Origin: Raillietiella orientalis
Taxonomy: Eukaryota
Reading direction: 5' to 3'
DNA length: 64,000 nt
Assembly (NCBI GenBank): GCA_036172245.1
Contig: JAYWIR010000001.1
Location: 5,952,001-6,016,000 of the forward strand
This document shows, in pieces, positions 1 to 64,000 of this stretch. The notes under the pieces are model-generated. The model saw only the letters and a program-made list of their open reading frames with translations, had not been told where the DNA came from and searched no databases. Every line of letters starts with the position of its first letter. The stretch's first letter is position 1. Position numbers and translations under genes: made by a program.

Positions 1-227
1 CTGCGGCTGCTGCACCACGCCAGGCTGCTGCGTTTCGTCACCGTGTGTAATTTCACAACGCTCTCGTGTTGACAGGCGAGTATTTGCATAGAACCGGCTC
101 TGCGATCGATTGTGATTATCGCACGACGACGACGACGACGACAACAGGAAGTACCACGCCGTGTGGGAACAACATGTACCGGGAGAAGAAAAAGAACGGG
201 AAGCATCCGACCACCGGTGCCTCCCCC

Positions 228-262
<35 letters not shown>

Positions 263-1303
263 CCCCCCCCTTTCGGGGGGATCTGTGAACACTGCGCATG
301 CCGTTGTTGTCAGCAGTGTGCAGGCTCGGGCAAGGCAATCTGCGGGGGGGAGGGGGGACGCGGGCGCACGCGCGCGCGCTGCAGACGTGTGTGGCGCGGT
401 GCGTGTGTGGGTGGTTGAAGGGCCGATGCGAGTACGAGCGGGTGCCTCGCACCGCGTTGGCTCACCCACCGCGAATTAGCCCTTCCCGCCCGGCTTGCCC
501 CGATCGCCGTGGTGCTCACGTCCGTGCTCCCGGAGCCGGGTAGGCTGTGCGCTGCTGCCTCCTCCCCTCCCTCCCTCCGGGACCCGTGGTTCGGTTTCGG
601 GTCAAGTGACCCGGTCGCTGGGCGACGACGTGTGCTTCAGGTTACCGCTCGGGGGCCGCGCGCGTCGCAACAGATGCTCCCAGGGGCTCCGCGGTTGAGG
701 CGCGCGTGACGTGCGGCCCCGCGGCCAGACGGGGGGGAGGGGGACGAGGTGCGCTCCCGGGAGGAGGTCCTTCTGGCAGCCATTTTTTTTTTTTTTTTTC
801 CTTTTGCCCGTTTTCGTGCTTTGTGCGTTCGCTCCGTCGTGCGGCCACGGCGTGCGTAACGTGCGAGCGCGGAGCTCTCTCGGCGGATTCCGCGACCGCC
901 GCTGCCTCTCAACAATGCGAGTCGGTTGTCCTTCGGATTGTTGCAAACGGAAGTCGCTTCCGCGGAGGTGAGGTCCCCTCGTGCCCTCGGGCGCCATTAG
1001 GAAAAAAAGAAAAGAAAGAAACGGAGAAACAAAAAGAAAGCGTGTGGTGGTGGTGGTGGTGGTGGTGGTGGTGGTGCTTCGCGCGCGTTCCGTGTGTGCC
1101 GATTTCGGCCCGCGTCGTCTCGTTCGGATCTGCGAGAGCGCCCGCCGAGCAGCAGCAGCAGCAGGAGGTGTGGTGTACTGCGCGTGCGTTTGTGGTGTTC
1201 TCTCTCGATCGGGGGCTCGGCAACAGCAGCCAAAAACACACACAAAAAATCAAAACAAAAAAAAAATTTTTTTTTTTTTTTTTCTGTTCTTTTCCCCATG
1301 CAG

Positions 1304-2140
1304 GAACAAGTGACTGGTGTCGAATGGGGGACGCTGGAAAACAAAGCGGCGTACGGACTGACTTCATGCTCGCTTGCCCGAAGGCATTCCACTCCGGTCT
1401 CCGTGCACACCGGGTCCAGGGCGAAGGCGAACGTGCACCGCAAGGCCGATCGAAGCAGTAGCGATCCCTTCGACAAGAGCCCCCACAAGGGGACCGGGAT
1501 GAGTCGCCTGTACAAGACGGAGCTGTGCCGCCCCTACGAAGAGAACGGCATATGCAAGTACGGAGAGAAATGCCAGTTCGCCCACGGTCGGCTCGAGCTG
1601 CGGGCGCTGCCTCGCCACCACAAATACAAGACGGAACTGTGCCGCTCGTACCACACCAAGGGGTTCTGCAACTACGGTTCCCGCTGCCACTTCGTGCACA
1701 GCGGTCTCGACCTGACCCCTCTCCTGCTACGAGGAGGCTGCGCACCCACGCCTCCCACCCCCATACCCCCGCCTCGCGGTGGCCTGAACTCGGTCGGCAG
1801 CTCTCCCGGTCCCACGCCTCCGCTCGGCAACTCGCCCGCACCCACCCCCGTCCTCTCCAGCAAGGTCTTCCTCATGGAGGACTCGTCCTCCTCCTCCTCC
1901 TCCTCCTGTTCCTCTTCTTCCTCCTCTTCCTGTTCCTCTTCTTCCTCCTCCTCTTCTTCCTCCTCCTCCTCCTCCTCCTCTTGCTCTTCCTCCTCCTCCT
2001 CCTACCCGGGAGTGTACGCGACGGCCGGCGGTTCCACCATGATCGTGGAGATGGCTGCTGGTCAGATGGAAGCGTTGTGCCTTAAGGAGTCTTTTGGCCC
2101 CGGGATCCGCCTGCCCATCTTCAGCAAGCTCTGCAGCTAA
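1304..2140 (+). CDS. ZFP36: TIS11/tristetraprolin (ZFP36L-like) tandem CCCH zinc-finger ARE-binding protein, main coding exon; first exon probably upstream of the window
   Basis: Two CX8CX5CX3H fingers with lead-in motifs ([52 protein letters not shown]). N-terminal RRHS motif. C-terminal NOT1-binding motif RLPIFSKL before TAA (2138-2140). Strong polypyrimidine acceptor ...ttttccccatgcag| ends at 1303; an in-frame ATG at 1298 also exists. Confidence 0.95.
1883..2002 (+). repeat. (TCC/TCT)n coding microsatellite giving a ~40-residue poly-Ser tract with interspersed Cys in ZFP36
   Basis: Directly visible: tcgtcctcctcc...tcctgttcctcttcttcc..., translating [20 protein letters not shown]... Confidence 0.9.
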
Positions 2141-2342
2141 GAGAGAGGCGCTGCTGGGTTGCGGTTTCAAGCTGTCTTTCGTAATCTTGTGATGAGTGAA
2201 CAAACTCTTTTGTTTGCCGACGAATTCGAAACCTCCCCCCTCCCTTTCCACCCCGACCGCCCCCTGCTCCTCGTCCTCCCTCCCTCCCCTCCCCCCTCCA
2301 AAAAGGAAACCCCGAGGACGAACCCGCACCGCCGTAGACCTC

Positions 2343-2628
2343 TTATTTAAACGCTGTCAGGAAGAAAGGATTTTGGTTGCCTCTTCGTTTGCTTTGTCCC
2401 TGATTCGTCAGACGGGTCGTGTGCGGCGGCGTGTTGGCGCCGGCCGGGTGCCACCCCCCACGCGGAGAAGCACGCCTGCGCTGCCGAGGGCAGCACATCC
2501 AGTGTGAAGAAAGTATTTATTATTATTATTATATTGGGATGATTGTGCGACTGGTGCACCTGTAGTAGTGGTCATAGCTGTATCTATTTTTATATTGAGC
2601 CATGCGTGGACCTGATGCTGAGAATAAA
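2343..2628 (+). promoter_or_regulatory. ZFP36 3'UTR AU-rich elements and polyadenylation signal
   Basis: TTATTTA at 2343-2349; TATTTAT at 2514-2520 followed by (TAT)n; AT-rich tatctatttttatatt at ~2581-2596; AATAAA at 2623-2628, all in otherwise GC-rich DNA. Confidence 0.7.
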
Positions 2629-5600
2629 GACGAATTTGCTCCTGTGGATAGCCAGTTTTCATTTCTTCGGCGAAGGCCCGCAGCAACTGGCTGCAGCAGC
2701 GTCCTTCCGCCGGACCGAGGGAAATCTCGCCTTCTGCTTCTGTGCGTTTCCGTCCTCTATGCGGGGAAGGGGGGGGGGGGGGGCGCGCGCGCGCGCGTAC
2801 CCTCTCTCTCTCTCTCTCACTTTCTCAAAGACGACCCGGTTCGTGCTCCGTCGGCAAAAGGAGGTGCCGGTCCTCGCAGCCGAGTCCCCGCGGAAGGGGT
2901 AGAAATGGGGGTGGGGGGGGGGAGAGAGAGAGAAAGAAGGTTGCTGCCCTTCTGCGCGCGCGCTTCTTCTCTACTCGTCGTCCGCCGCCGTTCCCGCGGC
3001 GCCGAGACGGGACGGCCCCGGCGTCGGGGGGAACGGGCGACGCCTCCTCGTCAGCTTTTGCAGTGGGCGGTGGTGGAGACGATGGTGCCTTCGTTCTGAT
3101 GGTAGCTGCAGTCGGTGGGGTTCGGCTGGCGCCTCGCACGCGGCAGCGGCGGCGGCCGCCGGCCGTCTGGCTGGAGAGGTCGGTCGCGTAGAAAGTTGCT
3201 CTCACCCGGTCCGCCTGGGCCGCTTTGGTGCCGGCGGCGACGGCAAAAGTGAAAGTGACGCATCCCAGATTTCCAGTGAGCGAGTGAACGAGCGAGCGGG
3301 CACGTGCATCCGCCTTCTCCGCACTCTCTCCCTACCCCTGGCCTAAGCTTCCCTCCCTTCCTCGACCCTGCCAGTGCCCTGAGCCACACGGAGGGGGGGG
3401 GGGGGGGGGAAGGACCTTGTGCGTCACCACCGCCATTTTGTTTCACTTCATTTTATTTTATTTATTTATTTTTTGCGCTTGTTCCTTCGAATGACAGACA
3501 CTCCCCCCTCCTCTTCCTCCTCCCTCTGCTGCCCGAAGGTAGCAACGGCACTTTTTTGCCCTCTTGCTGCACCCGCGGGCACGCGGCCCCCTGCGATCGA
3601 GAGGCAGCGCTAGCAGTGGTCGGCGGCGGAGTTCGCGACTTTGGAGCGTTGCAGCCACTCGTAGAACGGCCTCTTAGCTTCTTCCGCGTCCGTGGCCCCG
3701 GAGGATGGAGGGCCTGTCCCATCGAGTCTTCCGAGGCGAGCTGGCCCTCGGGCGGAGTACACCTCCCCCCTGTCGTAGTCTTTGGGTGGGCGCTCGCTTC
3801 GCGAGAGTGGCGTCTTCCGGTGTCGGCCTCTTCGTTGCGGTGAGCTTCGCGAGAGGGCGGAAGCGGTGCGCGTTCCCCTTCCGCGTGCGCCTCGCATTTG
3901 TGGGCCGCGGGGGTGCGCGGGCGCAACCGAGCGATGGGCAGCGACGGCTTGCTCCAGCCACCCCATTGGTGGTCGTGCGGGCGAACGGAGCGCGCAGCGT
4001 GTGCGTACGAAGAGCTCTCCGCATACTACTTCTCCCTCCGCCCCCTCCACAAAGGTGGAGGGTAGGGTAGGTGCAGGCCGTCCCTGAGGGCAGCGGGAAG
4101 GGCGGTGACCGTTTCGTCTCTCCCCCACCCAACCCGTTTGGACGGTGGGGTCCTCTTGCTGGGGCGTGCATAGGGAGAGGAGGAAAGGCGCGCGCGGCGG
4201 CAGACTGCACACCCTCCGTTGGTGCGGCGGACGGGCAATTGGACGTGGTGGCCTATTGCGCCATCGCTGCCACAGTTTCCCCGCGCACCTGTTGTGCCGG
4301 CGACCCCTGCGCCCGGCGGCAAGCAGGCTGCGAAGGCCCTGCCCCGCTCGAGGGAGGCGGCGCCAGCTGCCGTCTGCTTGACGACTGAGCCTTTGCCGGC
4401 GGCGGTGCAGTGCTGCTGCTGATGGTGAGGGTGGTGGTACCCTCCTCAGCGAGCACCGCGGGGGACGGAAGCGGATGCCGCCGCCAGCAGCCTTCCGTCC
4501 GAGGCCGCAGGCGGCGATACTAGCTAGTGGGCGCGCCCGCCGCAGAGACGACGCGACGCGGGCGTACAGAGCCGCGTGCGCGCGCTCCTCGCTCGATCGT
4601 CCGTGCCCCGGGCCCGACGCCCGGGAGAGTGGCAGCGGGCCACTGCCGTCGCCTCTCCCCGTTGCTATGCGATCGGCAGCGGATAATATTAGCGCCGCTT
4701 CCCGCGCGCGCTGATTGGCGAGCTGCTGGGAAGAGGCGTGCGCCTGCGCGCATGCTACGCACTTGGCAGCCCGTCCGGGAACTTCCCGGACGGGCTGCGG
4801 GAACGTCTGCCTCCGAGGACACACATCACACGTACGCCCTACCCCATTCCTCTTTCCCCTTGCTCCCCTTCGGAAACGACCGTCCGGGTAGAACGTCCCA
4901 CCGGCCGCCAGTGGTTCCTTTTCCTGATCCCGCCTTTCGCCCCAGGCGGCGCTGCGAGCGCGCAGGTGAGCGGTTGGGGCCTCCCACGAGAAGGTAGTGG
5001 CCGCCCCCCCTCTTTGCCACGCGCGGAAATGCGGTTTTCCTCGGCTGCCAGCCGAAGAGCTGCTGCTTTTTTTTTTTTTTTTTTTCCACTTTTTTTTTCC
5101 TTTTTTTTTTGACAGCACAATTTCAACGATTGCAGTTTCCACAACATGGGAAGGAAGGAACGAAAGGGGGAGAGGGGTTCGAGGGGGCTGCCCTGAAAAA
5201 AAAAAGGACGAAGATAAGAAATTCGGGTGGCTCACGGTTCCCCCGTTCGACCCCGGCTCTGCGGGAAGTGATCGCTCGTCCGCGGCATCGGTTCTTTCTT
5301 GGGACTTTCCCCCCTCCCGCGCTCTCCCGGACGGTGTTCGCCGCGCCCCTCCGAGGCAGATGAAGTGTCCCTTCGTTGGGACTCGACCGTTGTCGCCCGG
5401 AAGCTCGCCCGCAGCACCATCCTAGCACGGAGGGGAAAAGGAAGGACTGCCCCTCAACGGGCCGCGGCATCGCCCATCGCTGCGCTCGTGCCCGTGAGAG
5501 GAGCCACCGGCGTTGGCGGGCACTTTTCTGTAAAAGAGGCGTAGGGAACGCACCCTTGTCGCGCCGAAGGCGGGCGGCAAGGGAGTCCCATCTGCCTTAC

Positions 5601-8600
5601 GTCACGCCCTTAGGGGACATCGTTTCACGGAGGAAGAGGGGGAAGGGAAGAGAAGCGCGTTGCAGGTCCTTCCGGGGCGTGCCTCGCCACCCGACCTCAG
5701 GGGAGGGGAGGAGGAGGGGGGGACGCCCCCTACGTCGCTCCCCCTCGAGGGCAAGATGGTACGGCCTTAAAGATCGGCGGTCACCCTGCCGTGACCTCCC
5801 ATCACCGTTGCCGAGTCCCGCGCCGGCGTAGGGACGAGCAAGCATCGTCCCACGACGCGGTGTTTGCACGCACGGCCTCTGCCCGTTTTCGAGCGAGCTA
5901 GCGCGTTGTGGCGCTTCCGGCCCAAGGAAGACGGAGGAGGGAGGTCCGGAGCGGAGGGCGGTGGTGCCCCTTGACGCGGGAAGGGCGTACCCAGCTCCAC
6001 CACGGCGCGGGAGGGAAGAACGCCGCGGTCCAGCGGTTCTCCCCGTCGCAGTGACGGCGAACCGGATCTTCGCCGCACGGGCTCTCGCGCCTTCCCGGCG
6101 TGACCAAAGTCCGACGCAAGTCCATTCCGTTGCCGCGAAACGCGATCCCGGGCGCCCGTTTTCCTAGCGAATCCGGTTGCAGTTGCACCTCGGAACGGAG
6201 GAGCGTCGCAAATACAAACAAAACAAAACGAAACGAAAAAAGTGGTGGCTGGAGGGGGGAGAGGGATCATCCGTGTCCCCTTCTCCTCAGCTTTTTTTTT
6301 TTTTTTTCTTCTTTTCTTTTCTTTTGCGCGCAGGCGCTCCAGCTCCGCCCGTCTGTGTCCCGGGCACGGCAAGCGGTGCTGAGCTCCTAACGACGAGGAG
6401 CGCGCCACCGAGCCCTCTGGAGGATGGCGACCTTTCGCGCGCGTTGCTGCCTCCCCCCTCCCCGTCTCCCCCGGACGCAGCGCGCGCGCGTACGCCTCCT
6501 GACTTGGACGGCTTGGCGGGGCTTCCTTCCGTCAGGACTGCTAGGCGGCGGGGATACGTGACCTTCCGGCGACGCGGGCGGTGTACTGCCTCACTGCTGC
6601 CGGCTGGGAAAGGCTTGGGTTGCCGAGGCGCGAGAGGCGTCGCTTTGCCGGGTTGCCAAGGGAAGGAGGATCGGCTGCGCCGCTCCGCAAACGTATTTGG
6701 ATTGTTGCGTCGCCGGCGCCTAGCAGGCAGGAAGGGGGTCGTCGCGGAAACGTGGAAGAGCGGATGCGACACCTAGCGGCTTGGCCGTTGCCGTGGATTT
6801 TGCCGCGTCTCGCAACAATGCGCGGTCTATTTTTAATCGATGCTGGTTTTCCGTCCCCCCCCCCTCCTTATTCTTTTGTTTGCTTGCGCATGCGTGCGGT
6901 TGGTTGCTCATCGACTTGAAGCTTTTTTGTGTGTTGCCGCCGCCGCTGCCGCTACTGCTACTGCTGCTGCTGCTGCTGCTGTTCTTCCTCCCGGCCAGAA
7001 GGGGCAGAAATTTATGGATCCCACGGTTCTTGCGTCTCCGTGAAATAGGAAAAATCGGATGTTCGCTTGCGACTTCGCTCTCCACGCGCGCCCCTTATCG
7101 CAAGGATGCGCTGCGATCGAACTGGGCTGGCTGCTTTCGGTTGGTTGCTGCGCGACTTGGTGCATTTGGTTTGCTTCCTCGTAGCTGGCGTTGCTGAAGG
7201 CAGGCAGGCATTCTTGCGGAGCCCTGGCGGTGACGCAACTGTACGCGACCAATGGTCGACGAGCGCTCGCAAGCACGTTTGGCCCGCGTTCTCTCCGAAG
7301 GTCATCATCCCTCGAAGATGATTTCCAGATGAAACTGAAACTCCTAGGAGAAGAGACCGGATTTCCTCGGAAAAGTGCTGCTCCGATTTTGTACAGAAAG
7401 TTTCTTTTTTGTGCGTGTGTGTGTATGTGTGTGTGTGTGTGTTTTCCCTTCCGTTTGCGCGTTCGGGCTCTCCGGAATCACGTGATTTCCCGGCGCATCG
7501 CGTGACGCTCCATGCCAGAACGCGCTCTGGTGCCGCCCCCCTCCTCGACCGCTGTTCACGCGGTTTTCCGAGAATTCTGCGCAGCGGTTGCGCCCTCTCT
7601 CTCCGCTGCTGCATGCTTGCCGGAGCAGATGGATGGATGGCGATGATGACTCATGAGGAGAAGAGCGCGCAGCTCCGCAAGCCATCGGTGCGATGGAGAA
7701 GCAGCACCAGCGGCGGCGGCGGCGGCAGCAGCAGCAGCAACCGGGAGGAAGGAGGGAAGGAACGCTTGGTTTCTCGTCGGAGGACTCGGCCTCAGAGAGT
7801 CCCGCCCCAAGAACGAGGGCCTTCCCCAAAGGCGTCGCCGGAGATGGGCGCGCGCTCCCAGGATGCCGGCCAGCCGACAGGGCCTGCCCTCCGCAGGGTG
7901 GGGCCGAACTGGCGGAACACCCCCTTCCTGCCCACATTTCTTTGGGCCTGTTGCCCCGCCCCCAATGCAGCCGTCATAACTGCTGTTGCTGCTCTTCTCG
8001 TACGCTGCCGCAGTCCTGGCGACGGGGCGGATCCGTGGTGACGCCTGGCAGCGGTCTGGTCCTCTCGCAGTGGCCCGGAAATGCCGAACGCCTGGCACGG
8101 TGGTCTCTCATGGGTTGGTGGCGGAAGGAAGCGCCGGCACCGCATTTCCGCCCGCATGCTTTTCGGTGGCGCCACCCTCTCCACTCGCATCCTTTTAGTC
8201 CCTCCCCCTGCTTTCCTGAAAACGCAAGGCGATGCCAGAGGTCAGCAAGCGGGAGCGTCCTGTCTCCTGGGGCGCTCCTCTCCCTGGGAGAGAACGGCCC
8301 TTCCTGGGCGTGGGCTGGGGTGGTAGAGCGTCTTCGCTCAGCGAGCGGTCGGCGCTTTCGTGCGCTTCGACCAGGCCGCAGGAGGAGGACGGTGGTCATC
8401 TCCGCCGGCGCCCACTTCCCATCTCCCATTTTGTGCCAATGGGCGCAGCAAGGGATGCCACATCAGGGGCCTCTTTGGACTCGCCCTTCCCCTCCCTCTC
8501 GCCATGGTCGCGCTTCTGCGTCCCGGCGTCTCAAAGCGGTGCCATTCTGCCCCTCGCCCTTTGGCCTGCCTTCCACCCACGCTGCTACCCTGGCGCTCGG

Positions 8601-10644
8601 CTGTTGCCTCCCTTCAGTCCGTTTCTCTCCCTCCTGCAATGCTCCGGAAGATCTAGCCCCATCTCCACGGTGGGCTGTCGTCTTCACCCAGCCCCCCTCC
8701 TCTCTTCTCCCCTCCCACCTTTTTTTGTCCTGGGGACCTTGATCCCTTCTCGAGGTGGTGGCGCCGCCAGGCGGTCGCTCCTCCCTCGTCTAGGGTAGAG
8801 CGCCGCCTCTCGCCGCTGGCCCGTTCTCCCCCCCCCCCTCCTCTGTTAGGTCCCCCAGACTTGCACCCAGGGAACTGCCGTGGCTGGTGTCTCCCATCCG
8901 CGGCGGTGCCCTTTCGAGAGGGCCCCCTCTGGCAGCTTCTCACCAGGGCGTGGCGCTGGATCCTCCGGGGACTCCCCTGAGCATGGGGAGGGCGCTCGTC
9001 CGGAAGGCGGCGGGCGGACGCTGGGTCCTCCTGCCTTCGTCTCCTCTGGGTCTCCAAGAGCGGGGCAAGGGCGTGCTCCTGGGTCTATCGGGCGCTTGGG
9101 CGGTGCCCCTTGGAAGCCGAGGAAACTGCTCAATGCACGCGATCCCCGCGCATTCACCCTCTGCCGCCCCCCATTTTCCACCCCATCGTCTCGTGTCCTG
9201 GAAGGATGGGGGTTGCCACCCGGGTACGCCCTTGGGAAGGGTGGGGGTGGGGACGGCAATCACGCGGCTTAGTAGACTCCGCGCCATCCCTGTGCCATGC
9301 TGCCGGCGCTCCTGGAACCCGGAGCAGTTGCTCGCGCCGAGTATGTGTGTGTGTGTTTGGGGGGGGGGTAGCCTGGAGGCGGGCAGATAGGACGGCACGA
9401 CGGGGTCGGGTGGGGCACCTCCTCTCCGTGCATTCCTTCCTCTCCACCCTTGGAGAGCCTCCGGCGCGGCTCGAAGTCGAACGGGCCCTCGGCCGAGGCT
9501 CCAGAGGTGGCGTTGCGGTCGTCCTTCAACCTGCGGAGGAGCGCGAGACCCTGCGCCCGATTCTCTTGCTACCCGGAACTGCGCCCGTCGTGACCTCCTG
9601 CGGGCAGCAGGACCTTGCGGTGTGGCGTGGCTAGTCGACCCCATCATGCACCTCCTCTGGGGGTTGCGCTCAACGCGCGCATCGCCGGCGGCGCGCCGAT
9701 CGAGGCGGACGCTCCTGCGAACGTCCCGGGGTCGAATTCTGTGGAGTTGCGGGGGATGGCGAGGGTGCCCAGCGACCTCTTCTGGCGCGCGGGTGGGACC
9801 GCTTCCACTCGCCCCATCGAGGGGTTCGGGCAGACCATCCGCGAGGAGCGCTCCGCGTCCGGTGGCGGGTGAAGTCCCGCTGCCATGCTTGCGGGTCGCG
9901 CCACCGGCTCTGCCGCGCACCGCAAGGGGCTTCCCGCCCCTTCGACTTGGATGATCGTTCGGATGCTGCTGAAGGAGGATACGGACGCTGGTGCGTGCGC
10001 GTCCCGCGCAGCCGGAGCCTCCTCGTTGCTTCCGAAGCAGAGGTCACCGGCGACCCCTCCCACCAGTCTCGAGACGGGACGAAGAAGCGGGCGGAAGAGG
10101 CACTGCGGCGATGGTCGCCGCGGGAACCCCTCCAGCGGTGCCCGGGACTGCTGCGGTCGCCTCTAGTCGGGTGTCCAGCGAGGCGAGCGGAGGCGGAAGC
10201 AGCCCTTCCCTGATCGCTCCCGCCGGAGCCGCCGCCGTTCCGCGTGCACTGTGCGGAGGAGCCCTGTACGGTACCAAGGCGAAATGGAACGTCCGGCGAA
10301 TTTCCCGCTTTCCTGGGAGGATTCCCATGTCCGCATCAGCCCCGGGATCGCCAGAATCAGGACGAATGAGGAAAAGACGACAACACCACCCAAAAAAAAA
10401 AAAAAAAGTGAAATGTAAATAAATAAATGGAAAACGACTGGCACGACTGCGGATTTCATTGTGCACGCGGGTTTTGTCTTCGATTCCATCTTTTTTTCCT
10501 TTTTTTTTTTTTTAATTCTTCCTGCACGTATCGAACAAACAAGTATCCAATTGGAAGTTGCAATTGTTTCAAGGTCACCGTACGAAGACACCCATCCTGG
10601 CTTTGCTACTTCGCATTAAAAATACGACTCCGTAACCAAGTTTA

Positions 10645-10647
10645 TGT

Positions 10648-10710
<63 letters not shown>

Positions 10711-10753
10711 AGGGAGAGAAAGGGGAGAGAGTGTACGTGTGTGTGTGTGTGTG
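10645..10753. repeat. Compound (GT)n(GA)n microsatellite
   Basis: Directly visible dinucleotide runs. Confidence 0.95.
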
Positions 10754-13700
10754 TTTTTGTTATTGTTTTGTTTTTTGCCTTTGTAAATTAAACCATTGAC
10801 AGGGAGGAGCGTAGCTGTTGACTGAGGTGCAGACTACACGTCAGACAGACAGTTTTCATACGCGTACGGAGGGCAGGGAAGGAGCACGTGCGTTCGAGGC
10901 TTTTCCGCGATTCCCGTGGGTTGACCGATGGGGGACCGGGGCGAGCGACACGCACCGAGGCGGAAGGGGGGGGGGAGACCCGACCGATCCGTTTCCGGGA
11001 GGAGGAAAAGGAGTGCGATCCTCGGGGAGCTCCCCTCAGCTCGCTGGCGATGCTGTGGAGCATCCTCTTTCCCCTCCCCGGATCGGAGTGCGCACGCAGC
11101 AGCGAGACTCGCATCGAATGTCTCCACCACGCGGGAGAGGAGTGCGAGCGGGATGGATATGTGTGGGGGCTGCTCGGGACGAGATCCCGCGCCTGGGGTC
11201 GCCGCCCGCCTCGGTCGGGGGCGGGACGCTCCCTCTCTCTCTCCCGGCTGGGAAAGGAAGGGCGCGGCGGCGACGGTCGCCGCCATTTTGGAACAGCGCA
11301 TTGTTGCGTCCGTTTTCGCGCGGGCGCGCTTCCGTCGCTCCCCCCCCCCCCCGTGCTCTGCCGAATACGCTGGGGTGCGCGTGGGGGGACGGGGGGGGGG
11401 GGGGCACACATGAGCGCGCGTCTTCTCCTCCGTGCCGCTGCCGTTATCGATCCGACGCTTTTGCTGCCCGGCACGCGGCCTGGCGTGCCCGAACCGGTCG
11501 GGACGCACGACAGACAACGTTTGCGCGTCTGCCCGTCCGCATCGCGTGGCACGTGGACGATTCGAACCTCTCGGCTTGGGAACGTTCGGGACAGCACACA
11601 CGCGTTTGATGGAATTCTTCTGCTTTTGTTTTCCGCGGTCTTCATAGTGAGCAGACGTGCTTTTCGTCTCCTTTTGTTTTTGTTTTCTTCTTTTCCCCTT
11701 CTACTAAAGAAACGCATGAACTTTCCCAAAGTGTTTGCGCTGCGCTGCGCGCATGCGCACGCTGTCCGTCCGCGCGCTCGCCGCCGCTGGGCGACAGCCC
11801 CTTCGGTTTGCGTGGAGTGTGCGCCCTTTCCACGACGCGCGCGGGTCGGTGCCGCTGGCGCTTCCGTTTTCACGCGGGGCGGCTGCCGCCCGCTCGCCCC
11901 GTCCCGTCCGTGGAGAGGGCAGGGAAGGAATCCCAGGAGAAAGGGGGGGGGGGAGAGAGAACCTCGCGGGATCGCCGCCTGTCCGGCGGGGTTCGACTTG
12001 GAACCAGCGGACCGGGCGGCATCCACAAGTCGTCGATTCCGGGCGTTCCTGGATGAGCGGGGAGTTCGGGGAGGGGAGGAGGCTCTCGGCGCGCCTCCTC
12101 CTCTTCCCCACCGCACTGCTCTCGCCACCAAGGGGAAAGCAGGACGGGGGGGAAGAAACGAGGGAGAGCTTCCCTCGCGATGTAGGAATCCGGCGCCAGT
12201 CGCGCTTCGCGAGTCGTTCGGGGACAAAAGTGCATCCCTGCCCGACTGAAACGGGAACCCTCCACGGGAAACGCGGCGAAGGAATTCGATCTCTTGGTGG
12301 GGAAGGACTGCTGCTGCGTTCGATCATGCCTCCCCTTCCCCCTCCTCCTCCTCCGCCGCCGCCGCCGCCACCACTCGTACGTACCACCGCGTGGGCACTG
12401 CGCGCGTGCGAAGACGGGTGTTCCCCGCCCTCGCACGGTTCGCAGGCTGCCAGGTCACGGAAGGCGTGAAGGCAGGGAGAGCGGAAACCCTGGAGTGACC
12501 CTCCCGCCCTCCAGAACCTCATTCCGTCTCCGGTGGTGGGCGGGAGCAGAAGCGAGGGCGATGATCGGAGTCGCGCGGATGGCGCGCTCTGCGCTCGCCG
12601 TCTCGGGCCGGAGCTGGGGTCGAAGCGAGGGCGGGTTCGCCCGTCCCTTCCTACAGGGAAGGGAAAAGGCGGGTTTGAAAGTGGACGACAGTGTTCCCTC
12701 TTTGGTGGACGCCTGCGCGGAGGCGCGCAGTGCAGTCGCCGCCGCCCTTCTGCTGCGCACATGCGCGCCTTCCTCGTTCCAGGTTACGACTGCGGGGCAC
12801 GTCTGGGGCAGCAAAAGGGCAGACGGGAGACGGAGGAGAAAGATGGCAGGGGAAAGAGTTGGCGCTTGCATTCTTTCGTGAAGCACCGCCTTCGGGGGAT
12901 GAATTTGGTGCCCCGGGGGATAGGGCCGCCGGCCTGGACCCGGTTTTTCGTGGAGAAGGGCAGGAACGAGGGGTCGCCCTTTCCCCCTTCAGGAAATCCC
13001 CGAGGCCTCCTTCAAGAGGGGTGGTGGCTCCGGGACGCGTCACGCTCGTGTTGGCGCCTGCACACCGCCCGTCCCTGCGCAACAACGTCTACGACAACTC
13101 CCACATAGGTAGGGGCCGCACGTAGAGGGAGGAAGGGGCGGGCGGGCGGTTGGCTCCGGGAGGTCGCCAGCGCGGGAGGAGATGGCGCGGCACCGTGGGC
13201 CCGCCATCCGTCGCGCGCACCGGTCCCCGTTCGTATGGTTGGGTTGGGCAGCCGCTTCGTTCCCGAACCTACGGCTGGCAGAGTGCATCCAGACGAGAGG
13301 GAGAGGCTTCCCGTCCCAAAAGCGCATGCGCTCGTGGAGGGAGGCCCGTCTAGGACTGGCGCCAGGAAGCAAGAAGGCCAGCTCACAGAGCGCCGCACTC
13401 TTCGTCCGCAGGGGATGCGAGGAGTCTTCCGCGCCCTCTCTGAGCGGTGCAGGGAGTCGTCAGGGGTGCAGAGGAGGGGGAAGCCGAGTCCGCAGCCACC
13501 CTTCTTGAGCGTGCGGGCTCTTTCGCTCCCCGCCGCCGCCGCCGCAGCCCGAGGCGACGCACGTCGGCAGCCTTGCGCCAGCTGTGGTGGCGCGCTGGCG
13601 CAAGGCTGCTGGCGTGGCGATCCCTTATGTCCGGGGTGAACGCGAGTGGCGGGAAGGCGCACCGCTGTGCCTCCTGGCGAGCTGCCGCGCACGCCTGGCG

Positions 13701-16018
13701 GCGCGTCCCTCAGATCGCTCGCTAAGGAAGCGGCGCGCCGGGGAAGCAACAATGCGCGCGGTCGCGAGGAGGCATGGCCGCCGCTGGTGCTTTCTGGGAA
13801 GGGCGAGCGTCATGGCGACCGGTTCGCGGCCCGCGTTGCGTGCCAACAAAGCGCGAGCGGACGCGACATCCCGAAGCCGTTTGGTCGGGTCGCCCGTTCC
13901 GGGACCCCCGTTTTCCTGCGTTTTCTGAACCCGGGTGGCGCATGCCCTGGGCTCGGCCGGACGAGGGTCCGTGTCTCCCTCGCTCGGTCCGTCGGGAGAA
14001 CCCGCGCGACTCCACCTGGGCGCGCTGACGCCGTGCCTACCTGCAACACGGCTGGGATGCCCCCCCCCCTCTTTCGCCGCCCTCCCGTACCCCTGCGAGA
14101 GTTGGCTACCTCTCTCTCTTTCCCGGACCGAGCGCGTCTCTTCCGGTCGACAGCGAAACCAAGGCAGCGGTGGCGGCGGCGAGCTCGTGTTGCAGAGGCT
14201 GCGCGGATCGGGCTGGCTGAGGGAAAACAGGCACACCGAATCTGTGTCAGCCCGTCCGCGTGCGGCTTTCGCGTTTAAGATGGCATTTTTGCAGGCGGCA
14301 GCGTCGCCATCCCTGCGGTTTCGTTGTTTCTGTATCAGACGCGGAATTAAATCCCGGGATGAACGAGATCGACGCCATTTTCTCTTCCTTCCTGGCATTG
14401 TTTGGTGATCACCGAAGTGCCCGAATTAATCGGCGCGATTAAGCAATGCGCTTCCTGCTGCTGCACGCGTCGTCATGGCGCTTGCCGTCCGGGGAGACGG
14501 CAAGACGGCGCTGCCTCCCTCTTTTCTTCCTCCTGCCTGTTGTTTTCGTGGGAAGCAATACGCCACTCTGCGACACGGGGGAAGTGACGTACAAATGGTC
14601 CCAATTTGCCCGACAGTGCTTCCTCCGGAACGAAGAGCAACTGTTGAATTAAATTCTGAATCGGGGCCAACACCGAGCCCGACGCGCGCATTGCCGGCGT
14701 CGTAATGAAGAGAAGGAACGTCTTCTGCACGATCGGTGCAAGCCGGAGGAGCCCCCTCTTAATCTTCCCGTTCGGGAGGGAAGCTGGCGATTCCGCTTCC
14801 GAGTAATCTAACGGCAGACCAGGACCACGGAGAACTGTTATCCGCCCCCTAATTTATTCATAATGACGGCGCAAGGATCATGTCAGGAAAGGTTCCTCGC
14901 GTTCATTGCCGGGAGGGAATCGATAGCCCTCTCTCTTCCTTCCTTCCTCCCTCCCTCCCTCCCTCCCCTCCCCTCACCCCTTCCCCTCAGTCAGCAGGGG
15001 AAAAAAAAGTACCAGCCTGGCGGGCCGGGCCCAGATCGCTCGCTGCGAAGCGGCGCGCCGGGGGGCAGAGGGCGCAACAATGCGTGCGGTCGCCGCCGGT
15101 GCATTCTGGGAGGGAAAAAGCAAGAGGGCGCCCATCATGGCGGGCCGGTTCGCGTCCCGCAACGCGAACCAGCAAAACGCGAGCGGACGTCAAAGTCCGC
15201 CGTCGGACAGAGCGCCGGAATCCGCGTGGGGATCGTTCGTTTCCTACGCGATCGGTTCTGTTCGTGGCAGCAAAAGTCCGTGTTGCAGCAGCAGGGTGAG
15301 GAGGAAGCACGCCCGATGTTTCAGAATTCCGCTGCATCAGGTACACGGGGAAGACGGAGGAGGAGGAGGAGAGAGAAAAAATCCGAGGTCCTGTTTCCGT
15401 GCGCCACCCCCGGCAAGGTGGCGGGATCAAGTTCGGCGGCGGCACAGTATTCAATACATCACTTCACTCTTCCCTCTCCTCTCCCCCCCCCCCCCTGCTA
15501 CTCCCCCGAAAACCGATTCGCGACTGTTCTCTTTGAACCCAGACCTACGCGATTTGACCTCGCGCACCCGTTTTTGCGCGCGTCCTGCGGTCTCCCCCGA
15601 TTTCGCGGCTTCGCACTCCACCCTTTCTTCCCCAGCGATCCGGGCTGATGGGAAAAAAGGGGCGGGCGGGCCTTCGTGTCTCCGAGCCGGCAAATCACGC
15701 AGCGAGGACGTGGGGGACGCATGCCGCACCCCGAACCGTCGAGGCGGGGCACAATGCAGGCCCCCGCCCCTTGCGCACACCTCCCGTCCTCTGGCGGACC
15801 GGTGAGCGCATCGCAGCTCGCTTGTCCCCAGCCCGCACGCACCCACTCACGCACGCGCCCTCTCGCGGATCTCTGGGACGGGAGCTCCTGGGCATGCGGG
15901 AAGCGTCTCCCGGCACCCCGCGCTCCCCCGGCTGTAGGATCCACCCGAGCGCTGTGGCGAGGAGGTTCCGGAAGTGTCCACGGCCACCCTCCGCGGGTGG
16001 AAAAGGGTCGACCAGCGC

Positions 16019-16845
16019 GTCAGGATGCGCACTGGTCGACCTCTGCCCGCTCCGGCGGCGATGGGGCAGGGATAGCTCCTTTACCCTTCTTCCTCAGACC
16101 GCGTCATCTTTCTCTGCCCCTCCTCCCCCCATCCTCGGTTTGGGGAAGGGGCGGCGGTGTCAAAACAGCGTCATGGCTACCAGGAAAACGCGCAGCATCC
16201 CGTGGGGAGCTGCAGCAGGGACGCGAGCGGCCGCCTTTGCCACCAAAGCCCGCATCCCCGCGCGCGGCAGCGGACCCCTCCGGACTGAGGCGGGCGAGGG
16301 TGCGGGAAAGGGCAGCGTCTGTTGGAGCTATGGGGCCGTCAGCCTCCGGTTCCCCCGCTTGCTGAGCCAGCGCCGCGGAGGGCTCGCGACGGACATACCC
16401 GAGCGAGGACCACCCCAGGAGCTTCCTGGAAACCGCAGAAGGGAGTCCTGTGGGGTGCTCCCTGCCCTTCTCCCAAGAACTGGGGGTCCTGCAGTGTGAG
16501 GAGGCGCGTCCGACCCGGCTCCGCGCGCTCGCCCTTATCGGCTCTTCCTCCACCCCTCCTCCCCCTTTGTTTTTGTTTTGGCGGCCTGCAGCCGGCCGGC
16601 CGGCCGTTTGCTGGTCACGTGTTGGGCGGTTATCAGCCGAGCGTCTCAGCTGATGCTGCCGTGCTTGACCCCCCCTCCTCCTCCTCCTCCCTTCCCTCCT
16701 CGTCCGGCCGGCCGCGCGCTTCTTCCTGCGTAGTCGAGCTTGTCAGGATGCGCGCTGGTCGACCTCTGCACGTTCCGGCGGCGATGGGACAGGGAGCTCC
16801 TTCACCCTTCCTCAGACCACGTCTCCTTTCTCTGCTCCCCCCCTC
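16019..16845 (+). repeat. Pair of ~100-bp diverged direct repeats (~16019-16125 and ~16742-16845)
   Basis: gtcaggatgcgcactggtcgacctctgcccgctccggcggcgatggggcaggga... versus gtcaggatgcgcgctggtcgacctctgcacgttccggcggcgatgggacaggga... Confidence 0.85.
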
Positions 16846-19800
16846 CCTCCTTCCGGCCGCAGCGGCTGAGCCTTTCCAGCGTGCAGCAGTGCGTTCCCGC
16901 CGCGTCTGCGCACCGCAGAAAGGACGGAGCGCCTCCCCTCGCGACCCCCTTTGCCCCGGGGGCGGGTGGAGGGACGCACGGGTTTTACTTGGGCAGCCGA
17001 CGGACCTCTTCGAAGAAAAAAAGGGGGACGGTTTTGACGCAGCCTCCGATGTTCGACTCGAGGGGACAGGGTCGCAGCGCTTCGATGGAGGGGTGGGCTC
17101 CTGTCGACACCCATTCCGGAGGGACGGGTGTCCCTCCGGAAGTTCACTTCGCGTGGCCCGCGAAAGGGAAAGAGGGGAGGTCAGGGGGAGATTCAGTCTG
17201 ATCCGTGGAGGGCATACAGAGGGTCTGCCCGCCATCACGGAAGGGAAGGATGCAGGGTCATTATCCGTCCTGGACAGCCCTGCGCTTTTCCTTGGTCCGG
17301 GCAGGAAGGACTCGCTCCTTCAAGAGGGAGGGAAAGAACGCGCCGACCATTGCCTGTGGCCCCGCGGGGTGGATCCCAGACGTGCGGACGTTATCCTCTC
17401 CCTTCTTGCCCCGGGAACCAAGGACGTTTCCGGGGCAGGGTGTGCGCCCCCTCCGGGCGCGTCCATCGGGAGCCGCGCTCCGCGCAGCGGAGCCGTCCGG
17501 CGATGCTTTCGGCGTTTCCCGCCTGGCGGCGCTGCCTCCGCGCTTCTCGAAAGAGAGGCGGGCACGCGGCCGAGAAAGGGTATCGAGGGGCGCTCTGGGG
17601 AGCTCCCCTCCGCTCCGCCCCAGGTCTCCGGACCAGCTGCTCCGAGGGCGCCTCGTGCAGACCCCGGAGCGTCCCTCCGTGAGGAGGACCCGCCTCCGTC
17701 TCCGCTGTTCCTCCCTCCATTCCTCCGCTTCCGGGTTGCCGCGGCGACTGGGGGGTGACTCACGCACGCACCTCCTCTCCATTGTTTTGCCGCTGCCTCG
17801 GCCTCAGGATTGCACTCCTCCTGCCCAGGAGGGGAGGACGGCCCCGGGAGGATTCCTGGGCAAAGGGGGGAAGGGGGGCGGGCAACAGGAGCCACACAGT
17901 CGATTTCCTGTCGGCACCGCGAGTACGGAGGCAAACAGCACCCTTCTGCCTCCTTGGTAGGAGAGGGGGAAGGGGAGTGCGGGGGGCCCTCCTGGGGTGG
18001 TCCTCCTCCTCGAGAGACCGACCTCGGTCTTGTGGCTGCCTTCGGGCTCGGACAGCCGAGTGCACCTGGTTCGCGGTCGCTGTCCGCGGTATCCGCCCGT
18101 CCAGCTGGCGGTGCGCGCGCCACGTCTCCCACCCTCGCGCAGGGTTGCTCTCACGACGCACCTGCGGACGGCATCGCCGCCGCTGCTTCCGGTCCAGCCA
18201 TCTCCCGCCCTGACCGGCAACCGAAATCCCCTAGTCGATCCGGAGCGGCCCCGCGCGCCTTTCCTCTCGTTCCCTCCTTGCCCTACCGCGACAAGAGAAG
18301 GATTTCGGGCGAGTCTAGTTGCCCCTTCCACCCCGCCTCACAGGACGGAGGCGCACCCTTCTAACCTCGCCCGCCAGTGCAGCGGCAGGGAGCGGGAAGA
18401 GGAGGGTGAGGTAGATGGGAAGCCGGGCGGGACGCTTCCTGCGCGATTCGCTCGCTCCCTGCTCGTCCTTGGCTCATGCGAAGAGTCCCCTCCGGAAGCG
18501 AAGGCGAAAAGCATCGCGTTCCCTTGGAAACCTGCGTCCGAAGGGAAGCGGAGGCACTTTGGGGGAAGGATTGGGGTGGGGTGAGGGGTAGGAAGAGGGA
18601 AGGAGGGGGAGGGGGGAGGGAGAAAGGAACGGACAGGCAGATGCAGAAACCTGGCGCGCGCGCGTTGGTGCGAGGTTCGCGCGGGGACGGAGAGCCGACT
18701 GCGGCCGCTCGCACTCCCGCTCGAGGGTGCTCTGCTGAGAGGTGGGTACTTTGAGAGAGAGGAGGGAGACTCCTCGGATTGGAGTTCTCCTTCCCCTCTG
18801 AGGCAGCGGAAACCTCGGGGGGAGGGGGGCGACAACGTCCCGTGGGCACGCCATGCTCTCCTCCTCCTCTAACCCCGAGGAGGCGTGTATCATGAGTCTC
18901 GGAGAGCTTGCCAGGGGGACTGCGTGTGTACGGGCTGCATCCTGTTGGGAACTCAGCCGGGATCGCCCGCGCGACTCCTTCGTCTGGGGGAACCCCCCGT
19001 GACCGGTGGCCGGAGGGGTGTCGTTTCCTGACCAGTGAAACGCCCCCGTGATGAGGACCGGGGAGAGAATCTCGACCATCCCCCCGTGGGGAGGCGAAGG
19101 AGGAACGCCTCAACTTCCACCGCCCCATCCTCCGCGACGGAAGGAGGCCGCTTGATGGGTACGGGCGTTGGCACCAGCTGCTGGAGCGCGTTCCCCCTAT
19201 TCTGCGCTCTTTCCGAGCGTCCTGCTCGCCGGCGCGCGTGCCTGCCCGCATCCTCTGGGCACCGCAGACACTTGCAGGCGGCTGCTGCCGGGACAGCCCG
19301 GTCGCTCCCTGATCCTCCCTGCGCCGCCTCCCCCACCGTCCGCGTCGCAACCAGAGCTGAAACGGGCGCTCCGCCGTAACAATAGCAACGCGGGGAGGTT
19401 CCGCCTGATTCCCGCCCTCGTTGACACGTCGGAAGAGCAGAAGCAAAAAAGAGGTGAAGACAAAAAGAGTAAGAAAAAATAAAAGAGCGCATACGCGCGC
19501 TCTGCGCACACGCACGAGGCGCGTGTATGGTGACGGAACCATCAATCGAGTTCCACCCGTGGCTGAGCACGCGCGCGCGCGACCTCACGGAACTCAGCGC
19601 AAACAGGGAAATGAGTTCTTGGGGATTGCGGCGCAACGCGGTTTCCCCCCCAGCAACTTCCCCCCCCCCCCCGACAACCCCGGGAGACTCGATAAGATAA
19701 ATTCGGATATCGTGGACGCAGAGAGAGCCGTGCTTCCCCGTCACTGACTGGGTCCTCCTGCACGCGCACGCAGGAAGAAGACGTCGGGGAGTCGCAGCGC

Positions 19801-22800
19801 GCCACCCGCCGCCACTTTCGCCATTTTCTTGCTCTCTTCTAGGGTGCGCACACCAGCACGGTGTTAACGCGCGCAGACGAAGCGCTTCTTGGCGGTGAGG
19901 TCTCGCGGCGTCGCTTCTTGCAAGGAGCACTTCAAACCTCGCCACCGCCCCCTCCGTACCACGTGCTCAGCAAGCCGCGCTCGGCGAAAATCCCGCGTGG
20001 CGCCATCTTTTTGCGTCCTTTTTTTAATTGTTTTCTCGCAAATCACCCGTACAAAATGTACACCTCGCCGATACAGAACCTTGAGCAAAGTATGCAGTTC
20101 ATATCAATCAAGGTCAACCATCACTCGGGGCTGGGCCGAAAACGTCTTTTGCATGCATGCAAATTAGCACGGCCACGGCCGTGCGTCGATGGAACTTGGC
20201 ATCCAGCAGGAAACCCGCACTGGCATTTGTTATCGCATCCTGAGGACACTTTCGCAGGTGAAACGGGGGGGGGGGGGAAGGGGTGGCGGTTTGGTGCCGC
20301 ATGGTTTGCCCTCGTCCTCGTCCCTGCGTGCGTGCGTGGCGCGCCTCGGCACGCAACACCGGACGACGAGGCTCACCTTCCTTTTTTTCCAGAGACGAAC
20401 GCTTCAGAGATAAGAAACACATACACGCAAACACACCCCTTCCAGTGCACACCGTTTCCTATTCTCGGGGCGGCGCCGTTTTTCTTTCGGTGCGTGCCTC
20501 TCTCTCTTTTTCCGGGGCTTCTCGGAGCGTAAACATGGCGCTGGAAACCGACGTACGCCACCGTAGCCGTCGGGTGGCAGGGTGGGTGCACTCGAGAAGC
20601 GGCAGAAGTGCGCGGCGCCGAGGAGAGCGAACGTCGCGGGTGAAGACGAGGCCGCGGGAGTTTCCGACCCCCGGGATGAACTACCGAGACCGCCGCACGC
20701 ACGCGTGTGCCACCGCCGGATCCGCTCCCGGAACCGCGGCGGGTGCAACCGCGGGCGAACCCGGGAGCACGCGTCGCACCACCTCGATGGCACGCGCGCC
20801 CGCCAACTGGTTGGATCCGGCGGCCGGCTCGAGCGGCAGCAGCCTCTTCTTCACCAAGGATACGCCGCCGCGAGGCGCAACACTGCAGTGGAAAGCCAAG
20901 AATGAGCGGCCTTTTGTTGTTGTTGTTTGCCCCCTGGGCGTGCGTTTGCAGCACGCAGTTACCTAACTCTGTGGAACCAGCAGATCCTGCAGCGTACATT
21001 TTTTTTTTTTTTCCTTTAATCTCTCGAATTCAATTGGGAAGACTATTTACATGCAGGGAGAACGCGATCGGACTTATCGCTCGGAATTATCAGCGACCGC
21101 AAGTACTCGTTCCTATCTTCACTTGCTGGCGTTTGTTGTTTCTCGCGATGCTGCATGATCCACTTTCGTTCCATGTGGTGCGCGGGAGGCTTCTGGAAAG
21201 CACGGAGTCGCCACATCTGGGGCGGGGCCCTGGACAGGGAGGAATGCTCTTCCCTTCCTCACGCGCGGGGAGTCGCTGCGTGTCCGGCAAGGATCCCCGC
21301 GTTTACCGAACCTTCGGGCGTACCCGAATCGGGCAGTCGGGTTGCCGCTGGTCACGCAACTCGGGAAGCTCGAGCAGCAGCAAGTAGCCGTCCTACCGCC
21401 ATAAACCTTACCACCGACTGAACGACCATAAATCGGTACCGTCAGCAATACCGCGCTGCTGATGCCCGACATTTCCCAAGTCTGTTCGTCCCGGTCGGGA
21501 CCCAGTTGTTGCCTCGCCCGCAGACGCACGGGCGGTAGGGCGGCTGAAGGGGAGGCTGAAATTCAAATTGCCAGGGACGGAAGAAAGATACGATGACCGG
21601 CGAAGCTGCCGCCGGATCATATTCGGGGGGCCCGCAAGGGATGGCGGGGGAGTGTGCGAGCTCCCAGCAGCAGCAGCAGCATGGGCCCGTGTACTTCCTT
21701 CCGTCTTCCTTGCACTTCTTCGCGGTGGAAAACGACTGGGATCGAGTTCCAGTCTTTCCTCCACCGCGAGGGTGGGGTGCTTTGTGGAACGATTCGCCAA
21801 GAATGATTCCAGCCGATGCGCAGCCAACCTGGAATGTTCTTCGCAGTATCGCCAAGCACGACACAGAACTGGACCACACTTTCGCTGCCCCCAGTTGCGA
21901 AAATCCAGCATGTGAGGATTTTTTGCGTGCTCCCGTATGAGAGTGTTCCTTCCTCCCGAGGTGCGGCACTTCCCGCTCCGTCCGCATTACTCACTAGCAG
22001 CAGCACGGCAGCTCCAGCGTCCCCGCCAATCTGTGTGCCGACGGCATCTTTCAGCAAACAGGCTCGCGACAGCAGAGGAGGAGGATACGTGGCAAAAGAC
22101 TCGGTATCCGCGCTGCGTCCACTCTCTGCGCATCTTGTTCAGCTTCCTCGCCCGGAAAGAAAGCTCGCTAAGAGAAGGTCTTCCGGCAGACGAGGGGAAA
22201 ACGGATCCACGGCGAAGGATGCTGTCGTTCTGCGAGACGAGCCTTCGAGCTGTTCGCACTTGAGGGCGGAGCAGCTCGGGGAGGTGGTGGTGTCCTCGAC
22301 TACGTGACCGCAGAGCGCGCACTGTCACACTCCTCCCTTCGTGCGCTCTTTTCGGCCGACTGGCAAGTGCGGATCTTCGAGGCGGCGGCAACCTTCGTCT
22401 CGGGGAGCGAACGTTTTCGCAACGAGCGTCGTTTTCCCACTGCCATCTGTGATCCTATCTGGCAGCCATGATCGCCGCTCTCTCCGCCGCACGAGGCTCT
22501 GCAGCGCTCCTCGAAGAGAGATCAAGGGGAATGGAGGAGGAGAAAACGCCGCCAAACCGTTCCTTCCATATTTCCGAGGGATTCACAGCACCGTCTTTGG
22601 GCGGCTGGGGAGGGGGACGCAGGAATCGTCACGACATCCTCCTCGTGGCTCACCTAGGAAACAGAAACATGCTCTGGAGATGCTTCTCCGCTCCTGACCC
22701 TCCATGTCGTTACAAGCGCAGTCACCGCCAGGGGATGGGGGGATCCTTGAAGCCGATGGGACGGTGCGATCGGGAACCAGTGATCAACGCCTGGTGTAGT

Positions 22801-25800
22801 GTCCCCACTAAGGTCACCGCCGCCTCAGGCGCGCTTTTTTGGCGCCTCGACCCTCCCTTCAGTGTCAGGGTGGACGGAGGACGCTCTGCCCTTGAAGGGA
22901 GGGCAGAGTCTCAAAGGAGAGGGCCTGCAGCCCTGAGGTTTGCAGGAGCCAACGGCAGCCAGCGCGCGGAGGAGGCGGGCAGCATGAAAGGAAAACCGGG
23001 AAGATCCACGGGAGATGCGGGTCGGAGGGCGCCCTCTAGCCCCGCTTCCGCCGCGACACGAGGAGGCTGCGGGCTGGGGATGACGGGAAGGAAGATCTTC
23101 CGTCGAAACACACACACACACACACACACACGTCCAAAAAGAGGGGAGGGGGAGGGTATAAGAGCCATTTTTCGACCTTCCGGGACAGGCAGACGGAAGA
23201 GGTCTCCTGGTCACACGGGTGGTGGTGTGGTGGCTGCGGCGCATTCCTCCTCTCTGCCTCCGGTTCCGCCCGGGAGTCCCGGAACCTGGGACAACGGGAG
23301 ACGAAGGCAGCTGCTCTCGTCTCGTGGTGCTCTGGAAAGCGCTGTCCGGGACGGTCCCGGGCGCCGGCACTGTCTGTCCCGGATGGCCTGCAGTTTCCTC
23401 CTTCCTTACTCTCCGTGGTCGCCACACCGTTGCTGCGGCGAATCTCGTGCTGTTTTCCTCCGCCCTTCACCACCGGCGGCCTCGAACTCTTCCTCGCTCC
23501 GGAAGGGGGAGGAGACGAAAAAGAAAAAACGCGTTGGTCTGTCCGCCCGTCCTCTCTCTCGCGCGCGGAGCTACACGACGCGAGCCATTCATTCCCCGGC
23601 GGGGCAAAGAGCTCTTGCGTGCCCCAAGGTTACGGAGCGCTGCCTCACCCTGCCGGCGGGGAAGCAACGAGACTAACCCATTGTTGTTGCGGCTTGCCCC
23701 CCATTCCAAAAGGAGGTGTCCTTCTCCCCTCCCCCCCCCCCTCCCATTTTTTTTCTTGCCACGAGTTCCCGCCAAGAAAAGCGGCGAGTAGAAACGTTCC
23801 TTTCGCTTTGAGGGGGCGACAGTGCGGCTGGACGCCGCCGTCGCATGGATGGGTCTCGGGCCTCGGGGGCAGCCCCGCGGGAAAGCACGCCCGGAGGGAG
23901 GGGGAATGACCGTGCTCTTTCCATGCCTCACTCGCCGCGAGAACGGGGGAAAGGGGGAGGAGGGGGAAAGACCAGGAACGCCCCGTGGAGATGCACCGCA
24001 CGTGCTCCTTGGCAACTGGCGTGCTGTTCCTCCAGCGACCCCGTTAGCAACCGATGCATCTCGGGCATCAGTTGCCAAGGGAATAGCGGGAGCGGGGCGA
24101 ACATCCGAGATAGTCCACACACCCCTTTCGCCACCCACACGCTTCTTTTTCCGTTGTTGAGCTGACGCCGCTTAGCAGTGAGGAATGACTCCCCCTTTTC
24201 CTCCTTCCTTCTCCCGTCTTCACCTGTGCTTTTCCTTCCGGGAGAGTGTCCAGGAAGGGCGCGCACGTTCTTCGACCGCCCTTTGCGCGAAATAGGGGCG
24301 GATCGAGTCGCTACCGCTGTCCCCGGGAAGAGCGTGCCTGACGACTTAAATCCCGGCATTTAGCCAGCAGGGCGTCCCGCGTTCGCGACCCGGCCTGCAT
24401 GCGGCCCACGCGAGGGCTGCTCCACCTCCTTCCCCGCACTCTTCTTGTCGCGCAGGAACTTCTCTTGCTCTACCAAGGGTGATGTCACACCTCGCTTTTT
24501 TCTCCCTTCAGCGCGGGCACCAGAGAATCCGGATGTACGATCCCCCCCCCTCCCGTGTGACTTCCTCCGTGTCACTCATGGGTGTTCTTCCCTCGAGCCC
24601 CGTGGCGCCATTTCGCTGTGGGTGCGTGGAGAGTTTTTTGACTGGGTGGGGGGGAGGGAAGAGGAGGTGATCAAAGAAGCATTCGACACTAACTCGACGC
24701 AGGCAAGCAGCCATTGTGAGCAGCACGAGAAACCGCTGCCGCCGAACGTGCTTTGACGAACGGTGGAGTTGCCAAGCGTCACGCTTCATCCCGGCGTTCC
24801 TGGCCGGTTCGCGTGTCTGCCTTTGTCAAGGGCCTCGTCTGCCTTTGGGGCAGTAGTCCTTCGAGGACTTCGATTAAGACGTTTCCCTTTTGGTGTGTCG
24901 TCTTTTTTTCTTTTTTTTTTTTGCTTTTGCTTTTCAGGCCTCTGCGAGCTTGGGAGTTCGTTTCTTGAGATGCCTCGTGAGGCTTAGCAACGAGTCGGGC
25001 GTTTTGGCAACGACTGTTGCGTTGGCCGCTTCGGCAACAATGCGCGGCGTGTGGAAGCAGAGAAGCCGTGCTGCGATGGCAACGGCGAGTCGCAAAAAAA
25101 TGGGAACGCGTAGATGGCCAGTTTTCTTCCCCGTGCCCGCTGAGGTTGGCCTCCATTTTCTGGCACTGCAAAAAAAAACAAAAACAAAAACAAAAAACAA
25201 AAAAAGGCGCGCATGCGCTGCATTGCTGGCGACCCGGCGGACCCGAGATGCCCATCCTCGTTTCCTTCCGAGGAGCAAAAAAGGCAAACATCCCCACCGT
25301 GCTGCAAAAACCTCCTGAAGGAAACGTAGGGATCGCGCAAACCGATCGCATCCGCGAAAGGAGCGAAACCATGGCGTCGGAGCATCCATCTCCGCTGCTA
25401 TGTGGCTCGCTGATGGTGAAAGCAGACACACGAATCTTATAATTTACACTTTGCAGAGCGACGCCAAAGGCGAGACGCCGCCGCCGAGCGCGGACGATCC
25501 GATGCGGCGTCGGGGAAGTTCGACACGCGAAATGTTTGCCTTCCCTTATGTGTACACGGCAATCGCATCCTGAACCATGGTTGCACATTCGCATCCTGTA
25601 CGGATAATTTTTTGTGCACACACATGATGTTTGCGGGAACGTAACGTGTGTGTGTAATTTCTTCATGCGTGCAGGTATCGGCATTAGCACGTAGTCAACC
25701 GATTCGCAGGGGGGGGGGAGGGGGGAGGGGAACGGAAAGGAAAAGAGAGAGAGAGAGGAAAAAAAAAAAAAGAAGGAATCAATTAAATACGCGTACCGCC

Positions 25801-28800
25801 TGACTCATTCCTGCATTCGGCTTGGGTAAGTGCACGTGTTTTGAGCTCGTTTTCTCTTATGCAAACAAGAGGGATGCACTCGGAACGGGACTGCTTCCCT
25901 GCCAGTCCAGCTTGAATGAAGCGTGCAGAATCGTTGTAGTAGTTGGCAAATTCCCTCCCCCCCCCCCCCCCCCTGCGATGATTGAGGGTGGAAATTTCTG
26001 GAATTACTGTCTGCTAATTCATGTGATTTGGCAAACCGATACTTTCCATGCCTGTAATCATTTTTTGTACAACAGCTAGACAAAAAGGAAACACTGAGAT
26101 AAAAGGGCAGTCAAGAGGTTACGCAATCGGCGCAAGAGCCTTTCTTGTTGGAGCTTCACGTTCAAATGAGAAAAAAAGAAAAGAAAAGAAGGAATAAACG
26201 AAACGGGAGTAGAAGTGCAGGCTTTCGGCACTGTCCGTGGAACCATTCTACGGAGGACGCGAAGTCGTCATAAACAGATGACACGCCAACTGCTGTGTGT
26301 TTCCTCCTTTCTCTCGTGTTCGCTGGCTCTTTGCAGGAACTCTTTTCCCACTGCTGCTTTTCCGAATGCCCAAGGCGCAGCGCCAAGATCGAAAGAGGCG
26401 ATCCGGTCGACGGCACTTCCAACTCGAGCTGCAGCGCCCGCGGTACTCATAACGCGCCACCGCGGAATCTTCCTGGGAGGAGAGAGAGACCGCCCGATGT
26501 TTTGCGCCATCGCCTCGAGGCGCGGAGTGTTTGGCGGTGACAGCACCGAGAGGTTCCCCCGCCGCTTCCCGGGCGGGAGGAAGCGATCGCTTCCGATGGG
26601 TTCCTGAAGGAGCAGCCCGGTGCCACTGCTGGCAGCTATTCCTTTCGTGGCCAACTGCACCAGGAAGACCCGTGAGAGCTTGCGAAACTGCTGCTGCGAA
26701 GAGCAAGGATCCTGCTTCCTGGCACACGCTTTTCTGGCACGCCCCCCCCCCCCCAAAGAAGAAGAAGAAAAAAAAAGATTCTAGAGACGCAGCATCGTAA
26801 ACAAGGAAGGAGATCGGCGTTCGTCCCGAGAGCGCAGGGCGAACTGCACGCGCGATAATTACGTGGTAACACCGACATGCAAATCGGCGCGTCTGCTCTG
26901 CATGCAGTCTCTCACGGAGGGCGAAGTAGGGCTCGAGGTTATCTACGGCGAACAGCATGGGGGAGCGATGGGGTCCGAGCGCAAAACGGAGCGTGACCTG
27001 GTCGCAGGAGCTGCGCCCGCGGCGATCATCATCCCGTGCGCAAATGAACGACGAGGAAACCGAGCAGCATGTGCGCTCGTCGGTTCCCGGTTTCCCGTGG
27101 TCAGTCGCCGCTGGCGTCGTCGCGTCCGGTTCTTCCGACCTGGATGATATCCCTCCGCGGGCGTGAGGACGGCGGACCCGTCTTCCGCGCGGCGGCGGAG
27201 GGGAGTTCGAGGCCGTCGAAAAAAGGTCGCCGCCACGCAGCCCGGGGTGGCGGGCGCGACCGGGAACACACCTGCGAGCACGTGCGGAAGGAAACGGCGG
27301 CGGACGACGCCGACCCCCAGAAGCACAAACGGCGTGCTCACCCTGGGCACTTTCGCCGGAAGAAGGAGACGCTCTCTCGACCGGTGGCCCGCTCGTGAGC
27401 GGCAGCAGCCCTCTCTTCATCGCCTCCGCGTCGTCTTCCCGCGAACCCTCCGCATCCGCAAGAAAAGTTTACCTTGGATTTTCGGCGCTCCGTGCGACCC
27501 TGACCGAGTTTCGCTTCCGGCAACAAACCGCTACCGCTGCTGCCACCTCCTTCCTTTGCTCCTGCCAAAAAACGGCTTCGGCGGAGCGTCGGCCCCGATT
27601 TTTTGGCAACAGCGTGACGCTGATTCTTTTCTTCCCTTCCCTGGAAGAGGGAGGGGGAGGGGGGGAGGGAAGCGCAGCAAAAGAGAGGGGGGAGCACGAG
27701 GAACGAGACGACGAGTGGGGACCGAGAAAAGAGCAGCCAATGAGAGAGGGGCCTTCGCGCTTGTGCGGGCGCATCGTTCCTTTTCGCTTCCGTCTGCGGG
27801 GGTTGGCATGGGGCGGCATCCGCCCTGCGCATCCCTGTGGAGCCCGGAGCGTCCCTGGCGGGTGGCGCCACCGAAAGGGGTACGCAGGTGGCTGCCACGC
27901 TCTCATCAGCTCCGAGTCCCCGCGCGCGGGGATCAGTCCGCGGATGTCTCAGAAGACTACGTGGCGGACCACAGCATAAGGAAAGAAGGGAAAGGGGGGT
28001 GGTGCCATCCCAACTTTGGGCGGAACGACAGGGAGTTGCCTAAAGGCTTCTTCGAAAGCAGGGAGGGCCCACGGCCGCCAACATTGGTACCCTGGAGGAC
28101 CGCAGAGGGATTGCACGTTACGCGCCCACCCCCGTTCCGGAGAAGGAAAGAACGTCGTGCACCCGCCCGTTCCTTGCCTTCCCGGACTCCACCCGCCTTG
28201 CCATTCCCTCGTCCTAAGCCTCCACGATTCGCCTCCTCTAGGCTCTCGTCCTTTGCTCGGTACACCACCTCTGCCGCCGCCGCCGCGAGCAGCGGCCACC
28301 GACGCCGACTTCGACCCTCCTCGCCACCCTACGCCTCCTCAAGACACCTCCATCCGGGAAAGGCGCAAACAAGCGCGCCTTGCCAGATGACCTCTTCCAT
28401 CCGTCGCTCCCCCCAACACAAACAAACGGACGAACGACGCACGCAAGCAGCTCCTCACCACCAGCCCCGCCACCCCACACACGTGTCGCCTGGACATTCT
28501 GCATTTTTTTCCTTCTTTCTTTCTGGTGAGCATGGTGACAGTGAGGAGGGGGCGGGAAGGATGATGGCGATGACGGTTTTTTCGCTTCCCATGGATGGTG
28601 GAGACACTAACAAGCAACCAGCAGCAGTCTCTTCATAGTTCCTCGGCGCGGCAAAAGAAAGATTCCGCGCGCACGAGAGCAGAAACGCACAACGGTATCG
28701 GCCACACAAGCGGGAAGGGGTCCGCCGAGGGCGGTCTCCGCATCTGCCGGTGACAGTTCGATCCCTGCCTCTGCCACAGGCAGATAAGGTCGCCGTATCC

Positions 28801-30645
28801 ACGCCTGCAATCCAACAGCTGAAGATGGCCCAAGCCCTGCATGGGTCGCGGAGTAAGAGGAGGCAGGGGGCACTCGACTCCCTCTGCCTCGCGGCACGGC
28901 TCTGCGCATCTCTGGGTCCCTTTCCAGAAGGGCAGACGTGCAGGAACGTGGTGCACTCTGGATGCTGCGACGGGGCGGAGAGTCCTTCAAGAAGCAGTCG
29001 GTCGGCTTGCAACCCGGCGTGCCGGAGCATCGGAAGGATATGCGCTTGCGTCCGACTGCGGCGACGTGTGGGTCGTGGGGGGGAGGGAGCCGGGGGCAGC
29101 GTGGGCCGCAGGAGGACGACCGCCGCCACCCCCTCCCCACCACCCCGGTTCGCTTTTCTCACCGCTCAAAGGGGCGCGGCGGTGTCCCCGGCCTGCAGCG
29201 GGCGAGGCAGCCGAGCCCAGAGCACAACCCATTCTTCCCCTTCGAAGGTTTACTCAGTGCGGACGCGAGCAGTGCGCGGAGCGGCAGCGCCGCTGGCACG
29301 GCCTCCGGCTCCGTCATCCTTCCCCTTTTCTGGTTTATGGGTACTTTGGCTGGCAGGGATTGGTCAGGGATACCACCACTCCTTGCCCCAAGGCAAGCGG
29401 GTCGTTCGCCTTTTTTCTCGGCTTTCCTTGGACGCCGGACGTGCGTCTCTTCTTCCCCTTGCATCGCCGCCAGCGTACAGAGAGCCGGCGCGGTGGCACA
29501 GCGGACGCTGCCATCGGGTCGACTGCAGCGGTGACCGGATGAGGACGTCCAGTCCGGGTGGGCGCTGTGCGGGGAGGAGCCGCTCGCGCACTGAGGTGCA
29601 ACACTGTACACACAAACGACGGGAAAGAGTCGTCCCACTGCACTGCGGTGCCGCGCGCACACGAAAAATCGGCGTCGCGAAAAAGTGGGGACGCACGCAA
29701 GTGGCAGGGCGAACAAAGCGGCGAGTGCATTTTCGCATGTCCGGAAAATCGGATATTTTAAGATCGGGCCGGAAGGAGCGACGCGGGCGTTTTAAAAATA
29801 AAATGCTCGTTTTATTTTTAAAAAAAAAAGAGAGGGGGGGGGAGGGAGAAGCAAAAAAAACAAAAGGGCGCCCCTGAAATAGACGCAGGTGGCTGCCACG
29901 GCCTCCTCTGCACGCTGCCTTTTCACCGTGTGTGTTTTATGGCTGCTGCGGAACGGCTCTCCTCCCTCTGTCGGAAAACGAAAGTTCTTCATCCGTCCCC
30001 CCCCCCCCCTCCCCTTCCGCACTCCGAAAAGGGCGCCAGGAGAGAGTTTCACCCGTCCGGAACGGTAGTGCCCATCGACCGACCGACCGACCGACACGAG
30101 TGAGCCCGAGAGCGGGGTAAAAGGAGAGGCGCACGTGCACGAAGGAAACCCGCGCGCGGCGCCTGCCGTCCGAAAACGCGGGGGCTGGCGGCTACCCGGC
30201 AGCGAATCGGGGACGAAGAGTTACTCGTCTGCGGGCCCCGGCAGAGGGCAAAGGGAAACGGGGCGGCGGGAGGCCGACCGTTCCCTTCAACGTTTTACCT
30301 GCTGTCCATGGCGTTTCGATTGCAGGCGGAGCCGGGACGCCGTTCTTGCCGTCGGCACCACGGCTCGCGCGCCAGCAAACCGCTGCGGATCGGGCCCTGC
30401 GGGCGCGCAGTCCAGCCGGCTGGCTGAGTGGGAGCGCGAGAAATGATCGGGGAGGGGCAGAAAGAGCACTTCTGATGGGGAATTGGGATGGACGGGGGCG
30501 CGTGCCGACGGCCCCAACGCGCGGACAGCCCCAATAGAGGGCGTGCGGCGAAATAGATGCCGGCTGTAGCCTCCTAGAGGGAACCGGGGGGGGGGAGGGG
30601 CCCCGGGGTGGCGGCAATGAAGGTCGCTGAACGCAACGCAATGCT

Positions 30646-30745
30646 TTTATTTGGTCTCAGAAATGGATGTCCTGAGGTACAGCTGGCTGCGTCCTCATCG
30701 CCGGCAAGCTGGGACCACTCGCCCCGAAGACCTGTTTTCTGCTGT
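30646..30745 (-). CDS. RAD51B: Candidate RAD51B terminal exon (DSRKQVFGASGPSLPAMRTQPAVPQDIHF*) plus polyA signal
   Basis: Acceptor ttttttattctcttccag; phase-1 compatible; TGA at 30659-30657; AATAAA 5 nt downstream (30651-30646). No protein homology support (this tail is variable in RAD51B). Confidence 0.6.
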
Positions 30746-33700
30746 CTGGAAGAGAATAAAAAATCACCACAGTTCAGGGCAGAAATTCGGGAGAGGGAGG
30801 GGGTGTCTCCTCGGGCCTCCCGGTCCCGCGCCTCGACACCCGGGGAAGGGGTGGACACCGCCGCCCAATTCGCTCTCGACTTGAGACGGCGACCCCGCGC
30901 CGGCGACTCCTTCCTTTTCCCCCACAGGCGGTAGCCGATTCGCCGGCTGCAGCTCCCTCTCTCGAGAAGCGACCGACTCACTACTGTGGGCGCTGCGGGT
31001 TGAGGACATGCGGAAAAAAAAAAAAAAAAAAAAAAAACGCTGGGAAACACCGTCGGGGGCGCGCTAGTGCGACCGGGCAAGCACCTTCGTACACGGGCCA
31101 CAGGAACTTCGAAAGCTTCCGCAGTTTCCTAAACCCTTCCAAATAAAAAGCGCACGCGCACCCTGCGTGATTCGTTGTCACCTTTCGCCCTGCACGACCG
31201 TTCGTCCAACAGCAGCGGCAGCCGTAATCGCGAGCATCTCCAAGACCTGGGCGCCCTTTCCATATGCACTCCTGGTGGCAGGGGGCGTCGGCCCTTGCTA
31301 CCGCAGAAGGTTTCGCGAGAACGTCCGCCCCGTTTTCTTCCTTTTCTCCGCCATCTCTATGGGAACACTTGCAGCTAAGTCACCGCAGTCTCGAGGATGA
31401 CGCCGGCTATACAAAAAAGAGCATCCCGGCTGTTCTAAAGCCAAAGGGAGCAGCGATCCGGGGACGCGGGGGGGGTGGAAGAGGAGAGCAGCACGATACG
31501 CCCAGGTCGCCCGCCGCCAGCGCTCCAAAGTCGACCCGGGAACGGAGACACCTGGGAGGACCGCCGGCAGCAGATGGCGCCGGCGGCGCAAGGCTGTGCC
31601 CGCGACTGGCATCCCATCGCTGCCTTCTGCTTCCTTGTGCTGCTGCCCGTACCGGGAGGCTGTGTGCCTCCTCCTCACCGCGAGCATCGCGGGGCGCTGA
31701 GGTCGCAGGTCGGAAGGTCCCCCCCCCCCCCAGGGCAGGCGCCTCCCTTCCCCGCTAGACGAGCAGCGGACGGACGCTCTCGGACGGGAAGGACGCGTAG
31801 CGCCATCCAGGGAGTGGTCGTGTCTCCGCAGCCGTCTCTCCCCTGGGGAACCGTGAAAGAGAGCCCTCCCTCTCGGAGTTCCTGGACGCCCGCGGGCTTC
31901 GACCCCCCCCTCCCAGGTGCTATGGAGAGAGGCGGGGAGGGAAGAGTAGAGGAGGCTGCGGCGAAGATCCACGCGGGCGTTTCCGCGTGGTCCCCTCTCT
32001 CCTACGAGGACACCTTGCAGCCGCGAGCAGGCAGGTCTCAGGGCCGTCCCCTCCCTTCGGAGGCCCCCATCCTCTTCCGGGGTCGCGCAGTATCGACGGC
32101 AGGGGTGCCACGCGAGCGCGCGGTTCCATCGCCAACTCAAGCAAGCCTTTTCCCGATTGGTGGTTCCCCGCCCTGGCTACGCTGGAACCGACCGGGTGGG
32201 GGGGCGTCCGCTGCCAGGAGGGGGAGGACTGGCAAAGAGAGACGCCGTCAAGGTCACGCCGCCACATCTAGGACATTCCATCCTGCAGGGGGTGAGGGCG
32301 CGCTCGTGGAGACGTGAGGCCGCCGTCGCCTCCGCTGCTGCCGGGATGCGGCACTGGGATCCCCGGACCGCAGGCGCGGATGCGCCCGCAGACGTGCGGC
32401 GGTGGGCGCAGTTCCTCGCCGCGCGCGTGAGCGCAACGGGAGGCTGCCAGCACTCGGTAATGAGCGGGGCGCGACTCGAGAGGAACGAGATATTCACAGA
32501 TCCAGGGAGATAACCAACGAGTTGAGAGATGAGAGATAAGATAGAGGGGGGGGCGCCGCCGGGAGGAATGCGAATGGCAAGCAAAGATGGCGGCGAAAGA
32601 GATCTGCTCGATGTGCGCGCCGAGCGCCCGGCAGAACGGAGGAGGGGGGGATCAGAAGCACGTGACTCTCAGCGGCGACGACGACTCGAAGAGAGCCCGG
32701 GCGCTCGCGCAGGGCGGAAGAGGAGCGCGCATGACTCGACCGTCCTGACTCACCGCTCCCATCTCGAGGTTTCAAAACGGGGAAAGGGAAGGGGGGGGGG
32801 GGAGCGGCAGCAGCAGCACGTCCGTGCCCGCAACCTGGATCCTCTCCCTCTCCTCCCCGCCGTTTCATCGAGGAACTTGTCCTTAGAAACGGCGCAAAAA
32901 TCCCGTCCCACGCTGAGAGGCCATCGCGGTTCTTCAACTCCCTCACGAAGTACACCAGCAACGAAGGGCGTCGAACGGACGACTTACAACTCCTCTCCCA
33001 CCCCCACCCCATGTTTGCCTTTTGGGGGAGCCAGGTATCCCTTAGGTTTCCGTTCTTTCCGAAGTCGCCTTTGCTCTCGGAGGCTAATTGGAACGGAAGG
33101 AGGGGGGGGAGCAGTCAAGGAGTCTGCACTCTCTCTGCCCGAGGACATTCCGAAGAGAACGTCGCCGCGCAGCAGCGGGGGGCGAATCTCCCGGTAGCGA
33201 AGGAGGCGTCCCAGCGGGAACTTCGCCATCACCGAGTGCCGGAGCTCTTGCAGAGAAGGCGATCGTTGAGGGGCATTCCGTGCAGGGGAGTGGGGAGGTC
33301 CCGCCCATCCCTTCCAATTCCTTCGGGGTGCTCGCTGCTGCTCCAGCACCATATGAACCTCAGGGAAGGGTGAGGAGAACCGGGCGCCGTCCGCCGCCAG
33401 ACCAGGCAAACAGGTGGGTCCGGGAGGAGGGAAACGACAGCACGCGGAGCTGCAAGATTCGGCCCCGCCCGGCTAAGGAGCTTCTCTCCCGAAGGCGCAC
33501 GCGGGAGCCTTCGGGAATCACTCCGCGTGCTCCCCCCCCTCCTCGAGAAGCCCGACAGGTGTCGTCACCGGAAGCTGTGGAGCTACGGCAGGAGAATCCG
33601 CGCGCTGCGCGCTGGAAGCAGTGCCTCGAGGGATCGCCTACGCGCTCGCTGTTTGTTCCCGCGCGCCCGTCCGGCTCGGAGATGAGTCCGGCTCCGCCCG

Positions 33701-36700
33701 GAGGGAGGGAAGGGGGAGGGGGACTGACTACCAGGGGTCCGAGGGCGCCTCGCGTCGTAAACGTCGACGATGCCAGGGGAAACCCCAATCGCGAGCAGCG
33801 CAGGGGTCAGGCGGCTCCTGAGGTGCGAGCCGACCCGTCTCCCCGCGCTTGGCAGTGCGCCCGTAAGGAATCTCCCCGCCCGCTCCTGACCGACTGCTAT
33901 CCCGAGACTACCTGCCGTCCCGGCGGAGCGAAGTTCCGTCGGAGGACGTCTGCAAACGAGCACCCCCCCCCCATTCCTCTCAAAAATGGCAGGCCATAAG
34001 TGCCGTCCCGACGCGTGTAGGGCCGCCCGCCCGTGCGCACCGGAGACGGTCCCGGGGAGCTCCGCGGCGCGCGTGCATGCGCCCTGCAGGGACCTCCGCG
34101 GAGGCTTCCTTGGGACCCGGCACTGCACCTTCCTAGGCCGGGTGGGAGAATGCAGGGGGAGGGGACACGCGGTCCGACCCCGGGACCTCACGACAGGGGA
34201 TCCTCATACGCTGATCCCTGAGCACAACCGCCGCCGCCCCTGCCCGCGCGCTTCCCCGCAACGAAGATCGGAGGAGGAGGAGGAGGAGCCCCGTCGGGCA
34301 GCAGAGAGGGTGCAAGTTCGCGGCGCGTGCACGGAGGACTTTTTTTTTTCGGAAACTCACCGCTCATCTCGATCCCCGAGGGTTCGATGCGGCACAGGAA
34401 CAACGCACTTCCAGCAACAGGTGACTTGGTTACCAGCAGCTGCAAAAAAAAAAAGAAAAAAACAAGAATTTACTGGGCAAGACACGGAAAGCTCGGACGC
34501 ACCGCAGGCCCCCGTACAATGCGTAGCGCTAGCGCGCCAACAATGGCCGACCGCCGCCACCTGGCAAACCTTGCCGCTGCCTAGCAACTGCTCCCGATGA
34601 GTCGCGACCGTCAGGCGTTCGCGCCGCGAAGAACCAATCATGCAAAGAACGCGTACCTCAACGACTCCGCTTCTTCTGCCGAAAGTTGCGCGCCTCCCGT
34701 GTGTGAAGCAGGTGCGCACCGAAACGCGCGGGGAGGGGAGGAATAGGAGGAGGAGGGGAAGGGAGCGGCTGGAACCACCGAAAGAAAAAGTGAGCGCTCA
34801 CGTGGTGGCGGCGGCGGCGGCGCGCTCCCGGAACTCCCTAGCCACGCGAACGCTCAAAGGAGGACTTCGCGGGTGGGCTGCTGCTGCAGCAGGAGCGGGG
34901 CAGCAGTGAACCTCCGAAGCCACTCGTCCGCCCGTCACTCGCACTTCCCCGTGAGTGCCTCCTCCGCACGCAGCGTGCGGGAAGCGGGGTCACGGGAAGA
35001 GCATCCGCTGACCGCCGGGGGAGGGAAGAAGTGGGACCGCTCGCCACGGACCCAGAGGTCCGCATCTCGGTGACGTCAGCAGCGCGCTCCGGCCCGACGT
35101 TGCCGGCTGCGTTGCGAGCCGTTGGCTGCTACGCCCCAACGGAGGCGCCCGCGCGAGCGCAGAGGTGTGGATGGACCGCCTCGGATAGGAGATCTCCGCG
35201 TGAGCTCCCTGCCAGCAGCCGCGGAGCCGTTCGGGAAGGGGGCAGCTGGTGAGCCGTCGTCACCACCTCAGCAGAAGGACGGATGGCGAGGCATCGCTCG
35301 CTGGCTCTTGCTCGTGGCAGGAGGCTTCCCCACCACCACCACCACCACCTTCGGGAGTACCGCGGTTTCCCTGGGCAACACGCAGCCCCGCCGGCGCCCA
35401 CGTCGGAGCAGACCCCTCCGTCGGGAGGCGAAGGAGCGCCCACGCGCTTTCCCTCCCGCCGCGGTCTCCCGCTCCGCGTGGGCCCACGCGACTCTGGACA
35501 AATTGCAGCCCGGAAGGTCGCGGCGTCCCTCCCGTTCGGGGAAGCTGGGAGGAGCGTCTCGCGCGATGCAATATTTTATAGAGCTATAATTAAGTTAGCC
35601 AATAATCAAATAGGTGAATTTCATACGTGCTACTTAGTCCATTCTGCCTTCGACGGGCGCCCTCGTAGCCGCCGAGAGGATACGGCGGACCGTGTCTGGT
35701 TAGCGCGCGTTTCACGTGTGCGCGAGCCGTGGGAGTGGAAAGCGGACCGGCCAATGGCCCCAGGCAGATCGTTTTTCGAGGGAGGTAGCTGTTCCTCCAG
35801 CACCCTTGGTACTCCGCCTACATGTCCTTCCGGGCCTGAGATCATGCGGCGGACCCGTCCGGACCGGCTCCCCCGTGTCGTTCCCGAACGCTCTCGTCCA
35901 GTCCGTGCTTTTGATCGGATTGCCGGCGTGACGGCACCTCTTCCCGCGTTTCCGTCGGAGCGCGTTCCCGGCCGGTGGTTCCCACCGTCCCGGCCGCACT
36001 GCAACCCGACCGGGAGGACTTCCGCTGCCAGGGAGAGGAAGCCAGGCAAACAGCCAACGCCAAGGTCGCGCCGCCGCGCTCTCTGGGACTCCACCTCTGC
36101 AGAGAGTCAGACGGGCCGCCGCCGCCGCGTCTCGTGGAGCGCACTTTCCTCCCCACGCAACCGAGCGCGGACCTTATTCCTTCCCGGCAGAGATGACCCA
36201 AACGAGCGGGAGCACCGGAAGCAAGCCGCCAGCAGGACTCGGGTCCCTCCCCAAAGATCCGGGCGACTCCTCATCCCGGTCACCCCGCACCGGGTCGCTC
36301 CGCACGAAGTCGTCGATCAGGGACGCGTCTCCCTCCGCCGGCGCACTCGCTCTCCGAGGTTCGTCAGGGTGGCTCGAAAGGGGGGGGTGGCGAAGAGGTG
36401 GCGTGGAGGTGGGCGCGGTGACGACAGCCTCGCCCTTGCAGCTGGCGACACCAACATTCGAAGACAGCGCGCTCGGAACGACGGCGAACCCGACCAGACG
36501 TCCACGATGGTGCGGAGCGGGCAGTGTCGCTTAGGAGGCTCTCCGGAGAAGGGCTGTGTTTGGGGGGGGGGGAGGGGGCAAAACCTTCGAAAGGCGGCGG
36601 CAGGCGCGCCCGTCCTTCGCTCCTCCTCGCGCGCGCAGGCTTCCCGCTTCGCCTCCCCCCCCCATCCGTGTGCTGGCCGCTCTTCGTCACGGTCCGGTGT

Positions 36701-39700
36701 TCAGGGCCCCTTCCCGCTGTACCCGACGCGACGAACCTTTCCCTTCCCCCGCGCGCCGAGGTTCCGGAAATGCCCAGGAAAGATGAAAGCCAACGCCGAG
36801 GACCCCTGCGAAGGCCCCATCGCGGATCACCGGCTTTCGCACACCCAAAACGCCTGCACGGCCTTCCGCAGGAAAAGCTGTGCGGGCGGATCGGTCGCTC
36901 CTGCGTCGCGAGGGCGGCCCCAGGCCTTCGACCGGGCAATGGAAGGGAATACCTTCCGGCGTCCTTCACACAATCCAGGGACTCGGGGATGATGGAAATC
37001 CTCTGGGGGTTCTCTCGTTTTCGCTCCTTTCCTTCCAGCCTTTTTTTTTTTCCGAGTTTTTTTTTTTGGTTTGTTGAAGAGCTGCTTAAGAACCACTCGT
37101 CTCCTTGAGGAGGGAAGGGGGGGCGGCCACGAAGCTCATTGGTACTGTCCACGCCACCCGAGGGTGCGTGTTAACTGTCCAAGCTATAGGGCGCAACCCC
37201 GCAGGGAGCACCCTATGAATCCAGGAATTCTGCGGAGGAACAGTCCGTTCCTCTCACGTTTCGGGGAGGGAGAACCCCGAGAAGGGAACCCGGACAGGAT
37301 CCGCTCCTGGAATTTCCTCTCCTCCACAAGGAAACCGCGCCTTGTTTCTTCCTCCGCCTCCGAGAACCCCGGAGGGAGCATCGCGCCTTCTGACCCTTTG
37401 GAGAGGCGACCCTCTGAGAGGAGGTATCATCTAGCTGCATGGCACGCGATGGGGCGGCTCCTTTTTTTTTTTTTTTTTTGCAACACAACCGGAGGGGAAT
37501 CTCGAAGGACTCCCTTATTCCTGGAAAGACTTCGGAGGATCGACTTGCAATGTCAGCAGGTCAACGGGGGGCACCCGGTTCTCGCCAGTACCGCCGACGC
37601 GGGCCGCATGGCCTGTATCCTGAATCCAGGGGCCTGGGTCGGTTTCGATGACGGTCCACCTCTTCTTCCGACGCCCTGGGTTGCACCGTCCTCCTGCGTC
37701 AACCCTTGAGGGTCACGCAGCAGCTGTCGCGGTGATCTCATTCCGATGCCGAACAGTGGAACTCCTGGCTGCACCTCCGTCTCCGAAACCGCTTGCTCGA
37801 CGTGTCTCGCGAAGCTCCGGGGTCTCTCCCCCACCTATTCTCATTCCCATTCAATCGCCTTTCTTCTGCGGTCGGGTTTCAACTTCGTACCACACTGTGG
37901 AACAGGTGGCAAATTGGCGCGTGACCCACTCGGAGGGGGATCGCAAGGTTCTCTTCCGCTCGTCACGGCAAGAAGCGAATGGAAAGGGGGGGATAAGGTA
38001 ATGGGCAATTTACGTGGCCGTCCATCATGCACCGGACACCTTCCATTCCGGTCACGCGAGCACACCAACTGGCTTTGAGTAGGTTGTGCATCGAGAGGGG
38101 GCACGCGGACAGGAGCGGATTCGATGCTCTCCTGAACTTCGTTTCCAGACACTTTCGGTGCACCCGCGTCTTTTCAAACTGTGGAGCGCACCTCGAACGA
38201 ATTGCTGAGGGCATTCGCAGCTCCAGCCCCATTTTCGTGGAATTCCAAAGCGTCCCCCCACCCACCCGTCCCTTCCCGTTACTCGGAGTTGCCGCAATGC
38301 AAAACCGTAAACTTTCACTTTGTGCGATGACCCCCCACCCCTGCCTATTCGAAGCACACGACGGCGCCTCCTTCAACAGCATTCACGGAGGGAAGGAGGA
38401 AGCCTTTGACTGTTGCCACGGAGCAGAAAATCAGTCCCGACTGTCACTGGAAAAGCACTCCCGGATGCTCAAACATCTTCCTTCCTCTCGCGTGGCCTTC
38501 GAATGGAATTCGGGTCCAGTTCGTAGAAGAAAAAAAAAAAGTCATCTCTTTCGCGGTGAGTACCACCAGTACGGCCCATTTTTACGTCGTGCGATCGACT
38601 CTTCCGTGCCGAGGCGCTCGACGACCACCAGCGCGCGGAAAAAAGAAGCAGAGTGGCTCGATTTGAGACGTCAGACCGAACAGGCCCCCTCGCCGCTTAA
38701 CCCGGTTCTCCCGGCCCTCCGTTCCGGAGCGCAAGGAGCTTTCGCAAAAACCGCAACTGCCTCGCGAGGGCATTCGTTGGATCGCGGGCCACGCGGTGGC
38801 GAGGGGGTGGAGGGTCGCTGCACTCCGATTTCGCGAGAGCGTTTCCCGCCGCCGCCGCGCCCACGGCTTCTTTCGCGAAAGAGGTCTTCCGCGCGCACGG
38901 TACTGAAATCGAGGAACCCTTCCGAGGTTGCTGCGAGGAGTCGGGCGCAGCATCGGTCGGGATCTTCGCCAGCGCTTGCAACTTTCGTGCTCCAATCGGA
39001 CCCGTCGAAAGGACCGGAAGATCGGATCGCATGCCGAACCCACGCAAACCATTCAGAAGCAGCGACCTCGATTAGGGGAAGAAAAAAGAAAGAAAAAAGG
39101 AAGCTGTATTTTAGTCGCAGGCGGACCACAGCTTGGTTTCATTAGCTCGACCCTCACGAAAACCCCATAATTTTGTCGATTTTTAGCCCCTTGAAGAAAC
39201 TTGACCTCGGCGAGAGCGCATCCAAGTACCCCATCGATTGTCAACTGGCGGGGACATCGCATCTCTTGGGAAAAAGTCGCAGAATGAGTCCATCTTCGCT
39301 TGCTGTTGGTTCCTTCCGATATCAACCCTTTCGAAACCCGGTGTGGCTGCGGTCGCGATGCTGGCTCGGGGGGCCTCAGAGCACCGACGAGGAAGTGACG
39401 GGGATGGTTTCGTGATGCACCCATGACACCTCTGATGACTCTGGGCCGTCGGCGGGTCACTCGAAGTGCCCGAACGCTCTGTGTGCAAATTTCCTTTCTC
39501 TATGCAGCTTCGCCGAGGTTCCCGCTTTGCGCATCGGTTTGAGGGCTTGCCGGCCGCATGTGCGTTGGCAGCAGACTGAGCCGTGCTCACGCGTTTTTCT
39601 AGTTCGCTGTCGACCGTAGCCACACCGTCAGTTGACTGGCCGAAGACCCGACAGTCCGGGTTGCGTGCTGCAAGCTCCCAGATGTTCCCCTTTGTGGAGT

Positions 39701-42700
39701 GGAGAGTTCGACACCACAAGAGAAACCACTTCCGTGTCAAAGAGTTACTCTTGGTGACGAGACCAAACAACGCTCGAATCGTTACACGGAAAAATCACAG
39801 CAGGCAAACAAAAAAAAAAAAAAAGGAAGGGGGGGGAGAAGGTCCAGCACGGACACCGATTCAAGGTTAATAATATTTAGGCACTTGAAAGAATTCCGAG
39901 CCGTTATACCCCACGAAGGACACCATAGGGCACGTTTTTTACAGCGGAGGATTCCGGCGGCACCAATCATCGAAACCTAAACAAAGTAAGAGCACAAGTC
40001 CCAGTGGTTTGAAATGGGAACTGCTTGCAAAAGGGCAGCTGAAACCGTCTTCACGTCCCTTCGCTAGCCACGTCGTGTGGGAACGTCTACACGACACGGC
40101 GAACGAAGCTGCGAGGGGAGCCCAATTCAGATAGTAGCAAACGCATCTCGACTTTTGCTGATGGACGGGGGCAAAATGCACAATCCGGGGCAGCACTTTC
40201 GTAATACTTCCAGTAACTCGTATGCCGAAAGAATAAAAACATGAAACGCGGATACGGAATGCTTTCAGTAAGTGGGCGATGTTGCGAACAGCATCGATAC
40301 ACCTTGGAGCCTCCTGAGCAAAACTTACTGGAATTTGAAAAGAAAAGAAATAAGGCAATACCACGTATGCCCTCGAAATGTGCCCATCTGCTGTAGGTGG
40401 TAAAAGGAAATCCGAAGCGCTTCATGGAGATGAAGATGTTTTCGTAGCACCTGTGAGACGAACCGCTCGCTGAAAAGTCCGAATAACGAAGATGCATGCG
40501 TGGACAGGGATGCAGGAGGTGTTCTATGACGTTTCGGGGTGGGGGGAGGGGCGAGGTGGGGTGGAAGACGCGAAACGAAAAGGCAAGCGAAGTCCACCTG
40601 TCGAGAAAAGGCCGCACTCACGAACCGTCCATCCCTACGGGGCATCGTGGTCATGTATGTATCTCGCCTTTCGATTAGGCCATCCTTGAAATTCGGAATG
40701 CGCTCGGCGCAAGTTGTAAGCCATAAATTGAGTCACGTTGAGTGGCGCCAACCCGTACGGTGTTTTACATTGTAAAAAGGTGTGCACGGCTCACGAGCCA
40801 TCATGGGAAGTAAACAGAATCGTTCGCACTGCTGGGATTTCTTCGGAGCTTCCCGCGTCGGAGGAAGGGGAGAAAAAAAAAAAAAAAAAAGCCTCAGTGC
40901 CCGGAAAAGTCTCGCCCCATCTGTTGCTTGAAGACAACTCAAGTGACCGACATGCGGAAATTTGGACTCCACAACCCGCTGATTACACGAACGGGATGAA
41001 AACGATGGATGTGCCACGTACGTAGTCGCAGGAATGCGCAACACCCAATCCTCTTTACGTGCCTCCTCCCTTTCACAACAACAGCTCCCCTTCATCCCTC
41101 AATAGCAAACACATCCATTTCTGGCAACGTGAAAAGAGGATTCTTTTTGCCTTGGTGAGATCACGTCAGCAGTAAAGCGCACGCACACCTCCGCGAAAAA
41201 TCGAAATGGCTCGACCCAAGCTCAAAAGTTCCAACAGGATTTTTTTTTTTTTTTGAGAAAAATCGTTGACATGGTTTCCGGAGATGATGATAGGAGGCTG
41301 CAGGAAAGCATCTTGCCACGGGCTGCCGCGCGCTCCGCGCCTTTTTTGCACGCGGCGCGCCGCGTTTGGTGCTGCGGACGGAGGCGCGCCAGCAGCACCG
41401 AACGGTTCGCCCGGCCAGCAAGAAACACGGGAAGAGCACACAGCTCAGGGAGGCAAGGAAGACAGTAGCGGCACACTTCCCACTGCAATTCAGCTTCCCT
41501 GCTCTTCTCTGCAGGAGGAGAACAGCAGCAGCTTCCGCTTGGCGCCCCCAAACCAAACCCACTGCCGGGCAGGGAGGGCTGACACACACACACACTCATT
41601 TGTGCAGCCATCGCAAAGAAACTCAACGAAAGGACTGCAAGGACTGTATTTGCTTCTCGAAGTAAAATTGCTCGTGGAATTCGATTCACGGTGCACCCCG
41701 ATTTAAGAGTTCAGCACCTATAATGGTTTCGTTCTGACCTGTGTACGATTGACCGCTCGCTAGCAATTGCATGTGGTAAAATGAAATCAACTGTTAACCT
41801 GGTAGTACATGAAGTACGTTGTGATAAGTTTACCTGCTGCATGGTACTTGAAACTTGATTGATGCTACTGCATTTTCGGAAGCACCACGTACACACACAC
41901 ATTCGTCTTTACATAATGCCTTTTTTATCGATTCCAATAAGGTGCTTGCTGTCTTAATTGCTTGCCAATTTTAAACCACGAAATGAATTCACTATTTTTT
42001 ACCATGTACTATTTTCCAGGAATTCTCTCTGTTCACAGTACTCAGAAATGTTATCAACTGTCTCGAGCAACATACTAGACAACCTACACAGCTTACTGTG
42101 TGTGCTTACTGTAATGATATTTGAACCCACAGAGCTTGATTTAAGCACATCAAAAGCATTGTGCAAATGAATTACAATCATGAAGCCATCAGAAGACATT
42201 ACAATAATCGAAACACGGGAGATACGTACACTTTGAACCCTACCGATAGTTGAGTTCATGATTATTCTTGTTCTAGTAATTAACTATTAGCATTCAATCA
42301 ATTCCTATTACTTACAAAATGCACCATTGGGCGCATTGATAAGAGTGAAAATAATTTAAAACCCACACGCACACACACACACTGACAACTGATTTCACAG
42401 CCTTCATGCTTTCAACATGCATCATTGCAATGTGACTGTTTGCAGGATTGAAAAATTTGGTACAATTTTACTAGTTACACAAGGATCCTAAAGCCCTACC
42501 TGTCGATCTTGAGCAGTTTCTCCATATTGCAAAATAATCCTAGTATTAATGCAATGACTCCATGTATTTCCCAAGGCTGGTGTTACATCCCAGTGACTAT
42601 CATCCACCTTCCCCTAAAACCGAAATTGGTAGTCAAGCCAGAAATTTTGAGCTTATTGTGCACTGCATACACATGAACTTGTAGGGCCCAAACTGTGTAC

Positions 42701-43847
42701 AACTGGTGGCTTACTTATTACTTGATTTGTACCTACAATCTAAAGAGCAGTCAGAAATGAAAACTTTCAACATAAATATTACTGGGATATTAAGCCACTT
42801 TGCTAAAGCTTTCAATGTATGTGCTTCGTTAAGAAGATGCTGTGCAGAATGTATGTGATCTTTCAACAGGTGAACATCCATTTCTCTTCTCAAGAGAGAA
42901 GTTAAAGAATCAAGAATTATCAACCTGGTTTGTTTCTCAATCAAAAAACTTTCTAAACTAGCAATGCTGAAAAAAAGGTTATTCACTGATATGTTATGAG
43001 GGGACTCAACTCAATGGAACAAATCTTACAAACTATCTATCATGAAAAGTATTCTAAATGCTTGCATCTCTGATCACAATCAAAGCAAATAAAACACAAA
43101 AATTACAAATACTTACTAAGCTCGTAAACTTTCCATATTATTTGCCTGACAGACTAATATACTTTCACAAAGCTTTTTCAGTTGCTCATTTGTACTAAAC
43201 CATTGTGGAAATCGCAGTCCAGCTATCTCCACTAACCTAAATTAAAAGATGACACAAATGCAAGCTGTACATATTAGATAAGTACCTCCTGGCTGAGAAG
43301 CAAGCACCTGAATCTATGAATAATACACTGCCCCCTAGTCCTCCTTCTTTTTCAGGCAACATGGCACTTATGCAAAGCATAAGACAAAGTTGTGTTTTCC
43401 CTCCTCCTGAGGGACCAACAATTTCTGTGAGAGTACCAGCCATTATTCCTCCTTTTAAATGATCATCGACTGGCAAAAGAGTTGTTCGTACCATCAATTT
43501 TTTTTTTTTTTTCAAAGCAAGGGTCTAAAGTGTTATATTGGATATCATAAATTGCCATAGAAATCTGCAGCCTTCAAAAATTCTTACACTTACACTTGTG
43601 AATTTTGGTGCAATCAGGGCTGATACGCTGATCAAATTCTTCTTTATTTCTTGCAAAGTGTTCGGACATATCTTCAGTAAATCTGGGTAGGAACAAGTCA
43701 GTAGATCCTACGAAAATTAAATATGATGATACATGCCTCATATTGAATACATACTTCAATGTTATTTATACCAGATTTTTTCAACCTTTGCAAGAGCTTC
43801 TCATCTAAATGGCACAACTGCAAACCAAAGCTTTTTTCACTATTCAT
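30657..43847 (-). CDS. RAD51B: DNA repair protein RAD51 homolog 2 (RAD51B), predicted 9 coding exons, ~366 aa
   Basis: Exons (minus): 43847-43755, 43707-43594, 43524-43286, 43236-43117, 42966-42783, 42739-42671, 42613-42500, 34439-34361, 30745-30657; all GT-AG and phase-consistent. Motifs: LTEIVGPSGGGKTQLC (Walker A), GGLGGSVLFIDSGACFSARRLVEIA, LIILDSLTSLLRRE (Walker B), IVGTNQV, PALGNTWSHCINTRIILQY, LLVTKSPVA. These match RAD51B as recalled. The last exon is less certain. Confidence 0.9.
34361..34439 (-). CDS. RAD51B: RAD51B distal penultimate exon (LLVTKSPVAGSALFLCRIEPSGIEMS-G)
   Basis: Very strong acceptor (poly-T then gcag) and donor gtgagt; 79 nt, phase 0 to 1; aligns with the recalled human segment ILIAKSPLAPFTSFVYTIKEEGLVLQ that follows ...RRQ. 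Confidence 0.88.
37195..37290 (+). repeat. Dispersed repeat fragment, second copy at ~47560-47655
   Basis: 19-bp identity caccctatgaatccaggaa (37209-37227 and 47577-47595), followed by shared ggaggaa...gttcctctcacg...ggaggga...ccga. Confidence 0.7.
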
Positions 43848-45670
43848 GGATATTTCCCATTTCGCAGGTTTTCTACAGTTGAACTTTTTTCGAAAGTTGA
43901 GAGTGAAACACCGTCTCCTTTGCGATCAGCAAACACTTCGTTTAGACGAAAACAAAGTCATAATTGAAATAACAATCATAAGATGAAGTGGTCTGCAACT
44001 TTATGTGGACCTCCTAAATGCAGCATTCAACTTGGGTTTATCCGGTGGCACTTACCAACAGCTCCTGCAGCCACCATTTGAAACCTTTCGGGCTCCAACT
44101 CTCTTGGTAAGCACCAGCAGCGGATGAGTGGATCGTTTACACTGGGAAAAATAATTCGATATTTTGTTGAATGGTCAGTTTCCTTCAAGGCCTATTTTTC
44201 GAACAGCAAACCAGTAGGAAATCGTTGATCGATGACACGGGGAAAAGCGAGTGGGCCGCGTTGGTGACCTGTCGTTCTGTGAAAATGGGGCTCTGTATTT
44301 GTGGGCTGTGGCTTACACGGAAAAGATGGAACCAAAGGGAGGAACCAACTGAGAAAAATCCCTGTTGGTGAACCACACAGATTTTCAGAGCATCCCAGAA
44401 GGGTCTCAAGGTCCTCAATAAGTTGGGTAGTACGTTCATTGACCGCCTCTTAGTGCGTACGAACTCTCATTATATAATCAATTATTTTCTTCCTAATTGT
44501 ATGAAACTGGATGCACACTGAATAAGTGATGCTCGTTACTAAGTAATCTCCAGCAAGAATATTCTGGTTTGATCATTTGGTTTAGCTTAGTTATTTTCTC
44601 TAGTGTTGAAAAAAAAGATTTTTTTCAAGTTTCAAGGTCATACCTTGGCTACATTGGCGAACATGGTTAGGATGGTCAAGAACAGAAATAGCTTGCAAGA
44701 GGGCAAAAAAAAAGCGTTTTTTAAAGAAAAAAAGCAGCATTGAAAGGCCACGAAAGATTTCTGCAGTCTCTATGCTTCTTTTCCATTTCTTTCGATAGAG
44801 AAATACAAAAACAGAATGTTGAGAAACAGTGTTGTAAAAAAACAAGTAGTCTTTGTCTTCCAGAGGTTACCTCTGTGCAACCGCCTTACTGAACTGTTTC
44901 ACTAACACAAGATTTGTTTTACTTATTTGCTCAGAGATCTCTAAGCCATGAGAGGATTTGATATGAGCACCTTCCATCTTTAAAAACGAAGGATCACTTG
45001 ATAATTGCTCAAAAACGTTCGTTGTTCATCGCTACCAGTTTAAAGAAAGCAAACCTTGATTCCATAAGTGCAAGCTTATGACAAGAAATGTTTCCCATGT
45101 TTAATGGAATCGTAGATCACAGTGGTATTTAGTTCACTATGATCTTCAGAAGGTGCCAGCTCTTAGCTGTTTTGTATTACTTTGCTCTCACACACCATCA
45201 TGGCACATGCGTAAAATATAAAGATGAAAATAAAAGTGTAGACACAAATGTGCAATGCAGGCAGTAGAGTAATAAATTTTAATGAGCACTCTCCTGTTCT
45301 GTCGAAAAGAACAAACAGCGATTTAAGTCTTGTAGCTATTGCTACAAGACTACAGATGGTACAAGGTACAGATACAGCTCTGTCCGTGGTGTGCGACCGG
45401 AACACCGGGACATTTCTTGCAAAGACAAAGAACGTACAGTAAGAAAAGAGGAGAACAGACTCTCAAGACCACAGGGACATCTACTCGAGGGTCTAGTCGG
45501 GAAAAGGCTAGGATGCAGGGACAATGGAAATATAAAAAATAAAATAAAATTGTTCGAAAGGCAGCACGGGGAGAGGAGTGTCAGGATGTCCAAAGTTCCA
45601 CTCCTGAGACGTCCCACTAGGCGGCCGACATCCTTCCTGCCCTTCGCTTGCATCTGTCCGCAGGAGTCGG

Positions 45671-45954
45671 TTAGGCTTGGGTGTATCGTGGCCGTTGCCA
45701 GAAGCATGACCTTGCTGTCTTCCGCCTCAGGCATGCTACCACGACGCCGACCGCATAAACGCAGCAGAGTGTCGTCACTACTGCGGCTGTGGCGAGCCGA
45801 GCCCTCCAGGAAGAAACAGACGCTTCACTACGTCCGACGGAGTGTGGATAGAGGCTCGCGCGAGAGATCCGAAGCCTCGTCAGTCCGTTGACAAGGGAAC
45901 CGCGCTCCAGCAGATTCGTAGGATCGAAACTTTGGACAGCTCGGGAAGGAGCTC
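45671..45954 (-). other. Possible terminal exon encoding a single C-terminal transmembrane helix and short basic tail; gene unassigned
   Basis: ATG-less open frame (~127 codons, 46054-45671) ending ...RARLATAAVVTTLCCVYAVGVVVACLRRKTARSCFWQRPRYTQA*; possible acceptor cacgtag before 45954. Upstream exons not resolved. Confidence 0.3.
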
Positions 45955-48730
45955 CTACGTGCCCGCAGAGAATGGCATCGCTGAGCTCATGGGTGGTCCC
46001 GGTGAGACGGACGTCGCGTGCCGGAGGGTGAAGATTGGCCCAGAGATGCTCACTTTAGCTTACTGATGAAGGCGGCGACCTCCTCCGTCAAGAGGGACTC
46101 CTCCGTCCATGATAGCGTAAACAACGGCTAAGTAGCGTCACTGTCAGAAAAAGAAAAAAAATGAAGTTCGTTGGCCGATACTCCAAATGTTCTGCTGCTG
46201 TATCATCTCGCAAGATCAGCTCTGTGCCCATGGTGGATCGTTAATACGTCTGTGGTAACTGCGCGTGCCGAATTCAGCAGAGATCATGTGCTGATCCGCT
46301 CACGTGGTTTTAACCCGCCTTGATGTTTGTAAACGTGCGACGCTCGGAGGTTTCCCGGGAACCCGAAGAAGAGATCGAGTTGCCATCGATGTGGAAGATT
46401 CCTGGAGCGGAGAAGCACAGATGTCTTCTGCGATCCAACGTTTTCCCATAGAAGCCGGCGGCCGCTTGACAGAACTGCACGTCGATTCCAGAACCCTGTG
46501 AAGGCACTGTGACTTGCTCTTCTGAGGCACTACCCTGCCTTTCCAGCTGAACTGAAATCCTGGGAAACGGGATGCTTCCAGAACACAGCAATTTGCCCAT
46601 CTTCTCTCAGGTCGCAGCCTGAGGAAAGGTGCTGCCAATCTAATCGTCTGTCCTCCGGCGTGACACTGGGGAAGGGATGCCAAAAGTTTCGAGAGGAATG
46701 CGGAAACGGGTTCAGAAGCACTGAATGAAGTGAAGACTGGACCGCAGTTATCTTCTCACCACGTTCCCGGTGCAGCCGCACGCCGCGTCCCCTTCAGGCT
46801 CGGGCTAACCCGCTCGCAAGCGGCGGATGCTCCCGGGATCAGAATCCTTGCACTTGTAGCGTTTCGATTTTTGCAAGACACGCGTTCTCATGGAAAGATA
46901 TCCTTCCAGGAAACGGGTGTGCTTGGGGATGTGCTCTCGGTTTGGACCACGTGTCGATGCGACCAGTCTTCCTTCGAGATGGCCGCCGGGAAACGCTGGA
47001 TCAGGAGCCCTTCTCGCTCATGGAAGTCTTCTACATGGCGCTGCTATCGGCAATCGCAGTCTCCGCAGGAGATTCGGATCCGACGGCTGATCTTTCTGGA
47101 AGCGCAGAGACGGCTGCCTCGGGAACACCAAAGCAACTGCGGTTTCGTTGTAAAAACCCCGTACATTGCACGGCTGCAAACGAGACAAGAATGAGCCATC
47201 GGCGCTCCCGACATCGGCTCCGCGCTGCTGGTCCCCTACTGCCGCCCTCCCATAAACAAGCGCTTGCACAAGAGAAACGGGTGCCGAAACTTCTCGAGGA
47301 GGGGCATTTCTAATGAGCCCTCGCGGCAAGGGGCCAAGAGATAAAAACTGATATTCTTTATTGTTTCACTTAATTAGTTTTATTGACATGTACATCGCGA
47401 AAAGGATGGCCGATGTCTAAGACGCGCGATTGTATACAAAAATTGGAATGGATTCTTCATTGCGTTTTGTCAGATTTCCTTACGTCCGTGGGAAAGGCGG
47501 TTAAAATAACGTGATGAGAAAAGGTAACAGTTCTCATCAGTAACTCTTCGAGTTAGGAGGCACCCCTGGAGGGGGTCACCCTATGAATCCAGGAAGGGGC
47601 TCAGGAGGAAGGAGTCAGTTCCTCTCACGCTTGGGAGGGAATCCCGAAGGGAGCACCTCCACCCTGGTTGCCTTCGATTTCCACCCGGACGCGCCAGGGC
47701 GTTCAGTAAATCTTAAAAGAAACCCATGTATTGTGGTGGAACACGTGGTCCTACCACACTCAGTTTGTCCACGGACCTGACGGGTCGCCGGTGAGCAGAC
47801 CGGCAGGGCTCCCTTCGGAAGTGGATGGAGCTGGGAAAAAAGACAGAGAAAATAAAAAAAAAAGAGTAAAGAAAAATAAATGAAAATCTTTCGGAGGGTC
47901 GGGAAGGGATCACTGCCCGCTGGAGGGAGTCTGCATCCCTTCCAGGATGCCGGCAAGGTCTGTCCGAATAGGTCTCAGATGGGGCTATCCGGTACCGCCA
48001 TCCTCAGAAAGCGAGCGGAGAGCTGGATGACGTCCCTCTCGTTTCTTCCTCCTCCGTTGGAGTCGCTCCAGGCTGCCGCAATCCTGTGGATGCAACAAAG
48101 CGCTGCTGGGGTTGTGATTGGCTGCAGGGCAACCCGCACAAAGAGAAAAACGTTCCGGAAAGGGGGGGGAGGAGGAGGGATGCCAACCGGGATCCGGAGG
48201 GTCGTCCGCAAACGTCCCTCCCCATAGGGGCTGGAGGGCAACAGTCCACGAGTAGGTGTGGGAAGGATTCCCGTTCCCCGCACCTGCGACAGTCCGGGCC
48301 CTTCCTCCCCGGCGTCCAGTGGTATCGGCGGAATTCGCAGGGAAGACCCCGGTGAAACGGCAGAAGTGCCGACCTCTGCCACTTCAGAGGGAGGACAGCT
48401 GCTGTCCACGGACATCATCTGGGGCCACTTCAGGCGTACTCACGGAATACCGAGGCAGCTCGCCCTAGCGCTGTAGTCTCTGACCTGAAGGGAACCTCTT
48501 GTTCTCTCCTCTCCCAGAAGAGCGCCCAAGCAGCTTCAGTCTCCTTGCATTCAAACGCGACAAGAAAGAGCCATCGGCGCTCTCAATGTCGGCTCGATCC
48601 CATCCGTCCAAACACTCAAGAAGATCAGGAATTTTCTTCCCCGGTTTGGTCTCCTTTTGATGCTTGACCTCCGGTTGCGCCGGGGCGATCATTTCTATAA
48701 AATAAACTCACGAACCGTCACGTTACAAGT

Positions 48731-48744
48731 GTAACCATGGCAAC
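48731..48744. promoter_or_regulatory. RFX X-box motif
   Basis: GTAACCATGGCAAC matches the X-box consensus GTNRCC-AT-RGYAAC; ~40 bp upstream of the minus-strand ATG at 48692. Confidence 0.55.
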
Positions 48745-48819
48745 CACGCGGGCCGACGAGGTGGTTCGCCTCGGCAGCAGAAGGGGGACAAACAAAAATA
48801 AAGATAAACACAAAAACTG

Positions 48820-49170
48820 CAGTGGTTCCTCGGTACTCGACGGTGTCGGAACTCGTCAAACTCAGCACTCGTCGCATTTCGACAGGAAAAAAAAAAGAAA
48901 AGAAAGTTCCGACACTCTGCGCATGCTCGGAGCCCGACACACCCCACTCCCCTCATGACGAAACGACTGAACGTCTTCGTCTCGCGGCAGCTCGCGAACA
49001 CTGCCTATTACGAACACTCCCACGGAGTGCTTCCCGAATCGTTCCTTTTTTGTGTGCTTTCTGCGCACTGTCAGCGTTAATCAAGGTACGGTACTCGTCC
49101 GGTACTCGTCGGCTTCGGCACTCGTCACGAGTTCCGGAACGAATTGCCGACGAGTACCGAGGTACCACGG
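48820..49170. mobile_element. ~350-bp MITE, Tc1/mariner-pogo-like terminal inverted repeats
   Basis: Left cagtggttcctcggtactcgacgg (48820-48843) vs reverse complement of right end 49147-49170 (ccgtggtacctcggtactcgtcgg): 21/24 match. Internal repeated actcgtc motifs; no transposase ORF; TA target duplication only imperfectly preserved. Confidence 0.7.
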
Positions 49171-51332
49171 TGTATACAAAAGTTTGGAGGAATCGGGAAG
49201 GGGTTACAGATAGCTGGAGGGCGTCCTCTGCATCCTTTGCAGGATGCCGGAAAGTTCCTGTTTCAAGATCCCCAGATGGGGCCATCTTGACGCTACCCTC
49301 AGGAAGAGGACCGCCAAATAGATGGCGGCGTCCCTATCGTCCTGGCCTCCTCTGGCATTGCTCCATGCAGCCACGACCCTGCGTAGGCAGCAAAGTGCTG
49401 CCAGGGGTGCGGCCCGCCGGCGTGGGGGCGTCGCGCAGGACGAGGCGCTTCAGAACGTCCCCGGGGATAGGCAGGGGCGTTCCCACAGGGAGCGGAGGGC
49501 AACGCAATCCATGGGCAGGTGAGAGAGGGACTCCCTCTTTCTCCGCACCTGCTGCAGTTGCGGCTCGCACTCTCTCCCTATGGTCCAGCGACGTCGGCGG
49601 GCGTTGCACAAGAGACCCCGATGCAACAGCAAGATCGCCGACTTTTGCCTCCACTTTAGGGGGAGGGTCGCACTGTTTGTTCCAGCACGCTGGGGCCACT
49701 TCACTTCCTCCGGAGGAAATTGTAGCAGCTCTCCCCAGCGCTTGATGTCGGATGCTGCCGCAAAACCGTCAGTCTGTTGATGGTGTCGCCGATATTCCGG
49801 AAGAAAAAAACAGGTGGCCGTTGATTTGGATGGCTGCATGATCGACGGATGCTCATCAGCACTGATGGATTGCCGATGATAGATGGTCCACGAGAAGCAA
49901 CAACCTCATCTTATCATACGGATGCTCGCTTGGATCGAACCAGGCTTCTCACCGGAAGGCTGAAAGGAAGCGGAAGTTCTTCACCTGCAACCAATGTGCC
50001 GCCGTCCACTCATGCATCCATGCACGCATCGACAGGTCAAACATCCCCCGCAGACACCTCCACGGTGGTGGTGCTGGCGATTTGAATTTCCGAGCTGCAA
50101 CGAGCCAGTATCTCCGTTAGTCTGGAGCTCGCTGATGCCGGTACAATGCAAATCCAGGGAACCCGTCCTCCCTATCGACCAAGCAGCCAAGGAGGTGGGT
50201 CTCCTGCAACCCACAGTCCGCGTGGCAGCAAAGCCGGTCCGGGCCTCGGCCCCACTCGGATCGGGTGGCGGTGGCAGAAACGGCTCTTGTGCGGTTTTTC
50301 AACACGGACTCGCACCGTTGATGAAACCGCACATTGAGGTTATGCAATTGCCGGAACGCATCGCTGAGTGACGTCACTCTTCGGAAGGAGTTGAAAGCAT
50401 CGTCTCTGCTTGACAAACGAATTCCGCTAACATCTGTTTATTGCCAACACATTGAACTGGCTTTCCCTCATCTTCCGCTTACCCTCCGCGTTCAAGGGTA
50501 CCTATAATCAATCCTTAGTGCGACGGACCGGAAGTCCACTCCCATACAAAGCCTTCCTCCTGATCCCTAATCAGACGAAGAGTCCTCAATACTACAGTAT
50601 GCCATTGTGCCTTACATCATCCTGCTTCCTCGTGCCGTTTTGGCTATGTTTTTGACGTGCTCCGATGTTCAGCAGCAACGGCTGGCGCCCGGTGGGAGGA
50701 ACCTCCGAAGGGCTTGCAGCAGTTCCCACCGTCGTCGGCGTGGGCGGCAAGAGAAGCGCGGCAGCCCGAGGGGACTCCTCTGCGCGCGCGCGCGACCGCG
50801 GCAGCCACCGCCCAGCGAGGTGGACACGGGCTCGGCCCCATTTCGAACGTCGTGCGTGCGTTTCCGCAAGCGGTGGGCGCTCCTGCTTTTCGACTCGGTT
50901 TCCCGGCTCTTCCTCCTGCTCAAGAAGGGATTCATTCATTCAAGTAATTTTCATTTCCTTTACCCATACATACATACATTTCACTAAAAACAAAAAAAAA
51001 CACCACAGTACAACCTGAACTATTTGCTTCGTTTGCTTGTGTACTCACTTTAAGGCACAACAACAACAACCTCGGATTTTTCCTTGTTTACTTATTTGAA
51101 TATGCATTTGGCAGAGAAAGTTATTTTTTGTGTGTTTTTTACCGATCGATGTAATCGTATAATTACCCGATTATAAACACATATTCTATGAGTTCATGAC
51201 ATTTGCAACGCACGTTTTCCTTTCAAAGGCATGATTGCTATAAAAAAATAAAAAAAAAAATTCCTTTGCCAAATGCATATTTCAATAAGTAAACAAGGAA
51301 AAATCTGAGGTTGTTGTTGCGTCTTCAATACT

Positions 51333-51480
51333 GTCGCAGGTCCTCAATACTGTACAGGTCACAGGTCTTCAAAACCGTATACGTCGCAGGTCTTCAAAAC
51401 CGTATACGTCGCAGGTCTTCAAAACCGTATACGTCGCAGGTCTTCAAAACCGTATACGTCGCAGGTCTTCAATGCCGTAT
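51333..51480 (+). repeat. Minisatellite, ~6 copies of 25-bp unit GTCGCAGGTCTTCAAAACCGTATAC
   Basis: Head-to-tail units starting 51333, 51358, 51383, 51408, 51433, 51458; central copies identical, flanking copies degenerate. Confidence 0.95.
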
Positions 51481-54400
51481 GTCATTCGGTCTCCGATCGA
51501 ATGACATACGGTTGTACACGAACGTGTTGGATAGTACATATTGTTAAATAAGAACCCTTCAATCAAGCGAAGCATTCAGATGACCTTGCCGGAGAGGCGG
51601 CGGCCCAGGAGAGCAAGTTCCGTTGCCGTTTGCCACGCAGGAGGAGCCCTGTAATTTGTCGAAAACCCGAATTCAGAGAGGACCTTCGCCGAGGACGTTT
51701 TGGCGATCCGACTCTCACCCGTGCCTCTGCGGTCTCCACGCACGCATGCACCTCCTTTCCCTCGCCATTCTGGATCTCTGCCGAACCGTTTCCACGGAAA
51801 CTCCTTCCCTGCACCCTTTCTGCGTCCGGCGAGGAGTTTTCTTAGCACCCATCTACTTGGCGACTCCGCATGGTCTCGAGTCATGACCAAGTAAAAAAAA
51901 ACTGGGACTCCACACTCCTCCAATGCCAGCGCATTTCAGCCCGGCTCCCAGGACCAGCCGCCTCTCGTTTTTTTGCCCGCCGTTCCTCGACAGGAGTCTT
52001 TCGCTCGAAGTCAGTCGCTCCACCCTCGTTCCTTCGGCCCCTTTCCATCCGCATGTCGGGGTTCCGAGGGCGCAGGGTGCGAGCCGCTTGTGCCTGGCAA
52101 GGACGGGTCGCCTCGAGAAAGGAATCGACCCTCGACATTACCCATCATGGGATGTACCGTGCCGGCGCTGTTTCGTTTCTGCAACAAATTCTGGTCCACG
52201 TAAACGGCTACGCACTCTCTGTTTATTTTCCCCACGCTCAGGGGTTGGTTTTCCCAGCTGAGGACCGATCCATCCTTGCTTAGCCTCGTTTGCATACGCT
52301 TCCGGACATCCAGCATGTGAATTTTCACTGTTCGGGGACCACTGTTCGCGGTTGCGGCAAAGATCCAGTGCAAGTTTATCCTTCCCCCAAAAGAGAGAGG
52401 CTGCAACCAAATAGGACGTCTACGCTCCAGACAACAGAAGATTACGTTCCCTGGATTTCTTCAGGGATTCCAGCTTTCGAGACTGATTCTCCCAGGGCTC
52501 ATTCCCGTTTAAAGCTCTTGACGAGGATAAGCAAGGAGAGCTTCAGGCCAAAGCTTTGTTTTCGGTGTTGGATCAAGGACCTCGAGTGCTTGTCGTTGCG
52601 TCGCACATCCTCGCACCTTCCGTTTCCTGCCTCTGAAGTTTGCAGATCTGCAGAAAGAGACTACTGAAATATTCATGTGAGGCTTCTGGTCAATTCGAAG
52701 CGGACCTCAGCGTCCAGCGCACGTTTCACATGTACTTGTGGTTTCTCGATGAGAACCGAGATCGGTCCTATCTGGTCACGGTGCAGATGCGGCAGATCTG
52801 CGCACGCACTGCTGCGTGGTTTGTCGAACCGACTCGGCGCACCCTCTTGCGTTTCATCTCGGAACTACCCGGTCCGCCATTTCCCGTGCTCCATCCCGCT
52901 GTCTCTTGTTTGCCTCATCACTTCGCTCCGGTGCCCATCTTGAGCCATGTCTGTGAAATCCAGATGGAAAAGTGGAACGCTCTGGGACAAGTAGGTGACA
53001 GGGATCCCCCGTTCGGCCTTCGGAACCCAATTTGACATCGCAACGTGGTGAAACACCTTAAAAACCACGCACCCTCCGCCAAGATTCGTAGGGACTTTTG
53101 CTTAACAAAGCTGCTGCACGAAAGGAACCACCCTTTGTTTTCTTTTGTTTTCCCTGGCCTAGAGGTGGGATTTCCTGGAATGGGGACGGACGCTGATCCA
53201 TGGGCGATTTTCCAGCGCCTTCTGGGCGACGGGAGTGAAAAGTTCGCGTTTGATTGAGCAAGAAACCCGCGTAACTCACCTTGCGAACAATCTGTCACCG
53301 AAGAACAAAGGAAGAAAAAAGGCGATCATGTCTTGTTTCTCGGTGGCTGAAGCTGGATTATAAAGGAACCGAGCAAAAAGCTTTCTGCTATGATCCGGAC
53401 CACTTTCGGTGGGAAAACGGAAAGCTTGGGTAAAGCCAATCGAAAGCGAGAAGCGTGTCGTCTGCAACCTGCAAACCAAAGGTAAAAAAAAAAAAAAAAA
53501 AAAAAACCATCGCTTCCGCAGTGTGGCTGGAATTTTCGCAAAAGACTGCCAAAGACTCCTGGAAAGCGCGCTCGATGCTCAAAGGATGCTGCGACCTTGA
53601 CCACGAACAGCAAGAATCATTAGAACTGCCCTCCTCCTCGAAGCCAAGAGGACCGGTTCAGTTTCGTGAGCGTCTTCTGGTTCGTCTCATTGTGATCTCG
53701 TGAGTGGTTAATAAGCTGAGGCCATCTCGTCTCATTTCCGGGGACGCTGTTAGGATCTGGCACAAAGAACCACGAAAACCTGCGACTCTTGTTGTGAAAG
53801 AACTACGAATTTCCGTTACTTTTTGTTTTTGGCAGTCCGAGACGGGAGAGAGTGCAGCTTCTTGTCAGCTCTTATGCTCAAGTGGAGGATTCTTCGCTTG
53901 CACGAATGGGGAAGAGTTACAGCGCGTCCCCCGTAATCGACGTGGGGGACTGTCAGCGTGGTTCTCCAGGGTTTTTTTTTTTTTTTGCGTCCATCAACCA
54001 GGCCTTTTTCAAGGCAAGCGTTTCCTTTCCTTTCCTTTTTTTGCAGTTGTAAACTTGATGGAACTCGAGAGCATCTCGATCCCGATCTGCAGTGCCTTCA
54101 TGATTTCGACTCTTTGATCATCGAAAACCAACGCCTGATTCTTCGCGGAAGCTTTCTTTCTCCCGTGAATCCGATTTTTCTTTTTTTTTTTTTTTTTTTT
54201 GGCTGAGGGTTTCTCTTTTGTTGTTTGAAGTAAAAGTCAACGCTCTGGCACGAACCGAACTGCAGGCTGCGAGGCACTGGCACCTCCAGCGGCGCCGCCA
54301 TTCAAACATCCAAATCGCTTGTGTGAACAGGCACGGTTCCCGGAAACCGTGGTGTCCTCGATTACTCGGGGGAAACGGAGGAATCCGCGGAAGGAGGGAA

Positions 54401-56132
54401 GCTTTCAATGAGGTAGGTAAACGTACTGGAGTGAGCGGAAAGCGGGAAGACTCGAGAATACAATAACTCTCTACACTTATTTACAAGCGATGTTTGAATG
54501 ACAGCAGCAGATAGTATAGTATAGTTCTCTATTCCCCGCAATGGGGATGACGTCGTCGAGGAAATTTTTTTGTGACTGAACAAAGGAAACGCATTTTCTT
54601 CCACCATTAGCGAATCAATCGGGGAGTCGCGTTTCATCTCGGCAACCGATACGGCCCTCAAGCATCTGCAAGTCCCGTGCGAAGATCAACTGGAAGATGG
54701 AAGCGTTAATAGCAGGAACAGTAAGGGCACATGCAACGAACAGGGAATGCAATTTGGATTTAGGGAGCAGGCGGAACCAGGAAACAGTAATCCACACACA
54801 CTCACATGCATCGATGTAAGTTGCGCCACCATGGGGGAGGGGGGGGGAATTTGGTGAAAAACATAAAAATTCCTTCCATCACTGTGCGACTGTTCTTTGC
54901 TTCTTCTTTTTTTTTTTTTCCTTTTCCCCGCATCACTTTCGAACTTGTTCGATTCGAGTTCCACTCGTTTTCCTGATCCTCACACACGTTTCGTTTTTCT
55001 TTTTTTCCCCTCTCTTCGCCGCGACAGGTGGACGGGGATCCCCTGTCAGGGGAGACGGGACGCCACTTTTCGAACCCCCGAAAGCATTCCGCATCCCTGC
55101 GATTCCCTCTCCTTGCACGCGGAGCTCCTCATTATTAGCCTTGCTTTTCCTTCTTTTTTTTTTTTTTTTTTAACTTCACGGCATGCTTGAAATGCAAAAA
55201 AGGAGTGCCTCCGAGCACCCACGCGGGCACCTTTCCCTTGGCCGAGGGTGCGAACGAATTTTCCTAAAATACGCCTGCACGCCCCTGGGGGATGCCTGGG
55301 TGGAGGTCGTCCTGCGAATCGGTGGCACCGCTCGGGGCAAAGGGAGCGCGCCCGGAGTCCTGGCTCGCAGAGTTCGATCGCGAGAGTCGGATGCTGCGAA
55401 GAAACAGCTGGCGAAACGCGGGCGGAAGAAGCTTCCAGCACGTATACGTGCTGCTGCTCGCTGGCAAAGATGCTTCCTTCTTCCTTCCCCCTCCCCCTCC
55501 TGCTGCAGTGGGTGTTGCAGGCGGGAAAGCCTCGCCGGGCCAGCCGCTGATCTCGCAGATGGACATCCTTTGTTTTCCTTCCGAGCGCGCGACTTGTTTG
55601 TCCGTATTTGGGTCAATGACGGTCCTCCAGCCGTCCGCTTGGTCGGCGCGAATTCTCCGGGCAGATGCGTGAAAGGTGGCTGCGAAAGCATCTCGTTGGG
55701 TAAGCAGACGGCACTTCCCCTCCCCCCCCCTCCCTTAAACAACCCCCTCTCCCCCGCCAAACAAACACACACACACACAAAAAAAAAAAAACCCACGCGG
55801 ATGATTGACGATTCCGTGCTACGTAACGTGCACAACATTCTCAGTGTGTTTCCCCTTCTGCAGCGCCGATTGCAGTGGACACAAATTGTGCACGACACGT
55901 GGTTTAAAGACATTTTTGTGTGAGTGATCAGTTGTTCGTGCCACTCGTTGTTGGTGCATTGGCTCCTCCACAATAAGATGGCAGTTTTGTGTTGCTTTGC
56001 CATTTTGGCACTGTGTTTATAGTACTTACGTACCTTGTTCAAACTGCATAAGGGTTATTTTGTTGCTTTGTTTAACCAAGTTTGAGATAACTGCAGTTTT
56101 CCTTCTCATTGGCTTAATTCTGATTGCAGATA

Positions 56133-57415
<1,283 letters not shown>

Positions 57416-57420
57416 TGTGA

Positions 57421-57667
57421 TCAGAGTGATTTATTGGGTAATAAGACTGTTAAGGATAGTGGGAGCGAAGTCTCTTTATTCTCAGCCTGTTGATATTTTC
57501 GAACTGCTTCTAGCGCATCTCCTGTGAACACAGCAATAGCATTATATGCGATACATTCAAACCTTACTTTGGTCCTGGGGAAGAAGCAAACCAGATTTGT
57601 TCAATCCACTGGGGGGAGGTGACACATCTAGACTAGAGCTTTCATCTGAACTGCAGCAGGAAGCTGA
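57421..57667 (-). CDS. SRF: Predicted alternative 3' exons of SRF (long isoform, ~311 aa): SASCCSSDESSSLDVSPPPSGLNKSGLLLPQDQ-R-DALEAVRKYQQAENKETSLPLSLTVLLPNKSL*
   Basis: Internal phase-0 donor DDQK|gtaagg at 59441; acceptor ttttctctctag before 57667; exon 57667-57568; typical 46-nt gtaagg...cacag intron 57567-57522; exon 57521-57421. Frame stays open across both junctions. Confidence 0.7.
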
Positions 57668-58746
57668 CTAGAGAGAAAAAGGGGTCATCTTATAAGGGTG
57701 TGCAAGACAATCAACTGCAACTGCTTGCAAATATTTCCAGCTTTTGAGATCTTGAGATCGAGAAAATCAAGTTCTCTGATTCAAGAAAGAGCACAGATAC
57801 ATTTTTATTTTCCTAAGAATAGATTTAAGATGTTCAGTGTTAAGACTCTGTAGAGTGAGCAAAGATGAATGTTGGCTGCTGCTAATTTGCTGAAAAGAAA
57901 AAAGAAAAAAAAAAAATTGCACTTCTGAAGAGTTCCACCACTTTATTTTTCTCTTACCTGGCGATTCTTTTTTCTTTCTTTTTTTACGTGCAATAATATC
58001 TTGTAAGTAATCGTTTCGGGAAACGCATTACAGATACATGCTGCATCCGTACACTACTCAACTACCTCGTGGTGCAGAATTTGGCCCATTTATTTATTAT
58101 TACCATGAGAGTGAGTGAGCAGATGTCTCTGCTAACGATTTATACAAACTCGCTCATCATTTTTATGGATTTATTTACGTTATGTACGTTGCGTACAGCA
58201 GCGTTCAACAGCGGAAAACAAGGCAAGCATTACAGCCAGGATTTCTATTTGGGAACCATCAAAAAGGGTTCTTCCAGTTACGCGGGTACAGAAAGGTGAA
58301 ACAAAATGGTAAAATGGAGGCAAAAAAAAAAAAAAAAAAACGAGTGCAACAGGAAAAGCATTTTGAACGTTTCCTAATAATCTGAAAACCAGGAATCGAG
58401 ATGAAATACCTCGGGGCATGATGACTCAAACTCACGACAGTGCGACATTCGAAATGTGAAGCACACGCGTTTTCATTTTTCATAAATTCATAACCATAAA
58501 ATGTTTTTTCTGAAATGCAAATCACACACGCGGGCAATTCACTTGGTAACAATACAATTTCTGGGCAAAATATGGCTATGAATTATCAGTTGCTAATGTG
58601 CTTATGAGAAACAAAACCACCTGGTGAGGAAAAAAAAAATTGCAAAGTCGTGCAAGCTTGAAATTGGGTAAAGGCCAAATAATCCAAAGGAAAATTCGTA
58701 CTTACATCCGAAATGGAAATCACAATATCGGTATACATACATATAC

Positions 58747-58778
<32 letters not shown>

Positions 58779-59315
58779 ATACATACACATACACATCAAA
58801 ATGCATAATAAAAACATAAATAAAACTCAATTCAATATGTTATTGCACTAAAAATATTTTTTATTTTATAATCACTTTAATAATTTTTTTAAAAAACACG
58901 CACATTCATATCAATTCTGCAGTGGGTGCAAAGAAACCAGCATATCATTAATCACAAATGCTAAACTTGCAGTCTTTTTAAGTGCACTACCATTAAATAC
59001 ATTTAAAATGGATTTCTTCTTATTGCACTTTACAATTATTAATAAGATGAAAAAAAGTTGGAATACTTTGGTGCATGTTTAGCAATTAATAAAATTATGC
59101 TAATATGTTAACTGACTTAGTAAACTGTTAAGATACATATACATACATATAAAGCATTAGACTTCATATGAGTCAATAATAAATAAAAAGCCAACCTGAG
59201 ATTTGGAACACCGGGAAATTACATACAAAAAGTATTAAAAAGACTAGTGAGTAGTAATAAATGACAGAAGAAAACATATCACAGTTGTTAATGAAATTAA
59301 AAAGGGATGTTCATG

Positions 59316-60299
59316 CTACTGGGATAGAGAGAGGTGAGAAGTTGAAGCTGAATTATGAGAAATTTGTTGGTGCAACGAATGTTGACTAAAAGAATTCACT
59401 TGGTGAGGGGCATGCACACCATATTGCATGATCTCCCTTACTTTTTGATCATCATCATGTACATTGTAAGTGAGTTCAGTTTCTTCAAAACCTGTTGGAG
59501 TCATTCTTTGGTCGCCTCTTGAATCAGGTATAGGATCAGGAGAATTCAAACATGTCTGAATCAGAGCTTTTCCTGCTTCAGAAGTAATCATGGGCTGTAA
59601 CTTCCTTGTTGCAAATGTGTAAACGTGACCAGTTTCACTTGCTACTAATAACATCACTTGAGTACCAGTTAAAGTGGATAGTTCATAGGCCTTAAAAAAT
59701 GGCAAACAATGAAAAAACTTTGTGAAAAATCTCAAGGTTTGAAAAAAAATGTTTGTTTGTTTTTTTTCAAAAGAAAAAAAGAAAAAAGAAATACTTCAAC
59801 TTTGCATACGTACTTTTTTCATTATTCCAGTTTTGCGTTTTGAAAAGGTGGTATACCTTCTAAGTTTGTTGTCAATGAATTCCATTTTTATTTTAACCCG
59901 ACCTTTCGTTTTTTTTCCTGCAAGCGGAGTTAAATTTCTGGAAGAACTTATTATCTCAGAATTGTGCACGCTTCCTGCCGAGGGATCGTTCACATTTGAA
60001 CACGCTGAATTTACATTCATAGGAATTATGTTTTGCATTACATAATGATTATGGACATTAGAAACTACACTCCCTAAATCCGATTCGTCATCATCTGATG
60101 ATAAAATCAAATTTCCATCCTTGTCCAGCCCTGCTTGATGAGATGTACGTTTCACGCCATGGGCAGCAAAATGTGACGAATTCATGACATCGTGGTTATG
60201 AAAATTCGGTGGATTAAGAGAATGTCCATACAGGTCAGATCCACTGAAACTCACATCACTATAGTTATAACTATACTGGCTGGATGACGGGTTTTGCAT
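59316..60299 (-). CDS. SRF: Serum response factor (MADS-box, blistered homolog), short isoform, ~286 aa
   Basis: Exon 60299-59814, 123-nt GT-AG intron, exon 59690-59316. KKTKGRVKIKMEFIDNKLRRYTTFSKRKTGIMKK|AYELSTLTGTQVMLLVASETGHVYTFATRKLQPMITSEAGKALIQTCLNSPD is the canonical SRF MADS+SAM core. Confidence 0.97.
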
Positions 60300-63200
60300 T
60301 ATGCACTGCAGTCTATGAATTCATTTCCCAAGTACTAAAACGTGCATTCTGTGATCTTCAAGACTGGAGAGATCACTCGTTAGAAACTTGGTAACTCTAG
60401 CACGCATACACATATAGAATAGGTTTCGTGCTGATTACAACGATTCCATTATACATTCATGTACACACTGGCAAACCTGCACATCACCAAACGCCACAAC
60501 AGCACCAAAACCTAGCAATACCGCAACACGTGCGGCTTTGCTGCGGATTCACTTATAGTAAAGCAACTCCACTCAGCACGACAGAAATACCAACTCTTGT
60601 GCAACCAAGTCGAAAATGCAATAATCCTTCATAATGAGTTCGTTCTTGTTCGGGCATTCGGGAATCAGAGCTTTCCCTTCCATTCTGCCGAGACAAACCC
60701 CCCAACTGAACAAACGAAGGTTTCTGCCATCCCGACGCTGGCAGGAACTCTGTTACCCGATGGCTTTCCAATCGTTTCCAGTAAGTGAGTACTACATCGA
60801 CCATTTTCTAAAACTGCTTCCGATTGAAACATTGAATGTCCCGATCGTTCTAACAATCACTTTCATCTGTTGAAGGAAATGCATTTTAAATAACAATGGA
60901 GCTTTCTGAAAAGTTGGGGTAGTCAATAATGCAACCACAAAGTAGTCATTAATAAAGTAGGAAAGATTGGTCGAGAATGAGAGAGAGAGGCGAAAAATTG
61001 GCTACTTACTTAATTCTTTATTTCTCTTTTTCATGCAAGAATACCCATGATTTAGAAAAGGATTTGTATGAGGAAAAAAAAATAAAAAAATACTGATTTC
61101 GGCATCGAAAAGTCATCATTCTTTTCCGAAAGACAAGCATGCGACAATTGTAGTCAGCAGGTCTCGAAAGAATTGATGATTTCAGGCAGTGCATCGTTAA
61201 TGATGTGTGCATTCATTCATCTGGGGTGCCTTCCACTACAGCACGGAACTCTTAAAAAATGCTCCTTTTCTAATCATGCATTTTTGTAACCCCGAAACTG
61301 TATCCTAGCAGTTTCAGTGAACGAACGAAGGCTGCTCAGTAAATGGGAACATCTTTCCGTCAAGGCGTGCATTGGGATAAAGGACTGAAGTCGCCTTGCT
61401 GGTAAAAATCTCACGCAGCCCTCAGAAAAACATCAGTCCTTTCGCGGGGAGATAAAGTATGAAGATGTGCATGAGAAAAAACGAAAACAGCTCGGGACAT
61501 CAGCTTGAATCGAAAGAAGGAGACCTCTTCCGAACACTCTGTATCCACAATCCGACTGGGAAACGCTTAATATATATATCGATGAACAAATGCTGTAAGT
61601 CTTCTCTCTTTTTTTTTCATTTTCATTTTTTTGACATGCAAAAACCAGTTGTATCTAAATCAGCTCATCTTTATCAAGGACACAAACATCCATAACAGGA
61701 AAATATTGATACAATGGGAAGACTCCAGTCCATTTTTCTTCAGGTGAATGATAAACAAACCATTTCAACTCACGTTGTTTACGGACTGCACTTCGTTTAT
61801 TAATCATCATCGTTGCTCGTTTTCTCCTATACTTGTTGGCAAGTTATAGAATCTGGAAAGGAAATTCCCCCTTACCTCCCCCCCCCCTTTCGGTCCTCCC
61901 TCCCTTTTGCGACTCTCCCGAATAATTTATGTAAAATGCAAGTTGGCGTTTTCACGAGATATTTGATGCCAAATACAGCTGTATACGTATGTCCCGATCC
62001 CAAGTAAGGTCGAAGCAAATAACGTGAGCCATTTACAAATCAGCGGAAAGACTGCTTTTGTTTTTTTCTCGCCATTGCCACATCTTTTTTTCTATCAACA
62101 TAGTAGATGTTTCCCAGCCAGATTATGGACGCAGCGTGTTCAGAAGAGGTTCAATCTTTCTTTCGATTCAATCTGATCGAACTCCCTCTGTTTTCTCTTT
62201 TCTGATGCAAACGTTTTGTCTTTGTGATATCTGGATTTTGAGATCACTTTGAACGCACACGAAGGTCGCCGGGTTTCTCCCAAGTTTTTCGACGACAGCT
62301 TTCTTTTCCTAATGGTTCCTCAGGTAAACTGCATCTTTCGATTATTATTTTACTTTTTTTTTTTTTTTCAGCTTCCCCCTTGCACGGGAGGCCGCGGTTA
62401 TCCTCCACGGAAAATTTTCTTCCTGGCTTCACTCGAGGAGGGTTCGGATTATCCCGTTGCCTTCGGAAGGTACAGTGAGCGCGTGCAGTTCCCGGGTTCG
62501 ATTCCACGGGAGTCGTGGAAACGCGTGAATTCCAAAAAGTTCCTCTTCCGTCTGGAGCAGTCTCTTTCGGAGGATCCCACTTTGCCCGGGACGAACCTGC
62601 AGTCCCCTCTTGTCCCGCCAATCGCAGGTGTTTCCTCGGATGCACTTCTCCGGGAGGGCTCCGAAAGTTTGCCTCGCGGCGATTTCCTTCCGGGAACGCG
62701 GTGGTTCCGCACATCTCGTGGTGTTTGTACGTTTCCTGTCAGGGGCGCGGCAGGCTCCCTAACTGAAACCCCGAAGGGTGGTGACCTTCGTGGCACGAAA
62801 GGCCGAACCCCGGACAGACAACGCGTCACCTCCGTTTTTATTCCCGCGATGCGGCGGAATAACATAGGCCACAAAATCTCGGTCCTCTGGAAGCTCCCAT
62901 TCCCGTGTGTCTTTGACACCGAGGAAATCAGATCCGGGAGAGAGACTCCCCGTGGCAGCCACTCGCTCTGCACAATGTGAAAATAAGGGGAGTGGGTGGC
63001 GGCGGCAATCGAGGCGATTCCGCTCAGGAGCCAAGATGTGATGTGTAACCGAGCACCGACCCGAACTTCGCGCCGCACGAAAGGAGCACCCTGGGGGAGG
63101 GGCGGGGCATCTCTGGCTAACATCGCGCGAGCTCAGTACCGTACATCGCTGGTGCCACGGCAACCGCGGTGCTGTACACACGTTCCGTTGAATCGCAACG

Positions 63201-64000
63201 AACGTGCAACGCGCGGCGAGACATTCGCAAACGAACCGTGGAAAGTCCCGTCGGCCATCCCGAACTTTGGATCCGTGTTTGACGCAGATTCCGGGAGCTC
63301 CAATACGCGCAACTTTTTTTTTTTTTTAACCACTCAGGGGAAACGGCTGAGTTTCCCCATTCAAATCGAATCCTTCTTCTTCTTTTTTTAAATTTGGTTT
63401 GCGATGGAAAGCTTCAAAGTTTGCGTTTCGTTCTGCAACTTTGAAAAGAGTCGTTACGGAGAAGAAGTGCTTGGAATAACCACAGAGGTGCTAACAATAT
63501 TTTCCGTAGAAAAGTAAACGATTTTTTTTTTTTGCTTTTTCAAAGGAAAAAAAATTCTATTTTCGGTTCTTTGCGAGCCGCGAGAGCGACTGAATCATTT
63601 GGTATCGGCTGAATCGAGTTCCGATTCAAAAAACAAAAAAAAAAGGAGAGAGGGAGGGAGGGGCGGGGAAGTCCGTTTCTCCTGAAACGGAAGGAGCGTC
63701 CGGAGAGAGACGCTGCGGCAGTGGGCTCAACCTATCTATCTGATCAACGGGATGTTCGGATCCGCGCAGCACGCGCCGGGTGTTCGCAACCGACCGCTCG
63801 CACACCTCCCTCCGGAGGGTGTTTCCCGCCGGTTGCCAGGATGCCGCCCCAAGCCAACCGCGCGCGTCCTCCGGGAGAGCGGGCGAAAACACCCGGCAAT
63901 TCCGCAGCGTGCGGGTGCGCGCGGGTTCGCCATGGAAACGCGCTGCGCTCAGGACCCGTTCGACGTGTCGTGGATGCGGGGCAACCGGCGACGCCCTTGT

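Follow-up and report, generated by a model that had tools for sequence, protein, structure and literature searches.

The closest described systems are genomic regulatory blocks, which are said to go back to Kikuta in 2007. In such blocks and in ancestral microsyntenic pairs, a regulator lies beside an unrelated housekeeping bystander whose long introns face the regulator, and the trans-dev class was assigned with Gene Ontology, according to Irimia et al. (2012; PMC3514665). Neither of the two genes considered below is named in the main text of that study (PMC3514665), and the pair was not found together with synteny terms in the literature searched. The resemblance lies in the pairing of a regulator with an unrelated neighbor and in long introns of that neighbor which face the regulator; the difference is that the target here would be an RNA-binding protein and not a classic transcription factor, and the locus would be at most another case of the known genomic regulatory block kind.

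The other system of reference is the human locus 14q24.1, where RAD51B and ZFP36L1 presumably stand tail to tail in convergent orientation, at a scale that we take to be hundreds of kb. Capture Hi-C connects an enhancer region in a human RAD51B intron to the ZFP36L1 promoter (PMC4674669), and for rs2588809 and rs999737 the gene targeted in capture Hi-C is ZFP36L1 and not RAD51B (PMC5847529). These two variants are placed in RAD51B introns 7 and 10, rs999737 being the one in intron 10 (PMC4858276). Taken together, these sources put introns 7 and 10 of human RAD51B in contact with the ZFP36L1 promoter.

The same two gene families face each other in Raillietiella orientalis, within a stretch of 64,000 nucleotides that was analyzed as a whole (hereafter the window). 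The features of the locus are as follows:

1304..2140, + strand: main coding exon of a TIS11/ZFP36L-family gene, ending in a TAA stop at 2138-2140 (Pfam, alignment, profile, period-3)
2141..2646, + strand: 3′ UTR (probable) of the ZFP36-like gene; AATAAA at 2623-2628 (sequence and poly(A) signal scan)
2647..30629, no strand: intergenic block between the convergent 3′ ends (63% GC, CpG observed/expected 1.02, unique sequence)
30630..30745, - strand: probable terminal exon of RAD51B (signals alone: acceptor ...TTCTCTTCCAG, stop, AATAAA)
30746..34360, - strand: probable RAD51B intron 8 (3615 nt, GTGAGT...CCAG, 66% GC; position and phase of human intron 10)
34361..34439, - strand: RAD51B exon 8 (79 nt, 26 codons plus 1 base; profile match and splice signals)
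34440..42499, - strand: RAD51B intron 7 (8060 nt, phase 0, GTAGGG...TTGCAG; homologue of human intron 9)
42500..43847, - strand: compact 5′ part of RAD51B, exons 1-7 (translation, Pfam, PDB matches, splice model)

The ZFP36 family consists of inducible regulators that bind the motif UAUUUAU and carry an RLPIF motif for binding CNOT1. Base 1304, which directly follows a pyrimidine tract and CAG, opens an open reading frame with two zf-CCCH fingers (PF00642 twice, E 5.9e-19 in Pfam) and 2373 homologues, those named being animal TIS11/ZFP36L1/L2 proteins. The two C-x8-C-x5-C-x3-H fingers, the (R/K)YKTEL lead-ins and the fixed 18-residue linker that mark TTP/TIS11/ZFP36 proteins are all present. 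In an alignment with 23 TIS11/ZFP36L proteins, RRHS, DRSxS, both fingers and the C-terminal RLPIF are held in common, and the invariant or nearly invariant columns YKTELC, CKYG.KCQFAHG, KYKTE and C.YG.RCHF.H are found in the window protein without exception. Its C-terminal motif, RLPIFSKL, aligns with the RLPIF or RLPVF of 17 other sequences, the protein scores 240 bits on the family profile, and its main exon gives the strongest period-3 signal of the window (9.9). The probable 3′ UTR contains an AU-rich stretch with UAUUUAU (2514-2535), i.e., the binding motif of the family itself. No match to the profile positions of the N-terminal exon-1 peptide (MSTAL..S..YD type) occurs anywhere in the window; exon 1 may lie to the left of it, or the gene may start at the in-frame ATG at 1298, just 5′ of the main exon, and the missing peptide is without effect on family membership.

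On the opposite strand, RAD51B begins with an ATG whose A is at 43847, and its compact 5′ part takes up only ~1.35 kb, with introns of 47, 69, 49, 150, 43, and 108 nt. This part matches Pfam Rad51 (E 8.2e-15) and has the RecA/Rad51-type ATPase core with its Walker A, G.(S/P)G.GKTQ, as GPSGGGKTQ aligned to human GPPGCGKTQ. Compared with solved paralogues, one exon scores 67.2 bits with human RAD51B, 60.5 with XRCC3 and 44 with RAD51C, and a second exon scores 33.4 bits with human RAD51B vs. 17.1 with XRCC3. On a RAD51B profile, the spliced eight-exon model from the window reaches 309 bits over profile positions 7-323 (285 bits without exon 8); all seven of its introns are GT..AG and it has no internal stop. 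On a profile built from a 31-sequence alignment out of the same 150-protein hit list, human RAD51B reaches 505-507 bits and the other paralogues at most 225. The model is colinear over the full length, including the C-terminal KSP...G(I/L) strands, and by sequence comparison the gene is the RAD51B orthologue, nearer to RAD51B than to RAD51, DMC1, RAD51C, RAD51D, XRCC2, or XRCC3. Both gene assignments of an earlier sequence-only reading, ZFP36 on the + strand at 1304 and RAD51B on the - strand at 43847, are right, the former by its fingers and family alignment and the latter by its best PDB match, human RAD51B, and the score of its spliced model.

Exon 8 is well supported at 34439-34361. It carries the motif KSPVA....F...I...GI, has a pyrimidine tract and CAG ahead of it and GTGAGT behind it, and matches profile positions 299-329 (9.9 bits, i-E 0.034) in colinear order with the other RAD51B exons; the best of 100 shuffled intervals scored 8.2 bits, short of that value. 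Within the spliced model it contributes 24 bits, and its acceptor is one of only three stringent acceptor sites on the same strand in 42 kb. The last exon probably starts at 30745, as indicated by its signals: a relaxed acceptor scan from 34.36 to 20 kb yielded five candidates, among which only 30745 has a poly(A) signal within 100 nt. From there a phase-1 frame of 29 codons runs to a TGA at 30659-30657, followed by AATAAA at 30651-30646; no homology was detectable for the tail, and the nine-exon model encodes 349 aa. The two 3′-most introns (8060 and probably 3615 nt) are the only long ones of the gene, vs. 43-150 nt in the other six. The first of the two 3′ exons is found 8.1 kb out and the second another 3.6 kb beyond it, both in GC-rich DNA without CpG depletion, which extends for 28 kb more up to the 3′ end of the ZFP36-like gene.

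These long introns interrupt RAD51B where human introns 9 and 10 do, and both point toward the ZFP36-like gene. Exon 8 corresponds to human exon 10 (I320-Q345 plus G), with equal length (79 nt) and equal intron phases (0 and 1). The human junction after Q319 (c.957/958), which matches the 5′ junction of exon 8, is set by an entry of PMC4858276 (Table 1), "c.957+125 intron 9". At the other end, human isoforms split after Q345, and the next residue begins with G in both of these isoforms. The locus resembles the human one in its two gene families, in their convergence, presumed for human, in the long introns of the 3′ half of RAD51B and in the ILIAKSP...GLVLQ exon between introns 9 and 10. It differs in scale, with introns of 8.1 and 3.6 kb and a spacer of 28 kb; in the part matching human intron 7, which is long and bears risk variants there but is compact here; and in that promoter contacts have been measured in human, whereas the present locus is known from sequence alone.

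Between the two genes, the distance from poly(A) to poly(A) (2646 to 30630) is 27,985 nt, a value that depends on exon 8 and on the probable terminal exon of RAD51B. The sequence-only reading had described a tail-to-tail pair separated by a non-coding block of ~28 kb with no recognizable gene, and strands, gene models and spacer length all agree with that description. No Pfam match at E ≤ 0.001 was obtained for any of 393 stop-to-stop six-frame ORFs of at least 70 aa between 1.7 and 41.7 kb, and scans of the interval for Rfam families and tRNAs returned none. One ORF matched DUF4519 below threshold (18 bits vs. a cut-off of 27). A self-BLAST of the whole window disclosed only four weak internal repeats, two of them within the block. 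No third gene was seen between the ZFP36-like gene and RAD51B, although genes made of short exons could escape the screen.

It is that last point which gives some room to the alternative that the block hides lineage-specific short-exon proteins or long non-coding RNAs, and that the pair are not true neighbors. The Pfam screen is indeed blind to short exons, having assigned no family to the ORF that contains exon 8 (34191-34469) and having missed most RAD51B exons; moreover, the + strand has a T>A skew over 1-13 kb and an A>T skew over 25-35 kb, suggestive of transcription-like asymmetry beyond the annotated units. Against such genes stand the empty Pfam and Rfam results, a flat period-3 signal within the block (no higher than 2.9 vs. 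9.9 in the ZFP36-like exon, though it is equally flat over the short RAD51B exons), and CpG observed/expected values that nowhere in the block fall below 0.65, whereas the AT-rich gene bodies of the window go as deep as 0.17 within a range of 0.17-0.7; hidden genes accordingly appear quite unlikely. A misjoin of the GC-rich part (1-41 kb) to the AT-rich RAD51B part would account for the abrupt shift near 41.5 kb from ~55-70% GC and CpG observed/expected ~1 to 36% GC and ~0.2, but it is very improbable. Composition alternates in the same manner at 45.3, 55.8, and 62.1 kb, the whole window contains no N, and exon 8, which the protein core needs, sits 8 kb into the GC-rich part, with strand, order and phase all correct; with an exon inside the GC-rich block and no N, one gene spans the two compositional domains, and they are not products of a chimeric assembly.

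In the reading that we tentatively prefer, with a confidence slightly short of even, the ~40-kb GC-rich domain is a ZFP36-like regulatory block that holds the pair together with RAD51B as bystander. The domain would serve the ZFP36-like gene as its downstream regulatory landscape, and a part of this landscape would sit inside the last RAD51B introns. A break between the genes would then cut either RAD51B terminal exons or ZFP36-like enhancers, and the pair would have been retained because such a break harms one gene; the human 14q24 locus is seemingly organized likewise. The interpretation of the sequence-only reading is in part supported: the structural prerequisites of the bystander model that it had proposed are present, and in sharper form than it had described, since the unusually long introns of RAD51B are its 3′ ones and they face the ZFP36-like gene. 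The two genes are adjacent and unrelated in function, and the standing of a ZFP36-type RNA-binding protein as a trans-dev target hinges on the definition applied. A genomic regulatory block would further be expected to have conserved non-coding elements in the spacer and in the introns of the bystander, enhancers in the bystander that act on the target, for which there are human data only, and a linkage retained across distant lineages.

The main competitor is that linkage was kept neutrally or arose by chance, i.e., that an ancestral linkage group was never broken or that the genes were joined independently, with long introns and spacer as neutral GC-rich filler; we hold it to be somewhat less likely than the regulatory reading. 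The argument from compactness on which the sequence-only reading relied, that neighboring genes here are otherwise tightly packed, is true only in part. A second gene-free block, GC-rich and CpG-rich and ~10.5 kb long, occupies 45.3-55.8 kb on the other side of RAD51B, and a further GC-rich gene-free block begins at 62.1 kb, so that such blocks seem to be usual in this region of the genome and nothing particular to the ZFP36 flank; a similar block beyond RAD51B weakens the case for the one between the genes as special. Motifs lend the regulatory reading no help either, CArG boxes being not enriched (1 found vs. 3.15 expected), and chance alone should leave any two animal genomes with some adjacencies in common, a point that was reasoned and not computed. 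To our knowledge, the adjacency is known in two genomes only, this one and the human one, and a TZF gene was found in the flanks of 0 of 27 RAD51B-like metagenomic loci, a count which, with taxa unknown and flanks of at most 10 kb, is uninformative even if it falls on the side of chance. What speaks for regulation rather than drift is that the convergent orientation equals that presumed for human, that the only long RAD51B introns are the two facing the ZFP36-like gene at homologous junctions, and that human contact data show real regulatory entanglement at the locus (PMC4674669, PMC5847529).

By analogy with the human locus, an old regulatory block common to this pair and vertebrates is plausible. 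The stronger form of this proposal, that the RAD51B-ZFP36L block predates the split of this protostome-like animal from vertebrates and that the same two terminal introns (human 9 and 10) have belonged to a ZFP36-family enhancer landscape for more than half a billion years, strikes us as rather unlikely. On that reading, the terminal RAD51B introns would have stayed expanded in a genome whose ordinary introns measure ~50 nt.

Were the pair ancestral and held by regulation, it would be a well-defined addition to the ancient regulatory blocks, at ~40 kb small enough for experimental dissection, and a block of deep conservation with an mRNA-decay regulator, an RNA-binding protein, as its target instead of a transcription factor. 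The view that ZFP36L1 mediates the effect of the human 14q24 risk variants located within RAD51B (breast cancer, rheumatoid arthritis) would gain support too, and there would be an evolutionary reason for disease variants "in RAD51B" to work in this way.

The compositional pattern also invites comparison with the mosaic gene-body methylation of invertebrates, methylation in this window being inferred from CpG depletion only. On the one hand, CpG-depleted AT-rich gene bodies (the 5′ part of RAD51B, with 36% GC and CpG observed/expected 0.24, and a QPCT-like gene at ~0.3) alternate with undepleted DNA, which surrounds inducible or developmental genes here (the ZFP36-like gene, and upstream of SRF). 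On the other hand, the contrast between 36% and 63-66% GC is judged far beyond what CpG decay alone would produce, and the 3′ exons of RAD51B fall in the undepleted part. For annotation, the RAD51B model has a value of its own regardless of how the pair is explained: an automated caller would probably end the gene at 42.5 kb, and the conserved strands of the C terminus would then be missing.

A ZFP36-like gene and RAD51B converge in the window, as had been proposed from the sequence, and the RAD51B model is here lengthened by two 3′ exons. Two kinds of DNA alternate along the composition profile, and the genes and composition classes are arranged as follows.

Genes and composition classes of the window
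1.3-2.1 kb, + strand: tandem CCCH zinc-finger (TZF) gene
42.5-43.85 kb, - strand: Rad51-family gene
Peptidase_M28 matches at 56.5-57.4 kb, C-terminus near 57.44 kb, + strand: glutaminyl-cyclase-like (QPCT-like) gene
59.3-60.3 kb, - strand: SRF-type MADS gene; the MADS box is in two parts, 59799-60320 and 59319-59795
1-41.4 kb, 45.3-55.8 kb and from 62.1 kb: GC-rich blocks, ~47-72% GC (mostly >55%), CpG o/e ~0.65-1.4 (mostly near 1)
41.7-45.3 kb and 55.8-57.6 kb: AT-rich, CpG-depleted stretches, 34-44% GC, CpG o/e 0.17-0.7
Through ~62 kb: further AT-rich, partly CpG-depleted run

The compact part of RAD51B runs from an ATG at 43847 through seven exons down to 42500. Among solved RecA/Rad51 paralogues, human RAD51B is the best match of one of these exons (67 bits vs. 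60 for XRCC3, with RAD51C and RAD51 at 44) and of a second exon (33 bits vs. 17 for XRCC3). Used as a word-based protein query, the Walker exon drew 193 candidates, none of which reached E≤0.001; HMMER, run exhaustively with the same exon, supplied 150 relatives. A profile built from a 31-sequence alignment drawn from that match list scores human RAD51B at 505-507 bits and XRCC3, RAD51C, RAD51, and RAD51D at ≤225 bits, and is therefore RAD51B-specific. Exon 7 ends in ...DRQ followed by GTAGGG, and the AT-rich unit as a whole is devoid of the conserved C-terminal strands of the fold. The modelled exon 3 contains an A15 run (43487-43501, - strand), an unusual slippery homopolymer for a coding exon, which codes for five lysines immediately ahead of the conserved core; an alternative acceptor at 43564 is out of frame.

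A further exon was located with another RAD51B profile, built from the 55 relatives with lengths of 320-400 aa and run against all six-frame ORFs of at least 12 aa in the window. The known exons were recovered in colinear order on the - strand, together with a new match 8 kb downstream, within the GC-rich block (ORF 34191-34469, - strand; 9.9 bits, i-E 0.034), which covers profile positions 299-329 and adjoins the exon 7 match at 266-300. The DNA has the textbook layout of an exon: an acceptor ending in ...TTTTTTTCTTTTTTTTTTTGCAG, 26 codons (LLVTKSPVAGSALFLCRIEPSGIEMS), one G, and then GTGAGT. None of 100 Markov-shuffled copies of 2651-42490 reached 9.9 bits on either strand (maximum 8.2), and the exon 8 acceptor is among the three sites that pass a stringent filter on the - strand in 42 kb. 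Once spliced, the model comprises eight exons (960 nt, 320 aa) with GT..AG at every intron and no internal stop; on the profile it scores 309 bits, against 285 when exon 8 is left out. The 40-aa exon 8 peptide, too short for such a comparison, matched no solved structure. An earlier C-terminal exon candidate in the AT-rich stretch at ~42.2 kb was dropped, the profile having placed the exon at 34.4 kb.

The junctions of this exon can be compared with those of human RAD51B, whose chains read ...SERRQ(319) ILIAKSPLAPFTSFVYTIKEEGLVLQ(345). Table 1 of PMC4858276 assigns c.957+125 to intron 9, and human exon 9 therefore closes, in phase 0, with codon 319; in that paper rs999737 belongs to intron 10 and c.1063 to exon 11. 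The human isoforms part after residue 345, into E... in the 384-aa chain and A... in the 356-aa chain, both codons beginning with G. Together with the c.957/958 boundary taken from that table, this divergence delimits human exon 10 as c.958-1036, i.e., 79 nt made of 26 codons plus one G, starting in phase 0 and ending in phase 1. Exon 8 of the window (34439-34361, 79 nt) has exactly this layout; the 8060-nt intron that precedes it is therefore the counterpart of human intron 9, and the one that follows it that of human intron 10. A multi-exon RAD51B-like gene on the metagenome contig L020 (453-5510) has the same junction before the KSP exon, with a small intron (~220 nt).

Since GTGAGT follows exon 8, one more RAD51B exon is needed. 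A relaxed scan from 34.36 to 20 kb returned five acceptor-like sites, of which only 30745 opens a short frame (29 codons) in the required phase, which closes with TGA at 30659 and is followed by AATAAA at 30651. Judged by these signals and not by homology, the 30745 exon is probably the last of the gene. It would bring the protein to 349 aa, nearly the length of the human chain of 350 aa, set the last intron at 3615 nt, and leave 27,985 nt between the two poly(A) regions, in agreement with the ~28 kb block of the sequence-only reading. The candidate at 25165, a strong acceptor located at the T/A-skew sign change, was ranked below 30745, where a stop and then AATAAA follow; it may represent an alternative 3′ exon.

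The partner gene is filed as a member of the TIS11/ZFP36L family. Its ORF, from 1304, is preceded by a pyrimidine tract and CAG, with an in-frame ATG at 1298, and encodes two zf-CCCH fingers (Pfam, E 5.9e-19). Among its 2373 database relatives are animal proteins that carry the names TIS11, ZFP36L1, and ZFP36L2; identity is ~40-55%, and no relative is near-identical. An alignment with 23 relatives reveals shared RRHS and HRK.DRS.S motifs ahead of the fingers, all invariant finger columns and RLPIF at the C-terminus. A search of the whole window did not detect ZFP36 exon 1, which in other TIS11/ZFP36L members bears a conserved N-terminal peptide. The TZF and QPCT proteins show ~50-58% identity to mainly arthropod and other ecdysozoan homologues, with no close relative. 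The stop codon lies at 2138-2140 and AATAAA at 2623; between them, the probable 3′ UTR contains a UAUUUAU-type AU-rich stretch (2514-2535) which, if bound by the gene's own product, would allow autoregulation. Autoregulation of this kind has been described for vertebrate members of the ZFP36 family.

The absence of any recognisable gene between the pair, noted earlier from the sequence, was borne out by a screen that is not exhaustive: none of the 393 stop-to-stop ORFs of at least 70 aa from 1.7 to 41.7 kb matched Pfam at E≤0.001 (DUF4519 came up once below threshold, at 18 bits vs. a cut-off of 27), and the interval gave no Rfam match and no tRNA with ARAGORN. Period-3 power stays at or below 2.9, against 9.9 in the ZFP36 exon, and the peptides read from the long ORFs are rich in Arg, Pro, Ala, and Gly, as is typical of GC-rich DNA that is non-coding. 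The same ORF and Pfam screen overlooked RAD51B exon 8 and most other RAD51B exons, over which period-3 power is equally flat, and unrecognised genes could have escaped it likewise; set against the empty searches, their presence in the interval is unlikely. Self-comparison of the whole window yielded just four weak repeat pairs, two of them inside the interval, and the block is therefore neither satellite DNA nor a recent duplication. Coding transposons and bacterial contamination are disfavoured because ~50 kb of GC-rich DNA is without a Pfam domain of any kind. One CArG (SRF) box was found vs. 3.15 expected. On the + strand, T exceeds A over 1-13 kb and the opposite holds over 25-35 and 38-48 kb, a sign change that fits convergent transcription or a replication terminus without proving either.

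The extended model bears on whether the interval and the RAD51B 3′ introns might serve as regulatory DNA of the ZFP36-like gene, with RAD51B as a bystander. RAD51B is a housekeeping gene and the ZFP36-like gene a regulator; the only long introns of RAD51B lie at the end facing that regulator, the others being ~50 nt, and they resemble the spacer in composition (63-66% GC, CpG o/e ~1). The 8.1-kb intron is homologous to human intron 9, and the next one, probably 3.6 kb long, to human intron 10. This structure fits the prediction for a genomic regulatory block with a bystander, an already known kind of system. Human RAD51B spans most of a megabase, the greater part of which is its 3′ introns, and human ZFP36L1 and RAD51B are convergent neighbours. 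In human B cells, the promoter of ZFP36L1 is contacted by an enhancer region that lies inside a RAD51B intron (PMC4674669), and breast capture Hi-C assigns the RAD51B SNPs rs2588809 and rs999737, located in introns 7 and 10 (PMC4858276), to ZFP36L1 and not to RAD51B (PMC5847529). A regulatory role for the interval is plausible and concretely testable, an inference we would place somewhat short of an even chance. Counted against it are a second gene-free GC-rich block of ~10.5 kb (45.3-55.8 kb) and another from 62.1 kb, so that the uniformly compact genome assumed in the sequence-only reading is only partly right.

That the pair was instead kept together neutrally or by chance is only slightly less likely. 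To our knowledge, RAD51B/ZFP36-type adjacency is known in just two genomes, this one and human. Scanning metagenome contigs with the RAD51B alignment placed a TZF gene in the stored short flanks of none of 27 loci, whose taxa are unknown and several of which may be other paralogues; the multi-exon RAD51B-like genes of L020 and L027 (1844-3305) have no TZF gene within 4.5-10 kb downstream. The window contains no N over 64 kb, and misassembly of the pairing is very improbable. In the full-text literature searched, RAD51B/RAD51L1 and ZFP36L1 are nowhere named jointly in connection with synteny, microsynteny, gene order, bystanders, or conserved non-coding DNA. Neither gene is named in the main text of Irimia et al. 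(2012; PMC3514665) or of Touceda-Suarez et al. (2020); the pair may already be catalogued in supplementary pair lists such as that of Irimia et al.

The composition boundaries near 41.5, 45.3, 55.8, and 62.1 kb are sharp, and the GC contrast across them (36% vs. 63-66%) is unusually large. Compact gene bodies (the RAD51B 5′ part, the QPCT-like gene) sit in strongly CpG-depleted AT-rich stretches, and the 3′ exons of RAD51B fall in the CpG-undepleted part; the mosaic looks like gene-body methylation, as far as methylation can be read from CpG depletion. The QPCT-like (+) and SRF-type (-) genes are likewise convergent, ~1-2 kb apart, a gap that the sequence-only reading described as within bases. 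Upstream of the RAD51B ATG, 43900-45300 is AT-rich with moderate CpG depletion (o/e 0.5-0.7) and has no Pfam match among ORFs of at least 55 aa; it could hold the promoter together with a + strand gene of short exons that escaped recognition. The 45.3-55.8 kb block has no genuine Pfam match (two sub-threshold, 20-22 bits vs. cut-offs of 23-27); it carries a diverged repeat pair of ~230 nt (47890-48114 and 49183-49409, 69% identity) and a 25-nt tandem repeat in six copies (51328-51480).
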